This document shows, piece by piece, positions 1 to 64,000 of a DNA stretch of 64,000 nucleotides. The DNA lies in IMG/VR virus record IMGVR_UViG_3300010158_000027, positions 62,001 through 126,000 of that record; one strand, written 5' to 3'. The translations under genes were made by a program, and so were the position numbers. Within the stretch, counting starts at the first letter, position 1. Each line of letters opens with the position of its first letter. Below the pieces are notes generated by a model. It was not told the origin of the DNA and did not search any database. It saw nothing but the letters and a program-made list of their open reading frames with translations.

Positions 1-1
1 A

Positions 2-181
2 CTATCAGTTAAGTCTGAAATCGGAAGGCTTAGTGAAAGTAATTCACAATCGGACGCAGCGTTATCCATTATGGAAAACTATGAAGGGGCTAAGTTCATT
101 GGAAAAACGAATAAAGATAATTTAATATTTGTGATTGAAGATAAACAATACAAAGTAACACCAGCAGGAAGAATTTTATGA
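2..181 (+). CDS. 3' end of a hypothetical protein, truncated by the window edge
   Basis: Open frame from nt 2 (LSVKSEIGRLSES...YKVTPAGRIL) to TGA at 179-181, overlapping the next ATG. Confidence 0.7.
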   Translation, partial: LSVKSEIGRLSESNSQSDAALSIMENYEGAKFIGKTNKDNLIFVIEDKQYKVTPAGRIL

Positions 182-597
182 TTTTAGTTTATGTAAACGA
201 GTTAGGACCAAACTATAAAGGCGATAATATATATGAATTTATATTTTCAGATTTAGATGATGTTTGGGGTGAGGATTGGGATTCGGAACCAGCAGCTGGA
301 AAACCGTTACCTCCTGAAATGAATTACATAAAAAAAGTTGGGGTTTTAAAGAACTCAGAAATTGAGTTAAACCTTATACAAAATTCAGATTTTTTTGGGG
401 TTTATGATGCAATTGATGGAGTTATATCGTTGGCGTGGGAAAGATCCGATAGTGATGATATATTAATACATAAAAGAAAACGATTAGTATTTCAATATGG
501 AGATAGTGTTGAAATAGTTGAGAATAAATTATACGAAAGAGATATCGTATTAAAATGGGAAAAAAACTTAGTACAAGATGAAACATATGAATCCTAA
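178..597 (+). CDS. hypothetical phage protein
   Basis: 139-aa ORF coupled to both neighbours; no recognised motif. Confidence 0.7.
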   Translation: MILVYVNELGPNYKGDNIYEFIFSDLDDVWGEDWDSEPAAGKPLPPEMNYIKKVGVLKNSEIELNLIQNSDFFGVYDAIDGVISLAWERSDSDDILIHKRKRLVFQYGDSVEIVENKLYERDIVLKWEKNLVQDETYES

Positions 598-1135
598 ATT
601 ATCAAAACTTCTTCATGAAGGTTTTTCAATTAATACACTTGAGTCGTTAAATGACTCTCAATTGAATGTTTTATACGAAAGAGTTAAAGGTTCAAAAAAA
701 GAAACAAAGGAGGAGGTAACTAAAACTACCACAACGACTTCATATAACCCACAAGAAGTCAAAGGTAAGACATTCTCTAAAACTGATGATGTTAATGTTA
801 CCATAAAACAAGATGGTTCTGTCGACGTAACTAAAGAAGGTGAGGTAACTGAAAAGGCAATATCCAAAAAACAACAAGAATTTTTTGGACTCGTTAGAGG
901 AATGCAAAAAGGAACTACACCAAAAAAAGGTAAAGCTGGTGAAGCGGCAAAAGAAATGAAAAAGAAAGATGTGAAAGATTTCGCATCAACAAAACACAAA
1001 GGGTTACCAACTAAAGTTAAAGAAAAGGATAACGTAAAAAAATTAGAGGAAAGTATTTTACGTTTAATCGAATCACACTTACCTCCCCACACAACTAAAG
1101 GGGAACTTTTAAGTGTGATAAATAAAAAAAAGTGA
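578..1135 (+). CDS. hypothetical protein with DUF3008-like motif
   Basis: KAISKKQQEFFG...EMKKKDVKDFASTKHKGLP resembles the DUF3008-type motif (recognised from memory). Confidence 0.55.
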   Translation: MKHMNPKLSKLLHEGFSINTLESLNDSQLNVLYERVKGSKKETKEEVTKTTTTTSYNPQEVKGKTFSKTDDVNVTIKQDGSVDVTKEGEVTEKAISKKQQEFFGLVRGMQKGTTPKKGKAGEAAKEMKKKDVKDFASTKHKGLPTKVKEKDNVKKLEESILRLIESHLPPHTTKGELLSVINKKK

Positions 1136-1138
1136 TGA

Positions 1139-2917
1139 ATGAGTCTTACAAGGGAGCAAGCATTATTAGAATACGCTAAATGTGTAAAAGATACCCCTTA
1201 CGCACTTAAAACTTATTTACAAACTTACGATAATACCCAATCACAATACGTACCCTTAGAGTTATTTAATGATCAAGTAACGTTAGTTAATGACTATGAT
1301 ACTTGTGAAGAGAATATCGCATTAAAATACAGACAAGCTGGAGTATCAACCGTAACGTCAGCATGGGCATCCAAAAGATTGGTATTCGCCAGTAAAAAGA
1401 AACCTGAAAAAATTCTAATCATTGCAAACAAAATGGATACCGCCCAAGAGATGGGAAATAAGGTTCGAGCGTTTGTTGATCAATGGCCAAAATGGTTGGG
1501 TGTTGGTTTTTCTGTAGAAAAAAACTCCCAGAGACATTTTAAACTAACTAACGGTTGTGAAGTAAAGGCGGTTGCAACATCTAAAGATGCTTTACGTGGA
1601 TATACCCCAACGATATTAATATTCGATGAGGCGGCATATATCAATGCCGATGAGGACTTTTGGTCAGCATGTATGGCTTCCCTATCTACAGGGGGTAAAG
1701 TTATCGTAATATCAACACCAAATGGATTTGATCCAATTTACTATTCAATTTATAGTCAAGCGGTAAAAGGAATGAACGACTTTAAGATTACAGAAATGTA
1801 TTGGTTTAGAGATCCGAGATATTCTAAAGATTTAAAACTAATTAAATGTAATGATATTATTCATTACATGCTAAATAGAGGTGATTACGTCGATTCTGAC
1901 ATTACATTAGATTATAGTAACATTAAAGTTAGTGATCGTGATTTTAAAGAAATAAAAAATAGAGTAGAAAACGAAGGATACAAAGCCTATAGTTCGTGGT
2001 TTGAGTCTATGGCTAAAAAGTTAAAATTCGATAAAAGAAAAATATCACAAGAGTTAGAGTGTAACTTTTTAGGATCTGGGGATAGTGTTATCCCTTCTGA
2101 AACTATGAAAAAAATAAAGGAAACTCACATTAAAGAACCTATAAACAAACATATGGGTGGGGCTCTTTGGCAATGGAAAGAACCGGTGGCTGGTCACAGA
2201 TATATTTTAGGGGCTGACGTTTCTCGTGGTGATAGTGAGGATTTTAGTACCTTATGTATTATTGATTTTGACGCTAGGGAACAGGTATTAGAATATATCG
2301 GTAAAATACCCCCCGATGTGTTGGCTGAAATTGCTTTTAAATGGGGAACTATGTATGGGGCTTTTATTGTTACAGATATCACTGGAGGTATGGGTGTTTC
2401 CACTTCAAGAAAACTACAAGAATTAGGATATAAGAATTTATACGTTGATGGGGTTAACCCTGCAGATAAATGGAAATGGGATCCAAAAAACCAAGATAAG
2501 ATTCCAGGAATTAACTTTAACTCAAAACGAGTTCTAATCGTTCAAGCATTAGAGGAGGCATTAAGATTTGATTTCTCCATGAGGTCCCAAAGATTATTTA
2601 ATGAACTAAATACTTTTGTGTATGTGAACGGTAGACCCGATCACCAAAAAGGGCAACACGATGATTTAATTATGGCAATAGCCATGGCAATATATGTCGG
2701 TGAAACCTCATTTGCACAATTAGAAAAAGCAACAGAACAAACAAAGACACTATTGGACTCTTGGACTACAGATAGTAATACGTTTGCTGACTCCCATCAA
2801 AATTTTAACCCCGGAATACCTGTTGATCCGTACGGTAGTTATGGACAACAAAGGAACGCCATAACTAAAAGCGACTATGAGCAGTATTTATGGTTATTCG
2901 GAAATAAAAGAGTTTAA
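1139..2917 (+). CDS. gp17: terminase large subunit, T4 gp17-like
   Basis: Walker A-like KYRQAGVST, Walker B ILIFDEAA, ISTPNG coupling motif, nuclease GADVSRG and HDDLIMA. Confidence 0.95.
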   Translation: MSLTREQALLEYAKCVKDTPYALKTYLQTYDNTQSQYVPLELFNDQVTLVNDYDTCEENIALKYRQAGVSTVTSAWASKRLVFASKKKPEKILIIANKMDTAQEMGNKVRAFVDQWPKWLGVGFSVEKNSQRHFKLTNGCEVKAVATSKDALRGYTPTILIFDEAAYINADEDFWSACMASLSTGGKVIVISTPNGFDPIYYSIYSQAVKGMNDFKITEMYWFRDPRYSKDLKLIKCNDIIHYMLNRGDYVDSDITLDYSNIKVSDRDFKEIKNRVENEGYKAYSSWFESMAKKLKFDKRKISQELECNFLGSGDSVIPSETMKKIKETHIKEPINKHMGGALWQWKEPVAGHRYILGADVSRGDSEDFSTLCIIDFDAREQVLEYIGKIPPDVLAEIAFKWGTMYGAFIVTDITGGMGVSTSRKLQELGYKNLYVDGVNPADKWKWDPKNQDKIPGINFNSKRVLIVQALEEALRFDFSMRSQRLFNELNTFVYVNGRPDHQKGQHDDLIMAIAMAIYVGETSFAQLEKATEQTKTLLDSWTTDSNTFADSHQNFNPGIPVDPYGSYGQQRNAITKSDYEQYLWLFGNKRV

Positions 2918-2956
2918 TTTTATTATTTCCGCACTACTTTTAAAATAAAAACAATT

Positions 2957-5734
2957 ATGGCACAAGAGAAATTTACGGTTTGGCAAAGGTTAGGTAGAGT
3001 GTTTGGACCGAACGCAACTTTAGATCAACAATCACCCGTATTTAAATTTGATAAGAAAGAACTTTTAAAAACGACAGATAAGCAGGAATACGAGACTGAA
3101 AAACTGCAAGCTCAGCAAACCATGTATATCGGCAAGCAATGGCAAAAAGTCGAAAGCAATCTATACCAACAGGCGGTTTATTATGAACCAACACGGATGG
3201 CATCATATTATGATTACGAAAGTATGGAATATTGCATTGCAGGAGAAACTAAAATAGCGACTCCGAATGGTTTTATTACCATAAAAGAGTTGGCCGATAA
3301 GGGTAGGGATTATGAATTCATAACTTATGCTTATGATCATAATGAAAAAAAGGTGGTACCAGCAATGGCAAGAAATGCTCATTATACCCGTGATGAGATG
3401 ACATATAAAATTACTTTTGATGATGGGACTCACATTATTACGACTTGGGAACATCAATTAATGAAACGAGACGGTTCGTTTGAACGTGTTATGAATCTTA
3501 AATCAGGCGATTCTATGATGCCGTTTTATAGAAAATCATTTTATAATAATGAAAAATATAATTGGGTATACACATGTAATTCAAATGAAGGACATAATGG
3601 GTGGATTTCTGAACATAATATTATTGCTGAATGGTTTTATGATAAAAAAATAAATAAAGACGAAGAAGTTCATCACATAGATTTTAATGGTAAAAATAAT
3701 TTACCTGAAAATTTACAAATAATGAACATTTCTGAACATCGTTCTTACCACGCAAAACTCAATAATGAGAAATTGTGGTCAAACCCTGAATTTAGAGCAA
3801 AAATGTCAGAAGTTGCAAAAAGAAAAGGTAAGATGTCTTGGGGTGGTAAAAGGAGTGGCATTAATAATCCCGCTTATATTAAATTACCATTTGATAATAT
3901 TATTGAAAACGCTAGAAAATTTAAAGCATTAAAGAAAACTGCGGATTCATTAAATGTTTCTTACCGTAAATTACAACGAGAAATTATTAATTCAGGGTAT
4001 AAAGATTGGTCAACATTTTTGGATGCTTATGGGATTAAAAAATCACCCTATTCAACGGCAACAGCTAAAGGGGATAAAATAGTTGTTAACCATAAAATAG
4101 TTTCAATAGAACCTCATGGTGTGATACCTGTTTATGATTTAACAGTCCCTGGTTATAAAAACTTTGCAACAGATACCATATTCTCACATAATACTCCTGA
4201 AATTTCGGCAGCATTAGATATATATGCTGAAGAATCCACAACTCCCGACCAAGACGGACACATCATTAAAATTTATTCAGAATCAAAAAGAATAAAACAA
4301 GTCTTAACGGATTTATTTGTTTCCAAACTTGATATAAATACGAACTTACCCATGTGGACAAGAAACACATGTAAATTTGGTGATAATTTTATTTATTTAA
4401 AGTTAGACACTGAAAAAGGTGTGGTTGGTTGTCAACAATTACCAAATATCCAAATAGAGAGACTAGAGAGGGGTATGAGATTCCAACCCGATAAGTATTC
4501 TCAGGAAATGGAGAACGACGCATTAAAATTCGTTTGGAAAGAGAAGAACATGGAATTCAATACTTGGGAGGTTGGACACTTTAGATTATTGGGTGACGAT
4601 AGAAAATTACCATATGGTACATCTATGTTAGAAAAGGCAAGACGTATTTGGAAACAATTATTACTTTGTGAAGATGCGATGTTAATATATAGAGTTTCTA
4701 GAGCTCCCGAAAGACGGGTGTTTAAAGTATTCGTGGGTAACATGGACGATAAAGATGTTGATGCTTACGTACAAAGAGTTGCAAATAAATTTAAAAGAGA
4801 TCAGGTTGTTGATAATAAAACGGGTAATGTCGATATGAGATATAATCAATTGGCGGTTGATCAAGATTTCTTTATCCCTGTTCGTGATCCAGCAGCAACA
4901 AACCCTATCGAGACATTACCTGGAGCACAAAACTTAGCTGAAATTGCGGATATTGAATACATACAGAAAAAACTTGTAACCGCTCTAAGAATACCTAAAG
5001 CTTATTTAGGGTTTGAAGAGGCTATCGGAGGTGGTAATAATTTATCATTACTTGATATCCGTTTTGCTAGAACAATCAATAAAATTCAAAAATCAATGTT
5101 AGCTGAATTAAATAAAATAGCAATCATTCATTTATTTTTATTGGGGTTTGAGGATGAATTAACGAATTTTAGTTTAGGACTTAACAATCCATCTAAACAA
5201 GGTGAACTATTATCACTTGAGGTATGGAAAGAAAAGATATTACTTTACAAGGATGCGGTTGCTGAGATACCTAATTCAGTTGGCGCCGTATCAGCATCTT
5301 GGGGTAAGAAACATATTTTAGGTTTCTCTGATGAGGAGATTAAACTTGATATACAACAACAACGAATTGAAAGGGCGGTATCTGCAGAATTAACTAAAAC
5401 TGCTGAGGTAATAACTAAAACGGGGTTATTCGATAATATAGATAAACTTTATGGTACTAAGGTTGCTGCACCAGCACCCGAAGGTGCACCATCAGAAGAT
5501 GGGGGGGAACCATCCGAAATGGGAGGATTAACACCACCACCATCATCTGGACCTGAAGAACCGGCCCCACCACCTGAAATGGGGGGATTGACACCTGAAA
5601 GATTAGTGAGAAATGATTTAAATATGCTCTTAGAGGAAACATTAATAAACGGATCAGACTACATGGATTTATCTAAAGGTAGAGTTTCTTTAGGGTTAAT
5701 CGATGAAAAATTGAGACAAATGCTAGATAAGTAA
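2957..5734 (+). CDS. gp20: portal protein, T4 gp20-like, containing an intein
   Basis: PEISAALDIYAEE, PYGTSMLEKARRIWKQL, YRVSRAPERRVF, DFFIPVR and ALRIPKAYL are gp20-family motifs; follows terminase. Confidence 0.95.
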   Translation: MAQEKFTVWQRLGRVFGPNATLDQQSPVFKFDKKELLKTTDKQEYETEKLQAQQTMYIGKQWQKVESNLYQQAVYYEPTRMASYYDYESMEYCIAGETKIATPNGFITIKELADKGRDYEFITYAYDHNEKKVVPAMARNAHYTRDEMTYKITFDDGTHIITTWEHQLMKRDGSFERVMNLKSGDSMMPFYRKSFYNNEKYNWVYTCNSNEGHNGWISEHNIIAEWFYDKKINKDEEVHHIDFNGKNNLPENLQIMNISEHRSYHAKLNNEKLWSNPEFRAKMSEVAKRKGKMSWGGKRSGINNPAYIKLPFDNIIENARKFKALKKTADSLNVSYRKLQREIINSGYKDWSTFLDAYGIKKSPYSTATAKGDKIVVNHKIVSIEPHGVIPVYDLTVPGYKNFATDTIFSHNTPEISAALDIYAEESTTPDQDGHIIKIYSESKRIKQVLTDLFVSKLDINTNLPMWTRNTCKFGDNFIYLKLDTEKGVVGCQQLPNIQIERLERGMRFQPDKYSQEMENDALKFVWKEKNMEFNTWEVGHFRLLGDDRKLPYGTSMLEKARRIWKQLLLCEDAMLIYRVSRAPERRVFKVFVGNMDDKDVDAYVQRVANKFKRDQVVDNKTGNVDMRYNQLAVDQDFFIPVRDPAATNPIETLPGAQNLAEIADIEYIQKKLVTALRIPKAYLGFEEAIGGGNNLSLLDIRFARTINKIQKSMLAELNKIAIIHLFLLGFEDELTNFSLGLNNPSKQGELLSLEVWKEKILLYKDAVAEIPNSVGAVSASWGKKHILGFSDEEIKLDIQQQRIERAVSAELTKTAEVITKTGLFDNIDKLYGTKVAAPAPEGAPSEDGGEPSEMGGLTPPPSSGPEEPAPPPEMGGLTPERLVRNDLNMLLEETLINGSDYMDLSKGRVSLGLIDEKLRQMLDK
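3233..4192 (+). mobile_element. intein (320 aa) with HNH homing endonuclease, inserted in portal
   Basis: Starts CIAGETKIATPNG (block A), ends VYDLTVPGYKNFATDTIFSHN (blocks F/G) followed by Thr+1; internal EVHHIDFNGKNNLPENL HNH motif; excision restores SMEY-TPEISAALD. Confidence 0.93.
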
Positions 5735-5753
5735 TATTTATATATAAAACATT

Positions 5754-6482
5754 ATGAATACATTTGGTACAATTAAAACGAAAATAGAAAACGTAGCTGT
5801 AGAATTAGCGAAAGACAAATCCTTTAAAAGATTTATTTTTGAATTTAATGGATTGGTTTTAAACAATAAAGACATATCTGAGTTGTATTATATCTATGAT
5901 GATTTATCTTCAAATAGAGGTGTACCTGCGGATTTGGCTAATGATTATATAAACGAATCTATCGAGTATTCACAAATACTATTAGAGAGCCAAACAAAAA
6001 ACATTCGTAATTTAAATACTTGGATTAATGCTTGGGATAAATCTACGGATAACAATTACTCTAACATCGATAACGTAATTTACAATACTGGAATAAGAAA
6101 TTTAGAGTCTATTTTAGAATCTAAAAAATTAATTAAAAATACGTTAATTAAAGAGTCCACAAAACAAATAAAAGAGAGTAGTTTCCTACCTTTATCCTCA
6201 ATGGTGAAGATAGGGAATGATTCACTCAATAAAGAATTCTCAAACATAAGTGAATCGGATAAAAAGGAATTAAATTCAATACTATCTTTAAGTAGTGATG
6301 AGGTTAAAACTGAAATGAACTCACTTAAGGAATCAGTTATTAATAACCTAAAAACCAACTTAAATGAGTCCAAAGATGATTCATTGAACGATTCTATTGG
6401 TGATACAATTAAAAAAATTAACGATTCTAAAGTTGATCATTATAACCTATATAAATTAAGAAAATTATACAATGGGTTATGA
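5754..6482 (+). CDS. hypothetical protein, head cluster
   Basis: 242-aa helical ORF preceded by TATTTATA. Confidence 0.75.
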   Translation: MNTFGTIKTKIENVAVELAKDKSFKRFIFEFNGLVLNNKDISELYYIYDDLSSNRGVPADLANDYINESIEYSQILLESQTKNIRNLNTWINAWDKSTDNNYSNIDNVIYNTGIRNLESILESKKLIKNTLIKESTKQIKESSFLPLSSMVKIGNDSLNKEFSNISESDKKELNSILSLSSDEVKTEMNSLKESVINNLKTNLNESKDDSLNDSIGDTIKKINDSKVDHYNLYKLRKLYNGL

Positions 6483-6796
6483 GTGGGAAAAAGTACTTTT
6501 TTGGTTGGTCTAATATAAAAAAGGGGATAACTGAAATAATAAAAATCTATTCATTTAAATCGTCGTTTTTTTCCAAAAAGAGAATTGAGTCTGGAATTGC
6601 CTTTATGGTTGCCCAATGGGGAATGATATTTTTTTTAATTCATAAATACCCTGATTTAGGAATGACTGATATAGTTATGTGGGCATCAGTGGAATTCGCA
6701 ATCTCTGGGTATATCCTACATCAGATACAAAAAGAAAAAATCGTAGACGACACTAAGGACGATAGTAAGGACGAGAACCAGGAACCTACCGTATAA
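6479..6796 (+). CDS. small membrane protein, possibly holin-like
   Basis: Two hydrophobic segments and a highly charged C-terminal tail. Confidence 0.45.
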   Translation: MSGKKYFFGWSNIKKGITEIIKIYSFKSSFFSKKRIESGIAFMVAQWGMIFFLIHKYPDLGMTDIVMWASVEFAISGYILHQIQKEKIVDDTKDDSKDENQEPTV

Positions 6797-7001
6797 GATT
6801 TCTTTTAGTTTTAATATTTTTATATCTTTTATTACTTTTTACTTTTTTTCTACTACTTCTAATCTTTTGTTGGGTTGATCTACTTTTTTTATCGTACTTA
6901 ATCATTGTTTTATTTTGTTCGATTATATTTTGTTCGTGAACCGAATAAGTTTTACAAGAAGATAACAGCAAAACTATGATTAATATTTTAAACGTACTCA
7001 T
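6786..7001 (-). CDS. small putative lipoprotein
   Basis: From ATG 7001: MSTFKILIIVLLLSSC is a lipobox-like signal followed by a basic tail; the ORF-track start at 7058 is probably too far upstream. Confidence 0.5.
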   Translation of the reverse strand: MSTFKILIIVLLLSSCKTYSVHEQNIIEQNKTMIKYDKKSRSTQQKIRSSRKKVKSNKRYKNIKTKRNLIR

Positions 7002-7050
7002 TTTAATTTTTAATTCCTTTTTATTATAAATATAAGTTATTTTTTTAAAT

Positions 7051-7083
7051 TTTGACAAGTAGGTAAAGTTTTTTTATATTTAA
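7051..7083 (+). promoter_or_regulatory. host-sigma-type promoter
   Basis: TTTGACAAGT...TATATTTAA; TTGACA-17-TATATT, also readable as TTTG-N20-TAnnTTT; same ends as the site at 59516. Confidence 0.6.
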
Positions 7084-7112
7084 ATAAACAATAAATTTTT
7101 AAGTTATGAAAA

Positions 7113-7562
7113 ATGAAAAAAGGGAAAACATCAAAATTAAACATTTTTGATGATGCTAAGTGCCATTATGGTACTGTGGACTCAAAAGAATTGAAATCAA
7201 TATATTTGGTACTACAAACATGGATTGAACCCATAGATGATTTTGAGAGGTGGGATAGAATAGTTGGTGAAATCAAAAGACAAATGTTACACACACTTTT
7301 AGAGGTTGTGGATAAAACCACATTCGAGAGAAAGCAAATTGTGGATTTAGATTTAAGGACAAGTGGGGTACAGAAGAATAAAAAAAGTTTTTTAAATTTA
7401 GAAATAACCTTATTTGTAAACGATAAATCCACCGACTTCAAATCCCCCCTATTACGAGGAAAAATTAAAAATATTTTACAATCAATTTACAGATATGATT
7501 TAAAAAACTCAAAGTATTTTATATTAAGTAAGACAAAATTGAAAGAAACGGTAACTATATAA
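7113..7562 (+). CDS. hypothetical protein
   Basis: 149-aa ORF downstream of the promoter-like site. Confidence 0.75.
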   Translation: MKKGKTSKLNIFDDAKCHYGTVDSKELKSIYLVLQTWIEPIDDFERWDRIVGEIKRQMLHTLLEVVDKTTFERKQIVDLDLRTSGVQKNKKSFLNLEITLFVNDKSTDFKSPLLRGKIKNILQSIYRYDLKNSKYFILSKTKLKETVTI

Positions 7563-7582
7563 TATTTATTATTAAAAGAATT

Positions 7583-8293
7583 ATGAAAATATTAGGTCCG
7601 AACGATTTAGGTAAAGGTATTCTAGTTGAGTGGGATGCTGGAATTATTAGTCCAACAGAACATAGAAACAGCCAAGTTATAAAGGAATCTTATGGTGAAT
7701 TAGATCATTCTAAACCGTTTATATTCTACGCCACTTTACAAAAATACGGTGTACCAAATAGAAACGGAAGGGTTTATCCTGAAAAGATATTAAAAAGAGA
7801 AGCTGAAAGATATAAAGAAATGATAAATCGTGGGATGTCCATTTCTGAACTTAACCACCCCGAATCATCACTTATAGATTTAGATAGAGTTGCTCATTTA
7901 ATCACTGAAGTATGGTGGGAAGATAATGTATTGATGGGTAAGATAAAACTATTAACTACTCCGGGTTTCCATGAAAGAGGTATTGTTTCTTCTAAAGGTG
8001 ATATCGCAGCGAACATGATGAGACAGGGTGTAACTATGGGTGTTTCTTCTCGTGGCGTTGGTTCATTGGTGAAAAAAGGTGAACAAAATGAAGTTCAAGA
8101 TGATTTCGAATTGATTTGTTTTGATTTAGTTTCATCACCATCTACCCCTGGGGCGTATCTATATGTTAATAAAGATGATAGATCGAAGTATGAAGAAAAA
8201 CTTACAGAACACGAAAATATTGACAAAACACCTAATCCTTTAAATAAATCTGTTGACTTAATGAGAAGATTATCCGATTATTTGGATAAATAA
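7583..8293 (+). CDS. gp21: prohead core protease, T4 gp21-like
   Basis: NRNGRVYP, ELNHP (catalytic His), GVSSRGVGS (catalytic Ser), FDLVSSPSTPGAY. Confidence 0.95.
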   Translation: MKILGPNDLGKGILVEWDAGIISPTEHRNSQVIKESYGELDHSKPFIFYATLQKYGVPNRNGRVYPEKILKREAERYKEMINRGMSISELNHPESSLIDLDRVAHLITEVWWEDNVLMGKIKLLTTPGFHERGIVSSKGDIAANMMRQGVTMGVSSRGVGSLVKKGEQNEVQDDFELICFDLVSSPSTPGAYLYVNKDDRSKYEEKLTEHENIDKTPNPLNKSVDLMRRLSDYLDK

Positions 8294-8305
8294 AAAATTT
8301 AAGAC

Positions 8306-8515
8306 ATGGATGAAAAGTATTTTGTAGCGAGAGTAACTACCGATATCGTAGATGAGACTACTGGAAAGGTAAAAAAAATTAGAGAAGAAAAATTAGTTAA
8401 AGCCTTCTCACCAACTGACGTCGAAGCTAAAGTGACGAAAGTTTATGAAACGTACACAATGGATTGGAGAATCACCGCAATTGTCGAAAGTAAGATAGAT
8501 GAAGTGATTGAATAA
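8306..8515 (+). CDS. small hypothetical protein
   Basis: 69-aa ORF with genome-typical codons, followed by a terminator. Confidence 0.75.
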   Translation: MDEKYFVARVTTDIVDETTGKVKKIREEKLVKAFSPTDVEAKVTKVYETYTMDWRITAIVESKIDEVIE

Positions 8516-8537
8516 TCTAAATTTTAACTAAAAAACT

Positions 8538-8569
8538 AAAAAGAATACCATACGGTATTCTTTTTTTTT
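8538..8569 (+). terminator. intrinsic terminator
   Basis: AAAAAGAATACC-ATAC-GGTATTCTTTTT stem-loop followed by a T run. Confidence 0.8.
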
Positions 8570-8665
8570 GTCCTAACAGTATTAAAAATAAACTTTTTTT
8601 AGGCTTTTTTATAACATCAACATATTTATTTAAGAAATAAACGATAAACGTATTAATTTTTATTA

Positions 8666-10153
8666 ATGTATACTGAAAATAACAAGTCAATAGTGGAGAC
8701 AGCTTTACTGCAAATTAAGGCAGTTGAGGACGCTATTAGTGAAAACGCAAAAGGAATACTTGCTTCAACGATGAAGGAAGAAATCAGTGAATTAGTTAGA
8801 GAATCACTAGTTGGTTCTAAAAAAACAAAATTACGTGAACAAGAAGAACAAGACCCTAATTTAGAGGTGGATGTAGAAGATGACGTTGACGTAGAAGACC
8901 CTGAAATGTCGGATGAGGAGGAACCTGAAACGGAACCTGAAGATCTAGAAACGGAACCTGAAGATGGTATGCCGTCTTTTGGTGATTTTAACTTATCAGA
9001 TGAAGGTGATAATCAAGAAATGCCTCCGTTAGATATGACTCAAGCACCAATTGGCGATGTACTTAAAGTATTTAGAGCAATGGGTGATGAAGACGGTATT
9101 ATTGTTGCTAAAGATAATGATGACATTTATCTTAAAGATGGTGACCATGAATACATTATTAGAACGGGAGCTGAAGAAACAAATACTCAAGAAATGATGG
9201 GAGACCAAATGAAAGAGGACGTTTTATATGAATTAGTTTTGGAAGACGAAGATGAAGATGGTGAGACTTTCGAATCCTATTTAGATGAAGAAGAAGAAAC
9301 TTATGAAAATGATTACGAAGAATTTAGAGAGTCGGCTAAAGTCGATGAACCTATGTTCGAAGATGAAGATGAAGATGAAACTGTTTACGAATTAGACGTT
9401 AACGAGATTGAATCTGTTATGGAAACTTTTAAAGCTAAAGGTATCGGAATGGGTAAAGCTGGAAACGGAATGAGTAAAGCTTCAGTAAACCTTAAAGGGT
9501 TTAAAGAAGATAAAAAATCAGGAGGTAGAGGAATCACAGGTAAAGGACCAAACTTCAAGTACCCTTCAATCAAACACGGAGTTACCGAAACAGACATGGA
9601 TGATGAGGAATTCAATGAGTGGGAAGAGGAAAGTAATGAGGGTATCGTGGATACTGAAACGACTGAATCGTCAAGAACCTTAGGTAAAGGAAGGTCTCAC
9701 GGACGTAATGGGTTACCTAAACCAAGAACATATTCATCACATGTAAGAAAAGAGTCAGTTGAGACAGAAATGAATCAGTTAAGAGAAAAAAATGATGAAT
9801 ATAAAAAAGCATTAGACTTCTTTAGAACAAAATTAAATGAGGTGGCGGTTTTCAATTCTAACTTAGCTTACTCAACAAGATTGTTTACTGAGCATTCTAC
9901 AACAAAACAAGAGAAAATAAATATACTTAGAAGATTCGATACTGTTGAATCTATTAAGGAATCTAAAAATCTTTACCAATCAATCAAAAAAGACTTAGAC
10001 GGAAAAGGTACAAGTGAAGTGGTTACTGAATCTATTCAGAATAAAGTAACTAGAACACCTCAAACCGGATCATCATCTAATTTGATTGAAAGTAAAACGT
10101 ACGAGAATCCTCAATTCATGAGAATGAAGGATTTAATGACAAAAATAAAATAA
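8666..10153 (+). CDS. gp22: prohead scaffold, T4 gp22-like
   Basis: Lies between protease and MCP; extremely acidic; C-terminal coiled coil KLNEVAVFNSNLAY...ESIKESKNLY. Confidence 0.8.
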   Translation: MYTENNKSIVETALLQIKAVEDAISENAKGILASTMKEEISELVRESLVGSKKTKLREQEEQDPNLEVDVEDDVDVEDPEMSDEEEPETEPEDLETEPEDGMPSFGDFNLSDEGDNQEMPPLDMTQAPIGDVLKVFRAMGDEDGIIVAKDNDDIYLKDGDHEYIIRTGAEETNTQEMMGDQMKEDVLYELVLEDEDEDGETFESYLDEEEETYENDYEEFRESAKVDEPMFEDEDEDETVYELDVNEIESVMETFKAKGIGMGKAGNGMSKASVNLKGFKEDKKSGGRGITGKGPNFKYPSIKHGVTETDMDDEEFNEWEEESNEGIVDTETTESSRTLGKGRSHGRNGLPKPRTYSSHVRKESVETEMNQLREKNDEYKKALDFFRTKLNEVAVFNSNLAYSTRLFTEHSTTKQEKINILRRFDTVESIKESKNLYQSIKKDLDGKGTSEVVTESIQNKVTRTPQTGSSSNLIESKTYENPQFMRMKDLMTKIK

Positions 10154-10179
10154 AATAAACTCAATTAAAAAATAAAAAA

Positions 10180-11982
10180 ATGGGAGCATTATTAGAATCA
10201 GGTCTTGTTGGTAACATCGGGTTAAAACACCTTAAAGTTATCAAAGAAGATACAATTAACAAATGGGATCGTTTAGGATTCCTAGATGGTTTGAAAGGAC
10301 ACATCAAAGAAAACATGGCGCAATTATATGAAAATCAAGCGTCTCACTTAATAAATGAAGCATCATCTACAGATAGCTCAGGTTCATTCGAAACTGTAGT
10401 TTTTCCTATCGTTAGACGTGTATTCTCTAAATTGTTGGCTAACGATTTAGTATCTGTACAAGCAATGAACTTACCTATCGGTAAATTGTTCTACTTCGTA
10501 CCTAAAATTCAAGGATACCAAGCTGCAGGAACTAATGAAACTGCACATTACGGACCTATTGGAGCTGATGGTGGACCAACACAAGCTCAAGCTCAGGCTG
10601 GTTACGGTGCGAATGACAAAAACCTTTACGATAGATTTTATGAAGGTAATGAACCAGGATTAGATCCAGCAGGTCTTTTTGATTATTCAAAAGGTTCTTT
10701 CACAGCAATTACTTCAAGTAATGTTGGTACTGTTGCTTGGTCAAACGGTCAATTAGTTGCTTCAGGTTACGGAGCAAGTAATGAGTATAGAAAAGTACTT
10801 ATTGGAATGTCTGGATTCTCTAACGCAGGAGCTGGTAAATTAATCGGACCTGATGGTCAAGAAATGGATAACGAATCTTTCTTAACTGATTTAAGGGTTA
10901 ATGCGGTTTCAACAGGAGCGTTTTCTGGAATGGGTTCAGGTGATGTACTTTTTAGAGTTGTTACTCAAAAATATGGTAAAGGTATCGTACAATACGGAAC
11001 ACAAACAAACACTACTTGGTCTTCTACCGGTAACGGTGGAGCATACGATAACATCTGTTCTCAAGATGGTATCATTTATTTAGAAGTTGACTGTCAAGTT
11101 CCTTGTTCAGTTGGAGCTAACTCAATCGACGGATATTCAGGACTTACTACGTCAGTTGCTGGTACTGGCGCTGCTGGATCTCAATTTACTTGTACCTTCA
11201 AAAGATACAAAGAATTAGAATTTGAAGATCAAATTGGTGAAGTTTCTTTTGACCTTGAGTCAGTTACTGTATCTGTTACAGAAAGAAAATTAAGAGCACA
11301 ATGGTCTCCAGAATTAGCACAAGACGTTTCTGCATTCCACAACATCGATGCTGAAGCTGAATTAACGGCTTTATTGTCTGAACAAGTGGCTGCTGAGATT
11401 GACCGTGAGATTTTACGTGATTTACGTAAAGGTGCGGCTTGGACACTACGTTGGGATTACAACGGATGGAAAAGAGGTACTGCGGCTAACCCGTTAACTC
11501 AATACACACAAAAAGATTGGAATCAAACTTTGATTACTGCGATTAACCAAATTTCAGCACAAATCCACAAATCTACATTGAGAGGTGGAGCTAACTGGAT
11601 CGTAGTTTCTTCTGAGATTTCAGCTATCTTTGACGATTTAGAATACTTCCACGTATCTAACGCGTCTCCTGAACAAGACCAATATAACATGGGTATTGAA
11701 AGAGTTGGTACTCTTGCAGGACGTTACCAAGTGTTTAGAGACCCTTACTTCCCACCAAACACAATCTTGTTGGGTCACAAAGGAACTTCATTGTTAGATA
11801 CAGGGTACGTTTACGCACCATATGTACCGTTACAATTGACACCTACAATGTATAACCCATTCAACTTCACTCCGATTAAAGGAATTATGACGAGATACGC
11901 GAAAAAAATGGTAAACAACCGTTTCTATGGTAGAATTACTGTTGATGGTGTTCGTACATTTGACTTAAGAGAATTGAGATAA
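10180..11982 (+). CDS. gp23: major capsid protein, T4 gp23-like
   Basis: LVSVQAMNLPIGKLFY, RKLRAQWSPELAQD, DAEAELTALLSEQVAAEIDREI, GYVYAPYVPL, P.KGIMTRY; strong codon bias. Confidence 0.97.
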   Translation: MGALLESGLVGNIGLKHLKVIKEDTINKWDRLGFLDGLKGHIKENMAQLYENQASHLINEASSTDSSGSFETVVFPIVRRVFSKLLANDLVSVQAMNLPIGKLFYFVPKIQGYQAAGTNETAHYGPIGADGGPTQAQAQAGYGANDKNLYDRFYEGNEPGLDPAGLFDYSKGSFTAITSSNVGTVAWSNGQLVASGYGASNEYRKVLIGMSGFSNAGAGKLIGPDGQEMDNESFLTDLRVNAVSTGAFSGMGSGDVLFRVVTQKYGKGIVQYGTQTNTTWSSTGNGGAYDNICSQDGIIYLEVDCQVPCSVGANSIDGYSGLTTSVAGTGAAGSQFTCTFKRYKELEFEDQIGEVSFDLESVTVSVTERKLRAQWSPELAQDVSAFHNIDAEAELTALLSEQVAAEIDREILRDLRKGAAWTLRWDYNGWKRGTAANPLTQYTQKDWNQTLITAINQISAQIHKSTLRGGANWIVVSSEISAIFDDLEYFHVSNASPEQDQYNMGIERVGTLAGRYQVFRDPYFPPNTILLGHKGTSLLDTGYVYAPYVPLQLTPTMYNPFNFTPIKGIMTRYAKKMVNNRFYGRITVDGVRTFDLRELR

Positions 11983-12007
11983 TCAAAAATCTTACGATAA
12001 TAACACT

Positions 12008-12035
12008 AAAGGGACAAGAAATTGTCCCTTTTTTT
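12008..12035 (+). terminator. intrinsic terminator after MCP
   Basis: AAAGGGACAA-GAAA-TTGTCCCTTT followed by a T run. Confidence 0.85.
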
Positions 12036-12117
12036 GGTTAAAGAAAAATGGTGAGTGGGTTAAAAATAAATGGGTTATAAATTGACTTTTTATATATTTT
12101 TATTATATTTATATAAA

Positions 12118-13845
12118 ATGTTCGTAATGAAAACTAAATTAACTCCCGATAATATATTAACAATTATTGAATTATATCAGACTGAAATACCAAGTACTCA
12201 TAAATTAGCGGAAAAGTTTAAAGTTGGACATAAAAAAATTAATCAATTATTAAAAGAGAATAATATTCAGATTAATAAAAAAGGGGGGCAAACTCAAATG
12301 GGTAATAGTCTCGAGATAGAATCGACTAAGAGTAAAATGTATTCTACTTCAGAAACAAAAGAATTAGTCGCTCAATGTGTCAAAACAAATATCATTATAA
12401 AAGACCCAAATAATCTATCGGGTAAATTAACAAAACATATTATTGAATTATATGGAGATGTTTGGCTACCAGCAAACACCTACCAAAGAAAAAAATATGA
12501 ACACATTAATGGTAAAAAATGGTTTGAAGATTATTTTAAGATAATAGAGGTTAATAAATCAATAAATAGAACTTGTAAGTTGTGTGAATGGACAACTACT
12601 GATACATCCAATAAAACAGGTGGTTTTGAGAATCATTTAGTTAATAGTCATAATTTACCATTAAATGATTATTTATCTAAATTCCCCGAAGATATTATAT
12701 ATCACCCAACCCATTCTAAAAAATTAGAGTTAACAAAATTTTTATCAATTAATTCAAATTTTGTTACTTGTAATTTATGTGGTGAAAAAATGAAAAGTAT
12801 TTCTAACACACATTTAAAGAGTAAACATAATATTACAACATTAGAATATAAACTAAAATACCCAAACAATAAAATTGTATCAACCTCTGTTTCAAAAAAA
12901 CTAAGCGACTTAGTTAAAATTACTAATATTAATATGACACCTACATGGACATCAAAGGGTGAAACTGAGATTAAAGAGTTTATTGAGAGTCTTGGGTTCG
13001 TAACAAATAAAGGTAAAAACCGAAAAATATTAGACGGTAAAGAGATTGATTTAATAATTGAAGGGACTAATATATGTATTGAATATAATGGATTGTATTA
13101 TCATACGGAAAGTATGGGTAAAAATAGTTCCTATCATTTAAATAAAACAATTGATTGTAATCAGATTGGTTATAAACTATTTCACATTTTTGAAGATGAA
13201 TGGAAAACAAACGAAGAGTTGGTTAAAAGGAAATTGAAGCATTTATTAAACGTTAATGATGGGATTAGAATTGGTGGGAGAAACGTTAAAATACAAAGTA
13301 TTACTTCCGAAGATAAATCATTTTTTCTAAAAAATAATCACATTCAAGGATCGGACAAATCTAACATATCATACGGAGCGTACTATAATGATGAATTAGT
13401 TGGTGTTATGACATTTAATAATAAGAGAAACATGACTAAAACCGCCAATGGGGAATTTGAGTTAAGTAGATTCGCTACTAAACAGAATTATGTTATTAGT
13501 GGTTTGGCATCAAAAATATTAAAACGTTTCGTTAAAGACCATTCACCAACGAGTATTGTTAGTTTTGCAGATAGAAGATGGACAATAGATGGTGATAATA
13601 ACTTATACACTAATTTAGGGTTTACTTTAGTGTCCATTACAAAACCAACGTACTATTATTATAATTCTAAGGTTAGTCGGTATAAAAGATTTCACAAATT
13701 TGGTTTCGGTAAAAATAATCTTAAAAAAAGATTTCCAGAATTAGATTATACTAAGACAGAAAAAGTATTAACTACCGAGTTGGGATATGACAGAATATGG
13801 GATTGTGGACTATTTAAGTATCAATTATTCATAAATAATAACTAG
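12118..13845 (+). CDS. putative free-standing homing endonuclease (Hef-like; HTH, zinc fingers, PD-(D/E)xK-type nuclease, GNAT-like tail)
   Basis: EIDLII...ICIEYNGLYYH nuclease motif; Cys/His fingers CKLCEW...HLVNSH and CNLCGE...HLKSKH; ELSRFA...SFADRRW...RIWDCG tail; start placed at ATG 12118. Confidence 0.7.
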   Translation: MFVMKTKLTPDNILTIIELYQTEIPSTHKLAEKFKVGHKKINQLLKENNIQINKKGGQTQMGNSLEIESTKSKMYSTSETKELVAQCVKTNIIIKDPNNLSGKLTKHIIELYGDVWLPANTYQRKKYEHINGKKWFEDYFKIIEVNKSINRTCKLCEWTTTDTSNKTGGFENHLVNSHNLPLNDYLSKFPEDIIYHPTHSKKLELTKFLSINSNFVTCNLCGEKMKSISNTHLKSKHNITTLEYKLKYPNNKIVSTSVSKKLSDLVKITNINMTPTWTSKGETEIKEFIESLGFVTNKGKNRKILDGKEIDLIIEGTNICIEYNGLYYHTESMGKNSSYHLNKTIDCNQIGYKLFHIFEDEWKTNEELVKRKLKHLLNVNDGIRIGGRNVKIQSITSEDKSFFLKNNHIQGSDKSNISYGAYYNDELVGVMTFNNKRNMTKTANGEFELSRFATKQNYVISGLASKILKRFVKDHSPTSIVSFADRRWTIDGDNNLYTNLGFTLVSITKPTYYYYNSKVSRYKRFHKFGFGKNNLKKRFPELDYTKTEKVLTTELGYDRIWDCGLFKYQLFINNN

Positions 13846-13925
13846 AAAGGGGTATTTATACATTCATATAGTTTTTTCATTATATTATTGTTTTAATGCT
13901 GTATATTTATAGTAAAATACATGTC

Positions 13926-16900
13926 ATGAAAAAAATACTATTTATTATCACTTTTTTATGGGCATTTGGTTTGTCCCATTCACAAGTCTCAACCAACTAC
14001 ACGTTTTCAGAAACCACTGGAACGTATGTCGCAGTAACATTGGGTACTCAGTTAGTAACAACAACTGCTGGAGCAACCTCATATGATACCGACGGTAGTT
14101 ATATCACATTATCATCAGGAAATCAATTCACATTTAATGGAACTACGATCACATCTGTTAATATGACGGCTGATGGAGCTCTTTGGTTAAATCCTGGAAC
14201 TTCAACAACAGGAAATGCTGTTACTGGTTCCATAACTTCAACAGCGACAGCTACTGGTGTTATATGTCCATTGAATATGGATTTAAGAAGTACTTCAGTT
14301 GCTTCAACCGTATATGAAAGAAGATGGTATGATGATGGAACTGAAGATATTTTTCAATGGCAAAATTGTGCTAGATATTTGCAAACTACTGAGAAAATTT
14401 CATTCCAAATTCGTATTAATAAATCTACCGGTGTAATACGTGTGGTATATGGTGCTATGACTGTAACTACATCTGTTACGTATCAACCATATGTTGGTTT
14501 AAGGGGGAGCGCAAATACTGACTTTAATAATAGACAATTAAGTGCAACAGTACCAGATGCCAGCCCAAACTGGGGGGCACCTAGTGGTACGGGTGCCGGA
14601 GCATCAAACGCTAACACATGTAGATTCCTTAGTACAGCATCATGTTTCCCATCGTCTGGGTTAATATTCATATGGACACCAAAACCGGTTATAACACCAT
14701 CGGTTTCTACATTATCGGCGTTTTCATCATGTTCAGGTAGCGTGTCTAGTACCCAAAACTTCACAGTAACGGGGTCTAATATGTTAGCTGGTATAACAAT
14801 AACACCCCCAGTTGGGTTCGAAGTATCGACAAGTTCCACATTTGCAAGTAGTGTTGGTACAAGTTCATCATCGTTAGTGGTAGGTGCTTCTGGTACAATT
14901 GCGTCAACAACAATATATGTTAGATTACAATCTACAGCATCAACAGGAACACCATCAGGAAACATAACATTAGCTAGTACTAGTGCAACAACCATGAATG
15001 TCGCAGTATCAGGAAATGTAGGTGTTAATCTATCTGCTGTGGTTGTGTCATCAAGTACTACCCAATCAATATGTTTAGGTAGTAATGGAACATCTGTATC
15101 TGTCGCTGAAACGGGTGGTGGAACAATCACCGCAAGACAATGGGGTAGACGATCAATTTCGGGTGGAGCAATAACTAATGTCACAGGAACCTCATCTTCA
15201 TATACACCATTAGGTACGGATTTCACAACGGTTGGTACGTATTATTTAGTATGTACATCAACACCTACTTGTGGGTCAGCTACGGTTTCAAATGAAGTTA
15301 CAATCACAATAGTTGGTTCTCCATCAGCCCCCGGCATACCAACAACCAATTCACCACAATGTGTATCTCCTGGTGTAACGTTAACGGCAAATGGTTCGGC
15401 ACCGGCTGGAGAAACTTGGTATTGGCAAACAACAAGTACTGGAGTTGCAACCACAAGTTTTGCAAGTACATATGTTGTTACAACATCAGGAACTTATTAT
15501 ATAAGATCTCAATACACATCAGGTGGTTGCTGGGGAAGTGCGTCGTCAGCAGCAATTGTTATTAGTACTGTACCATCGGCTCCTTCATTAACATCACCAA
15601 CTACAGCGGCTACTGGGGTAAGTTTAACACCAACATTAACTTGGGGTGCAGTTGCTGGAGCTACAAGTTATGATGTGTATATCGGAACAACCTTACCTGG
15701 AAGTCCGACAGCAAACGTATTAACCAATTCATATACACCATCTACATTGGCGGCATCAACAGGACATTCATGGAAAGTGATCGCTAAAAATGCGTGTGGT
15801 TCAAGTGTTGCGTCGTCCACATATACATTTACAACAACATGTGCGTCAGTTGCGTTAACATATACACAATTATTTAATGCCGCTACTACACCTTCATGTT
15901 GGTCAACATCTATTGCTGCTGTTCAAACCGGAACTAAGATATCGTATGTTACATCTTCAACATATCTGACAGCGTCACCTCAAGAAGGGACATATTTTGT
16001 AAAATATTATTCATATAGTAATTCAAATGGTGGATCTGGATCGGAAGAAAGATTAATTACACCATCAATTGTTACTACAAGTACATCAAGTGTTGATGTT
16101 GAATTTTATTGGTTTCAAGATAACAGTGCGTCATATAATAGTGGGTCTTATTTAAATGAAGGTGTAACGGTTGAATGGTCAACTAACGGAACAACTTGGA
16201 CGACATCAACATTTTATCCGAGACACGTAAGTTCGGCTTCGGCTACGGGTGAATGGTCCAAAAAAACAATAACATTACCTTCGGGAGCTGGAAATATCGC
16301 AACTTTATATGTGGCGTTTAAATTCCATTCTGAATATGGTTATAATATGTATATAGATAATGTTGTGATTAAACCAACACCAAGTTGTGCTGAGCCCACT
16401 TCATTAACTTCTTCATCTATTACTTCTACAACATCAACAATTTCATGGACAGCATCATCGTCATCACCATCGGGTGGGTATGACTATTATTTATCTACTT
16501 CATCAACCGCACCAACTGGTAGTTCAACACCAACAGGATCCGTCGGTTCGGGTGTGGTAACAACTAATTTAAGTAGTTTAACTAACTCAACATTATATTA
16601 TTATTGGGTTCGTTCAAATTGTGGTAGTTCAACTTATTCAACATGGGCCGGATCATCATTTACTACTCTAATACCAAATGACAATAGTGGTGGTGCTATC
16701 GACTTAACAATAAATCCAAGCACTACCTGTACAACCACAACTACAGGCACTAGTATTGGCGCAACTCAAACATTGGCGGCACAATCATTATATGGTACAG
16801 CTGATGATGATGTATGGTATAAATTTACAGCAACAGCCGTTAATTTAACTATGACAGTTGCTCGAGGTACTATGGGTGATTTGGTTGTTGAGGGATATAA

Positions 16901-17888
16901 TAGCTCATTAGTGTCTATGGGTGTCGTTGATGCTACTACTGGAACTGAAACTATAAATTGGACGGTAACTGTTGGGAATGTATATTATATTAGAGTTTAT
17001 AGTTATAGTTCATTAAGTAGTACTCGAGGAACATTTACTATCTGTATAACAACACCAACTCAGCCCCCAGTAAATGATAACGCATCCGGAGCTATAACGT
17101 TAATCGTTAATAACCCATACATAACAGGAACTAATGACGGGGCAACCTCATCGTCAACCGCACCAACACCAACAGGTCCATCTTATTATGGTGGAGATGT
17201 TTGGTATAAAGTGGTTGTACCCTCTGGTGGAACTTTTCAAATCAGAACATCGGCATTGGTATTAACAGATATCGTTATAGAGATATATTCGGGTACATCT
17301 TCAGCATTAACATATATAACATACAATGATGATAGTTCATCAGTAAATTCAATGTCATATTTAGAGGTAACCGGTAGAACTGTAGGTGAAACAATATGGA
17401 TTAGAGTTTGGGACTATAGTGGGGACAATACTGGAACATTCCAAATTAGAGTATCAACACCAGTCTCGTTACCTATTAGTTTAATATCATTTACGGGTCA
17501 CAATACGGTTGATGGTAATTCGTTGGAATGGAAAACAGCGTCTGAAGTTAACAGTGATTATTTCACATTGTCAAGGGGACTATATAGAGATGGTTCTGTC
17601 GAATGGTTAGAGTTACAATTTGTTAATGGTGCTGGTAATTCAAATATTATTAACACATACGGGTATTTCGATTTAGACTACCCAAACGATATAAATTATT
17701 ACCAATTAACTCAAACAGATTATGACGGTAATTCGGTAACATATGATATGATTTCTATCGATAATAGAATAAATAGTAAAATAATATCATCTATGGTAAA
17801 TTTACTTGGACAAGAGGTAAATGAAAACTATAGGGGAATTGTGGTTGTAACATACACAGATGGTTCTGTGGAAAAAATAATGAAATGA
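13926..17888 (+). CDS. secreted Ser/Thr-rich multidomain adhesin-like protein (Ig/FN3/PPC-like) with a Bacteroidota T9SS-like C-terminus
   Basis: Signal peptide [19 protein letters not shown]; FN3-like CAEPTSL...ISWT...YDYY; two ND...DVWYK modules; [10 protein letters not shown]...[14 protein letters not shown]...[11 protein letters not shown]; tail NLLGQEV...YTDGSVEK. Confidence 0.8.
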
Positions 17889-19171
17889 AAAAATTAATAA
17901 TAGTATTATCCTTTATTTTAAATTCAATATTAACCCTTGCTCAACCATCAAACGATGATTGTAGTGGAGCTCAGAATCTAGGAACATTACCAACACCCTC
18001 GGCATGTCCAAGTGGTGTTGGTTCTTTTGTTAATGTGGTGGGTACCACAATAAACGCAACCTCACCATCTCCTTATACCTATTTATTGGGTTGTCAAACG
18101 GGTGGTAATCAACCTGCACCTGCATTAGATGTATGGTATAAATTCGTCGCTTCAGGTACTCAAGTTAATATAAATATAACACCAGGATCAGCTCCCGTTT
18201 TACAAAGTCCATCAATAACATTATGGATCGGAACAAATTGTTCAACTCTTTCAGGGGTTAACTGTGATAATAATGGAACGGTTGCTGGTAATAATAGTGT
18301 AACTTTCCAACCATTAATTCCTGGAACAACATACTACATACAAGTTAGTGGAATGACTTCAGGTGGGTCAGGTAATTTTAACATGTCCGTTAATAGTACA
18401 AACGATTGTAATAATTGTTTACAAACGTCAAGTCTTACATCAATACCATCACCCACAAATGGAGCGTTTTTACCAAATCAGTCCGTATCTTTTTCTTATA
18501 CAATAACTACATACACACAAGTATCCGCCAATTGGTTACATGGAGTTATTCCAACATTTGGTAATGGGTGGGATTTATCAACACTAGTGAATGTTGCTGC
18601 TATCTCATGTTCGGGTAGTGGTACGTGGATTTGGTATAATAGTAATACTAGTACCGCAACTGGTACTACCACAGGACCTGGGTTTTACTATAATTATCCT
18701 GGTGGAACTGCCGGTAATAACTACGGTGATAATAACTCTTCTGGAGCATGTACTTGGACATTTTTCTGGGCAATTAAAACAAAACCAAACTGCACGTCGG
18801 GAACTAACTTAAACATTTCCATTAATACAACCGCTGATGGTGAGACTGGGTCTTGGACAAGCGTTGCTTGTTTGGGGGATCCTAATTATAGTTTTGGTGC
18901 TGTTTTAAATTGTTGTACCACTACAGCAACTTTCACAAACCCCACTTGTAATAATGGTACTAATGGAACGGCAACTGCTGTACCGAACGGAATCGCACCT
19001 TATACATATTCATGGAATACATCACCAATTCAAACAACACAAACAGCAACAAATCTACCATCAGGTACGTACACAGTTACAGTAACAGACGCATCTGGAT
19101 GTGTATCAACAGCGACAGTAACGATCATAAATCCAAGTCCAATAGTTGTTGGCAACATAATACATAATTAA
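17885..19171 (+). CDS. secreted protein with a C-terminal SprB repeat
   Basis: Signal peptide; ND.C...DVWYKF module; [13 protein letters not shown]...APYTYSW...[19 protein letters not shown] is an SprB-type repeat. Confidence 0.8.
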
Positions 19172-19183
19172 AAATAAAAAGTC

Positions 19184-19747
19184 ATGAAAAAATTATTAAT
19201 CTTAGCTCTATCATTAATATCCTTAGTCGGATATTCTCAATCAACAGTAAATCCTGACACAGTTTGTTATCAAACAAATGGATCAACATACACGGTACCA
19301 TCTTTAGGTGCTGGGTATACGTATACATGGACAATCGCTTCACCTGGTGTGATAACTGCAGGACAAACAACGAATTCAATAGTTGTGGATTGGTCGACAG
19401 CATCTCCTGGTTTAATAAACAGTGGTGTAAGTGTTGTTGCTTCAAGTGCTAGTGGATGTTTAAGTACTCCCGTAACATTAAATGTTTTAATATACCAAGT
19501 ACTTCCAACGATTACCCCTATCGGGCCTTTCTGTACTGGCGCTGCTTGTGTTACTTTAGTTGGAACACCAATTGGTGGTGTATTTACAGGTACTGGGGTT
19601 GTCGGTAATCAATTTTGTCCTGTCACATCAGGTGTAGGAACATTTACATTAACTTATACTGTTACATCGTCTGGTTGTACGTTCACAACAACTACATCAG
19701 TTACGGTAACACCAATTCTAACACTATCTCCGATACAACATAATTAA
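19184..19747 (+). CDS. secreted PKD/Ig-like protein
   Basis: Signal peptide; YTYTWT...GQTTNSIVVDW and GGVFTGTGV...FCP...GVGTFTLTYT are typical of Bacteroidota Ig-like repeats. Confidence 0.75.
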   Translation: MKKLLILALSLISLVGYSQSTVNPDTVCYQTNGSTYTVPSLGAGYTYTWTIASPGVITAGQTTNSIVVDWSTASPGLINSGVSVVASSASGCLSTPVTLNVLIYQVLPTITPIGPFCTGAACVTLVGTPIGGVFTGTGVVGNQFCPVTSGVGTFTLTYTVTSSGCTFTTTTSVTVTPILTLSPIQHN

Positions 19748-19748
19748 A

Positions 19749-20321
19749 ATGAAATTAATTTTAACAATATTATTTTTAACAGGTTTCTTCACATATTCTC
19801 AACAAGTCATTGAGATATGTGAGGGAGAATCTGTGTCTTATACATATTCGATTAATTCACAAATACCTATGAATTTTGATTGGGTAGTTAATGGCGATCA
19901 CTATTTGGTGGATGAGTTAACTATGGATTGGTCGGTTGCTGGGACATATGATATATCAGTAACAGGTTATTCCGTTAACGGAGATTGTCCATCTGATACC
20001 CAAAACTATAATGTTGTTGTTATTTTTTGTGAAGAAATGGTGTATTGGGTTCCTAATACATTTACACCAGACGATGATGAACATAATCAATATTTCTATC
20101 CTGTAATAACGGATGGTATTGATATTAATGATTTTACCTTTTTGATTTTTAATAGGTGGGGTGAGGTTATATGGGAATCTCATGATACCTCAGCTAAATG
20201 GGATGGGTATTATAAGGGAAAAAAATGTCAAGATGGGGTTTATATATGGAAGATGGTGTTTGGTATTAGTAGTAGTGATAAGAGAATCGATACACACGGA
20301 CATTTAAATATATTAAGATAA
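19749..20321 (+). CDS. secreted protein with gliding-motility-associated (T9SS type B, CHU_C-like) C-terminal domain
   Basis: Signal peptide; WVPNTFTPDDDEHNQYF...IFNRWGEVIWES...WDGYY...QDGVYIW. Confidence 0.88.
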   Translation: MKLILTILFLTGFFTYSQQVIEICEGESVSYTYSINSQIPMNFDWVVNGDHYLVDELTMDWSVAGTYDISVTGYSVNGDCPSDTQNYNVVVIFCEEMVYWVPNTFTPDDDEHNQYFYPVITDGIDINDFTFLIFNRWGEVIWESHDTSAKWDGYYKGKKCQDGVYIWKMVFGISSSDKRIDTHGHLNILR

Positions 20322-20330
20322 AATTAATGT

Positions 20331-20717
20331 GTGAGTTTTCCTAACCGACACATATTTATATGTATGGAAAAGAAAAATAAGGTTGGTGGCGGTGGAAATA
20401 GACTAGCATACGAAAATGGACTTCTTAAATATATTAAATCTATTAGATTAACAAATGATGAAGTTTTTGTTGAAAACTCAACATACGCAAGACACCACAT
20501 TAAAAGACGAATAATTGAAGAGAATCTAGTTGATTACAAGTGTGATGAATGTGGTAATGTGGGTAGTTGGAATAATAAACCACTACCGTTGATTTTAGAC
20601 CACATAAATGGTATAAATAACGATAATAGGTTGGAAAATCTAAGATTTGTTTGTAGTAACTGCGATTCTCAATTACCAACCTATAAAAATAGGAGAGGTA
20701 GTAAAGGAAAAAAGTGA
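20331..20717 (+). CDS. HNH endonuclease
   Basis: CDEC...LILDHINGINNDNRLENLRFVCSNCD; start may be ATG 20364. Confidence 0.9.
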   Translation: MSFPNRHIFICMEKKNKVGGGGNRLAYENGLLKYIKSIRLTNDEVFVENSTYARHHIKRRIIEENLVDYKCDECGNVGSWNNKPLPLILDHINGINNDNRLENLRFVCSNCDSQLPTYKNRRGSKGKK

Positions 20718-20780
20718 TTGGGGGATGAAATTAATAGTCTGGTTTTATAAAACTAGGATATTTATATAAACAATAACTTC

Positions 20781-20867
20781 GGAGAGTTGTCAGAGCCTGG
20801 TTTATCGAGACAGACTTGAAATCTGTTGTACTGAAAGGTACCGTAGGTTCGAATCCTACACTCTCCG
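20781..20867 (+). tRNA. trnS: tRNA-Ser(UGA)
   Basis: GGAGAGT/ACTCTCC acceptor, ACAGA-CTTGAAA-TCTGT anticodon arm, long variable arm, GTTCGAATC; CCA not encoded. Confidence 0.95.
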
Positions 20868-20885
20868 CTGAAGTACATCTAAATT

Positions 20886-20959
20886 GGGGGATTAGCTCAG
20901 CTGGCTAGAGCACCTGCCTTGCACGCAGGGGGTCAACGGTTCGACTCCGTTATCCTCCA
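20886..20959 (+). tRNA. trnA: tRNA-Ala(UGC)
   Basis: GGGGGAT/ATCCTCC acceptor with G3:U70, CCTGC-CTTGCAC-GCAGG anticodon arm, GTTCGACTC; CCA not encoded. Confidence 0.95.
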
Positions 20960-20990
20960 CTTTTAACCTTAAAAAGGATATTTATTACAT

Positions 20991-21716
20991 ATGATTGATG
21001 ATATTATAAGAAAAGCAATAAGGGAAGCAACATCTACGTCAGGGTCTGGTAGGGGTTCATACATCGCGCCCCTAACTAACGGCATTCGTAAATTTAAAGA
21101 TATCGATAATCAACCGTTCACCATACAGGTATCCAAATACGATTCACCATTTTTAGAATATGATAGTTACGATGGGTCAATGTCGACACCAAAAAAACAA
21201 ATCAAAAAAATAGAAAAACAGGCAGAAAAAATTACCAATTATATTACAAACCATCCTTACGCAACATTTAGTGATGATGACGGTAATGTTATAAATCAAA
21301 CGCCAGGTAAAGGTAAAAAATTCGTACCAATTAATGAGTGGGTTGATTTAAATAGTATTAATTTAAATGAGGATTTAGGTGTTTGGTTTGGTACTAAGAA
21401 AAAACCGAAGGGGTCTAAACAACCAAAAGGGCCGTGGGTTAATATATGTAGAAAAGTCGATGGTAAACATCCCCCTTGTGGTAGGTCAGAAACGGATAGT
21501 GGTGGATACCCTAAATGTCGAGCTGCCGGTGTTGCAGGAAAAATGTCTGACTCAGAAAAAAAATCAGCATGTCAACAAAAAAGAAGTGCAGAGAAAAAAG
21601 ATACACAAACAGGAAAGGGACAAAAACCTGTAATGACCCATTACGAACCAAAAAAGAAAAAGACTCAAAATGAGTCTTTAGAAATGATTGTTAGAAATAT
21701 TTTAAATAGTTTTTAA
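20991..21716 (+). CDS. hypothetical protein with a Cys-containing WF...PCGRS...YPKC domain (DUF5872-like)
   Basis: DLGVWFG...WVNIC...PCGRS...GYPKCR...MSDSEKKSA motif recalled from viral proteins. Confidence 0.5.
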   Translation: MIDDIIRKAIREATSTSGSGRGSYIAPLTNGIRKFKDIDNQPFTIQVSKYDSPFLEYDSYDGSMSTPKKQIKKIEKQAEKITNYITNHPYATFSDDDGNVINQTPGKGKKFVPINEWVDLNSINLNEDLGVWFGTKKKPKGSKQPKGPWVNICRKVDGKHPPCGRSETDSGGYPKCRAAGVAGKMSDSEKKSACQQKRSAEKKDTQTGKGQKPVMTHYEPKKKKTQNESLEMIVRNILNSF

Positions 21717-22174
21717 CAGTAAGCTCCCGAACAATGTCTTTTACCGTCTAACCCTTTAATTTTTCCTTTACAGACTTGTACAGCGTGTCCATTTGAATAA
21801 GCTGAGGGCCAAACATCATATTTAGCTTTAGCCGATGCGATACCTCTCGAACAAAGTTTAGTTCCCACTTTCTTTTTACCCTCCTTAACCATATCTTTAT
21901 CATCAATATCCATTGATAATTCCATACCGTCTTTCTTGGTTTCATTCATTAAAAAATCAAATACTTGATCCATATTGTTTTTTGATTCAGAAATATGATC
22001 TTGAGCCCAATCATGACCATTGTCTAAGATTTTTTCAACCATACTTTCATCTAAATCTAAAAGTAAATCACACTGTCTTCTCATTTGTTCTAAATTAGAA
22101 AAAAACATATATCTGGATGATCCGTCATGTTCTTCTTTTAAAACTTTTTTAATTATTTTTGATAAATTGTCCAT
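21713..22174 (-). CDS. hypothetical protein with a KYDVWPSAY motif
   Basis: C-terminal LCSRGIASAKAKYDVWPSAYSNGHAVQVCKG; converges on the previous gene. Confidence 0.6.
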   Translation of the reverse strand: MDNLSKIIKKVLKEEHDGSSRYMFFSNLEQMRRQCDLLLDLDESMVEKILDNGHDWAQDHISESKNNMDQVFDFLMNETKKDGMELSMDIDDKDMVKEGKKKVGTKLCSRGIASAKAKYDVWPSAYSNGHAVQVCKGKIKGLDGKRHCSGAYC

Positions 22175-22175
22175 A

Positions 22176-23657
22176 TTATTTCTTGTTTACTATTTGGAAT
22201 TTTAATTCCCTTTTATACGTATCAACATTTCTATCCGTGTTAACTTTAATATCTATAAAATATTCATTAGGTATTTTATCTTTAGTGTCAAAAATAAAAT
22301 AATACCCATCAGATGTCTTATTTATCTGTGTCCAATCTTGGACTTGGACTTCAGTTTTACCACCCTCCTTAACGTAAATTCTGTAATATGCCTCAACTTT
22401 GTTTAAGAGTTGATTTGATGTATAGGCTTCTTTAATTGTTACATTAACTTTTCTAATGTCAGTATTGAGTATTTTTTCATCTTGTTTTATTCCGTCAAAA
22501 CTAAAACCATATATCTTAGGTTTAGAGTTTGTTGTACCGATTTGAAAGTTACCTCCCGTTTCTAAAAGTGCGAATTCGTTTTCAACATCACTAATAACTG
22601 TTCCGTTAATAGTTAAACCTTTCCAAGTGTCGTAATATAAACAAGGTACCAATGTTGAGGTTAATCCACTTACGTTAACCTTATAAACCCCCTTAGTTAC
22701 TAAACACGTTGATAGTGATGTGTATCCAGTTAAGACATTACCATTCATATCACTTATGTCGACAGTAGGTGGTGTATCTAAATTAATTGGGTTTCCGTTA
22801 TCAAACGCATATAAATAAAGATTATTATCGTTTCCTGCGTAAAATGAATTTCTATCGTCAAGTATTAAATCATCATATGATGTTTCTAAAAATGGTTCAT
22901 AAAAAGTTTGGGTGTGGGGTGAGAAAAATCCGACAGAGTAATTTTCAGTTAATCCTGATATGTTCTCAACTTGTGGGTAATATGCGACTCCCCATCCCGT
23001 CACTCCAGTAATCGAACCATCCAATACTCCGTTAATTTCGTTTGTCATATTAAATTCAATATCCTCATCTCCGAATTCAAAATGTTGTATATCAACTATA
23101 GTTAATGCCGAGTAATTAACGCCACTACCCGTTAACGTATTGTCGTTTTCATATATTCCATTTGTTGACCACCCACTAATAGTTGTTCTTTCAAACCAAT
23201 TTGTTGGTCTTTGTGAGAATGATCTATCATTAAGATTTGTAACCCCAAAATCAGTATAATCATACCCAACACCACTATCCCAAATTTGTGGGACTCCGGT
23301 TGATCCGGAAGTGTTAGGGATTCTAAATAATAATAAATCAAATGAGATAGCTCGTCTTCTACCTTGTGAGGTTTTATCATTAATAAGTTCGTTATCGAAA
23401 AACGAAGTATTCGTCATTCTAAGGGTGTGAGTTAAACCCGAATAACCATAACAATCTGTTGATATGGTACCACCGCTAATTTTATCTTGTAACCCATCTA
23501 AATCAACATTAAAAATGTAACGACTGTAACCCAATGGTATTGCGACATTATCGACCCTACCATAAAATAATTCAACAATGGGATTTCTACTCGTATTGGT
23601 ATACGAATTATAAATTAACGTGTTTGATTTGTTAAAATATGATTTGTGAATAGACAT
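22176..23657 (-). CDS. hypothetical, probably virion structural protein
   Basis: 493-aa beta-rich ORF, TATTTATA 14 nt upstream, next to the gp5-like gene. Confidence 0.65.
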   Translation of the reverse strand: MSIHKSYFNKSNTLIYNSYTNTSRNPIVELFYGRVDNVAIPLGYSRYIFNVDLDGLQDKISGGTISTDCYGYSGLTHTLRMTNTSFFDNELINDKTSQGRRRAISFDLLLFRIPNTSGSTGVPQIWDSGVGYDYTDFGVTNLNDRSFSQRPTNWFERTTISGWSTNGIYENDNTLTGSGVNYSALTIVDIQHFEFGDEDIEFNMTNEINGVLDGSITGVTGWGVAYYPQVENISGLTENYSVGFFSPHTQTFYEPFLETSYDDLILDDRNSFYAGNDNNLYLYAFDNGNPINLDTPPTVDISDMNGNVLTGYTSLSTCLVTKGVYKVNVSGLTSTLVPCLYYDTWKGLTINGTVISDVENEFALLETGGNFQIGTTNSKPKIYGFSFDGIKQDEKILNTDIRKVNVTIKEAYTSNQLLNKVEAYYRIYVKEGGKTEVQVQDWTQINKTSDGYYFIFDTKDKIPNEYFIDIKVNTDRNVDTYKRELKFQIVNKK

Positions 23658-23680
23658 TAAAGTATTTTTATTATAAATAC

Positions 23681-25258
23681 TTAGTTAATCCGAATATTAC
23701 CATTTAACACTTTGATATATGCTTCTTGCATTTTTTTAAGTACGTCATCAGTTGAAATTCCAGACCCTCGACTTATTGGGCTTGGGGGTAACATTGGGTA
23801 TGGGTGATCGTGAGTAATTAAAAAATTAACAATAATTTGTAATAGTTCCATCAATTCTTCCCCCCTAACCATCGAAGACGTGTTAGGTTCAATTACGTCC
23901 GTAAAGGTATTGCCCGTTATACCGTATATGGATTCGTCCAATACTATACTATCTTTGCCGGGTATTGATGTTTTATGACTTAAAAGGTAAAGTTGATCAG
24001 CTCCAAGAGTTGCTACGGTATTATCCGATTTTTCAAATTTAACTGGAACTATAACTTCATTCACCTCATCATATGGTAGTGGAGTTTTAAATCCCTTATA
24101 TACCGAACCATAACCTGGAGTTAAATCGGTTGGTGTAACCATAACCTCATTAATCAAACGAGACATATTTTCAACGGAGACTAAATCGATATTCCCCGAA
24201 AGGTCCGTTAACACGTTTCTAATTTGTTCATTTGGTCGATAATAAAAAGGAAATTGACTGTCTTTTTGTATATCACATATTTTTGTTGGGTCGGAATGAA
24301 ATTGTTTAATTACCCCCACTATGGTTTTTTTAAAATCATCAAAAGATAGTGCCTGTACGTTTAAATTATAAACAATCCCATACGAACTTTGCCCTGTTAA
24401 TGTGGTATCATAATCAAAAAACCCAACTTGAGTTTCATATGAGTTGGTCGTTGGTAACTGTATAATTCTTATACCCCCACTAAATATCCCAACACTTGAA
24501 TTCATTGTTGTACAATAATACTCAATTAAATATTTTAATTGGTCCTTTCTATCTACTAATTTTTTAAAGGATTCGGGTTCACCAAATTTTTGTATTTTAT
24601 CTAATTTAGAGAGCTGTAAAAACGCTCTGTTATTATTAACTGCCGGTACCTCACCTCTTTGAGCTTCTTTATGTTTTCCAGCCCTTAAAAGGATATCGTC
24701 TTTTTTAACTATTATATCGGCAGTATCTCGACCCTTTATTGCTATATCCATTGGTTCCGCAAATACCCCACGTTTGTATGGGTCTTTATATGTGCCGCCC
24801 GTGTTTTTAATGTTTGGTATACTTTGTAATGAATTATCATGCCCATCATCTAAACCACTTTTAGATGATCTATAATCTTCTTCTAAAATTGTCATTGGTG
24901 ATGAAAACGGACCAACCATATAGAATTTATTTCTACCTGTTGTTCTTTTTCTGTCGAAATATAAAATCATAACCCTTTCCGTTGGTTTGGGTACTTGATT
25001 TATAAAATAAGGTAAGAAGGGTAAAAACACAAATGGGTCTTTTGGTGACCACGGACCGTCCTTTTCTGACGTACTGTCGGGATTAAATCCATTTTTTATC
25101 GCTGACTTTTCAACCTGATCGACATTTTTTACTAATGGTTTAACCCTAACTCTTCCTATCATTAATGGGTCTTCATTATCCACACATACGCCCCAATAAA
25201 AATTTTGGGTCATATCTTGTGAAAATGAATCTACTTGTAGTATTTCGCCTTTAGACAT
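23681..25258 (-). CDS. gp5: baseplate hub/spike protein with a gp5-like OB-fold N-terminus
   Basis: YWGVCVDNEDPLMIGRVRVK is a gp5/VgrG OB motif; C-terminal THDHP; no lysozyme motif seen. Confidence 0.65.
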   Translation of the reverse strand: MSKGEILQVDSFSQDMTQNFYWGVCVDNEDPLMIGRVRVKPLVKNVDQVEKSAIKNGFNPDSTSEKDGPWSPKDPFVFLPFLPYFINQVPKPTERVMILYFDRKRTTGRNKFYMVGPFSSPMTILEEDYRSSKSGLDDGHDNSLQSIPNIKNTGGTYKDPYKRGVFAEPMDIAIKGRDTADIIVKKDDILLRAGKHKEAQRGEVPAVNNNRAFLQLSKLDKIQKFGEPESFKKLVDRKDQLKYLIEYYCTTMNSSVGIFSGGIRIIQLPTTNSYETQVGFFDYDTTLTGQSSYGIVYNLNVQALSFDDFKKTIVGVIKQFHSDPTKICDIQKDSQFPFYYRPNEQIRNVLTDLSGNIDLVSVENMSRLINEVMVTPTDLTPGYGSVYKGFKTPLPYDEVNEVIVPVKFEKSDNTVATLGADQLYLLSHKTSIPGKDSIVLDESIYGITGNTFTDVIEPNTSSMVRGEELMELLQIIVNFLITHDHPYPMLPPSPISRGSGISTDDVLKKMQEAYIKVLNGNIRIN

Positions 25259-25454
25259 TGCTTGTTCTCTTATTTATTTCTTCTAATATTTTATTATAAC
25301 TGTTTTCTGTGGATTCTAAATGGTATGTTAATTTTAATAATAAGTCTTTTGTTTTTTCAAAATCATTTTTTAAAAAATCCAATGTATTAACCAAATCTTT
25401 ATTTGATTTATTTCTATAGTCTTTAAGTATTTCTAAAATTTCTTCGTTTTTCAT
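25251..25454 (-). CDS. small coiled-coil hypothetical protein
   Basis: MKNEEILEILKDY... from ATG 25454. Confidence 0.65.
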   Translation of the reverse strand: MKNEEILEILKDYRNKSNKDLVNTLDFLKNDFEKTKDLLLKLTYHLESTENSYNKILEEINKRTSNV

Positions 25455-25455
25455 T

Positions 25456-27447
25456 TTAATAAGATTTACCATATGATTTAACAGGTTTAGTTATTCCTGG
25501 ACCAGCGCCTAATGGTGGTACAAACACGGTTAAAGGTGGAATATATACCTCAGTTTTTCCGTTTTCAGCCTGTTCTTTAGTTTGTCCCTTCATCATCCCT
25601 AACATGGCAGCATTCATTAAGTTCTGCGACCCATCAGCGTTGGCGTCGGTAGGTAACCCCGATTTTTGTAAATTCTCAATTGTATTTGAAAAAGCACGGG
25701 TATCTGACACTCCACCTAAAAATTTAGCGCCAGCAAGCACAAACATGGGTAACCCTAACCCTAATTGACTTAATCCTAAATTTAATAACTTTAAAAGTTC
25801 ATCAATAATACTTTTACAGTTTCTATAATCGATTACAGCCTCACCTACCATCAGTAATATATAAATTATTGAGGCGTACATTGACAACTGTTTACTCTTA
25901 GCTTCTTTAACGATGTCTAATAAAATGGACTCAACTAAATGGGATATATTTTTTTTTATCAATGAAAAAATCTCATCAATAAAAAGTGAAATCATTCTTC
26001 TACCGAAGTTTACGATAAATTTTTTAAATTTTTTAAAGAACTCGGTAATATCCTCAAAGAACGCATCTAAAAACACTCCACCATTTTTGATGGACGCTTT
26101 AATCATAATCATAAATCCTAACATTACTTTTGGTGAAAGTATCGATTTTACTAGTAACATCGGTAAATTAGTTAACACTTCAGACAATACCGCACCATTT
26201 ATGTTAACGTCGGGACCCAATAAATTACTCCATCTTGGATCGTTAGACATACTATCAATACCATTAAAAAATAAATTTACCTTTGCCGCTGCCTTATGTT
26301 CGCTTATCACATCATTAAGTGTTTGTATTGTTGCTAATACGTTTAAGGGTAAGTTAATGGTATCACAATCCTCAAAGGTGATTAACCCATTTACTGTCTT
26401 CTCACATTTTTCTTCAATCTCCCTTAGTTCTTGTGGACTTATATCGAAAAATGAATCATCAATTAAATCTAAATCACTAAACTTCGCCGATCCGGATATA
26501 TCAATTTTTTTTGATGGGTCAGAACATAACCCCATAATTCTTTTCATAAAACGGATAAATGTTTCGATACCCGTTAAATCGTCTAGTGGTTTATTCATTG
26601 CGAACTCGAGAGACCCGAATAATTGTGATAAAATTGTTTGTATTAATGAATCCAAAGAAAAAACCTCGATACTACTAAAATAATCCCTTAAAAAGTCACT
26701 AACCTTTGTTTTACCACTCGGTTGGTTTAATAGAGTTATTTTAAAAAAGTCGTCATACTCCGTTAAACTGGTTACTGGGTCAACATAATTATCAACATAT
26801 TGTATATTCATTAACTGAGAACCTGAGGCTCCGATATATGACTGTCCGTATTGTGATTGAAAGGACTGACTAGAAACTAATCTTGAATACAGCTCTCTAT
26901 TCATTGAGTATGGTATTTGCCCATTTGGCGTGGTTTCAGATTCATAATAAAACTTACCGTTTTCATCCTCAAACGATACTTGTAATATTTTAAATAAATC
27001 AATATGTTTTAACTTAACGTATATATCTACGTCAACCATATTTTCATATGATTGTTCTTCAGAACACCCTATAGTCGTTATGATTTCGTCTATAAGTATT
27101 TCAGATATCTTATTTTTAGTGTTCTCAACTGCCATCATAAAAATAGTACCTAACTGATTAAAAGTTTGTGAGCTTTGTTTGGTATTACTTTGTAGTGTGG
27201 ACTTATATAACCCTAATAACTGATCAAATATCCCTGTTGTGTTATTTTTTCTTTTATTTTGTGATTTTGAATTTTTTTCTTTTAACTCTTTAACTTGTTT
27301 TGTTGTCTCACTTTTTTTCTTATCTATTTTTTCGCGTGACGACACCTTCTGTTTTTTTTTCTCCAGATCTTGATTCTCAACAACTGTTTGAAGTGCTGCG
27401 ACTTTGCCTTTTACTTTTTCGAATCCATCTTCATTATCTATACCCAT
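25456..27447 (-). CDS. hypothetical protein, tail/baseplate neighbourhood
   Basis: 663-aa ORF co-oriented with the gp5-like gene. Confidence 0.7.
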   Translation of the reverse strand: MGIDNEDGFEKVKGKVAALQTVVENQDLEKKKQKVSSREKIDKKKSETTKQVKELKEKNSKSQNKRKNNTTGIFDQLLGLYKSTLQSNTKQSSQTFNQLGTIFMMAVENTKNKISEILIDEIITTIGCSEEQSYENMVDVDIYVKLKHIDLFKILQVSFEDENGKFYYESETTPNGQIPYSMNRELYSRLVSSQSFQSQYGQSYIGASGSQLMNIQYVDNYVDPVTSLTEYDDFFKITLLNQPSGKTKVSDFLRDYFSSIEVFSLDSLIQTILSQLFGSLEFAMNKPLDDLTGIETFIRFMKRIMGLCSDPSKKIDISGSAKFSDLDLIDDSFFDISPQELREIEEKCEKTVNGLITFEDCDTINLPLNVLATIQTLNDVISEHKAAAKVNLFFNGIDSMSNDPRWSNLLGPDVNINGAVLSEVLTNLPMLLVKSILSPKVMLGFMIMIKASIKNGGVFLDAFFEDITEFFKKFKKFIVNFGRRMISLFIDEIFSLIKKNISHLVESILLDIVKEAKSKQLSMYASIIYILLMVGEAVIDYRNCKSIIDELLKLLNLGLSQLGLGLPMFVLAGAKFLGGVSDTRAFSNTIENLQKSGLPTDANADGSQNLMNAAMLGMMKGQTKEQAENGKTEVYIPPLTVFVPPLGAGPGITKPVKSYGKSY

Positions 27448-27455
27448 AAGTAAAA

Positions 27456-27821
27456 TTATAATTTATAATTTTTATCGCCTGATTCTGTGTCTTTTTTAAT
27501 TAAACTTTGTAATAAATCATCATCCATATCTGACAAATTAAAACTCTCATCTTTAGATGACGATTGTTTTTCCCAAATGGTTGATTGTAATTTAGAAAGT
27601 GTTAATTTTTTTTCTATAGTGTCATTAACTATTTTTTGTTGTTCTTTAATGACTGGACCGATCAGTGTCATGTCCTCAGGGTCTTTTAGCATGGCTAACA
27701 TCTTATTTTGAATTCTAAGAGCTGTCGCCCTTTGTTCTACCAATTCATTATATATTTCCTGCATTAAAGACAATACGGAATCTTTATTTAATGAAATTTC
27801 TTTTTTTCTTGATCTACTCAT
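27456..27821 (-). CDS. hypothetical coiled-coil protein
   Basis: 121-aa ORF preceded by TATTTATT. Confidence 0.7.
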   Translation of the reverse strand: MSRSRKKEISLNKDSVLSLMQEIYNELVEQRATALRIQNKMLAMLKDPEDMTLIGPVIKEQQKIVNDTIEKKLTLSKLQSTIWEKQSSSKDESFNLSDMDDDLLQSLIKKDTESGDKNYKL

Positions 27822-27842
27822 AATAAATAAATATTTGAGAAT

Positions 27843-28589
27843 TTAATATTCGTTATTTATTTTTCTTATAGTTTCTAAATACAGTGTCTTATATTTTTTA
27901 AGATATATCCTGATTTCCTTTGTATTGAGATTTGTCATTTCTCTTATCGCTAAGAGTACGATATTTTTGTTAAATTTATTATTATCGTTACCTATAAAAA
28001 TATTACCGTAGTTTTCAAATAATTCGATCAATGCGTTCCCTAATTTGAATTCATTATCATTTAACTTTGTCCCATCTACGTAGTTTTTTAAGTCCGTTAA
28101 AAAAATGTCTATTATTTTTTGAGCGTCCATTTTTTCAAACTCTATGTAGTATATCATATCAGGACGATTCTCTAAAGTTGCCGAAATGTCTTCGTATGAA
28201 ATTTTTCTATTTGTGTCTTTTTGATCCTTTTGTATTTGACCCATTAAATAGTTCTTACAAATGGTACCGAAATACGAATATGCTTTCTTATTTTTAGCGG
28301 GTTTAAACTTATCTACCTTTGTCATAAGAAATGAATGTGTGTCAGCATGAACATCAACATATTCCATATTTTTTCTGTAGAGTTTATATCTTCGTATGAT
28401 AGATTCTATCATCTTATCTAGCGGCTCTTTAAGAAATTTATTATAAATCTCTTCTTTTTCTTCGTAAGATTCGGCAGTGATATATCTTTTCACTGCCTCC
28501 TCCTCACGAACATCAAAGTAATTGGTTTTGTTTTTTTTTACTTCCTTTTGCGTTTCACTATCTTGAGTATCTTTTACATCTAAAATCAT
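27843..28589 (-). CDS. gp55: late-transcription sigma factor, T4 gp55-like
   Basis: KFKPAKNKKAYSYFGTICKNYL resembles the gp55 region-2 motif FDPEK..NPFAYFTQI. Confidence 0.65.
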   Translation of the reverse strand: MILDVKDTQDSETQKEVKKNKTNYFDVREEEAVKRYITAESYEEKEEIYNKFLKEPLDKMIESIIRRYKLYRKNMEYVDVHADTHSFLMTKVDKFKPAKNKKAYSYFGTICKNYLMGQIQKDQKDTNRKISYEDISATLENRPDMIYYIEFEKMDAQKIIDIFLTDLKNYVDGTKLNDNEFKLGNALIELFENYGNIFIGNDNNKFNKNIVLLAIREMTNLNTKEIRIYLKKYKTLYLETIRKINNEY

Positions 28590-29401
28590 TAAACGTTTTG
28601 TAGTTCATATTTTATATTTCTATCAGATGTGAAGAAATGTTCTTTTTTTGCTGACTCTAACCAAAACGTAACCTCGTCATCTGAGATTTTTTCTTCACCA
28701 AATTTATAATTCCAAAAAATAGAACCTTCTCTCATATTGGTGTGTTTGTACCCAATTCTCGGTATTGTCATAATTTTAACAGAATTATATGTCAATCTAA
28801 GTAAGAATTCATATACAAATGTTAATTTGATTGATGGTTTAAATCCTCCGTTATCTTCGTACACTGATTTTTTTATAACTATTCCACTTGATTGGAAATT
28901 TTGGTATGTCAATAAAACGTCATTTGTTAAGTATCCTATCTCACTATTCAAACTAACTGCGAATGTCGCCTCATTAGTGAATCCAGCAAATACTCCTTTA
29001 TCGTCAGTATCAACAACCAAAGGTAGGAACGATTCAACTTCAGGATATGCTTCAATAAATCGATTCACATTTTTAAACCAAATAGATGAATATTCGTCAT
29101 CAAATTCTAAAATTGATACCCACTTACTTTTTGCGTTTTTAACACCAAAATTAACCTGAGTTGCGAAATCTTTATCCCCCGTGTTTTCTACTATGTTAAC
29201 ATCCAACCCTTCGAAATCGTAAGTAGATAAATAGTTTTTAAGTGTCTCCTCACCAGTATGAACAATAACCAACTCATTAATACCTACCGTTTGGTTCTGT
29301 ACCGATTTAATCGATCTCTCAAATAATTCTTCAAATGATCTGTGTTTAGCTGAATCAATCGGTAATATAACCGATACGTCTAATTTTAATTTCTCCTCCA
29401 T
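28589..29401 (-). CDS. glycosyltransferase family 2
   Basis: VSVILPI, VNFGV...WVSILEFDDEY, YEFLLR. Confidence 0.85.
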   Translation of the reverse strand: MEEKLKLDVSVILPIDSAKHRSFEELFERSIKSVQNQTVGINELVIVHTGEETLKNYLSTYDFEGLDVNIVENTGDKDFATQVNFGVKNAKSKWVSILEFDDEYSSIWFKNVNRFIEAYPEVESFLPLVVDTDDKGVFAGFTNEATFAVSLNSEIGYLTNDVLLTYQNFQSSGIVIKKSVYEDNGGFKPSIKLTFVYEFLLRLTYNSVKIMTIPRIGYKHTNMREGSIFWNYKFGEEKISDDEVTFWLESAKKEHFFTSDRNIKYELQNV

Positions 29402-29402
29402 A

Positions 29403-30467
29403 TTAGTTTTCTTCTGTTATTTTTAGTTTATCTAGTTGTTCTGAGAATAATTTATGTCTTATTTCAAAATACTCCCCAAATGTTAATAGTACTTCATCTT
29501 TAAATTTTTCCTCGTCTCTATATTTTGAAGATGTAGTTTCCATTTCAACATATAAATCATCATTTATGTTATCCTCTAACCAGTTTTGAGTAAAATTCGC
29601 AACCACATCAACGATATCATTTATTTCTTGAGTCCATACACCGTTAGTGTCGCTCATCCATTCAGGTCTTAGTGCTGGTATTTTACCAATTACTGGTGTA
29701 CCGCACGACATTGACTCTAATGGGAAAGTACCGAATCCTGATTCATAATCAACCCAAACTGAAAGATATGTTTCTTTTAAAAATTTAGCAAAATCATCTT
29801 GTTTAATCCCTCTCATATCTCTAAAAGTAATCCATCTATATTGTGGGTATTTTAAGTAAAAAGTTTTAATAATTTTTGCAGTATCTCTCGGTTCTCTAGT
29901 GTGGATAGAAATGATAGGTTTAGATGGTTTCTCTTTTTTACTAAACACACTTGGTAATGTTGGTTGGATAATGTCCAAACTAACCCCTTTCATTACATCA
30001 GAAATGTATTTTTTCTGAGGTTCTGACGTTGTTATACATTTTAAGAACCCATATTGTGACCAAGATAATCCAGGAGGTAACGTTTCTAACATGTGATCAT
30101 ATGCTTGACATAAAACAATTTTACCACAAGGGAAGTTTTTAATCTGATCCATAACGTGACCGTAAACTTCTGGAATTACAATTAAATCTTCTGGTGAGAT
30201 TGCTAAATTTTGTCCTTCGATTGATTGGTGGGGTAAATCCATATATGTCTCATCTAACCAATCAGACACTCCTTTGTAATCATTACTCTCATGAATAATA
30301 ATCGGATTGTATCCATTATTTTTTAGTTTTAATGCGATATCATAGATGTATCTAACACCAGCCTTTGGGTTACCTTTAGTGTCCTGCACCAAGAAATAAA
30401 CCCTAGCGTTTTTATCCTCTAAGTTTTTTAGGGACTGCTCAATCTTTTCAATTTTTTCTAATTCCAT
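29403..30467 (-). CDS. GT-B fold glycosyltransferase
   Basis: ESGFGTFPLESMSCGTPVIG is an E-X7-E-type donor-binding motif. Confidence 0.8.
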   Translation of the reverse strand: MELEKIEKIEQSLKNLEDKNARVYFLVQDTKGNPKAGVRYIYDIALKLKNNGYNPIIIHESNDYKGVSDWLDETYMDLPHQSIEGQNLAISPEDLIVIPEVYGHVMDQIKNFPCGKIVLCQAYDHMLETLPPGLSWSQYGFLKCITTSEPQKKYISDVMKGVSLDIIQPTLPSVFSKKEKPSKPIISIHTREPRDTAKIIKTFYLKYPQYRWITFRDMRGIKQDDFAKFLKETYLSVWVDYESGFGTFPLESMSCGTPVIGKIPALRPEWMSDTNGVWTQEINDIVDVVANFTQNWLEDNINDDLYVEMETTSSKYRDEEKFKDEVLLTFGEYFEIRHKLFSEQLDKLKITEEN

Positions 30468-30470
30468 TTT

Positions 30471-30755
30471 TTAAAGTGTTTTTAATATGTTGTTTATTAA
30501 TAGTGTATTGAATGCAATTTTAAAAGGTATTGTTAAATTCTTCGATGCGTGCATACCCAAACCTTCATCGAGTTCCTCCCTTTCAGTTAAAATCACCTCA
30601 ACTAATGTTTTAAATGATTCGTATCTTGTTACACTTATTTGTTGATCACCCGGTTCGGGAGTTCCCGAAAACGGTAATATTGATTTTTCGTAACTAACCT
30701 GTCTTTCAAGTTCATTTATGTCCAAATAGTAATTCTCGCCTAAAAATTTTAACAT
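30471..30755 (-). CDS. hypothetical protein
   Basis: 94-aa ORF within the operon. Confidence 0.7.
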   Translation of the reverse strand: MLKFLGENYYLDINELERQVSYEKSILPFSGTPEPGDQQISVTRYESFKTLVEVILTEREELDEGLGMHASKNLTIPFKIAFNTLLINNILKTL

Positions 30756-31399
30756 ACGTTTAATTTTTGTAATACTTCGTCAAACTCTTCTAATGTATCA
30801 ATTACATAATCACAGTCAACATTTTTATTATATATTGTCGTATATTTCACAACAATTTTATCGTTTGGTTTATTTAATAGTAAGCTAGGGTTTGATGTAA
30901 GTAAAATGTCAATTTCATTCCACATTGAATTAATTGTAGAATTTGAGTAAAATTTTACCTTTTCTAACTGACATCCGAATTTTGATAGGAAAAAAAGTGA
31001 TGCGGGTTTTGATTTACCCATTTCATCTGATACGATTAAGAGTTCATTATTATCCCTATATTTTGTATATATTTCGTTAAGTTGATTAAAGGTGAAGGTT
31101 TCTGTTGATCCCGCATGTCCAAATAATTCCATGGCAAAATCCTCATACATAAAAGAGTATAATTCGTTGTCATCAATAAATTTAAAATGTTCCATTAAGT
31201 TAAGTGACGTAACATCACTTAAAATTTTATATTCGATTTGTTCGGGGGTTGGTATTGCCTCAGTATTACCCGATAAGTCGAGTTCAAAAGTTTTACCATC
31301 AAATTCTGACTCTTCAATCTTGTGTTTTTCATACACTTGCGTGAACTTACTAATGGTGTCTCGTAACACTCCATTAATTTCAATCCCTATTCTCTTCAT
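30749..31399 (-). CDS. HAD-fold 5'(3')-nucleotidase-like protein with degenerate motif I
   Basis: MKRIGIEINGVLRDT matches the NT5C-type N-terminus, but DxD is replaced by ExN. Confidence 0.6.
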   Translation of the reverse strand: MKRIGIEINGVLRDTISKFTQVYEKHKIEESEFDGKTFELDLSGNTEAIPTPEQIEYKILSDVTSLNLMEHFKFIDDNELYSFMYEDFAMELFGHAGSTETFTFNQLNEIYTKYRDNNELLIVSDEMGKSKPASLFFLSKFGCQLEKVKFYSNSTINSMWNEIDILLTSNPSLLLNKPNDKIVVKYTTIYNKNVDCDYVIDTLEEFDEVLQKLNVC

Positions 31400-32117
31400 A
31401 TTTTTTTAAGATTTTACTAATTAGGGGGTTTCTCACAATATCATCATCACCAAACTCAAACACACCGACATCGTGAACGTCTTTAAACTTTTGTGTTGCG
31501 TCGTATAATCCTGACTGTCTTTTATCTTTATATCTATCCGTTTGTTCGATGTCACCCGATATGAAAAATTTACTATTGAATCCGATTCTTGTTAGTAATA
31601 GTTTCATCTGGTTTGGACTCGAGTTTTGGGATTCCTCAAAAATTAAAATTGTATTGTCAATATTCATTCCTCTCATGTAGGCCAAAGCGAATACTTCAAT
31701 AATTTCACCTTCTTTTAGTTTTTCTCTTGCGTCTTTACCGATAATCTTATTAAGTAGGTAGTACGATGGAAAAATGTATGGATCTAATTTTTCTTCCAAA
31801 TTACCAGGTAGCGAACCTAATTTTTCTTCCGCCTCAACTGCCGGTCTAACAATAACCAACTTTTCGTAATGGTTGGTTGTATCCATTAATAAATCCACGG
31901 CTGCTTTCATTGCTATGTACGATTTACCGACACCTGCAGGTCCTGAACAGATAGTAATTTGGTTATTTTTTAATAAATTATAATACTCTTCTTGGTTCGT
32001 AGTTAAGAATTTGTTTTTTTGTTTTTTCTTAATGATTGAATTAATGAAGTCCTTTTTTGAGAATGGTTTAGATTCTGGTTCGTCATTTTGGGGTTGAATT
32101 GGTTTTCTTCTCGTCAT
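31380..32117 (-). CDS. phoH: PhoH family ATPase
   Basis: GPAGVGKS, LVIVRPAVE, LGSLPG, LAYMRG, ESQN, LLTRIG, SGDIEQTD. Confidence 0.95.
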   Translation of the reverse strand: MTRRKPIQPQNDEPESKPFSKKDFINSIIKKKQKNKFLTTNQEEYYNLLKNNQITICSGPAGVGKSYIAMKAAVDLLMDTTNHYEKLVIVRPAVEAEEKLGSLPGNLEEKLDPYIFPSYYLLNKIIGKDAREKLKEGEIIEVFALAYMRGMNIDNTILIFEESQNSSPNQMKLLLTRIGFNSKFFISGDIEQTDRYKDKRQSGLYDATQKFKDVHDVGVFEFGDDDIVRNPLISKILKKYEENRD

Positions 32118-32118
32118 A

Positions 32119-32220
32119 TTATTTTTTTAAAAAGATATGGTTTTTTTCAAAATATTCAATAGTTTTTTTAATACCATCGTAGCGTGTGGCAAATTTAAAG
32201 TTAGGTAAATAACGTTTTAT
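32119..32220 (-). pseudogene. start-less 3' remnant resembling the tail of an NDP-sugar epimerase/GDP-fucose synthase
   Basis: Intergenic frame reads IKRYLPNFKFATRYDGIKKTIEYFEKNHIFLKK-stop with no ATG. Confidence 0.55.
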
Positions 32221-32981
32221 TTATAAATTTCATAAAATTTATTAACAGAATTCAAAATATTTTCACATTTAATAACTTCATAAGTTATTATTTTATTGTA
32301 GTTTAACTTTTTAATATGATTAGAAAATTTAATATGAAAATCAAAATTTTTAATCATATCTAATTTATTTTCAGATATATGAATATGGTTAATATGTGAG
32401 TAATATTTTTCAAAATCAATTATTGGGTCAGAATTTTCTAAAATAATATTATGAGTATCAATCATAGTTTTTACATTATTTAGATTATTTTTAGTGATGA
32501 ATTCAACAATTTCAGATATTGTAAAAAAATATTCGCCTCCATATATTTTTGAATTTGGTTCTATTGAAATTTGTATTCCCGTTCCTTCCAAAATATGGTC
32601 TAATTCTTTAAAGGCTTTAGACAGATATTCTTCCCATCCTTCATATTTTTTTCTAAGTCCTGGCGACCCAAAAACTAAAATTTTTGAGGTCAATAATTTA
32701 GAAATTTTTATTAATCTTTTAAAGTGATTAATAAAAATATCATCATCCTTTATACCGTCACATTTGACACCGTAGAATAATGACTGTAATGATTGTATTG
32801 TAATATCTTTAGAGTTTAATATTTTCTTATATTTAATTATCTCATCATCAGATAAGTTTTCCCAAGAAGTTAGTTTTGTTAATACCCCTTCAATATTAAA
32901 AATACCTATTTTTTTTATTTCATCGAATATTATTTCAGATTCTTCATTATCCCACGCAAAATTACTTAATGACAAGTTCAT
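32217..32981 (-). CDS. sugar phosphate isomerase/epimerase (xylose-isomerase-like TIM barrel)
   Basis: LVFGSPGLR, ISIEPNS, MIDTHN, HIHISE, ITYE. Confidence 0.8.
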   Translation of the reverse strand: MNLSLSNFAWDNEESEIIFDEIKKIGIFNIEGVLTKLTSWENLSDDEIIKYKKILNSKDITIQSLQSLFYGVKCDGIKDDDIFINHFKRLIKISKLLTSKILVFGSPGLRKKYEGWEEYLSKAFKELDHILEGTGIQISIEPNSKIYGGEYFFTISEIVEFITKNNLNNVKTMIDTHNIILENSDPIIDFEKYYSHINHIHISENKLDMIKNFDFHIKFSNHIKKLNYNKIITYEVIKCENILNSVNKFYEIYK

Positions 32982-33729
32982 TTATTAATTCTTTAATTTC
33001 TGTTAATATAATTTCTTTCGTGTAAGAATAATCATTTTTTGAGAATTTTGTAGTGAAATCATAAACGATTTTATTTTCCGAAAAACTAACTTTATCCGTT
33101 AAAGACGGAAATAACTTTATTATTTCGGATGAATGTATAGGTTCAGGAAATAAATTAAAAATTGTATTATTAGGGTATAATTTTGAATACTCTATAATAT
33201 CATTAGATAACTTATTTAAGTTATACCATTGATACGTAGAATTAGAATTTATTAGTTCAATATTATTACTGTTAATCAAATCAAATAATATATTTTTTTT
33301 TATTTTATTATTAAAAAGGGATGGTAAACGAAAAATTTTTAAATCGTCAGTTTTTATAAACTCCTTAATTAAAACCTCAAATAGATATCTATTATTTCCA
33401 TAACTTAAATCCCGTATTATTGGTGTTGTGTCCTCATTTGATTTTAATTGAGCATTACTATACACATCAATAGTTGATATTAGAATAACTTTAGAAAATT
33501 TCTTATCTTTAATTAAATTAATAATATTTAACATATTTTCAAAATCCCCTGTTGGGTTTTTATTAACTAACCATTTAGTGGCGGGTAAGCAAGTTAAGTA
33601 TAGTTCCGAACCGTCTTCCACAATTTTTGGGAAATCTATTAAATTAGAACTATTAAATGTTAAATCAAAATTAATTGTTTCACACAAAGTTGTTCCCACT
33701 AAACCGGTATTACCTATTATTATTTTCAT
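32962..33729 (-). CDS. NAD-dependent epimerase/dehydratase-like (SDR)
   Basis: GNTGLVG Rossmann motif, ISTIDVY, YGNNR, FRLPSLF. Confidence 0.8.
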   Translation of the reverse strand: MKIIIGNTGLVGTTLCETINFDLTFNSSNLIDFPKIVEDGSELYLTCLPATKWLVNKNPTGDFENMLNIINLIKDKKFSKVILISTIDVYSNAQLKSNEDTTPIIRDLSYGNNRYLFEVLIKEFIKTDDLKIFRLPSLFNNKIKKNILFDLINSNNIELINSNSTYQWYNLNKLSNDIIEYSKLYPNNTIFNLFPEPIHSSEIIKLFPSLTDKVSFSENKIVYDFTTKFSKNDYSYTKEIILTEIKELINELVIK

Positions 33730-34721
33730 TAAATTAAAAATTGTATTTTTTGTTTTATGTAATCCTCAATCAAATAAATACCCTGTATTTTACCCGTAAA
33801 ACAATTAATTAAATTACCATTCTCACTAATGATGGGTGACCTATTGTCAGATAAATCATCGATTTTTGATTTTGTTGATAAAAAATATGTGTTAAATCTA
33901 AAATCATTTGTAAAATTATTATAATACTTTGTAATTCTATCCTCAATTAAAACTTGTTTTTTCTTAACAATAGTGGTGTCAAAATTTTCAATAAAAGTAT
34001 TTAATTTTTTTACCGAATTAAATTTTTTTATAGGGGTATGTTCGACATCAGTAACAGTATAATCATTATTTTTATAAGGGTAAATCGAGAACAGTTTACC
34101 GTCTACTAAAGTTAACGCATCAAAGTTAGTTGAATTTATTTTTTCGTAAATTAATGTTAGGGTTAATTCGTAAAATGATCTATCTTTATCATTATATCTT
34201 ATATGATTATTAGTACAATTTATGACTAAATCATATTCTTTTTGAAGTTTTTTAATTTTTGTTTTGTCAATATTTTTATTAATTAATAAATGGTGTAATT
34301 CTTTATTAAAGAATAAATTAGCTTTCTTAAAATCAATAAACCTTTCTTTAGTATTAACACAACCTTCAATTCTGTTTAAATCCGTAATTATGGTTTCAAT
34401 CTCATATTTATGAAAAATCTCTTGGAATGTTCCATAATCAATTGTTGAATCGTTAATAGGGATACAATATAAATTTTTTTTAAGTTCTTTAGTTAGAAAT
34501 GAATAATCTTCCATAAACCTATCAAAAGTCGTTAGACATAAATTTCTAGTTTTTAGGTTTCTTGAGTAATGAAACCCAAGATGTAATCTATTTTGATTAT
34601 TATACGAAGTTTCCTTAAATAATTCAATGTTCTTATCGTATATGGTAATGTTATGTGAATCTTTTAATTTATGAGATAAATGGCACCCCACCCATCCACC
34701 ACCAATTATTGCGATATTCAT
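33729..34721 (-). CDS. FAD-dependent oxidoreductase
   Basis: IAIIGGGWVG, ETSYNNQNRLHLGFHY, GKI. Confidence 0.8.
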   Translation of the reverse strand: MNIAIIGGGWVGCHLSHKLKDSHNITIYDKNIELFKETSYNNQNRLHLGFHYSRNLKTRNLCLTTFDRFMEDYSFLTKELKKNLYCIPINDSTIDYGTFQEIFHKYEIETIITDLNRIEGCVNTKERFIDFKKANLFFNKELHHLLINKNIDKTKIKKLQKEYDLVINCTNNHIRYNDKDRSFYELTLTLIYEKINSTNFDALTLVDGKLFSIYPYKNNDYTVTDVEHTPIKKFNSVKKLNTFIENFDTTIVKKKQVLIEDRITKYYNNFTNDFRFNTYFLSTKSKIDDLSDNRSPIISENGNLINCFTGKIQGIYLIEDYIKQKIQFLI

Positions 34722-34726
34722 AGTTA

Positions 34727-35428
34727 TTAGTATTTTATTGTTTTATAATTATCCATATCTATTGGTGTATGATTTCTAAAATGATAAATTCTAAATAGAC
34801 TATCGTCAATAGTAACTTCATTACCGTAATTAATTTGTTGATAGTCAATATGTGGTACCTTAAATTCGGTTGAAACAATGTTGTCATTTTTCATAAAATG
34901 ATGAGCATCGACACAACTAATAAAGTTTTTAGGTTTAATTATTGATTTACCTCTATATTTGTATTCGGAATTATATCTCTGTTCATCAGTCCAAACAAGG
35001 TTTGATTGTCCTAAAATTAATTTAGATTCATCGAACCCACCCTTAAAGTCCCAAGAATTAATATATAGACATTCACTATTTAGTGATTCTAAAAATACCT
35101 TAAAGTTATTATCTTTTTGCGGAAAAATAAATTCATCTACCTCAATAAAGCAAATCCAATCTAATTCAGAATAATTTTTTAAAGTAAAATCATACATCTT
35201 ATGGCTACGTTTAATCCATGAATTGACTATGTGGGTAGGTTCTACTTCTGAAGTTAAATAAATTTCGATATCAATATTTTTAATAATGGATAATATTAAG
35301 TGTGAATCATCAGTACAGTCGTCTAAAAAAATGATGAATTTATTAATGCCTAAATTATTATGATATGTAACCCATTCAACTAATCGACTACCTTGATTTT
35401 TAGTCATTGTGGCTAAACCTATATTCAT
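34727..35428 (-). CDS. glycosyltransferase (GT2/GT92-like)
   Basis: LVEWVTYH...FIIFLDDCTD, WICFIEVDEF, KSII, IYHF. Confidence 0.75.
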   Translation of the reverse strand: MNIGLATMTKNQGSRLVEWVTYHNNLGINKFIIFLDDCTDDSHLILSIIKNIDIEIYLTSEVEPTHIVNSWIKRSHKMYDFTLKNYSELDWICFIEVDEFIFPQKDNNFKVFLESLNSECLYINSWDFKGGFDESKLILGQSNLVWTDEQRYNSEYKYRGKSIIKPKNFISCVDAHHFMKNDNIVSTEFKVPHIDYQQINYGNEVTIDDSLFRIYHFRNHTPIDMDNYKTIKY

Positions 35429-35429
35429 A

Positions 35430-36119
35430 TTACTTATCTGTTAAATATTTATACACTAAATTAGAATATGTAATATCTAAATCATTTACTCTAACTTTGA
35501 TTCTTATATGTGTATTATTATTTATGTCTTCATTTGTGAAATTAGAGTTTTCATTAACAATATCAAATCTATTAATATTACCATAATTAGGTTGGATACC
35601 GTTTAATTTATTCAATACAAAACCAATAAAAATATCATCCGTCCAAGTTTCATTTAAGATATCTTTATTATCTAAAATTAGGTTAACTGATTTTGTATTT
35701 AATAAAATTCCAGCACCAGAACAAAAATAATAATCTTGATAATTCCCTACTAATCCATCGTAAACATATTTCCTATCTTTTGATATTTGTGAACAATACT
35801 CATAAAATTTATCAAAATTCATAATAGTTGAAAGATTAGTTTTAAATACTAAATCAAAATTATTTTGACTAAAATATTCAAGACCACTAATTACTTTTAA
35901 TAATAAAGCATACCAATAATCTTCAACACACTTAGTAATTAAATTATTACCTTGGATTTGATACTCTTCAGATATTTCATTATCTGAGTATAGAAATTTA
36001 AACTCAACATTAAACTTAGAAGTGTTTATATTTGAGATTTGATCATCCCAAATTCTCTTAAAGTTAGTAAAACATTCATCTTTAGTTTTATGAGACATTA
36101 TTAAAATTAATATTTTCAT
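35430..36119 (-). CDS. putative glycosyltransferase (GT31/galactosyltransferase-like)
   Basis: LLLKVISGLEY, FKTNLST, FCSGAGILL, DDIFIG. Confidence 0.6.
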   Translation of the reverse strand: MKILILIMSHKTKDECFTNFKRIWDDQISNINTSKFNVEFKFLYSDNEISEEYQIQGNNLITKCVEDYWYALLLKVISGLEYFSQNNFDLVFKTNLSTIMNFDKFYEYCSQISKDRKYVYDGLVGNYQDYYFCSGAGILLNTKSVNLILDNKDILNETWTDDIFIGFVLNKLNGIQPNYGNINRFDIVNENSNFTNEDINNNTHIRIKVRVNDLDITYSNLVYKYLTDK

Positions 36120-36122
36120 ATT

Positions 36123-36758
36123 TTATTTCAAATAATTATTTAGAACCCATATACTATCAGATTGTAAAGTCCCATCTGAGCAATATTGAAAATATATTTG
36201 AGTATAATTATGTTCAATTAAGAATTTAGCGACATCATCATAAAGTTTTTGACCTTCCCAAACTTCACGATGTTCACACTCTAAATGGAACGATTTGATT
36301 TTATTTAACTCATTCCCAAAACTACTTAAAACTTCAATAGTTAAACCCTCAACATCCACTTTACAGATATCAACGTCTTTGTTTATGTTACTTAATAATT
36401 GTTTACCTGTTATAGTTTTTACTTTAATTATATTTGTTTTTGATTCATACCAATCATCATTACGGTTAATTAATGAGCTAGTCCCAACGTCATTAGGGTC
36501 GGAACTAATAACTTGGTAAAAATCATGTTCAGTTTCCACATTAAAAATCGCATTTGGAATAATATTAAAATTAGGGTAGGACTTTTCTATAACCTTAATT
36601 TGGTTTGGGTTAGGCTCTACAACCCAAACATTTTCATTATTAAGTTGAAAATAGTTCATCAACTCGTTAGCATCATTACCATCCCTAGACCCTATTTCTA
36701 AAATTATTTGGGCAGATATTTTAGTTTTTTCAATAATATTATTGTAATAATTTTTCAT
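36123..36758 (-). CDS. FkbM family methyltransferase
   Basis: LEIGSRDG, VEPNP, GTSSL, KVDVEG. Confidence 0.85.
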   Translation of the reverse strand: MKNYYNNIIEKTKISAQIILEIGSRDGNDANELMNYFQLNNENVWVVEPNPNQIKVIEKSYPNFNIIPNAIFNVETEHDFYQVISSDPNDVGTSSLINRNDDWYESKTNIIKVKTITGKQLLSNINKDVDICKVDVEGLTIEVLSSFGNELNKIKSFHLECEHREVWEGQKLYDDVAKFLIEHNYTQIYFQYCSDGTLQSDSIWVLNNYLK

Positions 36759-37484
36759 TTAGTTTAGATAGTTTATTAATTTATTTATTTCTTCAGAATA
36801 TTGAGTATAGGGTCTTAAAGAGTGGGAATCGATATAATACCCTTCAGACACTTTAAATGGGTCATAATGCCATAATCCCCTATCTATTCGTTTACATAAC
36901 ATTTCGGACCAACCTCTTTTTAGTAAAACCGCATTATTAGTACGTGAATTGAATTCATTCACTTTTTCAAATAAATATTTTTGATCAGTAGACCACCCTT
37001 GATTTCTATTTTTCATTAAAAGAGCGAAGGACTCCCAATTTAAATCCAATTTTAGAATATTTTTAAAAGATTCACTATGTGATGAAACATAACACATAGG
37101 GTATTCATTATTGGATAAACATTCTGGATGATCGGAAGAGTATATAACAATATTATTTTTAGTTAAATGATCAGCACAATCCTCAAAATATTTAACAGAG
37201 AGTGGTATCATATCAATATCACTAATTAAACAATAACCATTTAACATTTTTGGTAAAAACAATCTAACTATCTGCGATTGTAATCCAGTATCGACACCAT
37301 TAACCGATTTAAATTTTTTAACTATACCATATTCGGATTCTTGAAATTCAGATTCTTCATCACTAATTAAACCTAAAACTGGTGTTATATTAAATTTTTC
37401 TTTCCAAACTTTTGATACTATCGGCCAAAAATCTAAATAATATGGGGATTCATTTGAGGACACTATTACGTAATCAATTTTCAT
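36759..37484 (-). CDS. putative GT-A glycosyltransferase
   Basis: ISDIDMIPL (DxD), WSTDQKYL. Confidence 0.55.
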   Translation of the reverse strand: MKIDYVIVSSNESPYYLDFWPIVSKVWKEKFNITPVLGLISDEESEFQESEYGIVKKFKSVNGVDTGLQSQIVRLFLPKMLNGYCLISDIDMIPLSVKYFEDCADHLTKNNIVIYSSDHPECLSNNEYPMCYVSSHSESFKNILKLDLNWESFALLMKNRNQGWSTDQKYLFEKVNEFNSRTNNAVLLKRGWSEMLCKRIDRGLWHYDPFKVSEGYYIDSHSLRPYTQYSEEINKLINYLN

Positions 37485-37507
37485 AGTTTTATATAAATAA
37501 TTTATGT

Positions 37508-38167
37508 TTAGTGTTGAGCGATATAATCATCTTTATATGATTTATAACTATTTAATTCATAATCAAGTAATGGCTCATCAATAAAATAACATATATATCC
37601 CAAATTGGTAATTCTTAACCACGTATCGTAATCTTCAATACCTCTTAAATGATATGATTCTGATATTAAATTCACCTCATTTAACAAATCTTTAGACACT
37701 AAAACCGATGAATTAATAATTAAATTGTGTTTTTTTAGTAATTCATAATTAAATTCATATATATTATCAGGATTTTTTTGATTCCAAACATCAATATACT
37801 TACCTTTAGCGTATAACTGATCTTCATAATATGATTCGGTACAAATAAATTTATATTTATCAGTTAAAGACATTTGTTTTTCTAACTTTTCAGACTTCCA
37901 AGTATCATCATCATCTAAAAATGCTATCCAATCACCAAGGGATTGTTTTATTCCATAATTTCTAACAATAGATGGTAAACCACTACGTTTATCTAATTTA
38001 AAGTATCTAATATTGGTTCTTGTTTCTAATTCATCGTATCTAATGTCATCCGAACAATCATTAATTACTATTATTTCAAAATCAGTATAAGTTTGGTTTA
38101 GAACTGAATTTATTGATCTTTGTACCAAGTCGAATCTATTATATGTTGGTATTATAACGCTTACCAT
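37508..38167 (-). CDS. glycosyltransferase family 2
   Basis: VSVIIPTYNR, INDCSDD, RNYGI, AFLDDDD, EDYDTWLR. Confidence 0.92.
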   Translation of the reverse strand: MVSVIIPTYNRFDLVQRSINSVLNQTYTDFEIIVINDCSDDIRYDELETRTNIRYFKLDKRSGLPSIVRNYGIKQSLGDWIAFLDDDDTWKSEKLEKQMSLTDKYKFICTESYYEDQLYAKGKYIDVWNQKNPDNIYEFNYELLKKHNLIINSSVLVSKDLLNEVNLISESYHLRGIEDYDTWLRITNLGYICYFIDEPLLDYELNSYKSYKDDYIAQH

Positions 38168-38180
38168 ATCCTTTATTTTT

Positions 38181-38324
38181 TTACATTACCAGTTTATAAT
38201 GATAATTGATGGGATTATCATTTTTGTCTATTCTTCCCCCCATAAAACTACCATCTTTTCTCTTAACGGGGAATGGTATTTTTTCATGAAGGAAGACGTC
38301 TTCTTGTTGTTGGCTATAATACAT
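38181..38324 (-). pseudogene. 47-aa chimeric scar ORF (FkbM-like start joined to a glycosyltransferase-like tail)
   Basis: MYYSQQQEDVFL-HEKIPFPVKRKDGSFMGGRIDKNDNPINYHYKLVM; the second half aligns with the tail of 38327..38974. Confidence 0.5.
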
Positions 38325-38326
38325 AA

Positions 38327-38974
38327 TTATAAATGGTTTGTGTGTTCAGGGTATAGCATTTCATCATTTTCATTAAATGCTTGTCCCACGAATGTTTTAT
38401 ATTCCCTCTCCGTTGGGAACGGTGTGTGTTCAAAGAACTCATCATGAACCACACAATTAAGTTTTACTATCGGATAAATCTTTTCTCTCAAAAAGTTTTG
38501 ATCTACTTGCCAAAAATCTCCCTTGACGTATTCGTCAATTAGTTGTTTCATTTCCTTTATGGTTCCTTTTTTTGATCCCCACATTCCCCCTAAAATTTCA
38601 GTTCCATGAGCTGGATGATCCCTCATAATATGAAATCCTTTATCTGAATTTAACCATTCATCGACAGCATATTTCTCTCTTAAGTTTACCCTTGAGTCGC
38701 AGTCTCTAACAATCACCACATCAACATCATCATCAGACGAGGGATAGAATCTCCAAAACATTCCGTCCCAATCACCCTCAACTCCCATATTAATTAGTTC
38801 AACATTATCAAACTCTTTTAATTTTTCTATGGTACTTTCTAACGTGGATGTTCCGTAATAATATCTACACACCCAATCAGGGTAAACATCTTTTGCCAAT
38901 TCAGCATTTCTAATTGCCCCTACATTATAAACGGGATTATCCCCCCATAAAGAGAATGATATTATTTTTTTCAT
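38327..38974 (-). CDS. putative glycosyltransferase (FSLWG/MFWRF/RDCDSR family)
   Basis: MKKIISFSLWG, GMFWRF, RDCDSR (DxD), HIMRDHP, GGMWG, DQNFL. Confidence 0.6.
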   Translation of the reverse strand: MKKIISFSLWGDNPVYNVGAIRNAELAKDVYPDWVCRYYYGTSTLESTIEKLKEFDNVELINMGVEGDWDGMFWRFYPSSDDDVDVVIVRDCDSRVNLREKYAVDEWLNSDKGFHIMRDHPAHGTEILGGMWGSKKGTIKEMKQLIDEYVKGDFWQVDQNFLREKIYPIVKLNCVVHDEFFEHTPFPTEREYKTFVGQAFNENDEMLYPEHTNHL

Positions 38975-39639
38975 AAATAAAAATTATTTGATTGTCTTGT
39001 TTGGTAAACATTGTTATCATGATGCCAATCCTTAACATTATTATTATGAACGTGGTCAGGTGATCCATATCCCCAATCAGGGTGTTCGTGTTTTATTATT
39101 ACAGTATCAATATAAACTTGTTTATTTAATAGATTACCCACCACCATAAATTCATTGTCTGACCAACAGGATTTATAATCAGGATGGTAAATGTAGTTAA
39201 ATCTTTTGTAGTATTCTCTTCCTAAAATACAAAGGGTGTTTAATCTATTTCCTTGGAATCCATCATTAAACCATAAAACTCCGTCCGTATCTGGGTAATT
39301 AAATGTCATGTTATCTCTTATAATGTCGTCGTAACCTTTAATTTGTGGTATCATATCATCAGATGCCAGTAATACAATATCCCACTCGTACTCCAACTCA
39401 TTTAAATCCCTATTTACAGCATCAATTTTAGATAACGAACTGCCCACAACCACTTTTGTGTTTTTATACTCATTAAGTTGGGTTATTACCTCATCTGTAT
39501 TCATTTCATCATCGTCAGCATCAATAGAAATCAAAAAAAACGTATTGTCAATATTGTTACAATACTCATGATATTTATTTAGTGTTGAAAAAAACATCTC
39601 TTTCCTTCCCCTAGTCGGGAACTTAATAAGTAATTTCAT
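38971..39639 (-). CDS. GT2-like glycosyltransferase
   Basis: KFPTRGR, LASDDM, SDNEF, IKHEH. Confidence 0.7.
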   Translation of the reverse strand: MKLLIKFPTRGRKEMFFSTLNKYHEYCNNIDNTFFLISIDADDDEMNTDEVITQLNEYKNTKVVVGSSLSKIDAVNRDLNELEYEWDIVLLASDDMIPQIKGYDDIIRDNMTFNYPDTDGVLWFNDGFQGNRLNTLCILGREYYKRFNYIYHPDYKSCWSDNEFMVVGNLLNKQVYIDTVIIKHEHPDWGYGSPDHVHNNNVKDWHHDNNVYQTRQSNNFYL

Positions 39640-41276
39640 TCGTTTATAATTTTAATATATTCCTCTTTTATTTTTTTTGCAACCTCCTCTGAATTAAATC
39701 TATTAATGTCAGATGGAATGTCAACTCTCTCTTTATTTAATATTTCCCCACTTTCATTAACGTTATAAATCCATCCGGGTTTTCCACACATCCAACCCTC
39801 AATGGTCGTTCTACCCAAGAGAATTCCCGCAGTCTCGGAACAGTTTTTAACGAACGTGCCCACCTTATTGGTTGCGTTATGGTATTTAACGTGTTGGTTA
39901 GATAACAAATCATTTAAATAATTCGATTTGTTTTCACCCACCAACCACAATTCCTTATTAATCGACTTGGAGTAATCAACTAGATCTCGTATTGAGTCTT
40001 CTCTTAAATAATCAATCGTCCCAACAAATAGGACATACCCGTCGTCTTTGGTGTTTTTAATGTTAAACTTTTTAGAATCTATTGGGTTATAAATGATTTC
40101 CGTCTTATCTTTTGGTATTTCAAAATTATCTATAATGTGTTTTTGTATTTCAGGTCGAATGCAAATATACTTTTTAATTGTTTCATTAAGTACTGGATTC
40201 TCAAGTTCAATCACTTCAGAATGTATGGTAGAAATCTTGTCTACGTTTGGATACATTTGACACATTTGATTGGTTACGGGTGTATGTTGTGTGTGGATAA
40301 TATCGAAGTCAACTTCACCCACCTTATACATCATGTTCGGTTGTGACGGTGTAACACCTTGTGGAGTATTGAATCCCCACTTCCCATCACCCAATTTATA
40401 TCCTGGAGCTGAACTAAAAGGTAAAACCTTTATCCCTTGTTTCTGAGCTAATTTGGATAGTTCCCCATCAATATCTGAAAGTACCGTAACATCACAATTT
40501 AAGTTTTTAAGTCCCCTTGCCAATTCATACACATACATTTCTGATCCGGTGTAGGTTTTAAAAAACAAACAAGACAACAATACTTTTAATGGTGATTCTA
40601 AAGTTAGATTTCTGTTAACTTTAACTGGTAAAACGTCTTTGTATTTTTCAGCAAATACTTCTCTATTTTTTTCCCATTGTTCGTTTGTCTGACCAATTGA
40701 TTTATGTGTGACTCTAACATCATACATAACCCCAATTTTAACTCCCTCAATAAAATTCCTAAAAGAAAAATCAACATCATAAAAGTGAAACCCTCCGATG
40801 TCTTGATTAAAATTTTGTTTAATCTTTTTTTTATTTATTACGATAAACAATCCATCCACCAAAACGACACTATCCAATTGGTTACCTAAATTGTTTGAGT
40901 ATTTGGATTCCCATTTTTTGCCTTCGTGTTCGTGATTGACGATACCTTTCATCTTTGAAAAATCTTCCCACCATCTGCCAGATTTTGGCATGTTTGTGGT
41001 TCCAGCTAACCCTAAAATTCCGTATTCATCGTTTCTTTTAAAATGGTTAATGATTTTTTGACCCCAATTTTTTGAATCGAAATATATATCATCATGCAGT
41101 AGCACTACGATATCGTTTGTGGATTGGTCTAAAATCCTATTATAAATTTCAGTTAAAGAGTATTCACCATTGTTTTCAAATGGAATAACTTCGGGAGACG
41201 GAACCCCCGAAGTTTTTGTTAACATTTTAATAAAATCGTTATCAATATGTCTTGTTGAGAATCCTATCGTTATCAT
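39636..41276 (-). CDS. two-domain glycosyltransferase (GT-A N-terminus plus GT-B/GT4-like C-terminus)
   Basis: N-terminal YNRIL...LLHDDI...FHFYDVD; C-terminal TGSEMYVYELARGL...GRTTIEGWMCG. Confidence 0.8.
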   Translation of the reverse strand: MITIGFSTRHIDNDFIKMLTKTSGVPSPEVIPFENNGEYSLTEIYNRILDQSTNDIVVLLHDDIYFDSKNWGQKIINHFKRNDEYGILGLAGTTNMPKSGRWWEDFSKMKGIVNHEHEGKKWESKYSNNLGNQLDSVVLVDGLFIVINKKKIKQNFNQDIGGFHFYDVDFSFRNFIEGVKIGVMYDVRVTHKSIGQTNEQWEKNREVFAEKYKDVLPVKVNRNLTLESPLKVLLSCLFFKTYTGSEMYVYELARGLKNLNCDVTVLSDIDGELSKLAQKQGIKVLPFSSAPGYKLGDGKWGFNTPQGVTPSQPNMMYKVGEVDFDIIHTQHTPVTNQMCQMYPNVDKISTIHSEVIELENPVLNETIKKYICIRPEIQKHIIDNFEIPKDKTEIIYNPIDSKKFNIKNTKDDGYVLFVGTIDYLREDSIRDLVDYSKSINKELWLVGENKSNYLNDLLSNQHVKYHNATNKVGTFVKNCSETAGILLGRTTIEGWMCGKPGWIYNVNESGEILNKERVDIPSDINRFNSEEVAKKIKEEYIKIINE

Positions 41277-41884
41277 AAACCAGTACTTCCAAAAGCATTA
41301 TCGTTTCTATCTTTTTCATCAATGTCGTCAACTTTAATCAAATCAACCCACTTGCCACATAAAACGGGACACAGAACCGCTTGAGCGATTTTTTGTCCTT
41401 TTTCTATTTTAATCCTTTCGTTTGTTGTGTTAAAAATAATGACTTTAATTTCATTTATATACCCACTATCCACCGTTCCTGGAGAATTTAAAACCATTAA
41501 TCCTTGATTTAATGCCAACCCACTTTTACTTCTGACTTGTATTTCGTACCCTAATGGAATATCAAATCTTAACCCTGTAGGTATTAGTTTTCTGTTATTT
41601 GCTTGCACCCAAACCTCCTCCGTTGATCTTAAATCAAATCCAGAATCGGACTCGTATGCATATTCTGGGTTCTGATTCTCACTGTCATTAATATATTTTA
41701 CAGGAACTTTTTGATCGACAATAGAATCTACCGGTTGATTAAATTGGTTCTCAATGTCATTAACATCAATACCCATTGAATCTAACATCGACTGAGGATC
41801 GGACATATCAATATTACTTAATTTGCCTTGTAATTCCTTAAGCATTTTCATGCTGTCCCTCATGTCTTTTATTTTTTCAAACAT
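41273..41884 (-). CDS. dut: dUTPase with N-terminal extension
   Basis: SGFDL, RSKSGLA, GTVDSGY, KIAQ, FGSTG. Confidence 0.9.
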   Translation of the reverse strand: MFEKIKDMRDSMKMLKELQGKLSNIDMSDPQSMLDSMGIDVNDIENQFNQPVDSIVDQKVPVKYINDSENQNPEYAYESDSGFDLRSTEEVWVQANNRKLIPTGLRFDIPLGYEIQVRSKSGLALNQGLMVLNSPGTVDSGYINEIKVIIFNTTNERIKIEKGQKIAQAVLCPVLCGKWVDLIKVDDIDEKDRNDNAFGSTGL

Positions 41885-42600
41885 TATTTTAAATTTTTAA
41901 GTTTAGTTATAAAATCAATTAACACTTTCACATCTTTCTCGCAATATTCAGAGATTTCTTGTAATTTCTGCTCCTCCCAATACGCACTATGTACGTTTGC
42001 TCCAGTCACTTCACCATCTTTCGGTGTGTCGATTCCCATTGATGAACAAACTAAATCTAATGATCCGATGGCGGTGTATGATCCATATTGCCAAATATCT
42101 TTGGTGTCAATTGCTTTAACCTCCCATGGCTTCGTATCGTACGATGGTAGTATCTTAGACGGTAAAATACCGTTTATTATCATCCTTTTTGCCAACATGG
42201 GTATGTCAAAATTCTTTAAGTTATGCCCACATAGATAAAAATCTAATTTGTGACATCTATCTAAGAGTGATCTCACCTGTAATAAAAGTTCCTTTTCATC
42301 ATCCCCCGAAAAGGTTTGCTTTTTAATCTCTCCGTTTTCCATAACAAATGCCATGGATACACAAATAATTTTTGCAAACTCAGGAACAAGTGCCGCACGT
42401 TTTTTAAAGATAAAATCTTTAAGTTCAGTACGAGGACTCAATACCTCGTCTTCAGGGAAACGTTTTAAAAACCAATCAAAATACTTATGGTATTGTTCGG
42501 CGATGTGGGGACTAAATCTTTCACAAGACTCTAAGTCAGGACAACCACCAACGGTTTCAATATCTAAAAACAGAATTTTGGTAATGGGTATATTAATCAT
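41884..42600 (-). CDS. stand-alone 3'-5' exonuclease (PolB-exo-like)
   Basis: FLDIETV, GHNLKNFDIP, YCEKDV. Confidence 0.85.
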   Translation of the reverse strand: MINIPITKILFLDIETVGGCPDLESCERFSPHIAEQYHKYFDWFLKRFPEDEVLSPRTELKDFIFKKRAALVPEFAKIICVSMAFVMENGEIKKQTFSGDDEKELLLQVRSLLDRCHKLDFYLCGHNLKNFDIPMLAKRMIINGILPSKILPSYDTKPWEVKAIDTKDIWQYGSYTAIGSLDLVCSSMGIDTPKDGEVTGANVHSAYWEEQKLQEISEYCEKDVKVLIDFITKLKNLK

Positions 42601-43814
42601 TTTACTAAGGATTTGTATAGAATTGCTCTATCGTTTGTTACTTTATTTAAATCATATGTGTCTTTAACTGTTTCATAAAGACGTTGTCCCAAGTCGTATG
42701 CGAAATTAGGGTTGTCAATTAATTTTTTCATATATTTCGACCAATCACTGTGGTTTCTTGCTTCATCCACCAAAAGAGCATTACCATCAGTAAATTCACC
42801 ATTTTTTAATGAGTGTTTTAAATCAATCGTGTAAGGACCAATGTTTGATGCGATGATTGCCTTTTTGTAGAATCCCGCCTCAATTACTTTAAGTTGTGAT
42901 TTAACTCTATTGAATATGTGATTTTTAATCGGAGCCAAAGATACGTCAAATAATCTATAATTCGTAGCGTAACTTGTTACAGGTTTAGTCCATACTCGAT
43001 TATAAAACGGTGAACTATCTGAAACATACTCCTCCTCTTTAAATTTCATAAGGAAGTCTTTATGTTTCGGATCAACCATATCATAATTATTTGTAAAAAT
43101 CTCCTCGTATTTCGCCCATACAGTTTCATCGGGGTTAATCGGTCTCTGTTTTTGTTCTCCCGTTTGTTGGTTAATTTCCGTAACGGTACCACGAGTATCA
43201 AACCCACAAAGAGACATACTGAATTTATCTTTATATGGTTTTAATTTAGATATAGTTCCGTCTAATAATTTTAAATCATGTAAATGTGACGATCCACCTA
43301 ACCATCCGAAACGTAATCTATCTGATGGTATTGTCTCTGCCATGAACTGAGGTTCTTTAGGGTTGATGGCATTAGGTAAAACAAAAACATTTTTGTTAAA
43401 CTTCATCATCTCATCAGCAAACACCGTAGTTGTTGTTGTCACACATGACGCAACTTTTAAATTCTCAATAATTTTTTTATGTAAATTATTTTGAATCACC
43501 AATTGGTGTACAGGATGTTCCTTAGTCGGCAACCAATAGTCATCTAAGTCCATGATTGTTACTATCCCAAGAGCGTTAAGTCTTTGGATTAAACCCACTG
43601 AATTGTCGTACTCATGTCCTATCGTTCTATGGAAATGGACGATGTCATATTGTTTCCAATAGTTAATGTCGTTTACTCTTGGTTCGTAGTCAATGTCTAC
43701 GTGAAAGTCATCGCTGTGGTTATTTTGTAAACACACGTGCGGATCAATAGAGCGAAATTTTCCACAGCCGGTACGGTCGCTAGGGGTTACTAAAACCCTA
43801 ATTTTTTTTGACAT
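42597..43814 (-). CDS. GT-B fold glycosyltransferase
   Basis: DRTGCGKFRS, MDLDDYW, GWLGGSSH, FNRVKSQLKVIEAG. Confidence 0.85.
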   Translation of the reverse strand: MSKKIRVLVTPSDRTGCGKFRSIDPHVCLQNNHSDDFHVDIDYEPRVNDINYWKQYDIVHFHRTIGHEYDNSVGLIQRLNALGIVTIMDLDDYWLPTKEHPVHQLVIQNNLHKKIIENLKVASCVTTTTTVFADEMMKFNKNVFVLPNAINPKEPQFMAETIPSDRLRFGWLGGSSHLHDLKLLDGTISKLKPYKDKFSMSLCGFDTRGTVTEINQQTGEQKQRPINPDETVWAKYEEIFTNNYDMVDPKHKDFLMKFKEEEYVSDSSPFYNRVWTKPVTSYATNYRLFDVSLAPIKNHIFNRVKSQLKVIEAGFYKKAIIASNIGPYTIDLKHSLKNGEFTDGNALLVDEARNHSDWSKYMKKLIDNPNFAYDLGQRLYETVKDTYDLNKVTNDRAILYKSLVK

Positions 43815-43968
43815 ATTTTTTTATAATTTGGTTTATTAATTTTGGGTTTTGGTTATAATCATATTCCCATAATACTTCTAAAGTATAACCATTTCTTTTT
43901 ATTAAGTCAATTTTAATATTGTCACGTTCCCATATTTCTTTTGCTGTTTTTTTCTTTATTTTATGGTA
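43798..43968 (-). pseudogene. start-less remnant of a Vsr/DUF559-type homing endonuclease C-terminus
   Basis: Reads YHKIKKKTAKEIWERDNIKIDLIKRNGYTLEVLWEYDYNQNPKLINQIIKKYVKKN-stop; the frame runs back to a TAA with no ATG. Confidence 0.65.
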
Positions 43969-43971
43969 AAT

Positions 43972-43998
43972 AAAAAATCCACCCTTTTGAGGTGGATT
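43972..43998 (-). terminator. intrinsic terminator
   Basis: Minus strand AATCCACC-TCAAAAG-GGTGGATT-TTTT. Confidence 0.75.
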
Positions 43999-44018
43999 AA
44001 CATTATAAGTTTAAAATA

Positions 44019-44663
44019 TTATTTTTCTAATTTTTTAATTTTTGTAACCTTACCAATGAACAAGTGTTGTCCGACTTTAAACTGTATCACTTCGTTGGCT
44101 TCTTGTGTTGACTCGACTAACATTCCCGCATCTTTTAGTTCTTCTCTAACAACATCTCTAACCGTATCTCTAACAACATCTCTAATCATAGTTTTGATTT
44201 CGTTCATGTTTATATTTTGTGTTTGTTGTTTTTCTGTTACGACATTAGTTTGTTCATTAACTACCCTATCTTTATTATCTAAAGATTTGTTTGGGTTTAA
44301 ATTCATTAGTCTCTGTGCTCCTTGTATTACTTCTTCTGAAATTCCAGCAGAACCACCAGCGACACTTGGTTGTACAATTGGTTGATCGATCATTAACCTT
44401 TTAATCTCATCGGGTAATTTTGAACTTCGAATTCTACCTTCATCCAATGGTTGTGTTGGATCAGAAACCGTCCTTGTTTGTTCGTTTTCGGGTAAATATT
44501 CCGAAGGTAAATTATACGATGCGTTTACAGGTGAAAAATCTTCAACTATTGGCATGTTTATTTTTCTAGTGTCTAAACCTGAAGTGGATTTAATTTGTTC
44601 CGATCTCTCCATTATTTTTTTAGACACTGCTAGTCTTTGCATTAAATCTTCAGCTCCTACCAT
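44019..44663 (-). CDS. hypothetical protein
   Basis: 214-aa ORF within the operon. Confidence 0.7.
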   Translation of the reverse strand: MVGAEDLMQRLAVSKKIMERSEQIKSTSGLDTRKINMPIVEDFSPVNASYNLPSEYLPENEQTRTVSDPTQPLDEGRIRSSKLPDEIKRLMIDQPIVQPSVAGGSAGISEEVIQGAQRLMNLNPNKSLDNKDRVVNEQTNVVTEKQQTQNINMNEIKTMIRDVVRDTVRDVVREELKDAGMLVESTQEANEVIQFKVGQHLFIGKVTKIKKLEK

Positions 44664-44664
44664 A

Positions 44665-45072
44665 TTACGTTATATTATTATCATTATTATTATCAAATTT
44701 AGCGTTAACTATAACACTCTCCATTGACTTATCGCCATTAGGGTTGTAGTTCGGTCTCATTTCATAAAATTTATCTAATGTGTCTTTAAAAGTAAAGATT
44801 TTATCTAATCTAAAAAATCTCCATCCCGGTAAAACATTCCCTTCGTTACTTGACGACCAAGATGCCCCCTCAACTTCCCACGCCCTAAGTACTAAGTTGC
44901 CTCTTTTACTATAACCCAAACAGAGTGGTTCGATTAATCTATACCCTTTACCCCCATTATCATTACCGTCGTAATAAATCATTACAATTTTTTTTTGTTT
45001 AATTGCCGATTGCACATCGTCAATAGATGCGATTTCGGTAATTATGGTTTTTAAACTCCGTAAAAGTTTCAT
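44665..45072 (-). CDS. stand-alone WYL-domain-like protein
   Basis: MIYYDG...RLIEPLCLG...LRAW...WRFFRLDKI. Confidence 0.7.
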   Translation of the reverse strand: MKLLRSLKTIITEIASIDDVQSAIKQKKIVMIYYDGNDNGGKGYRLIEPLCLGYSKRGNLVLRAWEVEGASWSSSNEGNVLPGWRFFRLDKIFTFKDTLDKFYEMRPNYNPNGDKSMESVIVNAKFDNNNDNNIT

Positions 45073-45362
45073 TTAACGTTATAATATGGGTTATTTGTTG
45101 AGTATTTATTAACTTTTAACTCTTCTTTTCTAAATGCGATATCATCACTGGTACCCGCTTTATTATTGTAAATATCTAAATCCCCTCCAGTACCTCTACC
45201 TATCTTATCTCCCGTTGCCAAAGCATCAGGATGGACAGTCGAATATGGGTCGGTAGGTTTAAAATCATTTCTTGGGAATAACCTTTGTCTTTGTTCGTCA
45301 GCGACTTTAGTCAGCATGTTGTCAGGTTGAGTAAAATCTAATTTGTCAGATTGTATTGCCAT
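45069..45362 (-). CDS. hypothetical protein
   Basis: 97-aa ORF. Confidence 0.7.
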   Translation of the reverse strand: MAIQSDKLDFTQPDNMLTKVADEQRQRLFPRNDFKPTDPYSTVHPDALATGDKIGRGTGGDLDIYNNKAGTSDDIAFRKEELKVNKYSTNNPYYNVK

Positions 45363-45816
45363 TTTGAGATGTGTAATTTATTAGTTTATTTATTTTTTTA
45401 ATTGATTGTTCGACTTTTAACTTATCTGCCGTACTTACGTGTGTGTCTGACAAGTTGTCAGTATTTTTTCCATGTCGATGTAAATACTGGTTTTCCATTC
45501 CTGTGTCTTTTTTAAGTTTTTTACTTGTTTCGTCGTCACCTCTCCATACTCGTAAAACCTCATCACACCATTTTTTCATTCTATCACCACCGTTTAATAT
45601 AAATGGTGCGTCCTCTTTATTACCACCATAACTATCAAACCAATTTTTAATTCGTTTTATTTGTTGGTATGTAATGTGATCTGAACCGGTTAGTTCTTTA
45701 TTTCTATTAAACCCTTCGGTGTTACTATTCGCATCAACCGAAGAAAAACATTTTTTAAGATGATTTATTAACTCTTCGGGTAACTTAGCCTTTCTATCGT
45801 ATAAGTTACTGTTCAT
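45346..45816 (-). CDS. hypothetical protein
   Basis: 156-aa ORF. Confidence 0.7.
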   Translation of the reverse strand: MNSNLYDRKAKLPEELINHLKKCFSSVDANSNTEGFNRNKELTGSDHITYQQIKRIKNWFDSYGGNKEDAPFILNGGDRMKKWCDEVLRVWRGDDETSKKLKKDTGMENQYLHRHGKNTDNLSDTHVSTADKLKVEQSIKKINKLINYTSQNGNTI

Positions 45817-46549
45817 CGTTTAATAGTCTTATTATGTCTTGCGTTGATAAACCATTTTGGCTTGCCATCGTTTTTATTTGTTTTAAATTTCTTTTTAATA
45901 GAGATTTGATAACCTCATTATTTTTGTGGTCTTTAGGTTGCTTATCCAAAATGATATCCTCATCTATTTCTTCACTCTCATCCAATCCCTTCTCTTTTAA
46001 AATTAACCTATCAATAAAATTATTTTTATCTTTTATTTTTTTAGGTACTTTTTTATGTAGGTTAGGTTTTTTACCTTGTTGTAATGTCCTTTCTTCTGCG
46101 GAATCTTTATCCAATCCCAACTCATCTTTATAGTATTTTACGGTGTCTTTGTAACCCATAAATTTAGTAGCTTCAAATCCAAAGGCATCCTCCATATCTT
46201 CCTCTGCAACCACACCTTCACCGTAATATCCGTACCACCCTCTTAATAGTGGATCTCTTGGATTTCTAGCCATCCCAACGGTTTTATCCATAGTTGTTGA
46301 TCCTTTAACGGTAGATGCCGGATCTAATATCGGAATGTCAGATGAATTCCATGTTCCGTCAAGTCCAACTAATTCCGTAACCTCCTCCTCATTTCCTTCT
46401 TTTTTTGTTTTTGATTTAAAAATTTCATGACTTTTACATGGCATATATTTTCTATTACCATCTTCATTGTGATAGTGTGATCCACTACAGTTTAAAGTTT
46501 TGGCAACCCTTTCGGCTCTTTCCTTTGTAGAATATTTATATGATTTCAT
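45806..46549 (-). CDS. hypothetical protein with an N-terminal Cys/His motif
   Basis: AKTLNCSGSHYH...YMPCKSH may bind metal; preceded by TATTTATA. Confidence 0.7.
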   Translation of the reverse strand: MKSYKYSTKERAERVAKTLNCSGSHYHNEDGNRKYMPCKSHEIFKSKTKKEGNEEEVTELVGLDGTWNSSDIPILDPASTVKGSTTMDKTVGMARNPRDPLLRGWYGYYGEGVVAEEDMEDAFGFEATKFMGYKDTVKYYKDELGLDKDSAEERTLQQGKKPNLHKKVPKKIKDKNNFIDRLILKEKGLDESEEIDEDIILDKQPKDHKNNEVIKSLLKRNLKQIKTMASQNGLSTQDIIRLLNDEQ

Positions 46550-46562
46550 ATCCGCTTTTACC

Positions 46563-46590
46563 TATAAATACTGCGAACAAACTATTTATC
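46563..46590. promoter_or_regulatory. back-to-back putative late promoters
   Basis: TATAAATA (46563-70, reading TATTTATA on minus) and TATTTATC (46583-90), 13 and 11 nt from divergent ATGs. Confidence 0.55.
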
Positions 46591-46601
46591 ATAAAAAAAG
46601 A

Positions 46602-49271
46602 ATGCCGAGCCAAAACATAAATTCATATTATTACCCAAAATATCGAACAAAATTAAACTATGGACATTATTTTGATCTTACCTTGGCTTCTGACGAAAGA
46701 GGATACGATGAGGAGGTGGTGTTCTCAAATAAGTTAATCGGGGAGGATGACGGTAATAGGTTACCTATATTTATAGATTTAAACAACACATTAACAACTA
46801 CCCAACCCTTTATTAATTTTGGTGATTATATTTCAGGTAACACTTTAGTATCTAAAAATTATTATAATCCAAACAGTTTAGATTTAACTTGTTTAACGGC
46901 ATATACAAGTACATGTGATATTGGGCTTGTGGGAACCGATAATGGATTATATACCGAACTAACGGGTCAACCGTTACAATATACTATGGGTGTAGATGAT
47001 ACCCATAAATTCGATCCTCATTATAGAGACAGACGATTTAAAATGCATCCAGTGACGGGATATACTCAACCACCTAATGTTGTTTTTTCGGGTCGACCAA
47101 AAGATTCTATTTATAACATGGTTTATAAATCTGATCCGGTTATCGGTTATTACCAAGAACTTTATGGTGGATTCTATCAGGGGTTTTATAAATTAAACGG
47201 ATATGATTATGAAGTTTTTCCTGAGAGAATAAATAAGGGGTGGTCGGTAGAGATGGTTTTAAAACCGAGAACCAACGATGAATATTTTATTAACAACTCA
47301 ACTGAAGAATATTTAAACAACAAATACCCAAATAATAGTGGAACTTTCTTTTATTTTGGTACAAGAGCTGAAAACAAATTTTACCATAATGCTGAGGGTT
47401 CACCAAGTTCCGATAGTGGATATACAAGAAATACTGAAGATTTAACTTGTTTATCATCTTGTGCTTGTACCAACACTGGGGTCACAAACGCCAATTGTGT
47501 TGATATATATCCAAGTAGTGGGTTCACTACCATACATAATGTTGGGTGTAATTGTGGATGTGCTAGTACTGAGCGAGTACCGTTTCCTGAGACTAATCCA
47601 ATGTTCGATGTTTTATCAAACGCACTTTCGTTTAGATTTAATGGTTGTTCGGAGAATCCAAGTATCGGGGTTAAATATATTAAAATTACTGGATCATGTG
47701 TAACCACCGGAACATGTGAAACAACGGGAACCACATTCCAAACGGGATATACGATAACTGAAGTGTTTTCGGATCCAATCTACGACATATGTGGAATTGA
47801 GTGTGGTGATCTTATACCTGATAGATGGGTTATGATTAGTGCGGTTTTTGAGAGATATCGCACCATAGAGGATTGTGATTTACAAAATCTGGGGGGATTA
47901 AACGATATGCGAACGGTAACTACCCAATCATCTTTAGATGGTAATTCATATAGACTAATCAGTCCACCCCAAACACATACAGGATCAATTCTCGAACCTG
48001 AAATCCACAAAATTAATTTTAAAACTAAATGGTTCGATGATTTAAAATATAGATTGGGAACTTTAAAACTATACGTAAACGGTTATCTGTTTATGATAAT
48101 TGAAGATTTTGAAGAGGTTATCCCAAGAGAATTAAATACAGAAAAAGAAAAACAAGTCGGGGTTCCGTTTAACATTTCTTTTGGTGGGGGAACGCAAGGA
48201 TTACATGATCATTTAATTTTTTCAGGGTGTTCACAACCTAACGGACCATACACACAAGATCCCGAGTTATTTCCAAATAATATATTAAGTGGAACAACAT
48301 TGAGTGGGTTATCAACAAATATTTTACTGGAAGAGAATTTTGGTGGAACATTTATGGGGGGGATATCTCAATTTAGAATGTATACCGAACCGTTGGATTT
48401 TACGCAGATACAACACAATACTAGAATATTAAAAGATAAATTCGGTTTATTTGATTATTATTGCCCATCATGTTATGACGGTTATATAGTATTAAACATT
48501 CATACTGTTATTAACGTATATAGTGGTAGTATCATTTCAAATATTACTGTTAATAATGATTTCCCAGTACCTTCAGATACGACTGTTGGGTATGATGTTA
48601 CCTTAAACGTAATAAGTGGATCACCAATCAATCTTAAAGGTGAAATCATCATACCTAAAGGTCAGATGACAGCATCTAAATTAATAACGATAGACGACTC
48701 GTACGGTAGATTGGTTAATGATGCGATAATAAAACCTCCATTTGTTACTATGGGTAATAATAATATTAGAGTTAATCACGTAATAGAAAGGGATATGATA
48801 ATATACGAATCTCCAGTATTACCTAAACCAACACCAATACCTACGGCAACACCTACGTCGACACCAACAACAACACCGACAGGTACTTTAACATCGACAC
48901 CAACAATGACACCTACACCAACGCCGACACCGACTCCGATGTTAGGGGTTGCGTATTATGGTAAAATTAATAAGAAAAATATTAACCAAACTGATGTTGG
49001 GTTATTGGATGAATTGTTAACGAACGATATATTATCAACACACATAAATTATGTGGATGAACAAGGTTATTGTTATTTATTAATTCCAGAAACATTTACT
49101 CAACCTGAAACATTTAGAGACAGTGAAGAGGGTTGTGATGGATTTATTATTCCGTTTATTCAGACGGAAACTTTAAATATTTCTGACGATTTCGGAAATG
49201 TGATTATTTATTATGTATATAGATCATTTGTGTCCACTTATTCAAGTGTGGATGTATGGGTTTGTAATTAA
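46602..49271 (+). CDS. large virion-like protein, LamG/ConA-like, Cys-rich, with a Pro/Thr linker
   Basis: GWSVEMVLK...FFYFG, LKLYVNG, NISFGGG, FMGGISQFRMY resemble LamG strands; PT tract at 48822-48938; start placed at ATG 46602. Confidence 0.6.
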   Translation: MPSQNINSYYYPKYRTKLNYGHYFDLTLASDERGYDEEVVFSNKLIGEDDGNRLPIFIDLNNTLTTTQPFINFGDYISGNTLVSKNYYNPNSLDLTCLTAYTSTCDIGLVGTDNGLYTELTGQPLQYTMGVDDTHKFDPHYRDRRFKMHPVTGYTQPPNVVFSGRPKDSIYNMVYKSDPVIGYYQELYGGFYQGFYKLNGYDYEVFPERINKGWSVEMVLKPRTNDEYFINNSTEEYLNNKYPNNSGTFFYFGTRAENKFYHNAEGSPSSDSGYTRNTEDLTCLSSCACTNTGVTNANCVDIYPSSGFTTIHNVGCNCGCASTERVPFPETNPMFDVLSNALSFRFNGCSENPSIGVKYIKITGSCVTTGTCETTGTTFQTGYTITEVFSDPIYDICGIECGDLIPDRWVMISAVFERYRTIEDCDLQNLGGLNDMRTVTTQSSLDGNSYRLISPPQTHTGSILEPEIHKINFKTKWFDDLKYRLGTLKLYVNGYLFMIIEDFEEVIPRELNTEKEKQVGVPFNISFGGGTQGLHDHLIFSGCSQPNGPYTQDPELFPNNILSGTTLSGLSTNILLEENFGGTFMGGISQFRMYTEPLDFTQIQHNTRILKDKFGLFDYYCPSCYDGYIVLNIHTVINVYSGSIISNITVNNDFPVPSDTTVGYDVTLNVISGSPINLKGEIIIPKGQMTASKLITIDDSYGRLVNDAIIKPPFVTMGNNNIRVNHVIERDMIIYESPVLPKPTPIPTATPTSTPTTTPTGTLTSTPTMTPTPTPTPTPMLGVAYYGKINKKNINQTDVGLLDELLTNDILSTHINYVDEQGYCYLLIPETFTQPETFRDSEEGCDGFIIPFIQTETLNISDDFGNVIIYYVYRSFVSTYSSVDVWVCN

Positions 49272-49284
49272 AATTTATATGTGA

Positions 49285-49779
49285 ATGGTAAAATTTAACA
49301 CTAGTGGTGGAATTGGCGTAATGGGCTTTATTAGTCCAATGGACTCTAGGGACACATATGCGGTTGTTGACCCATTATATGGTATTGACGGGTTAAGAAA
49401 CGTTGACACATTAGACGATTTAAACGAGATTCCTGAGGACAGACGACGTTCGGGGATGATTGTCGGTGTTAGTGGTGGTACCGTATATTATAAATTAAAA
49501 GATGTAGAGTGGATAGGTGAAATTATTGATTGGATTGAAATCGATTTCACAAAAATAACACATGTAGATAAGGAATCACCAATTGGATTAATCGACGGAA
49601 TTAATAATACTTTTGAATTATTATATGACCCAATACCAAATTCCGAACATTTATATTTAAATGGATTATTAAACGATTCGGGGGTAGATGAGGACTATTT
49701 AATCGATGGTAAAGTAATTTATTTCTCAATTCCTCCAGATATTGGTATGAAAATTAAGTGCAGTTACAGAACTTTTTAA
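49285..49779 (+). CDS. tail-fibre-associated module protein
   Basis: N-terminal LNEIPEDRRRSGMIV; C-terminal LYLNGLL...DY...F.IPP is shared with the 1127-aa protein. Confidence 0.55.
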   Translation: MVKFNTSGGIGVMGFISPMDSRDTYAVVDPLYGIDGLRNVDTLDDLNEIPEDRRRSGMIVGVSGGTVYYKLKDVEWIGEIIDWIEIDFTKITHVDKESPIGLIDGINNTFELLYDPIPNSEHLYLNGLLNDSGVDEDYLIDGKVIYFSIPPDIGMKIKCSYRTF

Positions 49780-49800
49780 GGTAGCCCACTATTTAATAGT

Positions 49801-50076
49801 ATGGGAGAATCCAGTGACATAAAAAAAATAGAGACAAAAATGGAAGACAGTAAAACATATATCACATCAGACTTATACTTAACAGCCTACTTAAAGGTTA
49901 AAGGACATAAATATTCAGTGGATAGAGTTAAATCAAAATCAAATTTTGTTTTTGAAAAGTCGTCCGATTTATTATCCGACGTAAACGATTATTTATCGGA
50001 GTCTGGATCTTGTGAACCCTTAATCTATACAAACGCAATTAAGAACTTAAAAAATCTATTATATAATAATCGATAA
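49801..50076 (+). CDS. small protein, DUF5659-like
   Basis: YITSDLYLTAYLK.KG...FVF pattern (recognised from memory). Confidence 0.45.
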   Translation: MGESSDIKKIETKMEDSKTYITSDLYLTAYLKVKGHKYSVDRVKSKSNFVFEKSSDLLSDVNDYLSESGSCEPLIYTNAIKNLKNLLYNNR

Positions 50077-50335
50077 TTTTTTTTATCGATTTTGGGCTTT
50101 TGCGAAAGTTCATGATATTTATATAAAAATGATTTTACCGTTTGGTAAAACGATTACTATTTATATTTAAAAATCTTATTTAAAATCCTTATTTACAACC
50201 CTTATTTGTATTCCGTGAGATCGCACGAATATTTTTTTCATGCCCTCTAAGTCCATTATTTATATTTATCATTCAAGGATTTTTCCTACTCGTGTAAAGT
50301 TCACATAATAAATAAATAATTAAAAACAAATTTTT

Positions 50336-53300
50336 ATGTCAAATACTAAAATTGTCTTAAATAGACAGTCCGATTTAATATTGGACAATGCGGAAATTAC
50401 ATCACCAGTTGGTATCGTCTTAGCTGACATCGCTGGAGCTACTGATGCAATATCTGCTGAAGAATCATTAAGAATAGCTGGTGTTGAACAAGTAACTCAA
50501 CTGGTAAAAACGGAACAAGATACTCGCGTCGCTGCTGTATCTACTGAAGAGTCTGCTCGTATCGCTGGTGATGCTAACCTTCAAAACCAAATCGACAATG
50601 TACTATCTAATGTTGATGGTGCTGCTTTGGATTCATTAACTGAAATCGTTGGAGCATTCCAATCTGCTGATGATGACTTGAATGGTGCTATCACACTTTT
50701 AGCTAACACTGCAAGTTCTGCATTGTCAACTGAAGTTGAAGCTCGTATCTCTGATGTTGATGCTGAACAAGCAAGAGCTGAATCAGCTGAAGCTGTATTG
50801 ACTGCTGATTTATCTGCTGAAGTTTCTCGTGCAATGGCTGCTGAAGACGCAATGGATAATAGATACTCTACAGAAATCTCTAATGAAGAGTATGCACGTA
50901 TCGCTGCTATAAACGCAGAAGAATCTGCTCGTATCGCTGCTGTTGATGCTGAACAAGCAAGAGCAATGGATGCTGAAGCTAGTTTATTCGATTCTATCCT
51001 TTCTGAAGAAGGTAGAGCAATGGATGCTGAAGCTAGTTTAGCTACATTTATCGCTGCTGAACACAGTGAACACATCGCAAACGAATTATCTATCGTTACG
51101 GCAATGGATGCTGCTGATTCAGCTGAAGCATCTGCTCGTATCGCTGGTGATGCATCTTTAACTGCTGATTTGTCTGCTGAAGTTGCTGCTCGTGGAACTG
51201 CTGTTGATGCTGAAGAATCTGCAAGAATTGAACAATTTAAGTTTTTAGATTATAAACATAACGTACGTGAATCTGAATTGACTTCTGATTTATCAAGTGA
51301 AGTTGCTGCTAGAGGAAATGCTATCGATAATGAAGCATCTGCAAGAATCGATGGTGACCAATCACTACAAAACCAAATTGATTTCATCACAGACAACACT
51401 GATGCTGCTGCAATTGATTCATTAACTGAAATCGTTGCTGCTTTCCAAAGTGCTGACGGAGAAATCAATGGTGCAATTACTACATTAGCTGATGCTGCTG
51501 GAGCTAACTTGTCAACTGAAGTTGCTCGTGCTACAAGTGCTGAAGGTGTATTAACTGCTGATTTATCTTCTGAAGTTGCTGCAAGAGAAGCTGCTGTTTC
51601 TATGGAAGAAGCTGCTCGTATTGCTGATGTTGATGCTGAAGAGTCAAGAGCTATCGCTGCTGAAGGTGTATTAACTGCCGATTTATCTACTGAAGTTGCT
51701 GCTCGTATCGCTGATGTTGATGCTGAAGAGTCTCGTGCTATTGCTGCTGATGAGTCAATCGCTGCTGGTTTATTTGATGAAATCGTTGATAGAGCTGCTG
51801 CGGTTTCTACTGAAACATCTGCACGTATTGCTGACGTTGATGCTGAAGAATCTCGTGCTATTGCTGCTGAAGGTGTATTAACTGCCGATTTATCTGCTGA
51901 AGCATCTACTAGATATGCTAACGATTACAAATTGACATCTGATTTAAATTCAGAAATCACAAACAGAGGAAATGCTGTTGATGCTGAAGCGTCTTACAGA
52001 GTTGCTGGAGATTTATCTCTACAAAACCAAATTGACTTCATCACAGAAAACATCGACCCAGTTGCTATCGATTCATTAACTGAAATCGTTGCTGCTTTCC
52101 AAACTGCTGATGGTGATATTAACGGAGCAATTACTACATTAGCTGATGCTGCTGCTGCTGGTTTATCAACTGAGGTTGAAAGAGCTACAAGTGCTGAAGG
52201 TGTATTAACTGCTGATTTGTCTACTGAAGTTGCGGCTCGTATTGCTGATGTTGATGCTGAAGAATCTGCTCGTATCGCTGCTGTAAATGCTGAAGCGTCT
52301 ACTGCTAGAGCTGCTGAAGGTGTATTAACTGCTGATTTATCAAGTGAAGTATCTGCAAGAATCGCTGACGTTGATGCTGAAGAAGCAAGAGCAATGTCTG
52401 CTGAGTTAGTTTTAACAAACGATTTATCTGCTGAAGTTTCTAACAGAATAGCTGATGTTGATGCTGAAGAATCAAGAGCTACTGCTGCTGAAGCGGTATT
52501 GACTGCTGATTTATCAAGTGAAATGTCTGCACGTATTGCTGACGTTGATGCTGAAGAAGCAAGTAGAGTTAAAGCTGATGCATTTATTACTAAAGAATTA
52601 TCTTCTGAAGTTTCTAACAGAGGAACTGCTGTAACTGCTGAAGCATCTTACCGTGTTTCAGGTGATTTGTCACTTCAAAACCAAATTGACTTCATTACAT
52701 CTAACGTTGATGCTGCGGCAATCGATTCATTAACTGAAATCGTTTCTGCATTCCAATCTGCTGATGGTGATATCAACAACGCAATCACTACATTAGCTGA
52801 TGCTGCTGGTGCTAACTTGTCAACTGAAGTTGCAAGAGCTGAAAGTGCTGAAGGTGTATTGACTGCTGATTTATCAAGTGAAGTATCTGCTCGTTTAGCT
52901 CAAATCCAATCAGTGGGTAATGATATTGATGATGAAAAAGCATCAAGACAAGCCGCTGTTTCTGCTGAAGTATCTGCTCGTATCTCTGATGTTGATGCTG
53001 AAGAATCAAGAGCTATCGCTGCTGAAGGTGTTTTAACATCAGATTTATCTTCTGAAGTTGCTAACAGAGAAGCTGCAATATCTGCTGAAGAATCAATGAG
53101 AGTTGAAGCTGATGCATCTATCGCTGCTGAATTGTCTTCTGACATTGCTGGATTAGCTGATGTTGATGGAACAACTATCGTTCTTAACGGTGGTACTAAC
53201 CAAATCGAATTAGCTGACGAAGTTGCTGCTGGTGCTGGTGGAAATAGAACGTTCTTAGGTGAAATCGATATCGAAACAATCTTGAAAGTAGGTGGTGTTG

Positions 53301-53719
53301 ATGTAATGGCTGAAATTAGTTCAGAAATTGCAAGAGCTGAAGCTGCTGAAGCGTCTATCGCTGAAGAATTGTCTACTGAAGTATCTTACTTAATCGCTAA
53401 CACAGATTTAGGTTCAATTGACTCATTCGCTGAGATGGTTGATACATTAAACTCTGAAATATCTCGTGCTGAAAGTGCTGAAGTTAGTATGACTGCGGAT
53501 TTCGTAAATATCTACGCTAAACACGTTGGAATCGAAGCTCCAAATGGTACTAAAACACTTTTCGTTCTTGGTACTCCAGTTAGAACAGGTTCAGAATTAG
53601 TATACTTGAATGGTTTGTTATTGACTCCATCTGAAGATTATACTATGAATGGAAATGATGTTGAATTCTCTATCGCTCCTGCAGCAACTGATACAATCAG
53701 TGCTTACGGTGTATGTTAA
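50336..53719 (+). CDS. long Ala/Glu-rich coiled-coil fibre protein with nested repeats
   Basis: About 29-aa units EVAARIADVDAEESRAIAAEGVLTADLSS; four LQNQID...DSLTEIV.AF blocks; strong GCT/GAA codon bias. Confidence 0.75.
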   Translation: MSNTKIVLNRQSDLILDNAEITSPVGIVLADIAGATDAISAEESLRIAGVEQVTQLVKTEQDTRVAAVSTEESARIAGDANLQNQIDNVLSNVDGAALDSLTEIVGAFQSADDDLNGAITLLANTASSALSTEVEARISDVDAEQARAESAEAVLTADLSAEVSRAMAAEDAMDNRYSTEISNEEYARIAAINAEESARIAAVDAEQARAMDAEASLFDSILSEEGRAMDAEASLATFIAAEHSEHIANELSIVTAMDAADSAEASARIAGDASLTADLSAEVAARGTAVDAEESARIEQFKFLDYKHNVRESELTSDLSSEVAARGNAIDNEASARIDGDQSLQNQIDFITDNTDAAAIDSLTEIVAAFQSADGEINGAITTLADAAGANLSTEVARATSAEGVLTADLSSEVAAREAAVSMEEAARIADVDAEESRAIAAEGVLTADLSTEVAARIADVDAEESRAIAADESIAAGLFDEIVDRAAAVSTETSARIADVDAEESRAIAAEGVLTADLSAEASTRYANDYKLTSDLNSEITNRGNAVDAEASYRVAGDLSLQNQIDFITENIDPVAIDSLTEIVAAFQTADGDINGAITTLADAAAAGLSTEVERATSAEGVLTADLSTEVAARIADVDAEESARIAAVNAEASTARAAEGVLTADLSSEVSARIADVDAEEARAMSAELVLTNDLSAEVSNRIADVDAEESRATAAEAVLTADLSSEMSARIADVDAEEASRVKADAFITKELSSEVSNRGTAVTAEASYRVSGDLSLQNQIDFITSNVDAAAIDSLTEIVSAFQSADGDINNAITTLADAAGANLSTEVARAESAEGVLTADLSSEVSARLAQIQSVGNDIDDEKASRQAAVSAEVSARISDVDAEESRAIAAEGVLTSDLSSEVANREAAISAEESMRVEADASIAAELSSDIAGLADVDGTTIVLNGGTNQIELADEVAAGAGGNRTFLGEIDIETILKVGGVDVMAEISSEIARAEAAEASIAEELSTEVSYLIANTDLGSIDSFAEMVDTLNSEISRAESAEVSMTADFVNIYAKHVGIEAPNGTKTLFVLGTPVRTGSELVYLNGLLLTPSEDYTMNGNDVEFSIAPAATDTISAYGVC
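50570..53100 (+). repeat. nested coding repeats in the fibre gene
   Basis: LQNQID blocks begin near 50578, 51364, 52018 and 52673; the last three are about 654 nt apart. Confidence 0.85.
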
Positions 53720-53744
53720 TTCATCATTAAAATAATGAAACGCA

Positions 53745-53778
53745 AATGGGGGAGGTTTACCTCCCCTATTGTGTTTTT
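53745..53778 (+). terminator. intrinsic terminator
   Basis: AATGGGGGAGG-TTTA-CCTCCCCTATT followed by GTGTTTTT. Confidence 0.7.
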
Positions 53779-53811
53779 ATAATAAACAATTAAAAATTAA
53801 AAAATTAAAAA

Positions 53812-54225
53812 ATGACACAGAATAAACTTAGAGTGAAAGGTGTTAATAGTGGTGGTGGAACATATCCATCTATGTTATATAACATTGACGCAATTAATGA
53901 TGGTCCATTCCAATTCAATCATATTCGTTATGATGCAAATCAACCTCAAATCTTAACTAACGTATTACAAATTAGTACCATGGGTAGAAATGGTGATAAC
54001 TTTGATTTATTACAAATCATCCAAACCAATCAATTAATTCGAATTACACAAGAAGGTAATCCATCAATTTACCAACAATTCCGAGTTATGGGTGGAGGTC
54101 AGATTACGAAAGGAACGAATGGTGTTTCACCTATATCACCATATATTACATACCCAGTAGCATTTGATGTATTCACTATATCGGATTTTCCACATGATAT
54201 ACCAGTAATCGTTACTGTAGTATAA
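53812..54225 (+). CDS. hypothetical protein starting with a KLRVKGV tag
   Basis: MTQNKLRVKGV...; shares a 16-nt leader with the LRR genes. Confidence 0.75.
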   Translation: MTQNKLRVKGVNSGGGTYPSMLYNIDAINDGPFQFNHIRYDANQPQILTNVLQISTMGRNGDNFDLLQIIQTNQLIRITQEGNPSIYQQFRVMGGGQITKGTNGVSPISPYITYPVAFDVFTISDFPHDIPVIVTVV

Positions 54226-54256
54226 ATAAACAATTAAAAATAAAAAATAAAAAATT

Positions 54257-55732
54257 ATGGCAACATTCATAACATCCAAATCAGTTGGACAAACAATCAA
54301 CATTTGGGTTCAAACATCAACTGGATTTTGGAAATATAATCACGATGGAAGTGATTCAAGTGTATTTGACCAAGATGATGGTTGGGCAAACAATATACCA
54401 GTTATAAACGCAAACGGTGAATTCACAATTATATCATGTTTATCTGATGGTACAGTTAGTGGAGATATAACTCAGTTGAATTTAGAAAATAACCAATTAA
54501 CATCATTTGACGGAACTGGTTTAGAGAGTTTAACTAATTTATATTTACCTAGTAATCAATTAACATCATTGGATGGATTTATTTTTCCAACAAGTTTAAC
54601 TACTTTTATTTTAGCAAATAACCTCTTTACATCATTTGATGGAACTGGATTAAGTGGTCTACGTCTTTTGAATTTAACTGATAACCAATTAACATCATTT
54701 GACGGAACTGGTTTAACAAGTTTATTTGAGTTGTATTTAGAAAATAACCAATTAACATCAATTGATGTGACTGGTTTATCTAGTTTACTACGTTTGCGTT
54801 TACAAAATAACCAATTCACATCAATTGATGTGACTGGTTTATCTAGTTTAGTCGGTTTGAATTTAAATCAGAACCAATTAACATCATTTGATGGAACTGG
54901 TTTATCTAGTTTACTTGAATTGAGTTTAGATAATAACCAATTCACATCAATTGATGTGACTGGTTTATCTAGTTTAACTTGGTTGGGTTTACAACAAAAC
55001 CAATTAACATCATTTGATGGAACTGGTTTATCCGGTTTACTTCAATTATATTTATCTAGTAACCTTTTAACTTCATTTGATGGAACTGAGTTAGTGAGTT
55101 TAACACGATTGGGGTTAAGTATTAACCAATTAACATCATTTGACGGAACTGGTTTAGTGAGTTTAACTTGGTTAGACTTAAATAGTAACCAATTAACATC
55201 ATTTGATGGGACAGATTTAACAAATTTAACTGAGTTGTCTTTAGGTGTTAACCAATTAACATCATTAGATGGGTTTATTTTACCAACAAGTTTAATTAAT
55301 TTGGATTTAAACAATAACCAATTAACATCATTTGATGGTAATGGACTATCTAGTTTACATGTTTTAAATATTAATAGCAACCAATTAACATCATTTGACG
55401 GAACTGGTTTAGTGAGTTTAACTCAATTGTATTTATCTAATAACCTTTTAACATCACTTGATGTTACTGATTTAGTGAGTTTAGTTGGTTTGTATTTAAC
55501 TGATCTTAAAATAGGTAGTAATCCAATTACACCGTTATCAAACAATCAAATCATACATCAACTTAACCAACATAATGTACAATATGGTCAATTTTATTCA
55601 AATGGTGGTAGAACATCTGCAGGCGATGCTGATTATGATAACTTAGTAAGTTTAGGTTGGAATTTCTATGGTTTAGATTTAATCATTGTTGGAAGTGGTA
55701 AACTAAGAGTAAAAGGTGTAACAACTATTTAA
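54257..55732 (+). CDS. leucine-rich repeat protein (16 full repeats plus one partial)
   Basis: 21-22-aa LxxLxLxxNQLTSFDGTGLSS units between conserved caps; ends GSGKLRVKGVTTI; no signal peptide. Confidence 0.92.
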   Translation: MATFITSKSVGQTINIWVQTSTGFWKYNHDGSDSSVFDQDDGWANNIPVINANGEFTIISCLSDGTVSGDITQLNLENNQLTSFDGTGLESLTNLYLPSNQLTSLDGFIFPTSLTTFILANNLFTSFDGTGLSGLRLLNLTDNQLTSFDGTGLTSLFELYLENNQLTSIDVTGLSSLLRLRLQNNQFTSIDVTGLSSLVGLNLNQNQLTSFDGTGLSSLLELSLDNNQFTSIDVTGLSSLTWLGLQQNQLTSFDGTGLSGLLQLYLSSNLLTSFDGTELVSLTRLGLSINQLTSFDGTGLVSLTWLDLNSNQLTSFDGTDLTNLTELSLGVNQLTSLDGFILPTSLINLDLNNNQLTSFDGNGLSSLHVLNINSNQLTSFDGTGLVSLTQLYLSNNLLTSLDVTDLVSLVGLYLTDLKIGSNPITPLSNNQIIHQLNQHNVQYGQFYSNGGRTSAGDADYDNLVSLGWNFYGLDLIIVGSGKLRVKGVTTI

Positions 55733-55763
55733 AATAAACAATTAAAAATTAAATAAAAAAATT

Positions 55764-56660
55764 ATGGCAACATTCATAACATCCAAAGCAGTTGGAGAAT
55801 CAATCAACATTTATGTTCAAACATCAACTGGATTTTGGAAATATAATCACGATGGAAGTGATTCAAGTGTAAAGGCAAATGGTTGGGTAGAATATATACC
55901 AGTAGCGAACATAAACGGTGAATTCACAATCATTTCATGTGATTCAGATGGTACAGTTAGTGGTGATATAACTAATTTACATTTAAATGATAACCAATTA
56001 ACATCATTTGACGGAACTGGTTTATCTAGTTTAAATATTTTGAATTTAAATAGTAACCAACTAACATCATTTGACGGAACTGGTTTATCTAGTTTAACTG
56101 ATTTGAATTTATATAATAACCCATTAACATCATTTGATGGAACTGGTTTATCTAGTTTAACTGAGTTGAATTTACGTAATAACCAATTAACATCATTTGA
56201 CGGAACTGGTTTATCCAGTTTAACTACTTTGAATTTAAGTGGACCTAGAGGTGGTGGTGGGACACTAACCTCAGTTAGTAACCTTCCATCAAGTTTAATT
56301 AATTTAAATTTACAAAGTAACCAATTAACATCATTTGATGGAACTGGTTTATCTAGTTTAACTCATTTATATTTATCTAGTAACCAATTAACATCATTTG
56401 ACGGAACTGGTTTATCTAGTTTAACTTATTTGTATTTATTTGGTAATCCAATAAACCAATCATCCGTAAACAATCAAATCCTAAATCAACTTAATCAAAA
56501 TGGATTATCTGGTGGTTATTTTGAATCTAACAATGGTAGAACATCGGCAAGTAACACTGATTATGATAACTTAATAAGTTTAGGTTGGAGTTTTAATGGT
56601 TTAGATTTAATCATTGTTGGAAGTGGTAAACTAAGAGTTAAAGGTGTAACAACTATTTAA
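55764..56660 (+). CDS. leucine-rich repeat protein paralogue (7 repeats plus one partial)
   Basis: Same N-cap (MATFITSK...TGFWKYNHDGSDSS) and C-cap as the neighbour. Confidence 0.92.
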   Translation: MATFITSKAVGESINIYVQTSTGFWKYNHDGSDSSVKANGWVEYIPVANINGEFTIISCDSDGTVSGDITNLHLNDNQLTSFDGTGLSSLNILNLNSNQLTSFDGTGLSSLTDLNLYNNPLTSFDGTGLSSLTELNLRNNQLTSFDGTGLSSLTTLNLSGPRGGGGTLTSVSNLPSSLINLNLQSNQLTSFDGTGLSSLTHLYLSSNQLTSFDGTGLSSLTYLYLFGNPINQSSVNNQILNQLNQNGLSGGYFESNNGRTSASNTDYDNLISLGWSFNGLDLIIVGSGKLRVKGVTTI

Positions 56661-56689
56661 AATAAATACTCAAATTAACACAACAAAAG

Positions 56690-56716
56690 AAGGGACTCAA
56701 ATCGAGTCCCTTTTTT
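56690..56716. terminator. probably bidirectional intrinsic terminator
   Basis: AAGGGACTC-AAATC-GAGTCCCTT-TTTT between convergent genes. Confidence 0.8.
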
Positions 56717-56735
56717 ATATTATAAAAATCATATT

Positions 56736-57935
56736 TCATTTTAAGTTTTTATACAAATTTGTTTTCGGATTATATTCCAAACCATCATTACCCCCATTAA
56801 ACAAGTTATGAATTAATTTATCATATGTTTTAACCAATTTCATATTATCCGCATGATATCTCATCAATACCTTATCGTTACGTTCATTATACGAGTCAAT
56901 ATTCTTATCATGCTCAGTTAATATGTAATCCAATTGTTTAGCACCATCAACGGTATCTGAACCTTCATAGTAATAACCCAAATCTTTACACATCGGAGCG
57001 TTATGTAATACTGGATATCCCATATACGCAGCATCCAAATAAATGTAATTTAATGGATTTAATATTTGATGACAGATTAATACGTCAATATGTTGGGTTA
57101 ATATAAATGCTGTTTGATATCTACTTTCGGATGTTATTTTATTGTCTTTAAATAAATCAAAAGTCCTAATCATTCCCATGAACTCCTTGTGTTTAGCAAC
57201 TTTCTCGGAATTGGTTAACATTAATTTATCTATATGTTCTTTACCTATATCTCCACGATACGATTCTTCGGCAATCATTGCTGGTATAAGACAAAATTTA
57301 ACCATGTTAAGGTTCGGTTCCATCACACCCAATCGTTTCTTTTCTTTACCGATGTTGTATCGATAATCTTTTTTAAATGAACCCTTTTTAAATCCTTTTT
57401 CAATATCAACAAGAGCCTCTAGTAGATATTGGTGATGCCATATGAAAGGGACGATAAACGCTTTAGACCGATATAGTGTATGATAATAACCACAATTAGT
57501 TTCATGTTGTTGAGGTATATACCATATTTCATCATATGCTTCATCGAATTGATAAACTTTTTTCTCATCTTCTTTAAACAGGATGTTTTCAGCACTTAGA
57601 ATATAATTGTTACCACATTTGTATGCAATTATTTTTTTATTCGGTTTTGATTTAAACTTCTCAATTTCAGATTTATTAATCTGAGCTCCCATAACGATTA
57701 ACAAATCCATGTCTTCGTAATGGTCTTTAAAGTTGCAAATGTTAACATCGGTTAAATAACTTGGTTTAGTCGACCAATCAACATCGATTGTGTTTAATAA
57801 AGTTATTTCATATTTCTCATTCGAGTTTTTTAACAACTTAGTTAACATCAATATGTTTTGTTTAATTCCGTTTGTCCAAATCGACTCTTTATTATCTTTT
57901 AGACCGAGTGTAATTCCAATTTTTAAATTTTTCAT
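56736..57935 (-). CDS. DUF2827-like putative glycosyltransferase
   Basis: SIWTNGIKQN, CGNNY, HQILNPLNYIYLDAAYMGYPVLHN...GYYY pattern recalled from DUF2827. Confidence 0.65.
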   Translation of the reverse strand: MKNLKIGITLGLKDNKESIWTNGIKQNILMLTKLLKNSNEKYEITLLNTIDVDWSTKPSYLTDVNICNFKDHYEDMDLLIVMGAQINKSEIEKFKSKPNKKIIAYKCGNNYILSAENILFKEDEKKVYQFDEAYDEIWYIPQQHETNCGYYHTLYRSKAFIVPFIWHHQYLLEALVDIEKGFKKGSFKKDYRYNIGKEKKRLGVMEPNLNMVKFCLIPAMIAEESYRGDIGKEHIDKLMLTNSEKVAKHKEFMGMIRTFDLFKDNKITSESRYQTAFILTQHIDVLICHQILNPLNYIYLDAAYMGYPVLHNAPMCKDLGYYYEGSDTVDGAKQLDYILTEHDKNIDSYNERNDKVLMRYHADNMKLVKTYDKLIHNLFNGGNDGLEYNPKTNLYKNLK

Positions 57936-58507
57936 TTTGTTATATTTACGTGTTTGTTTATAAATTTTAATACTACTTCATCTTTTATTTCTTGCGTCGG
58001 AGCATGTACCCACAACCATAGAAATGATGTCTCTAAGTCCGACATCTCTTTTCGTTTTAATAAAATAACCTCCATTATGTTTTCCACATCTTCACCTTCC
58101 AATTCGACATCGATATTTAACTCAACACATATCATATATAACTCAAGTAGGTTGTTATCTGCATATGATTCCTTGGCTTTAATATATGTGTCTAACATTT
58201 CTTCAGAATCTATTTTATCAGGATGCGTAACTTTTACGATGTCCCTATAGATTTTTTTCATCTTACGTTTGGTGTGATCATTGACGTTTTTAATTTTGGG
58301 TTCCTTTTCTACCTTATCTTTAGGTTCGGTAGGTATTTCAGGTTCAGGTGACGACACACCCAACTCTTTTTTCTTATCCTCTATCGATTTTAAAAACTCA
58401 CTACGGTTATCTCCAATCACTTCTCTTTTATATTCGTCATCAATCAACAAGAAATTATATTCCTGTAGTAGTTTTTTAATCTCTAATTTTTTTATTTTAT
58501 CACTCAT
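57932..58507 (-). CDS. J-domain (DnaJ-like) protein
   Basis: KKIYRDIVKVTHPDK: helix II plus HPD motif. Confidence 0.7.
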   Translation of the reverse strand: MSDKIKKLEIKKLLQEYNFLLIDDEYKREVIGDNRSEFLKSIEDKKKELGVSSPEPEIPTEPKDKVEKEPKIKNVNDHTKRKMKKIYRDIVKVTHPDKIDSEEMLDTYIKAKESYADNNLLELYMICVELNIDVELEGEDVENIMEVILLKRKEMSDLETSFLWLWVHAPTQEIKDEVVLKFINKHVNITK

Positions 58508-58587
58508 CCACCAATGGTGTTTTTAAATTTATCGTCCTGATACTATAAATATTAGAGATAGCCGGATATTTATAGTAAAAAGGTGTT

Positions 58588-58779
58588 ATGAAAGTATTAT
58601 TACATATATTCCATTTGGTTCCGATTATCGGGCTTGGAATTTTAGGGTTTCTTTATCCAGGGTGGTATCAAGATGGTTACTTAAACGACTGGTACCCTAG
58701 AATTGGGGCGTTCGTATCGATTTACGGTGGGTTTATCGGATCATTAATATGGTATATACAAAATTTCAAGAACTTATGA
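58588..58779 (+). CDS. small membrane protein
   Basis: Two hydrophobic segments; TATTTATA 13 nt upstream. Confidence 0.65.
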   Translation: MKVLLHIFHLVPIIGLGILGFLYPGWYQDGYLNDWYPRIGAFVSIYGGFIGSLIWYIQNFKNL

Positions 58780-59162
58780 TGGTGTTTATCGGATTGTTTT
58801 GTTTCATATTGGCTGGTGTTTTTGAAGGAATAATGGATACATTACAATTTCACTTTTCTAGTTCGTCGTTTTTTCATTTTAAAAATAAACTTTTTTGGAA
58901 TCCAGAGATTTCTTGGAAAAATAAATATAAAGATGGTGACCCAATGGGTGGACCTAAATTCCCGTTCTCAACGAATCTATTAGTGGGGATTACCGATGGA
59001 TGGCATCTATTTAAATTGTTAAGGACATTTTTTATCTTCGCTGGAGTATTTTTTATTTTTATCCCCTGTCAAACAACAATGATATGTTTAATGTATGTAT
59101 TTATATCTAGAATATTATACGGAGCGGCATTTAGTTTATCTTACGATTATTTATTTAAATAA
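58776..59162 (+). CDS. membrane protein
   Basis: Hydrophobic ends flanking FWNPEISWKNKY...TDGWHLFK; start placed at ATG 58776. Confidence 0.7.
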   Translation: MMVFIGLFCFILAGVFEGIMDTLQFHFSSSSFFHFKNKLFWNPEISWKNKYKDGDPMGGPKFPFSTNLLVGITDGWHLFKLLRTFFIFAGVFFIFIPCQTTMICLMYVFISRILYGAAFSLSYDYLFK

Positions 59163-59166
59163 CATT

Positions 59167-59520
59167 ATGGAATTTTTTATAGCAAAGGACTCATCATTAC
59201 CCATTTTAAAAATGGATGTTGTTAAAGACGGTAGAACTGACTCGTCAAAAAACTTCTATGACAGTATGGTGAATTCAAAAGTTAGGTTTTCAATGAAAAA
59301 CGAAGAAAACGGAATACAAAAAATCTTCATGCAAGACGCCATTTTTGTTCGAAAAACAAAATCGAACCCCGATTCCAATAATGAATATTATGTGGTGTAT
59401 AAATGGAAAAATAGGGACACCAAAACAAAAGGTAGATACATCGGTGAGTTTTTGGTGGTATTAGAAAGTGGTGAGTTAATTTCACCCATCCGAGAGAATC
59501 TTTACATAAATATTGTTTGA
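59167..59520 (+). CDS. hypothetical Ig-like (BppU-N-like) protein
   Basis: MEFFIAKDSSLPIL...VRFSM...VYKW...DT...G.Y.GEF; start placed at ATG 59167. Confidence 0.5.
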   Translation: MEFFIAKDSSLPILKMDVVKDGRTDSSKNFYDSMVNSKVRFSMKNEENGIQKIFMQDAIFVRKTKSNPDSNNEYYVVYKWKNRDTKTKGRYIGEFLVVLESGELISPIRENLYINIV

Positions 59521-59548
59521 CAAGTGTAATTTTTACATGTATATTTAA
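59516..59548 (+). promoter_or_regulatory. host-sigma-type promoter of DNA polymerase
   Basis: TTTGACAAGT...TATATTTAA with the same spacing as 7051-7083. Confidence 0.65.
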
Positions 59549-59560
59549 GACGAAGGTAAA

Positions 59561-59578
59561 TGTCACCCTTATGTGACA
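59561..59578 (+). promoter_or_regulatory. leader hairpin upstream of polB, candidate translational operator
   Basis: TGTCAC-CCTTAT-GTGACA perfect 6-bp stem, 30 nt before ATG 59609. Confidence 0.5.
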
Positions 59579-59608
59579 GCTAATACACCAAACTTAAAAA
59601 ATACGAAT

Positions 59609-62509
59609 ATGGTTGAGCAAGAAGAAATTGTAAGCTTTTTACATGGCGAAGACGATGAAAAATACATTGTCGCATTAGAATACGATTATAGATCGGATAA
59701 AATATTTAAAGTAATCCAAGACCCAATCAAGGGTAAGCTTTTGAGAATGGACACGTTTACCCCATTCGCATGGGTTGGCGATTTAAAAGAGAAAAACTTT
59801 TATAAGGGTAGCAAGGAATTCCAAAAAAAGGCAATGTCTGAAAACGGCATCATCATAGAAAAATTATTGGATCACGGAGACGAAAGACTAAAAAATGGAT
59901 TAACGTTTTTAGTAAAAACCACAAAATCATATTCAAATCTTGTAAACTTTTTTAAAGGTGGAGGTTTAGATCCGTGGGATAGAGAGAATTCAGACGCAAT
60001 TACAATACTATCTCCTGTTGAACAATACCTAATACAAAAAAATAAAAGACTTTTTAAAGGGTTCGATGAGTATGATGAAATACATAGATTCGTATTCGAT
60101 ATTGAAACCACAGGGTTAGATCCAAAAACAAGCAAGATGTTTTTAATTGGGATGAAAGACAATCGTGGTTTTATAAAATTGTTGTCGGCACAAAATGAAG
60201 AGGAGGAAAGACAAATGATTATCGAATTTTTTGAGACTATCGATAAACTAAAACCTTCACTTGTGGGTGGGTACAACTCGGCATTTTTCGATTTCCCATA
60301 CATTCTAAAACGTGCGGAAATATTAAAACTAAACATTAAAAAAATCGCAAAGACTTTAAACCCTGACTACTCTTTAAAACAAAAAGATGGGATGTTAAAG
60401 TTGGCAAATGAAATGGAACCATACGTTCAAACACAAATGTGGGGTTACAACATTATCGATATTGCTCACGCAGTTCGTAGAGCACAAGCAATCAATTCAG
60501 ACATTAAAAGTTGGTCGTTAAAGTACATCACCAAGTTTATTGAAGCAGAAAGAGAGAATCGTGTGTATGTGGATGGAGATAAGATTGGTAAAATTTATTT
60601 TGACAATGAAGAGTATTGGATGAATAAAGAAAACGGTAACTACAAAAAAGTTGGGTTTAACGAAAAAATAGATGACATTTGTTCAAGAAGAGATGACATT
60701 TACACCAAAACAACTGGATCAAAAATCATTGAGGGGTATCTCGACGACGATTTATATGAAACTATGGTTGTTGATGAACAGTTTAATCAAGCGAACTTTT
60801 TGCTTTCAAAATTAGTACCCACAACCTATGAACGATTATCAACAATGGGTACGGCAACGTTATGGAAGATGATTATGTGTGCTTGGTCGTATAAAAACAA
60901 TTTGGCGCTACCGAGAAAAAAAGAGAAACGTAAATTCACGGGGGGACTTTCTCGTTTGGTTCAGGTTGGGTATTCGAGAAACGTTTTAAAGCTCGATTAC
61001 TCGTCACTTTACCCATCAATCCAATTGGTTCACGATATATTTCCAGCATGTGATGTAACGGGGGCGATGAAAAGTATGTTAAAGTATTTCCGTGATACTC
61101 GTATTAAATACAAAAACTTGGCTGAAGAGTATAAAACAATAGACATGAAGGCGTCCATTTCGTACAATAGAAAGCAATTACCAATTAAAATATTTATCAA
61201 CGCATTTTTTGGTTCGTTGTCAGCTCCACATGTATTTCCGTGGGGGGATATCGATATGGGTGAACAAATCACATGTACGGGTAGACAATATCTTCGTCAG
61301 ATGATTATGTACTTTACGAATCGGGGGTATGTTCCATTGGTAATGGATACGGATGGTGTGAATTTTGAAACTCCACCAGATAGAGAATCATACACATATG
61401 TAGGGAAGGGACTAAACGAATTGGTGGTTGAGGGTAAAGAGTATACGGGTTCGGCAGCTGACGTTGCGGAATATAATGACTTGTTTATGAGAGATGAAAT
61501 GGGGCTCGATATCGACGGTGTGTGGCCGGCAACCATTAACGTGGCACGTAAAAACTACGCATTACTTACTGACAAGGGTAAAGTAAAACTTACAGGTAAC
61601 TCCATTAAATCTAAAAAACTTCAAACCTATGTTGCGGAATTTTTGGATAAAGGACTTAGAATGTTACTCGACGGTAAGGGTGGTGAATTTTTAGATTTTT
61701 ACTACGAGTACGTTAGTAAAATCTACAATAAAGAAATCCCACTATCTAAGATGGCAAACAAGGCGAGAGTAAAACAATCTGTTAGTGATTATAAAATTCA
61801 CGTCACAAAAACGACAAGATCTGGAAGTTTAATGTCAAGACAAGCTCACATGGAACTTTTAATTAATTTAGGTAAAAATCCTGGTTTAGGGGATACCATC
61901 TTTTATGTTAACAACGGTGAAAAAAAATCACATGGTGATGTGCAAAGAAAGACGACTAAAATGACTAAAAAACAAATAGACGACTACATGACTATTCACG
62001 GAGCGGTTCCTGTGGGAATGTTATCAAAAAGTGAAATTATTTTAAATTGTTATTTGATTGATGAAAAAGAAATAGAAAACAATCCCGACTTATTGGGGGA
62101 TTATAACGTACCAAGATATTTGGCAGCATTTAATAAAAGGATCGAACCATTACTTGTAGTTTATTCTCCTGAAATAAGAAAGGACATTTTAATTGAGGAT
62201 CCAAAAGACCAACCGATATTCACTAAATCACAAACTGAATTAGGTAGAGGATTCCCAATGAAAGAAAAAGATCAGGACATGATAGATGAGGTATTAACTT
62301 TATCGGACATGGAGATTAATTTTTGGCAAACTGTCGGAATCGATCCTTATTATATGTATATAGATGATACCATCAACTTAGTCGATATTGGGAGGGTTAA
62401 CCATAATAGAGAATTAATGAATAAGGTGACTAAAGTTGCGAAGGTAGATTCCGACGAATATTATGAGTTCGACGTAGATGGGGATTTAATTTCTTTAATA
62501 CACGATTAA
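59609..62509 (+). CDS. polB: family B DNA polymerase
   Basis: Exo I FDIETTG, Exo II GYNSAFFDFPYI, Pol A DYSSLYPS, Pol B KIFINAFFG, Pol C DTDG; ATG 59609 preferred over GTG 59573. Confidence 0.95.
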   Translation: MVEQEEIVSFLHGEDDEKYIVALEYDYRSDKIFKVIQDPIKGKLLRMDTFTPFAWVGDLKEKNFYKGSKEFQKKAMSENGIIIEKLLDHGDERLKNGLTFLVKTTKSYSNLVNFFKGGGLDPWDRENSDAITILSPVEQYLIQKNKRLFKGFDEYDEIHRFVFDIETTGLDPKTSKMFLIGMKDNRGFIKLLSAQNEEEERQMIIEFFETIDKLKPSLVGGYNSAFFDFPYILKRAEILKLNIKKIAKTLNPDYSLKQKDGMLKLANEMEPYVQTQMWGYNIIDIAHAVRRAQAINSDIKSWSLKYITKFIEAERENRVYVDGDKIGKIYFDNEEYWMNKENGNYKKVGFNEKIDDICSRRDDIYTKTTGSKIIEGYLDDDLYETMVVDEQFNQANFLLSKLVPTTYERLSTMGTATLWKMIMCAWSYKNNLALPRKKEKRKFTGGLSRLVQVGYSRNVLKLDYSSLYPSIQLVHDIFPACDVTGAMKSMLKYFRDTRIKYKNLAEEYKTIDMKASISYNRKQLPIKIFINAFFGSLSAPHVFPWGDIDMGEQITCTGRQYLRQMIMYFTNRGYVPLVMDTDGVNFETPPDRESYTYVGKGLNELVVEGKEYTGSAADVAEYNDLFMRDEMGLDIDGVWPATINVARKNYALLTDKGKVKLTGNSIKSKKLQTYVAEFLDKGLRMLLDGKGGEFLDFYYEYVSKIYNKEIPLSKMANKARVKQSVSDYKIHVTKTTRSGSLMSRQAHMELLINLGKNPGLGDTIFYVNNGEKKSHGDVQRKTTKMTKKQIDDYMTIHGAVPVGMLSKSEIILNCYLIDEKEIENNPDLLGDYNVPRYLAAFNKRIEPLLVVYSPEIRKDILIEDPKDQPIFTKSQTELGRGFPMKEKDQDMIDEVLTLSDMEINFWQTVGIDPYYMYIDDTINLVDIGRVNHNRELMNKVTKVAKVDSDEYYEFDVDGDLISLIHD

Positions 62510-62838
62510 GAGTCCTTCATACCATCAGAAGAAAGTATATACCAAAAGGATCCTATGAACATAAATTCAACACAGGATCCTTTTGTTAATTCTACCTCAT
62601 TAAATTCCTCATCTATTAATTCCTTTGATTTAACTAAAACGTTTGTTAATGCTTTAATTACTATGTGATCGGTACTTGTTGAGTCCAAATAGATAGTACA
62701 ATTGTCAATACCCTTAATAATTAACGCATATTCGCCGTTAGTAGTATACGACTCATTAGTTACAATTGCGGATTCAGAGGTTTCAACCTCATGCCCGTTA
62801 ATGATCCTTTTAGATGGGATTGATCTAAATATTGCCAT
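62506..62838 (-). CDS. hypothetical beta-rich protein
   Basis: 110-aa ORF downstream of the neck gene. Confidence 0.7.
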   Translation of the reverse strand: MAIFRSIPSKRIINGHEVETSESAIVTNESYTTNGEYALIIKGIDNCTIYLDSTSTDHIVIKALTNVLVKSKELIDEEFNEVELTKGSCVEFMFIGSFWYILSSDGMKDS

Positions 62839-62844
62839 AAAAAG

Positions 62845-63963
62845 TTATATGATGTTATACGGACTTTGGAATGCCCTAAATTTCAATAGTTTATTAAGGT
62901 TTTCGGCTTGTAATGCCTTTTGTTCCATTTGTTTTTCGGGTCTTAACCTTTCTAATCTGAGCCTTAGTTCTTCAGTTAGTGATACTTTTTCATCTTTCGC
63001 TTCAGTTTGTAATGTGGTATATTCTAAAGTTAATTCAGAATCGGGAGTTTTTAAGTTACCGCTATATTTACCCCTAACTCTTGCCAAGGCTTCTTTACAA
63101 TATGCAGTAAACCACCTTCTAACCCAAGTTTGTCCTGGTGAATTCAATTCGTCCCATTTCATCTCATCAATAGGGACATCGGATGGTAGTCGCACAATGT
63201 CTGGATTTTTTGCCAAACAATCAGCTCTATCGTTTGTTTCATAATACCAATACCATACTTTATATCCTTTATTTTTCATATTTCCAAAATCGAATTTACC
63301 ACCAGGGGTATTCATTAAATGGATTGCTTTTTTTCCTTCAGGTAGCGCAGTAATTCTATACGTTAACTCGCCGGTGATAATCCTTCGTTTCATGCTGATA
63401 TCCGACATCCTTAAAAGGATATCAAATGCTGGTGTCACAAAATAGTTTCCTGAAGTTCCCATTTGTGAGAACCCAGCACCACCACCAAGTCCAACACCAC
63501 CTGCTCCACCAAAACCACCCATGAATGGGTCGAAATATGCAGCATCCAATTCAGAACGACTGAACCATAACAATTCGTTAATTTCTCTACCTGCCGGCAC
63601 CTCGTATATTTGTTGATTGGGTATTAAATCGATATAATCCTTTTTTAATACGTAATCACCACCCGTTTGTAGTCCGACGATTTTAGAATATGCGTAGGTA
63701 TATTGGGTTTCCCAATCCATACTTCTGGTGGTTAAAGCCCTTGTTAATGATTGCTCATCTAAATTTAAACCATATAGAGACGACCACTGACTTTCAATTA
63801 GCCAGTCATTAACATATTGAGCATAATCTTGGATGGACATTTCTAAAAGGGAGTCCATCATTTCGTCCTCTATTTCGACAGAACGTAAAGGGGCACCCAA
63901 AAGATGTTTAATTCTTTTATATAATTTACTTCTTTCAGGTTCTTGGATTATTATAGTAGACAT
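62845..63963 (-). CDS. gp13: neck protein, T4 gp13-like
   Basis: IKHLLGAP...VEI...D...SIQDY and WVRRWFTAYCK...RGKYSG...L...A..E match gp13-type ends. Confidence 0.7.
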   Translation of the reverse strand: MSTIIIQEPERSKLYKRIKHLLGAPLRSVEIEDEMMDSLLEMSIQDYAQYVNDWLIESQWSSLYGLNLDEQSLTRALTTRSMDWETQYTYAYSKIVGLQTGGDYVLKKDYIDLIPNQQIYEVPAGREINELLWFSRSELDAAYFDPFMGGFGGAGGVGLGGGAGFSQMGTSGNYFVTPAFDILLRMSDISMKRRIITGELTYRITALPEGKKAIHLMNTPGGKFDFGNMKNKGYKVWYWYYETNDRADCLAKNPDIVRLPSDVPIDEMKWDELNSPGQTWVRRWFTAYCKEALARVRGKYSGNLKTPDSELTLEYTTLQTEAKDEKVSLTEELRLRLERLRPEKQMEQKALQAENLNKLLKFRAFQSPYNII

Positions 63964-64000
63964 AAAGATATTTTTAATATAAATATCATCTACCTTTAAA

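Follow-up and report, generated by a model that had tools for sequence, protein, structure and literature searches.

Why does a jumbo phage carry, close to its capsid gene, four genes whose products are built like bacterial surface adhesins, and do these genes encode four adhesins or one? The preliminary description had taken them for four parallel adhesins exported by the host's type IX secretion system (T9SS). Our analysis of the window (the whole 64-kb stretch of DNA that was analysed, from a 281-kb genome) shows instead one tripartite module, c2-c3-c4, with an optional neighbour, c1.

ORF calling placed the four genes back to back on the plus strand (Table 1), with an ATGA overlap at the c1/c2 join, a gap of 12 nt between c2 and c3 and a gap of 1 nt between c3 and c4. 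The N-termini of all four proteins have the form of a predicted Bacteroidota-type signal peptide: M-K-(K), a hydrophobic stretch, S or A, and then Q. A simple hydrophobicity heuristic, applied to all ORFs of at least 80 aa in the window, picked c1 to c4 and one spurious-looking 99-aa ORF, and found no other credible signal-peptide ORF of this size in the 64 kb. The tight packing of the genes and their individual signal peptides, as described earlier, are thus borne out by the ORF coordinates, the overlap and this screen. In c2, Q20 was invariant across 28 homologues, and in 105 of 116 c3 homologues A, S or G stood right before Q.

Table 1 Features of the cassette and its flanks (positions in the window)
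Feature	Position	Strand	Basis and remarks
Major capsid protein gene	10180..11982	+	phrog_138, E 5.4e-66; left border of the variable hotspot
Homing endonuclease gene	12070..13845	+	phrog_3339, 2e-85; upstream flank of the cassette, missing from L002/L003
c1	13926..17888	+	ORF from 13896 or 13926; secreted protein of several domains, large and variable, 1320 aa counted from Met11; optional neighbour of the module
c1 signal peptide	13926..13982	+	predicted cleavage between SHS and Q; sequence and heuristic
c1 Cleaved_Adhesin (gingipain HA-type) domain	15873..16367	+	PF07675, aa 660-824, E 2.4e-5, 24.8 bits (cut-off 21.4)
c1 fn3-like domain	16392..16640	+	PF00041, 8.3e-5, 23.2 bits, below the cut-off of 25
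c1 two PPC/GBD_T9SS_assoc-like domains	16707..17351	+	PF23759 and PF04151, E 0.01-0.06, sub-threshold
c1 C-terminal Ig-like domain and conserved ~40 aa element	17451..17885	+	alignments; element common to other hotspot proteins
c2	17885..19171	+	predicted head piece, 428 aa
c2 signal peptide	17885..17941	+	cleavage between LA and Q
c2 PPC-like/GBD_T9SS_assoc-like domain	17951..18361	+	PF23759, 2.2e-4, sub-threshold
c2 Cys/Trp-rich head domain	18410..18919	+	no Pfam family; conserved Cys and Trp in alignment
c2 putative SprB-type repeat	18920..19126	+	aa 346-414; supported via homologues
c2 C-terminal connector tail	19127..19168	+	counterpart of strand one in the PKD_6 domain that follows; aligned one-to-one with unsplit L004
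c3	19184..19747	+	predicted stalk piece, 187 aa
c3 signal peptide	19184..19237	+	
c3 PKD_6	19250..19480	+	PF19408, 5.6e-9, 36.7 bits (cut-off 25)
c3 second Ig-like domain	19496..19711	+	
c3 tail ..LSPIQHN	19712..19744	+	
c4	19749..20321	+	predicted base piece, 190 aa
c4 signal peptide	19749..19799	+	
c4 PKD-like domain	19800..20033	+	
c4 T9SS type B sorting domain	20049..20312	+	PF13585 (CHU_C) and TIGR04131
HNH endonuclease gene	20331..20717	+	phrog_10822, 3e-29; downstream flank of the cassette
Conserved gene	20991..21716	+	right border of the hotspot

The cassette had also been placed next to the capsid gene. It does lie nearby, but a homing endonuclease gene separates the two, and the presence/absence comparison that had been proposed showed that the site is a variable hotspot, empty in many relatives. 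In cassette-free relatives the right-border gene immediately follows the capsid gene. The module is patchily present among close relatives, and the cassette is missing from most capsid-sharing ones, including those with 75-88% identical capsid proteins. In other phage backgrounds (L089-L092, L093-L095, L096-L097, L098 and L177-L179) the module sits in different neighbourhoods, away from structural genes. Since the site is a variable hotspot and the module is located elsewhere in other phages, the position beside the capsid gene is incidental and without functional meaning. A strong terminator-like hairpin lies 3' of the capsid gene, and the GC3 of the cassette agrees with that of the phage. 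The closest host-side homologues, found among Bacteroidota MAGs, were from Crocinitomicaceae (53-56% identity); from homologues alone, we infer that the phage probably infects an uncultured member of the Bacteroidota.

The product of c4 carries the sorting signal. It matched PF13585 with an E-value of 3.4e-13 (50 bits, cut-off 27; profile positions 3-73 of 86) and TIGR04131 with 7e-10 (38.9 bits, cut-off 35; positions 3-83 of 85), confirming the CHU_C-like type B domain noted before. This domain lies at the extreme C-terminus of c4 and had no match in c1, c2 or c3. It aligns with residues 5814-5882 of Aureispira GhpA (PDB 9flp), that is, with the GhpA C-terminus, and the C-terminal domain (CTD) region is 45-50% identical to those of bacterial adhesins with a c2-like head (L103, L123, L145). 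The proposed use of the host T9SS is thereby supported directly for c4 only, whereas Pfam and NCBIfam scans found no sorting domain in c2 or c3, and the C-terminus of c1 fails the tests for a type A domain. Proteins with a type B CTD require shuttles of the PorP/SprF type, which also anchor them (PMC12618676, PMC9143113); a cognate shuttle gene is often adjacent to the cargo gene, and CTD-shuttle pairs are specific (PMC12618676). Within the 64 kb covered, neither c1-c4 nor the scanned neighbours had a Pfam match to PorP/SprF.

The stalk protein c3 belongs to a large group (542 homologue clusters), and all 116 full-length sequences among the top 120 end in H[ND]. Its PKD_6 match exceeds the cut-off, in agreement with the PKD-like unit reported earlier, and six cysteines are conserved. 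In the AF2 model (pLDDT 82) the tail is unstructured. The head protein c2 has many full-length homologues of ~425-445 aa with 54-93% identity and 15 conserved cysteines. Its Cys/Trp-rich domain is the sole domain common to all head variants, and the 197-aa heads consist of nothing else, as seen in L177, in L179 and in our survey. Foldseek matched c2 to the ColG collagen-binding domain (TMt 0.56-0.59), a match that most likely falls on the PPC-like domain; what Foldseek retrieved for the head were adhesion folds of a generic beta-sandwich kind, from which no ligand can be named. BFVD matches include proteins named virion structural protein. The SprB repeat of the preliminary description is supported only through homologues: the Pfam SprB model gave no match to the window's own c2 at E ≤ 5, whereas c2 homologues with 60-70% identity carry a precomputed PF13573, and many of the proteins retrieved with aa 345-420 of c2, at 45-65% identity, have 'SprB repeat-containing' as their name. 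Similarly, of the FN3, Ig and PPC modules listed there, PKD_6/Ig domains are present, but fn3 (23 bits against 25) and the GBD_T9SS_assoc/PPC matches in the cassette (15-22 bits against 26-27) are below their cut-offs.

Bacteroidota bacteria and two megaphages encode a single protein of 700-3400 aa that begins with the c2 head and finishes with the c4 tail. A c2-like head and a c4-like CTD were combined in more than 20 complete bacterial ORFs (1000-3400 aa), and the N-terminal heads of such unsplit bacterial type B proteins share 40-57% identity with c2. The unsplit megaphage versions are LR756502.1 (1670 aa) and LR745206.1 (732 aa); another unsplit protein, L004 (744 aa), is encoded in the same neighbourhood as the split module of L093. 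On L004, PKD_6 was matched at profile positions 3-74, with 'VTLTPIVG' at positions 3-10, and the match on c3 begins at position 10. Head tails (for example 'NPPQIILGPINHN') and 'DPPQVTLTPIVGS' of L004 align in a one-to-one manner. The cuts thus lie inside PKD-type Ig domains, just past the first strand and at the same position at both junctions, and the first strand of the downstream domain remains on the upstream protein as a conserved tail of the PIxHN-COOH type. The motif P[IVL]xH[ND] occurred 0 times in 27 unsplit ORFs (50,678 aa). In AF2 monomer models, the tails of c2 and c3 are coil with lower pLDDT. At the level of sequence, then, a strand of the acceptor domain is missing in cis and a matching extension is found on the neighbouring subunit.

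This arrangement is widespread. The order c2-c3-c4 is conserved on at least 50 distinct viral contigs with unrelated neighbourhoods, and in an IMG/VR survey based on 57 unique stalks (54-97% identity), all 57 had the H[ND] ending. An ORF preceded the stalk in 52 of 54 cases; the HN or HD ending is shared by all 52, a signal peptide by 51 and similarity to c2 by 50. Downstream, an ORF was present in 51 of 53 cases (49 CHU_C-like, 50 with a signal peptide). By the heuristic, 51/52 heads, 54/57 stalks and 50/51 bases have signal peptides. Head length varies from 193 to 490 aa (mode 197), and the tail is conserved whichever domain comes before it, from 197-aa to 490-aa heads. Because homologues differ by synonymous codon changes, in the frame relations between genes and in gaps ranging from 1 nt (or overlapping codons) to ~160 nt, the module is conserved at the protein level. 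In L101 the split module stands in a bacterial chromosomal context, so phages cannot be credited with inventing the split form.

The remaining gene, c1, would encode a separate, optional large secreted adhesin-like protein that is translationally coupled to c2. Over its first 270 aa it shares 63% identity with the opening gene of the four-gene cassette in L089, and it does not accompany the module in L093, L096, L098 and L177-179. The C-terminus of c1 could not be verified as a type A T9SS signal: aa 1180-1330 gave no PF18962 match at E ≤ 5, the C-terminus had no NCBIfam (TIGR04183) match at E ≤ 1, and hhalign of c1-type C-termini against canonical type A CTDs returned a probability of 0.8% (E 0.07). 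The L089 counterpart does carry PF18962.

In our reading, c2 supplies the head, c3 the stalk and c4 the base of a single modular adhesin, assembled by strands and displayed via c4 through the host T9SS; we assign this reading a probability of roughly 50%. The module would be a miniature of the Bacteroidota host's giant T9SS type B adhesins (SprB/GhpA class), split three ways. The three proteins would be exported separately by Sec to the periplasm and fold there, as the conserved cysteines of c2 and c3 suggest, and would dock head to tail by strand complementation, with the c2 tail completing the first domain of c3 and the c3 tail completing the PKD-like domain of c4. The host T9SS, together with a PorP/SprF-type shuttle, would then take the complex out and hold it on the surface via the c4 CTD; the shuttle would be the host's, since the phage encodes none nearby. 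Most likely, the infected cell would as a consequence show a copy of its own adhesin family that the phage specifies; this copy would alter what the cell sticks to and compete with host full-length adhesins, which in flavobacteria are established or presumed phage receptors, for sites on the shuttle and the track. Redecorating the cell surface or masking receptors, as proposed earlier, would be a plausible but inferred role. SprB and RemA, both T9SS adhesins, are presumed phage receptors, and phage resistance follows from mutations that affect T9SS or gliding (PMC9804748).

Several known systems come close to this proposal. SprB-class type B adhesins (F. johnsoniae SprB, Aureispira GhpA) share the signal peptide, the PKD-type Ig repeats, the putative SprB-type repeat and the C-terminal CHU_C/TIGR04131 domain. 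They are, however, single chains of 1000-6500 aa, whereas the module totals ~750 mature residues from three genes, each with a signal peptide, is cut inside Ig domains, bears PIxHN-COOH tails that unsplit proteins lack, and is phage-borne with no adjacent PorP/SprF gene found. The sequence pattern also resembles donor-strand fibres (chaperone-usher pili, Bacteroidota type V pili), in which an Ig-like domain lacks one edge strand, a terminal extension of the neighbour corresponds to it and assembly follows Sec export. Unlike in those fibres, genes for a chaperone, an usher or an activating protease are absent here, the proposed product is a fixed hetero-trimer and not a polymer, the proposed donor is a C-terminal tail giving the first (A) strand, and a T9SS CTD would serve as anchor. 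Among the phage proteins for envelope conversion and superinfection exclusion are Llp of T5, Cor of phi80/N15 and Lom/Bor of lambda. Like these, the module is accessory, exported, phage-encoded and predicted to change the surface of the infected cell, but it has no sequence or fold relationship to them and would use another export route. Phage-encoded T9SS cargo has a precedent in the 'Cryophage' (Bellas et al. 2020, PMC7468147) and in crAss-BACON ORFs with T9SS sorting domains (PMC6949934), both being secreted, T9SS-sorted proteins of Bacteroidota phages encoded in variable, flexible genome regions; the authors suggested that the host T9SS is hijacked and that such cargo acts in competition or superinfection exclusion (PMC7468147, PMC6949934). 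Those cases are type A domains on single enzymes or PA14 proteins, whereas here a type B domain belongs to a split adhesin found in many phage lineages.

Other explanations have to be weighed against this reading. The genes might be four independent secreted adhesin-like morons that form no assembly, with c4 on the surface, c2 and c3 periplasmic or released at lysis, and the HN tails serving otherwise, for example as a stability or processing signal. Every gene indeed has its own predicted signal peptide, c2 and c3 have no CTD, and the AF2 monomers fold confidently without a partner. We nevertheless consider this unlikely in view of the strict head-stalk-base order on more than 50 distinct viral contigs, the cuts at the same Ig-domain position at both junctions, the tail kept regardless of the preceding domain and the one-protein versions in the same genomic neighbourhood. 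Hardly more probable is that the module is a competitive blocker, a short decoy that would serve not for adhesion but to fill the host type B shuttle, the T9SS and the gliding track, so that the host's full-length adhesin, as the presumed phage receptor, would be lost from the surface. By analogy with T5 Llp, this could exclude superinfection and keep progeny from sticking to debris. The identity of the c4 CTD region with those of head-bearing bacterial adhesins (45-50%; L103, L123, L145), the specificity of CTD-shuttle pairs (PMC12618676), the implication of T9SS adhesins as flavobacterial phage receptors (PMC9804748) and the accessory distribution of the module among close relatives all fit such a role; a CTD stub would be enough for it, yet strict conservation extends to a head domain and the assembly tails.

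Virion-associated adhesins, decorating capsid or tail and possibly picked up by particles after lysis, are very improbable, even if the cassette is found just downstream of the head genes and on their strand, virions commonly bear Ig, fn3 and PKD domains, and the naming of the BFVD matches points that way. Against them stand the near-universal heuristic signal peptides of heads, stalks and bases, the many conserved cysteines and the T9SS sorting domain, the location of the module away from structural genes in other phages, the relatives with 75-88% identical capsid proteins that lack it, and the terminator-like hairpin after the capsid gene. The signal peptides, the T9SS domain and the absence from capsid-sharing relatives support the earlier view that these are exported proteins and not capsid decoration. 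A Hoc-like capsid decoration class was likewise rejected, given that nearly all homologues have a signal peptide and most capsid-sharing relatives lack the cassette. We give equally little credence to host-derived DNA moved as a selfish passenger by the flanking homing endonucleases and functionless for the phage. Two endonuclease genes do flank the cassette, the site is a hotspot with patchy occupancy and bacterial homologues exist, but the ORFs are intact, the stalk remains 54-97% identical over 57 unique viral copies, cysteines and tails do not vary, GC3 has come into line with that of the phage, and the module recurs in many phage backgrounds.

The strand-assembled adhesin displayed via c4 thus remains our preferred reading. 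More tentatively, and with rather more doubt than confidence, we propose a T9SS filament that would be built from three separately exported pieces by PIxHN-COOH donor tails, leave the cell in complexed form by way of the one CTD on its base, and be spread by jumbo phages of Bacteroidota with interchangeable heads. We know of no report of T9SS export of a non-covalent complex, and the fact that c2 and c3 carry no recognised outer-membrane export signal counts against joint export, here as in the preferred reading. If true, this would be an undescribed way to build T9SS surface filaments, and the swappable heads (193-490 aa) would resemble the tip of a tail fibre, but one mounted on the infected cell and not on the virion.

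The window is part of a viral contig of 281 kb (IMGVR_UViG_3300010158_000027), on which four abutting plus-strand genes, c1 to c4, lie behind the capsid gene. Each of them starts with a signal peptide, with Gln after the predicted cleavage site; in Bacteroidota, signal peptidase I substrates begin with Gln, which is converted to pyroglutamate. A simple signal-peptide screen of the window ORFs of at least 80 aa flagged c1-c4 and one spurious-looking ORF of 99 aa. In the domain searches, c4 exceeded the curated cut-offs of CHU_C (3.4e-13) and TIGR04131 (7e-10), c3 exceeded the cut-off of PKD_6 (5.6e-9), and residues 660-824 of c1 exceeded that of Cleaved_Adhesin (2.4e-5). The signal peptides and domain matches therefore confirm what the preliminary description had observed, namely a cassette of four secreted proteins with a type B (CHU_C-like) sorting domain, here on c4, and a PKD-like unit, here c3. 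The FN3/PPC-like modules that it listed are recognisable, with fn3 and PPC/GBD_T9SS_assoc matches below threshold. Its SprB repeat was found in c2 homologues of 60-70% identity, and the SprB-like segment of c2 retrieves many proteins named SprB repeat-containing, while the SprB model itself gave no match on the window copy of c2.

Features of the locus (positions in the window)
Feature	Position	Remark
Large terminase gene		upstream of the cassette
Portal gene	2957-5734	upstream of the cassette
Portal intein, 319 aa, with HNH homing endonuclease	3236-4192	within the portal gene
Prohead protease gene		upstream of the cassette
Major capsid protein gene, 600 aa	10180-11982	upstream of the cassette
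Strong terminator-like hairpin	12008-12031	directly 3' of the capsid gene; 10-bp stem, then T run
Homing endonuclease gene, 591 aa	12070-13845	between capsid gene and c1
c1	13896/13926-17888	first gene of the cassette
Antisense ORF, 247 aa	14483-15226	minus strand, within c1
C-terminal unit of c1	17451-17885	Ig-like domain and tail of about 40 aa
c2	17885-19171	ATGA overlap with c1
c3	19184-19747	12-nt gap after c2
c4	19749-20321	1-nt gap after c3
HNH endonuclease gene	20331-20717	downstream of c4
tRNA-Ser and tRNA-Ala	20781-20960	after the HNH endonuclease gene
tRNA-Ala(TGC)	20886-20960
Conserved gene	from 20991	after the tRNAs
Low-GC island, about ten genes	32217-39639	minus strand; GC 0.23-0.27 versus 0.33

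Because of the hairpin behind the capsid gene, the cassette may lie outside the capsid transcript; a sigma-70 promoter scan gave chance-level results only, with a model unsuited to the promoters of Bacteroidota or phages. The antisense ORF in c1 has an equivalent in L002, a contig nearly identical to that of the window, and is in all likelihood a side effect of the coding strand being rich in Thr/Gly/Ser. When window bases 8000-24000 were compared with GenBank phages by megablast, the sole match was the tRNA-Ala, with 88% identity over 76 nt to that of Aeromonas phage Ahp1_CNU-2021. The portal intein begins with 'CIAGETKI' and ends with 'FSHN', followed by Thr; the insert is missing in most relatives (in the related locus L010 the portal is continuous, 'YESMEY-TPEISAAL') and apparently also occurs in L062. 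The low-GC island, whose genes include two GT2 glycosyltransferases, an FkbM methyltransferase, an FAD oxidoreductase and a xylose-isomerase-like TIM barrel protein, forms a glycan-modifying cluster that may serve as a second function in surface remodelling.

The preliminary description had placed the cassette next to the capsid gene. This position is no clue, as the site is a variable hotspot in relatives. Relatives of the capsid protein are encoded on at least 598 viral stretches, and 61 loci allowed placement of the capsid gene together with a conserved downstream gene (usually the counterpart of the gene at 20991). The distance between them was 170 bp or less in eight of these 61 loci (e.g. 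L013, L020 and L063; shortest about 70 bp) and 300-650 bp in most of those beyond the eight; other loci carry inserts of 1-9 kb with unrelated contents. Across the relatives L009-L088, the interval corresponding to 11983-20990 is hypervariable and is filled with many small signal-peptide or lipoprotein-like ORFs, zinc-ribbon proteins, endonucleases and proteins with a repeated 'RILNLHE' N-terminal motif. The presence/absence check that had been proposed for the cassette located the four-gene form only in the window's contig and two near-identical contigs, L002 and L003 (79-97% protein identity). In the window, the cassette is bracketed by the two homing-type endonuclease genes, and L002 and L003 lack the 591-aa endonuclease and have a different, 228-aa HNH-like gene upstream. 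Since the same cassette stands beside a different endonuclease gene, endonuclease-associated mobility is suggested.

The real unit is the three-gene module c2-c3-c4, with strict gene order and exchangeable heads; we refer to its products as head, stalk and base. The earlier interpretation was partly right: its parts and their export are supported, use of the host T9SS is supported directly for c4 only, and the unit is not one of four parallel adhesins. Full-length homologues of c4 (about 190 aa) are always encoded in the order c2-like gene, c3-like PKD_6 gene, CHU_C gene. In three groups of phage contigs (L093-L095, L096-L097 and L098) the trio occurs without a c1-like gene and its surroundings are quite different: it is found beside M23/VanY peptidases, lysozyme, UvrC-like genes or thioredoxin. 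The homologues of c3 form 542 clusters at 90% identity, and in the top 120 of these almost all are 185-193 aa long. Scanning IMG/VR with the c3 alignment confirmed 115 stretches, of which the best 80 loci yielded 57 distinct stalk proteins. With signal peptides assigned heuristically, 54 of the 57 stalks carried one, and all 57 ended in HN or HD. An upstream head was present in 52 of 54 evaluable cases (50 c2-like, 51 with a signal peptide), again always ending in HN or HD (52/52), and a downstream base in 51 of 53 (49 CHU_C-like, 50 with a signal peptide). Heads were 193-490 aa long. The commonest one (197 aa) is nothing but the Cys/Trp-rich domain found in the central part of c2, so the window head, with PPC-like, Cys/Trp-rich and SprB-repeat parts, is a long variant. 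In L004, L093, L096 and L179, the module or its unsplit form is often located no more than a few kb from genes for cell-wall hydrolases (NlpC/P60, M23, VanY, lysozyme and PG_binding proteins).

In bacteria, the same parts are found in single proteins. A scan using one genome per species gave 76 loci, nearly all in Bacteroidota MAGs (Crocinitomicaceae, Flavobacteriales, Saprospiraceae and others). More than 20 complete ORFs of 1000-2700 aa have the c2-like region (40-57% identity) as N-terminal head, and a c4-like CHU_C domain ends the same reading frame; incomplete ORFs exceed 3400 codons. Among 50,697 GenBank phage records, homologues were found only in two unannotated megaphages and in no cultured phage; both are unsplit (1670 aa in LR756502.1, 642 kb; 732 aa in LR745206.1, 635 kb). 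A further unsplit phage protein (L004, 744 aa) has the same gene neighbours (UvrC-like, DUF6576, PAP2, DUF5856) as the split module of L093. Judging from these comparisons, the module appears to be a host adhesin cut into pieces.

To locate the cuts, we used the unsplit L004 protein, where the PKD_6 model spans profile positions 3-74, 'VTLTPIVG' occupies positions 3-10 and a conserved Cys position 15. In c3, the match starts at position 10 (residue 23), and Cys28 is at position 15. Residue by residue, the missing strand corresponds to the tails of the heads ('NPPQIILGPINHN-COOH' versus 'DPPQVTLTPIVGS' in L004); the window c2 has the corresponding tail of 13 residues at its C-terminus, and the c3/c4 junction has the same layout, with the tail 'TPILTLSPIQHN-COOH'. 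The profile positions and the tail alignment place both cuts just past the first strand of the next Ig-like domain. This strand is retained on the upstream protein, where a terminal His-Asn replaces the usual Gly-x. The motif P[IVL]xH[ND] was absent from 27 unsplit ORFs (50,678 aa). AlphaFold2 gave confident monomer models of c2 (pLDDT 80, pTM 0.72) and c3 (pLDDT 82), with the tails as lower-confidence coil. The conserved cysteines, 15 in c2 and 6 in c3, fit folding outside the cytoplasm.

Conservation of the 'CATAATTAA' junction at the nucleotide level was rejected, as the tail codons vary synonymously (CAT/CAC, AAT/AAC, CCA/CCG/CCC, ATA/ATC/ATT); selection therefore acts on the peptide. From homologue to homologue, the module genes stand in different reading-frame relations and are separated by anything from 1 nt (or overlapping codons) to about 160 nt, and every downstream piece begins with a well-formed signal peptide. 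In L093, an additional 52-aa ORF without signal peptide (9876-10034) lies between stalk and base. Recoding or read-through as the link between c2, c3 and c4 was rejected on these grounds; together with the synonymous codons, they place the conservation in the peptide. The split form as an invention of phages alone was rejected as well: L101 (7950-12077), the sole split case among about 45 evaluable bacterial loci, lies on a 348 kb Bacteroidota MAG contig between bacterial housekeeping genes (DEAD helicase, MazG, methylmalonyl-CoA mutase), so the split form is not exclusive to phages. Its 901-aa head ends in IIHN and its stalk in PIQHN. Recent capture from a higher-GC host, which the raised GC of the cassette (0.38) might indicate, was rejected since the amino-acid composition accounts for this value and the phage core genes have a GC3 just as low as that of the cassette (0.18-0.25).

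The first protein, c1 (1320 aa, secreted), is an optional neighbour of the module. It consists of a conserved N-terminal domain without Pfam family, the Cleaved_Adhesin domain, sub-threshold fn3 and PPC-like modules and, at its C-terminal end, an Ig-like domain with a conserved 40-aa element behind it; phmmer against PDB sequences found nothing for c1. A variable protein of 908-2051 aa with a canonical Por_Secre_tail is encoded ahead of the trio in L089-L092; in L089, for which the comparison was made, this protein and c1 share 63% identity over the first 270 aa. The C-terminal unit of c1, with the tail '..VNLLGQEV..G....Y.DGS..K..K', recurs in secreted hotspot proteins of L023 (9837-10286), L041 (6876-7325) and, twice, L066 (16296-16745 and 18480-18929). 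A truncated type A CTD (C-terminal sorting domain) was unsupported by domain searches and CTD comparison: the 40-aa element had no statistical relation to type A CTDs, and the unit failed all type A CTD tests. It may represent a separate kind of sorting or anchoring signal.

The best description of the finding is a phage-spread T9SS type B adhesin that is split into three pieces and whose connector tail is conserved; the cassette is this module plus an optional large secreted protein, inserted in the hotspot behind the capsid gene. The comparisons establish, at the level of sequence, three predicted separately exported pieces with a single type B CTD on the base and complementary cut Ig domains. 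In the periplasm, strand complementation would link head, stalk and base in a head-to-tail manner; through the c4 CTD, the host T9SS together with a PorP/SprF-type shuttle of the host would then deliver and anchor them. Such shuttles are required for type B cargo and also serve as its anchor (PMC12618676, PMC9143113). No PorP/SprF-type shuttle gene was found near the cassette (Pfam scan of the cassette and scanned neighbours; window signal-peptide ORFs), and beside the bacterial unsplit homologues the only right-sized candidate, without Pfam match, was at L114. The c4 CTD region is 45-50% identical to those of bacterial adhesins with a c2-like head, whose shuttle c4 plausibly uses. We give this assembly-and-display model as a whole a probability of about 0.5, and consider any specific biological role much less certain. 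The two leading ideas are compatible: the infected cell may acquire a different adhesion specificity, and the module may compete for sites on the surface with the adhesin that the host itself makes. SprB and RemA are presumed to act as phage receptors in flavobacteria, where resistance has been mapped to T9SS and gliding genes (PMC9804748).

Phage-encoded T9SS cargo has been reported once, for enzymes of the 76 kb 'Cryophage' (PMC7468147); the idea of T9SS hijacking is alike, but that cargo is type A, whereas the one described here is type B. crAss-BACON ORFs carry T9SS sorting domains (PMC6949934). The closest solved relative of the c4 CTD is Aureispira GhpA. For the c2 head, Foldseek retrieved only generic adhesion-type beta-sandwich ectodomains (best viral match: GEVED protein of Virus NIOZ-UU157), and the fold search gave no ligand clue beyond these. 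The module is common, with its 542 stalk clusters, yet the literature searched held no description of phage type B cargo, split T9SS adhesins or the PIxHN tail, the connector ending of heads and stalks.

In the current view of type IX secretion, each cargo has one CTD. If the model is true, a kit with a CTD on one of three partners would test whether the T9SS carries non-covalent complexes, and the connector would be a natural split-Ig device, possibly of use as a protein-assembly tag. The host adhesin family has been linked to gliding, adhesion and the adsorption of phages; under the model, many uncultured jumbo phages of freshwater Bacteroidota would use a copy of this family to rewrite the infected cell's surface.

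Follow-up and report, generated by a model that had tools for sequence, protein, structure and literature searches.

Three adjacent genes of a T4-like phage very probably form one functional unit, corresponding to a single surface adhesin divided among three secreted chains. In the following, these genes are named T (428 aa, variable tip), S (187 aa) and A (190 aa, anchor). Proteins T and S end in the same short tail, I-x-H-N. On balance, this tail probably acts by non-covalent strand docking, attaching the pieces without a T9SS C-terminal domain (CTD) to the CTD-bearing anchor A.

Phage genome and gene cluster

The virus record comprises 281,269 bp with 33% G+C and is 96% complete according to CheckV. 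The window, i.e. the whole stretch of 64,000 nucleotides analysed here, covers bases 62,001-126,000 of this 281,269-bp record and encodes a T4-type terminase, an intein-containing portal protein and a Gp23-type capsid protein. Downstream of the capsid region, four genes for secreted proteins of 1330, 428, 187 and 190 aa are located (Table 1), followed by an HNH endonuclease gene. Mobile-endonuclease-like genes are present on both sides of this secreted-protein cluster.

Table 1 Features of the secreted-protein cluster (positions within the window)
Feature	Coordinates	Strand	Remarks
Upstream secreted multi-domain protein, 1330 aa	13896..17888	+	stop overlaps start of T
Gene T, 428 aa, secreted, variable tip, without CTD	17885..19171	+	
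Tail of T, 11 residues	19136..19168	+	stop at 19169-19171
Gene S, 187 aa	19184..19747	+	signal peptide, PKD_6, second Ig-like domain, tail
Tail of S, PILTLSPIQHN	19712..19744	+	stop at 19745-19747, one base before the ATG of gene A
Gene A, 190 aa, anchor	19749..20321	+	signal peptide, PKD_6-like N-domain, type B T9SS CTD

Based on sequence and AF2 model, a Sec-type signal peptide followed by Gln is predicted at the start of all four cluster proteins. The starts among T, S and A, including MKKLLILALSLISLVGYSQ and MKLILTILFLTGFFTYSQQ, display the typical MKK-hydrophobic-S/A-Q pattern as read from the sequence; Gln follows the signal peptides, and a canonical lipobox is absent from the three proteins. 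In case of the 1330-aa protein, the signal peptide is preceded by a 9-residue leader (MLYIYSKIHV), which is probably a product of the upstream ATG choice. This upstream protein was found only in the closest phages, and its relatives in two loci (L052 and L078) have type A CTD-like ends. It is a doubtful member of the module.

Genes for chaperones and ushers as well as genes for lipoprotein-precursor pili were detected neither in nor beside the module, in the window and in approximately 80 loci. Likewise, PF11751, representing PorP/SprF, gave no match across the 281-kb phage genome. Anchoring of A would hence depend on some host protein. A cognate shuttle gene often neighbours the gene of its type B cargo. 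As orphan type B cargo using a shared shuttle exists (PMC12618676), the missing cognate shuttle gene does not bar A as type B cargo.

Domain composition of T, S and A

Protein T consists of a signal peptide, a GBD-like domain, a 150-aa domain common to the 197-aa phage T proteins, a single SprB-type repeat (below the listed PF13573 match) and the tail. Genes upstream of S in 80 viral loci, which were fetched with S, gave 63 distinct T relatives with lengths of 197 (commonest), 322, 349, 425 and 428 aa; further forms of 258, 382-384, 455 and 742-771 aa occur in other loci. At least seven domain architectures are represented among these first-gene proteins. Sequence comparison therefore supports an interchangeability of T proteins, in line with the exchangeable subunits envisaged in the initial annotation of this DNA.

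Protein S combines a PKD_6 domain (aa 23-99) with a second Ig-like domain. Its search yielded 542 matches, and the homologues listed are about 187 aa long. The AF2 model of S alone (pLDDT 89.7) displays two beta-sandwich domains, together with an N-terminal helix at residues 2-16 and a stretch of low confidence at residues 16-21. A PDB fold search with this model returned generic tandem Ig proteins, and a PDB sequence search gave nothing beyond a weak Ig-repeat match (7b5h). No PHROGs family was found for S or A.

Protein A matches CHU_C PF13585 with 50 bits (cut-off 27) and TIGR04131 with 38.9 bits (cut-off 35), and no Pfam or NCBIfam match to a T9SS sorting domain was obtained for T or S. 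By these criteria, A is the sole T9SS cargo with a type B CTD among the three, which agrees with the initial assignment of such a domain to the gene following the 428- and 187-aa proteins and to neither of these two. The layout of A comprises a PKD_6-like N-domain (aa 19-95) and the type B CTD (aa 101-188), and the first N-terminal strand of split A proteins reads QQxIExC. Alignment of the N-terminal regions of S and A by hhalign resulted in a probability of 97.7% for a common PKD_6-like domain, a score which is inflated by both signal peptides standing in aligned columns. For T versus S, hhalign gave a probability of 96% over the last 29 residues, tail included, and nothing else in common. 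T and S are thus the tail bearers and S and A share the N-domain, which is exactly the pattern predicted by a head-to-tail chain from T via S to A.

The C-terminal tail

The twin tails can be read directly from the sequence, just as first annotated: T ends in IIHN, S ends in SVTVTPILTLSPIQHN / TPILTLSPIQHN with IQHN as its last four residues, and both genes terminate with CATAATTAA (19163-19171 and 19739-19747). In the whole phage genome, only two of the 334 ORFs of at least 80 aa end in HN, and these are the adjacent T and S. From amino-acid composition, 0.05 ORFs ending in [IL]-x-H-N would be expected, and an adjacent pair would arise by chance with a probability of about 8e-6. A chance origin of the twin tails is hence ruled out.

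The tail is conserved among homologues irrespective of the domain preceding it. All 63 distinct T relatives end in [IV]-x-H-N, and P-I-[QSEN]-H-[ND] forms the C-terminus of 120 out of 120 listed S homologues (of 542), 112 of them with HN and eight with HD (approximately 7% Asp). Besides a few core positions, G423, I425, H427 and N428 are the only invariant residues of T after the signal peptide, and the tail of S contains the invariant residues P183, I184 and H186. Across 43 diverse tails, the penultimate His is invariant. Always positioned exactly at the stop, the terminal residues stay unchanged even where identity falls to about 30% among T proteins and to 55% among S proteins. At least three unrelated kinds of last domain precede them, namely a SprB repeat, the domain of the 197-aa T proteins and the PKD-like one of S. 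Covariation of tail residue x with the partner's N-terminus was not seen.

Tails of this kind are also largely exclusive to the module. Among 1018 distinct ORFs in the phage loci, 166 end in H[ND], and 164 of these are module genes. G001, a host-like MAG of 2.8 Mb with about 43 CHU_C matches, contains real I-x-H-N-ending ORFs solely in the form of three module genes. Being confined to module genes, the tail is specific to the module and not a general secretion tag; use as a general T9SS tag was rejected, since no further G001 gene carries it. Its origin, in turn, is explained by an inter-repeat linker, as the tail aligns with the linker and first-strand start ('P.P..ITP.GPFC') between Ig repeats of giant T9SS proteins.

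Inteins possess a Hint fold and a Cys, Ser or Thr nucleophile directly after the terminal Asn. An intein-type His-Asn was rejected for T and S, both of which are without an Intein/Hint match and have the stop codon directly after the Asn. The real intein of the window sits in the portal gene.

Distribution of the module

Approximately 82 distinct modules were collected, 62 of which have the arrangement T-S-A. The others are arranged as S-A, T-S-S-A, T-S-A-T or T-S-T, or are cut by contig ends. The gap between S and A mostly ranges from -10 to +10 nt, and the individual pieces begin with separate start codons and signal peptides in about 80 distinct loci. The tail is linked to CHU_C genes, with a small type B CTD gene being present in the great majority of loci on long enough contigs. 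An exception is L263, a locus not cut by a contig end, where a 65-aa fragment occupies the position of A.

Module genes also occur in six Flavobacteriales MAGs. Three of these have contigs spanning the whole module, consisting of T, one or two tandem S and A, with T proteins of 742-771 aa that contain CUB, PKD and P-domains. Two of the MAG modules are located on contigs of 974 kb and 348 kb, adjoining ordinary chromosomal genes.

For more distant tails, a profile of 32-residue tails was searched against 1.84 billion representative proteins. Most matches were Ig repeats of giant proteins; additionally, new tail-bearing proteins ending in A-I-W-H-N, I-I-W-H-N and P-I-W-H-N were obtained. Two of the new proteins could be placed on contigs, each of which encodes two tail-ending proteins in tandem (DIYHY then AIWHN; PIYHN then IIWHN). 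On one contig (L265, 48% G+C), the tail pair lies directly upstream of two CTD-type proteins. On this contig, S is represented in extended form by a 612-aa protein, and the protein that follows, of 498 aa, is a likewise extended A having the same N-domain. In the case of the other contig (L266), roughly 700 bp remain beyond the tail pair, and no additional gene was called there. These contigs indicate that the arrangement exists outside the phage group.

Single-chain homologues and structure predictions

A search with the S profile in 301 genomes of the MAGs' order revealed proteins in which the pieces are fused. In an 816-aa ORF (L272), an A unit with CTD (A2 HMM 16-188, E = 2.8e-59) stands immediately behind an S unit (A1 HMM 15-186, E = 1.9e-43); the part preceding the S unit comprises SprB repeats and an N-domain, the latter with a homologous counterpart in the G144 T protein. 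Another locus (L271) encodes a 328-aa T ending in GGSIEHN, then a 112-aa ORF and then a 491-aa protein with an S-like start and a type B CTD at its end. The fused family comprises at least 118 protein clusters of 650-825 aa, which cover the whole S-A region and are named 'gliding motility-associated-like protein' by JGI. In the fused protein, the domain order equals the gene order of the split module. These same-order single-chain homologues show directly that the phage module is the split version of a known adhesin kind. The term 'split SprB' used in the initial annotation is therefore appropriate as to the splitting of an adhesin, but not as to SprB, because the relatives are CTD proteins of 650-825 aa with SprB repeats.

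The cut site coincides with a short linker preceding the first strand of A. At the S-to-A junction, fused proteins read V-Y-P-R-P-x-I-x-P-[IV]-x-(N/D)-(G/N)-linker-[YF]-x-E-[IL]-C-E-G-D, i.e. they retain the tail's prolines as well as its Ile/Val, and the His-Asn columns contain N/D and G/N or are deleted. The fused T-to-S junction behaves likewise and reads D-P-P-x-V-T-I-N-P-I-T-G-S-D-T-V-C-Y, with I476 present in 55 of 56 sequences. Since the junction columns of the fused forms are devoid of His-Asn, His-Asn with a free carboxylate appears only when the chain is cut. Internal signal peptides between the parts of fused proteins are absent. Joining of T, S and A by read-through or frameshifting was rejected on the grounds that the downstream pieces have their own signal peptides, which the fused relatives lack, that the three genes are in three different reading frames and that the gap varies between loci.

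The 816-aa fused homologue was modelled with AF2 using a 56-sequence alignment (mean pLDDT 84.3). In this model, residues 635-640, the equivalent of the L-S-P-I-Q-H tail of S, form a beta-strand, which is followed by a turn (641-646) and a strand (647-652) equivalent to the first, N-terminal strand of A; pLDDT values over the stretch 635-652 are 88-91. In contrast, the tail region of the split S model (177-187) is coil. The simplest reading of the models is that the S-A junction is a hairpin whose loop was cut and given a signal peptide. As DSSP gives strands but not their pairing, the hairpin is a putative one. The T-to-S junction of the fused model displays isolated bridge residues only. Prediction of the three-chain complex T+S+A resulted in a score of 0.33 versus 0.41 for the control, which speaks neither for nor against an association. 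With its two or three prolines, the tail does not resemble a classic alternating donor strand.

Proposed mechanism and alternative explanations

In the proposed mechanism, T would serve as variable binding head, S as two-domain Ig spacer and A as a small Ig domain with type B CTD. Separate signal peptides would direct each of them to the periplasm. In T and S, the tail P-I-x-H-N-COOH, which matches the strand before the next domain in unsplit relatives, would act as connector: it would dock onto the PKD_6-like domain of the following piece (T onto S and S onto A) and add a strand next to the N-terminal one of that domain. The terminal His-Asn and the free carboxylate would then be placed near the partner's N-terminal Gln and might stabilise the cut hairpin. 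A alone would be recognised by the host T9SS and afterwards held at the surface by a PorP/SprF-type protein, so that the T:S:A complex would be carried out and displayed via the single CTD of A. From tail, junctions and gene order we infer docking in trans, its site and the co-export alike. The fused relatives suggest a 1:1:1 stoichiometry rather than a polymer. For the phage, the gain would presumably be a remodelling of the infected cell's surface; the variable T head points to such remodelling as well, or to a role in adhesion of the infected cell.

Instead of strand docking, the terminal Asn or Asp could couple covalently to a host surface molecule or to the following subunit. The bond would be an isopeptide or a similar one, of the kind known from Gram-positive pilins and Spy/Snoop tags, or would be made in a sortase-like PorU step. 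Such a coupling is quite improbable, even though both residues can form isopeptide bonds and the invariant neighbouring His could take part in catalysis. The last CTD strand of A contains a Lys in four of seven HD-tail loci and in none of 72 HN loci, where His, Phe, Thr, Ser or Tyr is found. However, this covariation between the N/D end of S and A is only a partial His-to-Lys association that probably goes back to one or two events in evolution; the Lys is missing from three HD loci, and T stays HN in loci where S is HD. An isopeptide link inside the module is disfavoured, since neither mature S nor mature A has an invariant or near-invariant Lys. The linkage via Asn considered in the initial annotation is thus not borne out, and its variant, a transpeptidation, fails because with the stop codon directly after Asn the free C-terminus offers no leaving group. 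Moreover, anchoring of type B CTD cargo has been reported to be PorU-independent and to occur via PorP-like binding (PMC9143113). It is also unlikely that I-x-H-N-COOH is an independent sorting tag, recognised by some host component (for instance a T9SS shuttle, periplasmic chaperone or outer-membrane protein), with T and S being exported or placed alone. Like other sorting signals, the motif is found at the extreme C-terminus whatever the upstream domain, and without a PorP/SprF gene in the phage, host machinery is needed anyway. A general signal should be commoner, though, than three module genes in a host-like genome with that many type B CTD matches, and this exclusivity to the module disfavours a tag read independently by the host. 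Furthermore, the A gene nearly always adjoins the tail genes, and the position of the tail is an interdomain junction in fused homologues.

The tail might also remain within its own protein: His, Asn/Asp and carboxylate could fold back on the last Ig domain as an intramolecular cap or metal site, and the three proteins would then act separately or be loosely together. His-Asp/Asn-COO- is a plausible metal-binding triad, and residues 181-187 are fairly confident in the monomer model of S (mean pLDDT 83). Nevertheless, this possibility is given little credence. The identical tail behind unrelated kinds of last domain and the absence of His-Asn from fused relatives with the same last domain disfavour it, and the coil of the monomer model stands against the strand of the fused equivalent. 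That the tail has no function at all and is a remnant of an inter-repeat linker, left where longer genes were truncated, has a virtually negligible probability. Its alignment with the linker of giant multi-repeat T9SS proteins indeed implies a linker-derived tail, but terminal residues kept unchanged exactly at the stop in both families, an invariant His and a separate start and signal peptide for each piece contradict a truncation remnant.

Strand docking onto the next piece hence remains the preferred reading, and a more general view can be put forward tentatively as a reasonable possibility. On this view, I-x-H-N-COOH may be a general trans-docking connector with which Bacteroidota and their phages assemble surface structures out of interchangeable CTD-less pieces, the T9SS exporting all of them by way of one CTD, that of a small anchor subunit. 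This might be the first hitchhiking cargo of the T9SS, and the cassette might serve giant freshwater phages to give infected cells a different surface, e.g. for superinfection block or a change in adhesion.

Implications and comparison with known systems

T9SS cargo is understood as single polypeptides, each with its own C-terminal sorting domain. The module described here, widespread in phages and present in some bacteria, separates adhesive parts onto CTD-less proteins, and these pieces are marked at the C-terminus by an invariant signature of four residues, unique to the split form. Should the tail prove to be a docking plug, it would follow that hetero-oligomers assembled beforehand can be exported by the T9SS. 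The tail would also be a minimal natural connector, reusable for loading foreign proteins on Bacteroidota surfaces, and giant phages would carry a kit for changing the host surface, with a variable head swapped between phages. Natural pairs of fused and split forms make the docking idea directly testable. In agreement with the initial annotation, which knew of no comparable system, no literature was found on CTD-less T9SS passengers, on a T9SS-exported multi-subunit adhesin or on an I-x-H-N tail, and no precedent was found there for T9SS export of a CTD-less partner.

The closest relatives are the single-chain gliding motility-associated CTD proteins of Flavobacteriales (PKD_6, SprB repeats and CHU_C, 650-825 aa), which have the same homologous domain order and keep the tail Ile and flanking prolines at their junctions. 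They differ in being one polypeptide with one signal peptide, compared to three in the module, and in having N/D-G/N or a deletion in place of the module's His-Asn and stop. SprB is a giant adhesin of about 6500 aa with SprB repeats that is encoded together with sprF. The single SprB-type repeat in T, the unsplit relatives of 650-825 aa and the missing sprF set the module apart from SprB proper. With SprB/SprF-type cargo in general (F. johnsoniae; PG1035/PorP of P. gingivalis), the bona fide type B CTD is shared by A; in contrast, A is an orphan of only 190 aa, and the adhesive parts reside on separate CTD-less polypeptides. Type B cargo is anchored by binding to a PorP/SprF-like outer-membrane protein (PMC9143113), and a shuttle, whether cognate or shared, is required for such cargo (PMC12618676).

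Type V (FimA/Mfa1) and chaperone-usher pili follow a like operon logic, with a variable tip, constant shaft and anchor built of Ig-like subunits, and in the module, too, a terminal strand is proposed to become part of the following subunit's sheet, completing or extending it. Unlike in these donor-strand pili, however, the module pieces are not lipoprotein precursors and come without a protease-processed N-terminal strand, chaperone or usher; their tail is short, proline-rich and terminated by His-Asn, and export would use the T9SS. In Tat hitchhiker co-export (PaoABC, small and large hydrogenase subunits), signal-less subunits cross the membrane bound to a signal-bearing one (PMC4273604), whereas the module involves the outer membrane, the T9SS and a folded C-terminal domain as signal, its co-export being a putative one. 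Isopeptide-forming domains (pilin CnaB-type, Spy/Snoop-type) combine a conserved reactive Lys with Asn/Asp and a catalytic acid; the module shares the Asn/Asp with them but not a conserved Lys. Among bacterial structures, the S model is matched best (TMq 0.50-0.54) by the grappling hook protein GhpA, which forms an Ig-repeat surface filament in the Bacteroidota bacterium Aureispira. GhpA also consists of tandem Ig-like repeats; it is a single giant chain, and the likeness is limited to the repeat fold. In summary, the individual domains, the CTD and the family of unsplit proteins are already known, while the split architecture, the connector and the prevalence in giant phages appear to be new.

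Composition of the tail-bearing modules

Besides the usual arrangement, some modules contain additional tail-bearing genes in T-S-T or T-S-A-T order (fetched loci L144:1451-3406 and L067/L157, the latter with a 455-aa ORF downstream of gene A), and two S genes occur in tandem in bacterial MAGs. Hence, an anchor is not tied to a set number of tail-bearing pieces. The first protein of the distant module with 48% G+C (L265:1342-3045) terminates in I-Y-H-Y instead of H-N; the histidine is more constant than the final residue. On the short contig L263, a 65-aa ORF (1801-1998) follows S at the position expected for gene A; the anchor gene may be disrupted there, or the contig may have been misassembled.

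Regarding the C-terminus of A, G-K replaces G-H in the last CTD strand in 4 of the 7 distinct pairs with a His-Asp S tail (loci L141, L142, L261 and L264), compared with 0 of 72 having His-Asn S tails. This association could mark either a contact or common ancestry.

Genomic surroundings

The secreted-protein cluster is located between the capsid genes and the subsequent minus-strand gene block. Because a zf-BED/ROS_MUCR protein and an HNH endonuclease flank the cluster, a mobile or recently inserted cassette is suggested. Directly upstream of gene T, no CTD was detected in the 1330-aa protein using Pfam or NCBIfam. Since its 816-819-aa relatives at loci L052 and L078 display type A CTD-like C-termini, the phage group may encode T9SS cargo of both types, A and B. 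The intein in the portal gene terminates in SHN followed by Thr; it is genuine and bears no relation to the T and S tails.

Features surrounding the module in the window
Feature	Position	Strand	Remarks
T4-type portal gene split by intein	2957-5734	+	Portal_T4 aa 412-801; Intein_splicing aa 107-412
591-aa protein, one flank of secreted cluster	12070-13845	+	zf-BED/ROS_MUCR; weak restriction-endonuclease-like matches
1330-aa multi-domain secreted protein	13896-17888	+	Stop overlaps gene T start (ATGA)
HNH endonuclease, other flank of secreted cluster	20331-20717	+	

Structural likeness of S

Among bacterial structures, the S model (m6c9f79bc0151, window 19184-19744) best matches Ig-repeat fragments of GhpA, the grappling-hook protein of Aureispira, with TMq 0.50-0.54. 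GhpA forms a surface filament in this other Bacteroidota bacterium.

What the first reader, a model, noticed from the sequence alone, without database searches (positions are those of the whole stretch)
28589..43814. 15-kb glycosylation island in a phage
Seen: about ten GT-A/GT-B-like genes, an FkbM methylase and an isomerase/SDR/FAD trio, interleaved with PhoH, dUTPase and an exonuclease on one strand. Known: T4-type DNA glucosylation needs only one or two transferases, whereas large GT sets with methylases build complex glycans, as in giant-virus fibre glycans and capsule loci. Inference: the phage builds a multi-sugar methylated glycan on virion proteins, the Ser/Thr-rich secreted proteins, or the host surface.
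Basis: partly seen in the sequence, partly recalled or inferred. Interest (0 to 1): 0.7.

Follow-up and report, generated by a model that had tools for sequence, protein, structure and literature searches.

The report
Hypervariable glycan-building island in jumbo phage
An uncultured 281-kb freshwater phage carries 19 same-strand genes, ten of them sugar-transferring enzymes. In related phages the middle of this block is swapped between strains like a bacterial O-antigen locus, so it must build a strain-specific sugar chain inside the infected cell, on a target that is still unknown.

Summary
Window 28589-43814 is 19 tightly packed minus-strand genes, 98% coding. Ten encode glycosyltransferases (11 GT domains). 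The rest include an FkbM methyltransferase, a FAD-oxidoreductase / SDR-like / xylose-isomerase-type TIM-barrel trio, PhoH, dUTPase and a PolB-type 3'-5' exonuclease.

The new point is the architecture. In 65-70 related IMG/VR phage contigs, four GTs (g19, g16, g2, g1) and the nucleotide-metabolism genes form a conserved frame. The frame encloses a 2.5 to >10 kb low-GC variable region holding at least 236 gene families, mostly GTs, NDP-sugar enzymes and methyltransferases. Here the cassette (about 32.17-38.3 kb) is the lowest-GC 6 kb of the genome, and it is replaced in 93-97%-identical strains.

None of 706 cassette ORFs is a multi-pass membrane protein. The genome lacks Wzx, Wzy and initiating-transferase families. 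It has a canonical ThyA and no hydroxymethylase, TET or T4 glucosyltransferase.

Best reading: soluble enzymes assemble a strain-specific methylated oligosaccharide stepwise in the cytoplasm. The most likely acceptor is a virion protein (about 0.4). Remodelling of a host envelope glycan is the main rival (about 0.3). DNA is unlikely. This is a new variant of the GT-rich hypervariable islands known from cyanomyophages, pelagimyophages and giant viruses.

The parts
42597..43814 (-). g19, 405 aa. Conserved GT-B (GT4-like) glycosyltransferase and first gene of the block.
   Evidence: phrog_7162 at 1e-43. AF2 pLDDT 87.8. Foldseek matches GlgM, MshA, PglA, BshA and PimA at 1e-13 to 1e-10, and ALG2, MshA and WclY in Swiss-Prot. 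Present in 59 of 70 loci at a median 80% identity. At least 7,994 homologous 90%-identity clusters in metagenomes.
43882..43998 (-). Putative transcription-unit boundary upstream of g19: a terminator-like hairpin (43998-43976), then a sigma70-like TTGACT-17-TATACT site (43910-43882).
   Evidence: Consensus scan. It is one of only 13 strong sigma70-like sites lying in intergenic DNA genome-wide, and is correctly oriented. This is a pattern match only; function is inferred.
41884..42600 (-). g18, 238 aa. PolB-exo2 / RNase H-fold 3'-5' exonuclease (backbone gene).
   Evidence: PF10108 at 3.8e-13. Present in 58 loci at a median 73% identity.
41273..41884 (-). g17, 203 aa. dUTPase (backbone gene).
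   Evidence: PF00692 at 1.9e-23; NF001862 at 8e-39. Present in 65 loci.
39636..41276 (-). g16, 546 aa. Conserved two-domain glycosyltransferase: N-terminal GT-A (Glyco_tranf_2_5) plus C-terminal GT-B (Glyco_transf_4).
   Evidence: PF13712 at 7.5e-29 (residues 15-212) and PF13439 at 2.7e-12 (residues 243-401). 70 IMG/VR loci at 48-82% identity. In L048, L025 and L049 it carries an extra polysaccharide pyruvyl-transferase domain.
38971..39639 (-). g15, 222 aa. Glycosyltransferase, GT-A-like, semi-variable.
   Evidence: phrog_14945 at 6.5e-17. Invariant SDD and HEHPD motifs in 8 sequences. Found in 7 of 70 loci and in L079.
38327..38974 (-). g14, 215 aa. GT-A fold glycosyltransferase (GT8 / A64R-like), semi-variable.
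   Evidence: AF2 pLDDT 80. Foldseek matches glycogenin at 1.7e-7 and PBCV-1 A64R (2P6W) at 1.7e-6. Profile against 2P6W gives E 0.032. Invariant R-D-x-D-S-R motif. 4,401 homologs, many named 'protein O-GlcNAc transferase' by JGI.
32170..38322 (-). Strain-variable low-GC cassette (genes g13 to g6). It is bounded by the two largest intergenic gaps.
   Evidence: Lowest-GC 6-kb window of the 281-kb genome: 0.246 against 0.329. Contigs of 93-97%-identical strains break at 38322/38297 and about 32169. Alternative junctions occur at 32154, 32170 and 32248 in samples that also hold this strain. Its genes are found in 0-2 of the 70 IMG/VR loci, apart from distant GT2 hits of g13.
37508..38167 (-). g13, 219 aa. 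GT2 glycosyltransferase.
   Evidence: PF00535 at 7.7e-30. Closest NCBIfam model is TuaG at 2.4e-31, far below its equivalog cut-off.
36759..37484 (-). g12, 241 aa. Probable GT-A glycosyltransferase, partner of the methyltransferase g11.
   Evidence: Atlas 0.99 to phage clusters; structural neighbours are GT8, GT6 and Nucleotid_trans. 1,126 representative homologs. Invariant D-x-D and His. Of 10 long homologs, 3 are fused to FkbM, 1 to Methyltransf_24 and 1 to GT1. No Pfam or PDB sequence hit.
36123..36758 (-). g11, 211 aa. FkbM-family methyltransferase, abutting g12 with 0 nt between them.
   Evidence: PF05050 at 3.7e-11; TIGR01444 at 4.5e-10, above its cut-off.
35430..36119 (-). g10, 229 aa. 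Probable GT31/Fringe-like GT-A glycosyltransferase.
   Evidence: Atlas 0.98 to Galactosyl_T/Fringe clusters of phages and giant viruses. Pfam Galactosyl_T E 0.012, sub-threshold. PDB B3GALT5 E 0.11. 54%-identical homolog in L079.
34727..35428 (-). g9, 233 aa. GT-A glycosyltransferase (Glyco_tranf_2_4 / GT92).
   Evidence: PF13704 at 1.8e-12; PF01697 at 8.4e-10.
33729..34721 (-). g8, 330 aa. FAD/NAD-binding oxidoreductase, first gene of a mobile three-gene sugar-redox module.
   Evidence: PF01266 at 1.6e-6, residues 3-71 only. 793 homologs. Always followed by g7- and g6-like genes in L078, L079 and L080.
32962..33729 (-). g7, 255 aa. SDR/epimerase-like protein (weak assignment), middle gene of the module.
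   Evidence: PF01370 at 2.5e-3, below cut-off. Conserved position between the DAO and TIM genes, at 56-62% identity in L079 and L078.
32217..32981 (-). g6, 254 aa. Xylose-isomerase-like TIM barrel (sugar isomerase, epimerase or dehydratase superfamily), last gene of the module.
   Evidence: PF01261 at 6.1e-17. Weak similarity to IolO, IolE and psicose 3-epimerase.
31380..32117 (-). g5, 245 aa. PhoH-like ATPase. Backbone gene that marks the far edge of the variable region.
   Evidence: PF02562 at 1.3e-63. 17 loci reach it within the flank, at 77% median identity.
30471..31399 (-). g4 (216 aa) and g3 (94 aa). Conserved backbone genes of unknown function.
   Evidence: No hit in Pfam, PHROG or NCBIfam. 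They are syntenic with PhoH in 13-15 loci.
29403..30467 (-). g2, 354 aa. Conserved GT-B glycosyltransferase of the Agt/AmGGT type.
   Evidence: Family profile A3 against PDB 8XSG gives 3.2e-14 over residues 90-336. 8XSG is the A. minor glucoside glucosyltransferase, a homolog of Agt, which extends N-linked glucose on adhesin peptides. Pfam GT1 is only 5e-3.
28589..29401 (-). g1, 270 aa. Conserved GT2 glycosyltransferase and last gene of the block.
   Evidence: PF00535 at 1.3e-8, above cut-off. Conserved next to g2 in 5 loci and in L079.

Best explanation
The region is the glycan-diversity locus of an abundant, uncultured lineage of freshwater T4-like jumbo phages.

Architecture. Four glycosyltransferases are conserved across the lineage: g19 (GT4-like GT-B), g16 (GT-A + GT-B fusion), g2 (Agt/AmGGT-like GT-B) and g1 (GT2). 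They sit in a fixed frame with the dUTPase, exonuclease and PhoH genes. Between g16 and PhoH lies a recombination-prone slot that each strain fills with a different low-GC cassette.

This strain's cassette. It contributes six GT-A enzymes (g15, g14, g13, g12, g10, g9), an FkbM O-methyltransferase paired with g12, and a mobile three-gene sugar redox/isomerase module (g8-g7-g6).

Mechanism. All products are soluble, and no lipid-carrier, flippase or polymerase function is encoded. The most economical mechanism is therefore stepwise transfer, in the cytoplasm, of single sugars from nucleotide sugars onto a growing chain. The nucleotide sugars would come from the host pool, with one tailored by the module. 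I infer that the conserved GTs lay down a common inner part and the cassette enzymes add a strain-specific, partly methylated outer part.

Target. My preferred acceptor is one or more virion surface proteins, such as the collagen-like or Pro/Thr-rich fibre proteins or capsid decorations. This would follow the pattern of chloroviruses, mimiviruses and mycobacteriophages.

Shown: gene identities, soluble nature, frame-plus-cassette architecture, strain-level replacement, and absence of the DNA hydroxymethylation and export machinery searched for.
Inferred: one common product, the division of labour between core and cassette, and the acceptor.
Probabilities: glycan-assembly locus with a swappable cassette, about 0.9. 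Acceptor is a virion protein, about 0.4.
For: Gene content: see the observation check.

Frame and cassette:
- tblastn of all island proteins on 70 IMG/VR loci gives the fixed order g19-g18-g17-g16-[variable]-PhoH-g4-g3-g2-g1.
- The variable region spans 2.5 to >10 kb and is almost always lower in GC than the flank.
- Its 706 ORFs fall into 236 clusters.
- The Pfam tally over 150 cluster representatives is dominated by Epimerase, GT2, RmlD, GDP-mannose dehydratase, FkbM, other methyltransferases, GT11, DegT, TylF, GT8, NodZ and FdtA.

Turnover:
- Locus pairs whose g19 is 95-99% identical share a median of 15% of cassette families.
- The window's nearest relatives (88-90% identical g19) share none.
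- Strain contigs break at about 32169 and 38322.
- The cassette is the lowest-GC stretch of the genome.
- The g8-g7-g6 trio recurs at 54-62% identity in an unrelated phage-like contig, amid other GT and methyltransferase genes.

Soluble pathway:
- 0 of 19 island proteins and 0 of 706 cassette ORFs have two or more hydrophobic segments.
- The genome has no Wzy_C, Polysacc_synt, Bac_transf or Glycos_transf_4 family hit.

Pointers to a protein or virion target:
- The g14 fold resembles glycogenin, the Skp1 galactosyltransferase and the PBCV-1 A64R capsid-glycan GT. It shares 22-38% identity with giant-virus proteins.
- g2 belongs with Agt/AmGGT enzymes of a cytoplasmic protein N-glycosylation system.
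- g12+g11 equals the GT-FkbM fusions found elsewhere.
- The genome encodes several collagen-like (Gly-Thr-Ser)n and Pro/Thr-linker proteins.
- A second GT gene (1028 aa, GT1+GT9) lies beside collagen-like genes, both here and in its one IMG/VR relative.
Against: - Nothing links any GT to any acceptor. All fold matches are to broad GT4, GT8 and GT2 superfamilies whose members act on lipids, sugars, proteins and small molecules alike.
- Many of the best matches of g19 and g13 (ALG2, PglA, AceA, WclY, TuaG, WcaA, PglI) act on polyprenol-linked glycans.
- The island sits among nucleotide-metabolism genes and behind a sigma70-like (early-type) promoter, not inside the structural module.
- No recognisable protein-priming GT (NGT/HMW1C, Maf, EarP type) was identified.
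- 'One product' is an assumption. The cassette could hold enzymes for several unrelated acceptors.
- The collagen-gene adjacency rests on two related genomes only.
Confidence: 0.42

Rival explanations
1. Host-envelope remodelling. The soluble phage GTs act at the cytoplasmic face of the inner membrane, on the host's own undecaprenyl-linked O-antigen or capsule intermediates or on lipid A-core. The host's exporters then display the altered glycan. This would change the infected cell's surface to block superinfection or to stop progeny re-adsorbing. Cassette diversity would then track host serotype and competing phages.
For: - This is the interpretation published for the analogous GT-rich hypervariable islands of pelagimyophages and cyanomyophages (PMC7029224).
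- The nearest named relatives of g13, g19 and g16 are polysaccharide-pathway enzymes acting on lipid-linked acceptors.
- Relatives' cassettes often carry GDP-mannose dehydratase, a DegT aminotransferase and FkbM/RfbT-like methyltransferases. On my own knowledge, that gene set is typical of perosamine- or fucose-containing O-antigens.
- A sigma70-like promoter upstream suggests early expression.
Against: - Every experimentally established phage system for altering host surface glycans that I know of (Gtr, Oac, phage Wzy; own knowledge) uses integral membrane proteins. There is none here, and none in 706 cassette ORFs.
- No initiating transferase, flippase or polymerase is present.
- The phage would depend on host exporters accepting many different foreign structures.
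- The host is unknown.
Confidence: 0.3
2. DNA hypermodification. The GTs decorate modified bases of the phage genome with a complex glycan to evade restriction and CRISPR, as in T-even phages and the metagenomic 5hmC-glycosylating phages.
For: - The block is embedded among nucleotide-metabolism genes (dUTPase, exonuclease, PhoH).
- The core GT g19 is extremely conserved.
- The moraphage paper cites a report that diverse DNA glycans are made by virus-encoded GTs.
Against: - The only thymidylate-synthase-family gene is a canonical ThyA. It scores 5.5e-71 against solved ThyA and keeps the catalytic Cys and the dUMP-specifying Asn motif.
- There is no Tet_JBP hit and no T4 beta- or alpha-glucosyltransferase family hit.
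- The g19 fold matches GT4 enzymes; no DNA glucosyltransferase appears among the top 50.
- Deoxy-, amino- and methyl-sugar pathways and fucosyltransferases in relatives are typical of surface glycans.
Confidence: 0.06
3. No single product. The slot between g16 and PhoH is simply a hyperplastic region where unrelated auxiliary genes accumulate. The enzymes would serve several acceptors (small molecules, host cytoplasmic proteins, storage or compatible-solute sugars) or be partly non-functional passengers.
For: - T4-like genomes are known to have plastic regions that collect auxiliary genes (discussed in PMC7029224).
- g3, g4 and parts of the cassette have no assignable function.
- The minimal loci (L025, L048) carry only an APS-kinase-like, a HAD-like and a cytidylyltransferase-like gene.
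Against: - The content is overwhelmingly one theme. GT, NDP-sugar and methyltransferase families dominate 150 cluster representatives.
- Genes are tightly packed and co-oriented, with overlapping stops and starts.
- The slot is framed by four conserved GTs in all relatives.
- GT-methyltransferase gene pairs match fused proteins found elsewhere.
Confidence: 0.15

Closest known systems
Hypervariable 'host recognition cluster' and LPS-gene islands of pelagimyophages and T4-like cyanomyophages (PMC7029224)
   Same: An aquatic T4-like myovirus with a conserved modular backbone. It has a large non-syntenic island rich in glycosyltransferases and sugar-nucleotide enzymes. The function is untested, and diversity is attributed to host interaction.
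   Different: This island lies between nucleotide-metabolism genes rather than among tail-fibre genes. It is framed by four conserved GTs. It contains no tail fibres. The lineage is different: TerL is only 26-30% identical to any isolated phage. The soluble-only content and the strain-level cassette replacement are documented here.
Giant-virus glycosylation machinery: chlorovirus PBCV-1 A064R and partners; clade-specific glycan clusters of Megavirinae (own knowledge; PDB 2P6W title)
   Same: Virus-encoded soluble GT-A enzymes combined with methyltransferase functions. Sugar-nucleotide tailoring enzymes such as GMD and DegT occur in relatives. The gene sets are lineage-specific. The g14 fold resembles the A64R GT domain and shares 22-38% identity with giant-virus proteins.
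   Different: Here the host is bacterial and the virus is tailed. No glycan has been observed. Sequence relationships are remote (E 0.032 by sequence profile).
Mycobacteriophage virion glycosylation (Freeman et al. 2023, as cited in PMC12619734)
   Same: Phage-encoded cytoplasmic GTs that modify capsid and tail proteins. Gene content varies between related phages.
   Different: To my knowledge those clusters are small and lie next to the structural genes. Here there are ten GTs in a swap-prone locus far from the capsid gene, and no C-terminal acceptor tail has been identified.
Bacterial O-antigen and capsule loci
   Same: Conserved flanks enclose a low-GC, horizontally exchanged cassette of GTs, NDP-sugar enzymes and methyltransferases. 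Closely related strains carry different cassettes.
   Different: All membrane steps are lacking: initiating transferase, Wzx, Wzy, Wzm/Wzt.
T4-type DNA glucosylation
   Same: Phage-encoded GT-B enzyme(s) located near nucleotide-metabolism genes.
   Different: There is no hydroxymethylase and no TET. The ThyA is canonical. No BGT or AGT family member is present. There are ten GTs plus sugar-tailoring enzymes.
'Moraphages', aquatic jumbo phages up to 307 kb (PMC12619734)
   Same: Similar size and habitat. Core genes include dUTPase, PhoH, a sigma factor, PolB and four putative glycosyltransferase orthogroups. The authors noted variable genomic islands but did not analyse them.
   Different: This genome has no HSP70/DnaK and no glutamine synthetase, whereas heat-shock genes are reported in all moraphages. 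Its strong -35/-10 type promoters do not suggest a Bacteroidota host. Membership was not established.

Membership tests
T4-type DNA glucosylation system | A dCMP (or dUMP) hydroxymethylase of the thymidylate-synthase family, or a TET/JBP dioxygenase, to create the hydroxymethyl acceptor | tested here: not met
   There is one PF00303 locus in 281 kb. It is a canonical ThyA: 5.5e-71 to solved ThyA, with the catalytic Cys and the Asn-containing dUMP motif. No PF12851 hit.
T4-type DNA glucosylation system | A GT63 (beta) or GT72 (alpha) DNA glucosyltransferase | tested here: not met
   No PF09198 or PF11440 hit. The PF09198 search had no positive control among the control genomes. The g19 model matches GT4 enzymes.
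Wzx/Wzy- or ABC-dependent polysaccharide (O-antigen/capsule) locus | An initiating polyprenol-phosphate glycosyl/phosphoglycosyl transferase | tested here: not met
   No PF02397 or PF00953 hit in the genome.
Wzx/Wzy- or ABC-dependent polysaccharide (O-antigen/capsule) locus | Flippase, polymerase or ABC permease (multi-pass membrane proteins) | tested here: not met
   No PF01943 hit. PF04932 gives only a 13-bit hit with an internal stop. 0 of 19 island proteins and 0 of 706 cassette ORFs have two or more hydrophobic 19-residue segments.
Wzx/Wzy- or ABC-dependent polysaccharide (O-antigen/capsule) locus | A low-GC, horizontally exchanged cassette of GTs and NDP-sugar enzymes between conserved flanks | tested here: met
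Temperate-phage serotype conversion (Gtr/Oac type) | Membrane-embedded GtrA/GtrB/GtrC or an acyltransferase | tested here: not met
   No multi-pass membrane proteins in the island. Integrase and lysogeny genes were not searched for.
Virus-encoded virion protein glycosylation (chlorovirus, mimivirus, mycobacteriophage type) | Soluble virus-encoded GTs, with sugar-tailoring or methylating enzymes, acting without lipid carriers | tested here: met
   Ten soluble GTs, an FkbM methyltransferase and a redox/isomerase trio. A GT-methyltransferase module. The g14 fold is A64R-like.
Virus-encoded virion protein glycosylation (chlorovirus, mimivirus, mycobacteriophage type) | Glycan demonstrably attached to capsid, tail or fibre proteins | not testable with these tools
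   Only candidate acceptors could be listed: collagen-like and Pro/Thr-rich proteins.
Hypervariable GT-rich islands of aquatic T4-like myophages (pelagimyophage/cyanomyophage HRC) | T4-like structural and replication core with a non-syntenic island between conserved modules | tested here: met
   TerL, portal, major head protein and PolB are in the window. The frame-plus-variable-region architecture holds in 65 loci.
Hypervariable GT-rich islands of aquatic T4-like myophages (pelagimyophage/cyanomyophage HRC) | Island located in the structural region and containing the tail-fibre genes | tested here: not met
   The island is flanked by the dUTPase, exonuclease and PhoH genes. No fibre-like ORF lies within 28589-43814.
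Moraphages (PMC12619734) | Heat-shock chaperone genes (DnaK/DnaJ), reported in all members | tested here: not met
   No PF00012 hit. DnaJ was not searched. There is also no glutamine synthetase.
Moraphages (PMC12619734) | Phylogenetic placement by TerL, MCP and PolB with the published genomes | not tested
   The published genomes were not available in the searchable collections.

The most novel reading that the evidence does not exclude
The locus is a viral 'serotype' locus. The four conserved transferases prime and build a common inner glycan on a virion surface protein, and the exchangeable cassette writes a strain-specific outer glycan. Co-existing strains of one abundant freshwater jumbo-phage lineage would then wear different sugar coats, maintained by frequency-dependent selection. 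It would be the phage counterpart of bacterial O-antigen diversity and of the clade-specific fibril glycans of giant viruses.
Probability: 0.33. Interest if true: 0.8.

Novelty: new variant of a known kind. Interest (0 to 1): 0.55.

Why it matters
Glycosyltransferase-rich islands are among the commonest unexplained features of large aquatic phages. They are usually listed as 'LPS genes' and left there.

This lineage is very abundant. At least 7,994 distinct 90%-identity clusters of the core enzyme g19 occur in public metagenomes. It also offers an unusually clean case:
- a fixed frame of four transferases;
- a defined insertion slot;
- hundreds of alternative cassettes;
- strain pairs that differ only in the cassette;
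- no membrane or DNA-modification machinery to confuse the picture.

That makes an old question testable with a handful of soluble proteins: what do lytic phages glycosylate, and why does it diversify so fast?

If the acceptor is the virion, tailed phages would join giant viruses in making their own variable glycan coats. That has consequences for adsorption, for decoy and aggregation behaviour, and for grazing. The cassettes would also be a large reservoir of soluble GTs, O-methyltransferases and rare-sugar modules for glyco-engineering.

Tried and rejected
- Megablast of the whole island, and tblastn of g16 and g2, against 50,697 phage records found nothing. No isolated phage is a close relative. 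TerL is at most 30% identical.
- Sequence-profile searches of PDB for g19 and g12, and a single-sequence search for g10, gave no significant hit. Only g2 hit clearly, and g14 weakly.
- hhalign of the g12 family against the g14 family gave probability 1.6%. They are not demonstrably related beyond the D-x-D region.
- Expression timing could not be settled. The sigma70-type scan is not above shuffled expectation for the region as a whole (112 sites against 117 expected). Only the intergenic subset is enriched genome-wide (13 of 76 strong sites in 6.9% of the DNA). TATAAATA is frequent in AT-rich spacers, but only 20 of 125 copies lie within 60 nt upstream of a same-strand gene, and the island copies (32218, 35446) are ambiguous. 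I draw no early/late conclusion.
- The phage could not be filed as a moraphage. HSP70 and glutamine synthetase are absent.
- Host identification was not achieved. The source names give no organism.
There is therefore no expression evidence.
- The product of the g8-g7-g6 trio could not be assigned. It has only superfamily-level hits.
- The T4-like DNA glucosylation and capsule-locus readings were considered and rejected on the membership tests.

Full report
WHAT IS THERE

The window is positions 62001-126000 of a single 281,269-bp contig with 32.9% GC. The contig is an IMG/VR virus record that CheckV rates 96% complete. It is a tailed phage. A large terminase (1139-2917), a portal with an HNH insert (2957-5734) and a T4-type major head protein (10180-11982) lie upstream, and a family-B DNA polymerase lies downstream. 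No isolated phage is close: TerL is at most 30% identical. Public runs that hold the sequence are freshwater, lake-water and freshwater-sediment metagenomes.

The finding's coordinates are exact. 28589-43814 is 19 co-oriented minus-strand genes covering 98% of the span, mostly with overlapping or abutting stops and starts. Only two sizeable gaps exist, at 32117-32217 and 38167-38327.

GENE-BY-GENE CHECK

In transcription order:
- g19: GT-B glycosyltransferase. phrog_7162 at 1e-43. AF2 pLDDT 87.8. Foldseek matches GlgM, MshA, PglA, BshA and PimA at 1e-13 to 1e-10.
- g18: PolB-exo2 exonuclease. g17: dUTPase.
- g16: Glyco_tranf_2_5 + Glyco_transf_4 fusion.
- g15: phrog_14945 glycosyltransferase at 6.5e-17, with invariant SDD and HEHPD motifs.
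- g14: GT-A. AF2 pLDDT 80. Matches glycogenin at 1.7e-7 and the PBCV-1 A64R capsid-glycan GT at 1.7e-6. Invariant D-x-D.
- g13: GT2 at 7.7e-30.
- g12: probable GT-A. The evidence is Atlas look-alikes, an invariant D-x-D and His in 45 homologs, and a domain fused to FkbM, Methyltransf_24 or GT1 domains in 5 of 10 long homologs.
- g11: FkbM methyltransferase.
- g10: probable GT31/Fringe-like GT.
- g9: Glyco_tranf_2_4/GT92.
- g8: FAD/DAO-type oxidoreductase. g7: weak SDR-like. g6: xylose-isomerase-like TIM barrel.
- g5: PhoH.
- g4, g3: unknown.
- g2: GT-B. Its family profile hits the solved A. minor glucoside glucosyltransferase 8XSG at 3.2e-14. That enzyme is a homolog of Agt, which extends N-linked glucose on adhesin peptides.
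- g1: GT2.

Seven are well supported, g15 rests on a PHROG match, and g10 and g12 are leads. With identical criteria (PF00535 and PF00534 over the whole genome), 4 of 5 hits fall in these 19 genes (Fisher p = 4.6e-5).

THE ISLAND IS A CONSERVED FRAME AROUND A SWAPPABLE CASSETTE

A scan of IMG/VR with g16 returned 70 loci at 48-82% identity. Laying all island and flank proteins on them gives one recurrent order: five upstream genes, then g19, g18, g17, g16, a variable region, PhoH, g4, g3, g2, g1 and a sigma-factor-like gene.

- g19 is the best conserved, with a median 80% identity.
- The variable region ranges from 2.5 kb to more than 10 kb. It is always co-oriented, and its GC is almost always 2-7 points below the flank.
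- Its 706 ORFs fall into 236 families at 30% identity and 60% coverage.
- Representatives of the 150 largest families were scanned against Pfam. The leading families were Epimerase (13), GT2 (13), RmlD (11), GDP-mannose 4,6-dehydratase (9, best 2e-118), FkbM (8), Methyltransf_24 (8), GT11 (5), DegT (4), TylF (3), GT8 (3), NodZ (3) and FdtA (2).
- The commonest single families are a GT2 (40 loci), a GT11 fucosyltransferase (38), a GT10-like enzyme (30), DegT (18), GMD (17) and FkbM (17).
- The smallest loci have g16 fused to a polysaccharide pyruvyl-transferase domain, plus APS-kinase-like, HAD-like and cytidylyltransferase-like genes.

THE CASSETTE TURNS OVER FAST

- Locus pairs with at least 99% identical g19 share all cassette families. 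Pairs at 95-99% share a median of 15%. The window's closest relatives (88-90%) share none.
- In this genome the stretch 32001-38000 is the lowest-GC 6-kb window of all 281 kb (0.246 against 0.329). It holds 6 of the 15 lowest-GC genes.
- Contigs from other samples were laid on the region. Two samples (X3, X4) carry the identical cassette.
- Strains 93-97% identical (X5, X8) cover g14-g19 and then diverge at 38322 or 38297. X8 also covers g2-PhoH and diverges at about 32169.
- Alternative junction sequences at 32154, 32170 and 32248 co-occur with this strain.
- The unit g13-g6 (about 32.17-38.3 kb) is therefore replaced as a block, at the two large intergenic gaps. Contigs are fragmentary, so absence is inferred from loose ends rather than from holes.
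- A metagenomic relative (L079) has a related but not identical cassette. It has g15, g14, an FkbM gene, a g12-like gene, g10 and g8-g7-g6. It lacks g13 and g9 and has an extra GT.
- The g8-g7-g6 trio recurs at 54-62% identity on an unrelated phage-like contig, among other GT and methyltransferase genes. It is a mobile module.

WHAT IT IS NOT

DNA glucosylation of the T4 type needs a hydroxymethyl-pyrimidine.
- The only thymidylate-synthase-family gene is a canonical ThyA (5.5e-71 to solved ThyA, catalytic Cys and dUMP-specific Asn motif present).
- The phage also keeps a dUTPase.
- There is no Tet_JBP, T4 beta-glucosyltransferase or alpha-glucosyltransferase family hit.

A self-contained capsule or O-antigen pathway needs an initiating transferase and membrane export steps.
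- No Bac_transf, Glycos_transf_4 or Polysacc_synt hit, and no credible Wzy_C hit, exists in the genome.
- None of the 19 island proteins or the 706 cassette ORFs has two or more strongly hydrophobic segments.
- For the same reason, Gtr-type serotype conversion is excluded.

HOW IT MOST LIKELY WORKS

All enzymes are soluble, so the chain must be built by sequential single-sugar transfers in the cytoplasm or at its membrane face.

I infer that the four lineage-wide GTs make a common inner structure and the cassette enzymes add the strain-specific outer part. In this strain the outer part would include:
- an O-methylated residue from the g12+g11 pair, which is the split form of GT-FkbM fusion proteins;
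- possibly a rare sugar tailored by g8-g7-g6.

The acceptor is not shown. I favour virion proteins, at about 0.4, for these reasons:
- Every experimentally established case of a purely soluble, virus-encoded multi-GT system that I know of decorates the virion. These are chlorovirus capsid and mimivirus fibrils (own knowledge), and mycobacteriophage capsid and tail (cited in PMC12619734).
- g14 resembles the PBCV-1 A64R capsid-glycan GT and protein-directed GT8 enzymes, and has giant-virus homologs.
- g2 belongs with enzymes of a cytoplasmic protein-glycosylation system.
- The genome is rich in plausible acceptors: four collagen-like (Gly-Thr-Ser)n proteins with up to 199 triplets, and several Pro/Thr-linker proteins.
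- Another GT gene (1028 aa, GT1+GT9) sits beside collagen-like genes, here and in its one relative.

The main rival, at about 0.3, is remodelling of host lipid-linked envelope glycans. This is the published guess for the analogous islands of pelagimyophages and cyanomyophages (PMC7029224). It fits the polysaccharide-pathway relatives of g13 and g19 and the apparently early-type promoter upstream of g19.

DNA modification (about 0.06) and 'no single product' (about 0.15) complete the list.

COMPARISON WITH WHAT IS KNOWN, AND NOVELTY

GT-rich hypervariable islands are described in cyanomyophages and pelagimyophages. Carbohydrate-gene variable regions are described in prasinoviruses. A 2025 paper on aquatic jumbo 'moraphages' notes four core GT orthogroups and unexplored variable islands. 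This genome, however, lacks the DnaK and glutamine synthetase typical of that group.

What is added here:
- the frame-plus-slot architecture;
- the size of the cassette gene pool;
- replacement at strain level, with mapped breakpoints;
- the complete absence of membrane and DNA-modification partners;
- the mobile redox/isomerase trio;
- the GT-methyltransferase module.

I rate it a new variant of a known kind, of moderate-to-good interest (0.55). The phenomenon is not new, but this is a clean and abundant system in which the long-open question of the acceptor becomes testable.

Noticed in passing
window 2957-5734 (+): The portal gene is 925 aa. An HNH-endonuclease region (about residues 114-282) precedes the portal domain (residues 412-806). 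It may be an intein or a fused homing endonuclease.
   Followed up: no
window 10180-13845 (+): The major head protein is 600 aa, and the T4-type head domain occupies only residues about 334-577. A 591-aa homing/HNH endonuclease gene (phrog_3339 at 2e-85) follows immediately.
   Followed up: no
G000:C1:244976-246268 (+), outside the window (L071:1486-2778): The thymidylate synthase is 430 aa, against about 264-316 aa for solved ThyA. It carries two insertions, roughly at residues 232-269 and 334-411, within an otherwise highly conserved ThyA.
   Followed up: partly
window 7052-7080, 43882-43910, 59517-59545, and ten other genome sites: Near-consensus TTGACA-17-TATAAT-type promoters sit in intergenic DNA, correctly oriented upstream of genes including the DNA polymerase and g19. 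Thirteen of 76 strong sites lie in the 6.9% of the genome that is intergenic. This suggests a host with a classical sigma70 -35/-10 promoter, which on my own knowledge would be unusual for Bacteroidota.
   Followed up: partly
G000:C1:27907-30447, 40723-43122, 43449-45338, 183835-185139 (outside the window): Four collagen-like proteins built of Gly-Thr-Ser-type triplets, with up to 199 consecutive G-X-Y repeats. They are probably fibres.
   Followed up: partly
G000:C1:47729-50815 (+), outside the window (L076): A 1028-aa protein with GT1 and GT9 (heptosyltransferase-family) domains lies 2.4 kb downstream of two collagen-like genes. The same adjacency occurs in its only IMG/VR relative, L082 (73% identical), next to a 1916-aa collagen-like protein.
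   Followed up: partly
window 13896-17888 (+): A 1330-aa protein with a signal-peptide-like N-terminus (hydrophobic stretch after MKK), a region of 62% Ser+Thr around residue 834, and a weak galactose-binding-like domain hit (T9SS-associated family, E 4e-4, below cut-off).
   Followed up: no
window 46602-49271 (+) and G000:C1:179109-183521: Proteins with long Pro/Thr/Ala linker runs of the TPTPTP type. In other organisms this is a classic site of O-glycosylation.
   Followed up: no
window 20781-20960 (+): Two adjacent tRNA genes, tRNA-Ser(UGA) and tRNA-Ala(UGC), lie between the structural genes and the minus-strand block.
   Followed up: no
window 44665-45072 and 45806-46549 (-): Conserved upstream neighbours of the island include a WYL-domain protein (5e-5) and a DUF3721-containing protein (3e-9).
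   Followed up: no
L048:3794-7081 and L025:8410-12085: In the relatives with the smallest variable region, g16 is 830 aa with an added polysaccharide pyruvyl-transferase domain. The slot holds APS-kinase-like, HAD-like and cytidylyltransferase/ATP-sulfurylase-like genes. This hints at pyruvylated and perhaps sulfated glycans in those strains.
   Followed up: partly
L081 (Escherichia phage Mt1B1_P17, NC_052662.1 45046-48190): Distant g19 homologs (26% identity) occur in two copies within a four-gene glycosyltransferase cluster of rV5-like coliphages (Phapecoctavirus). The cluster lies between the endolysin and DNA polymerase genes. I found no functional study of it.
   Followed up: partly
window 25456-27447 (-): A 663-aa protein just beyond the island has three hydrophobic segments and no family hit. 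It could be the tape-measure or ejection protein that the moraphage authors could not find in their phages.
   Followed up: no
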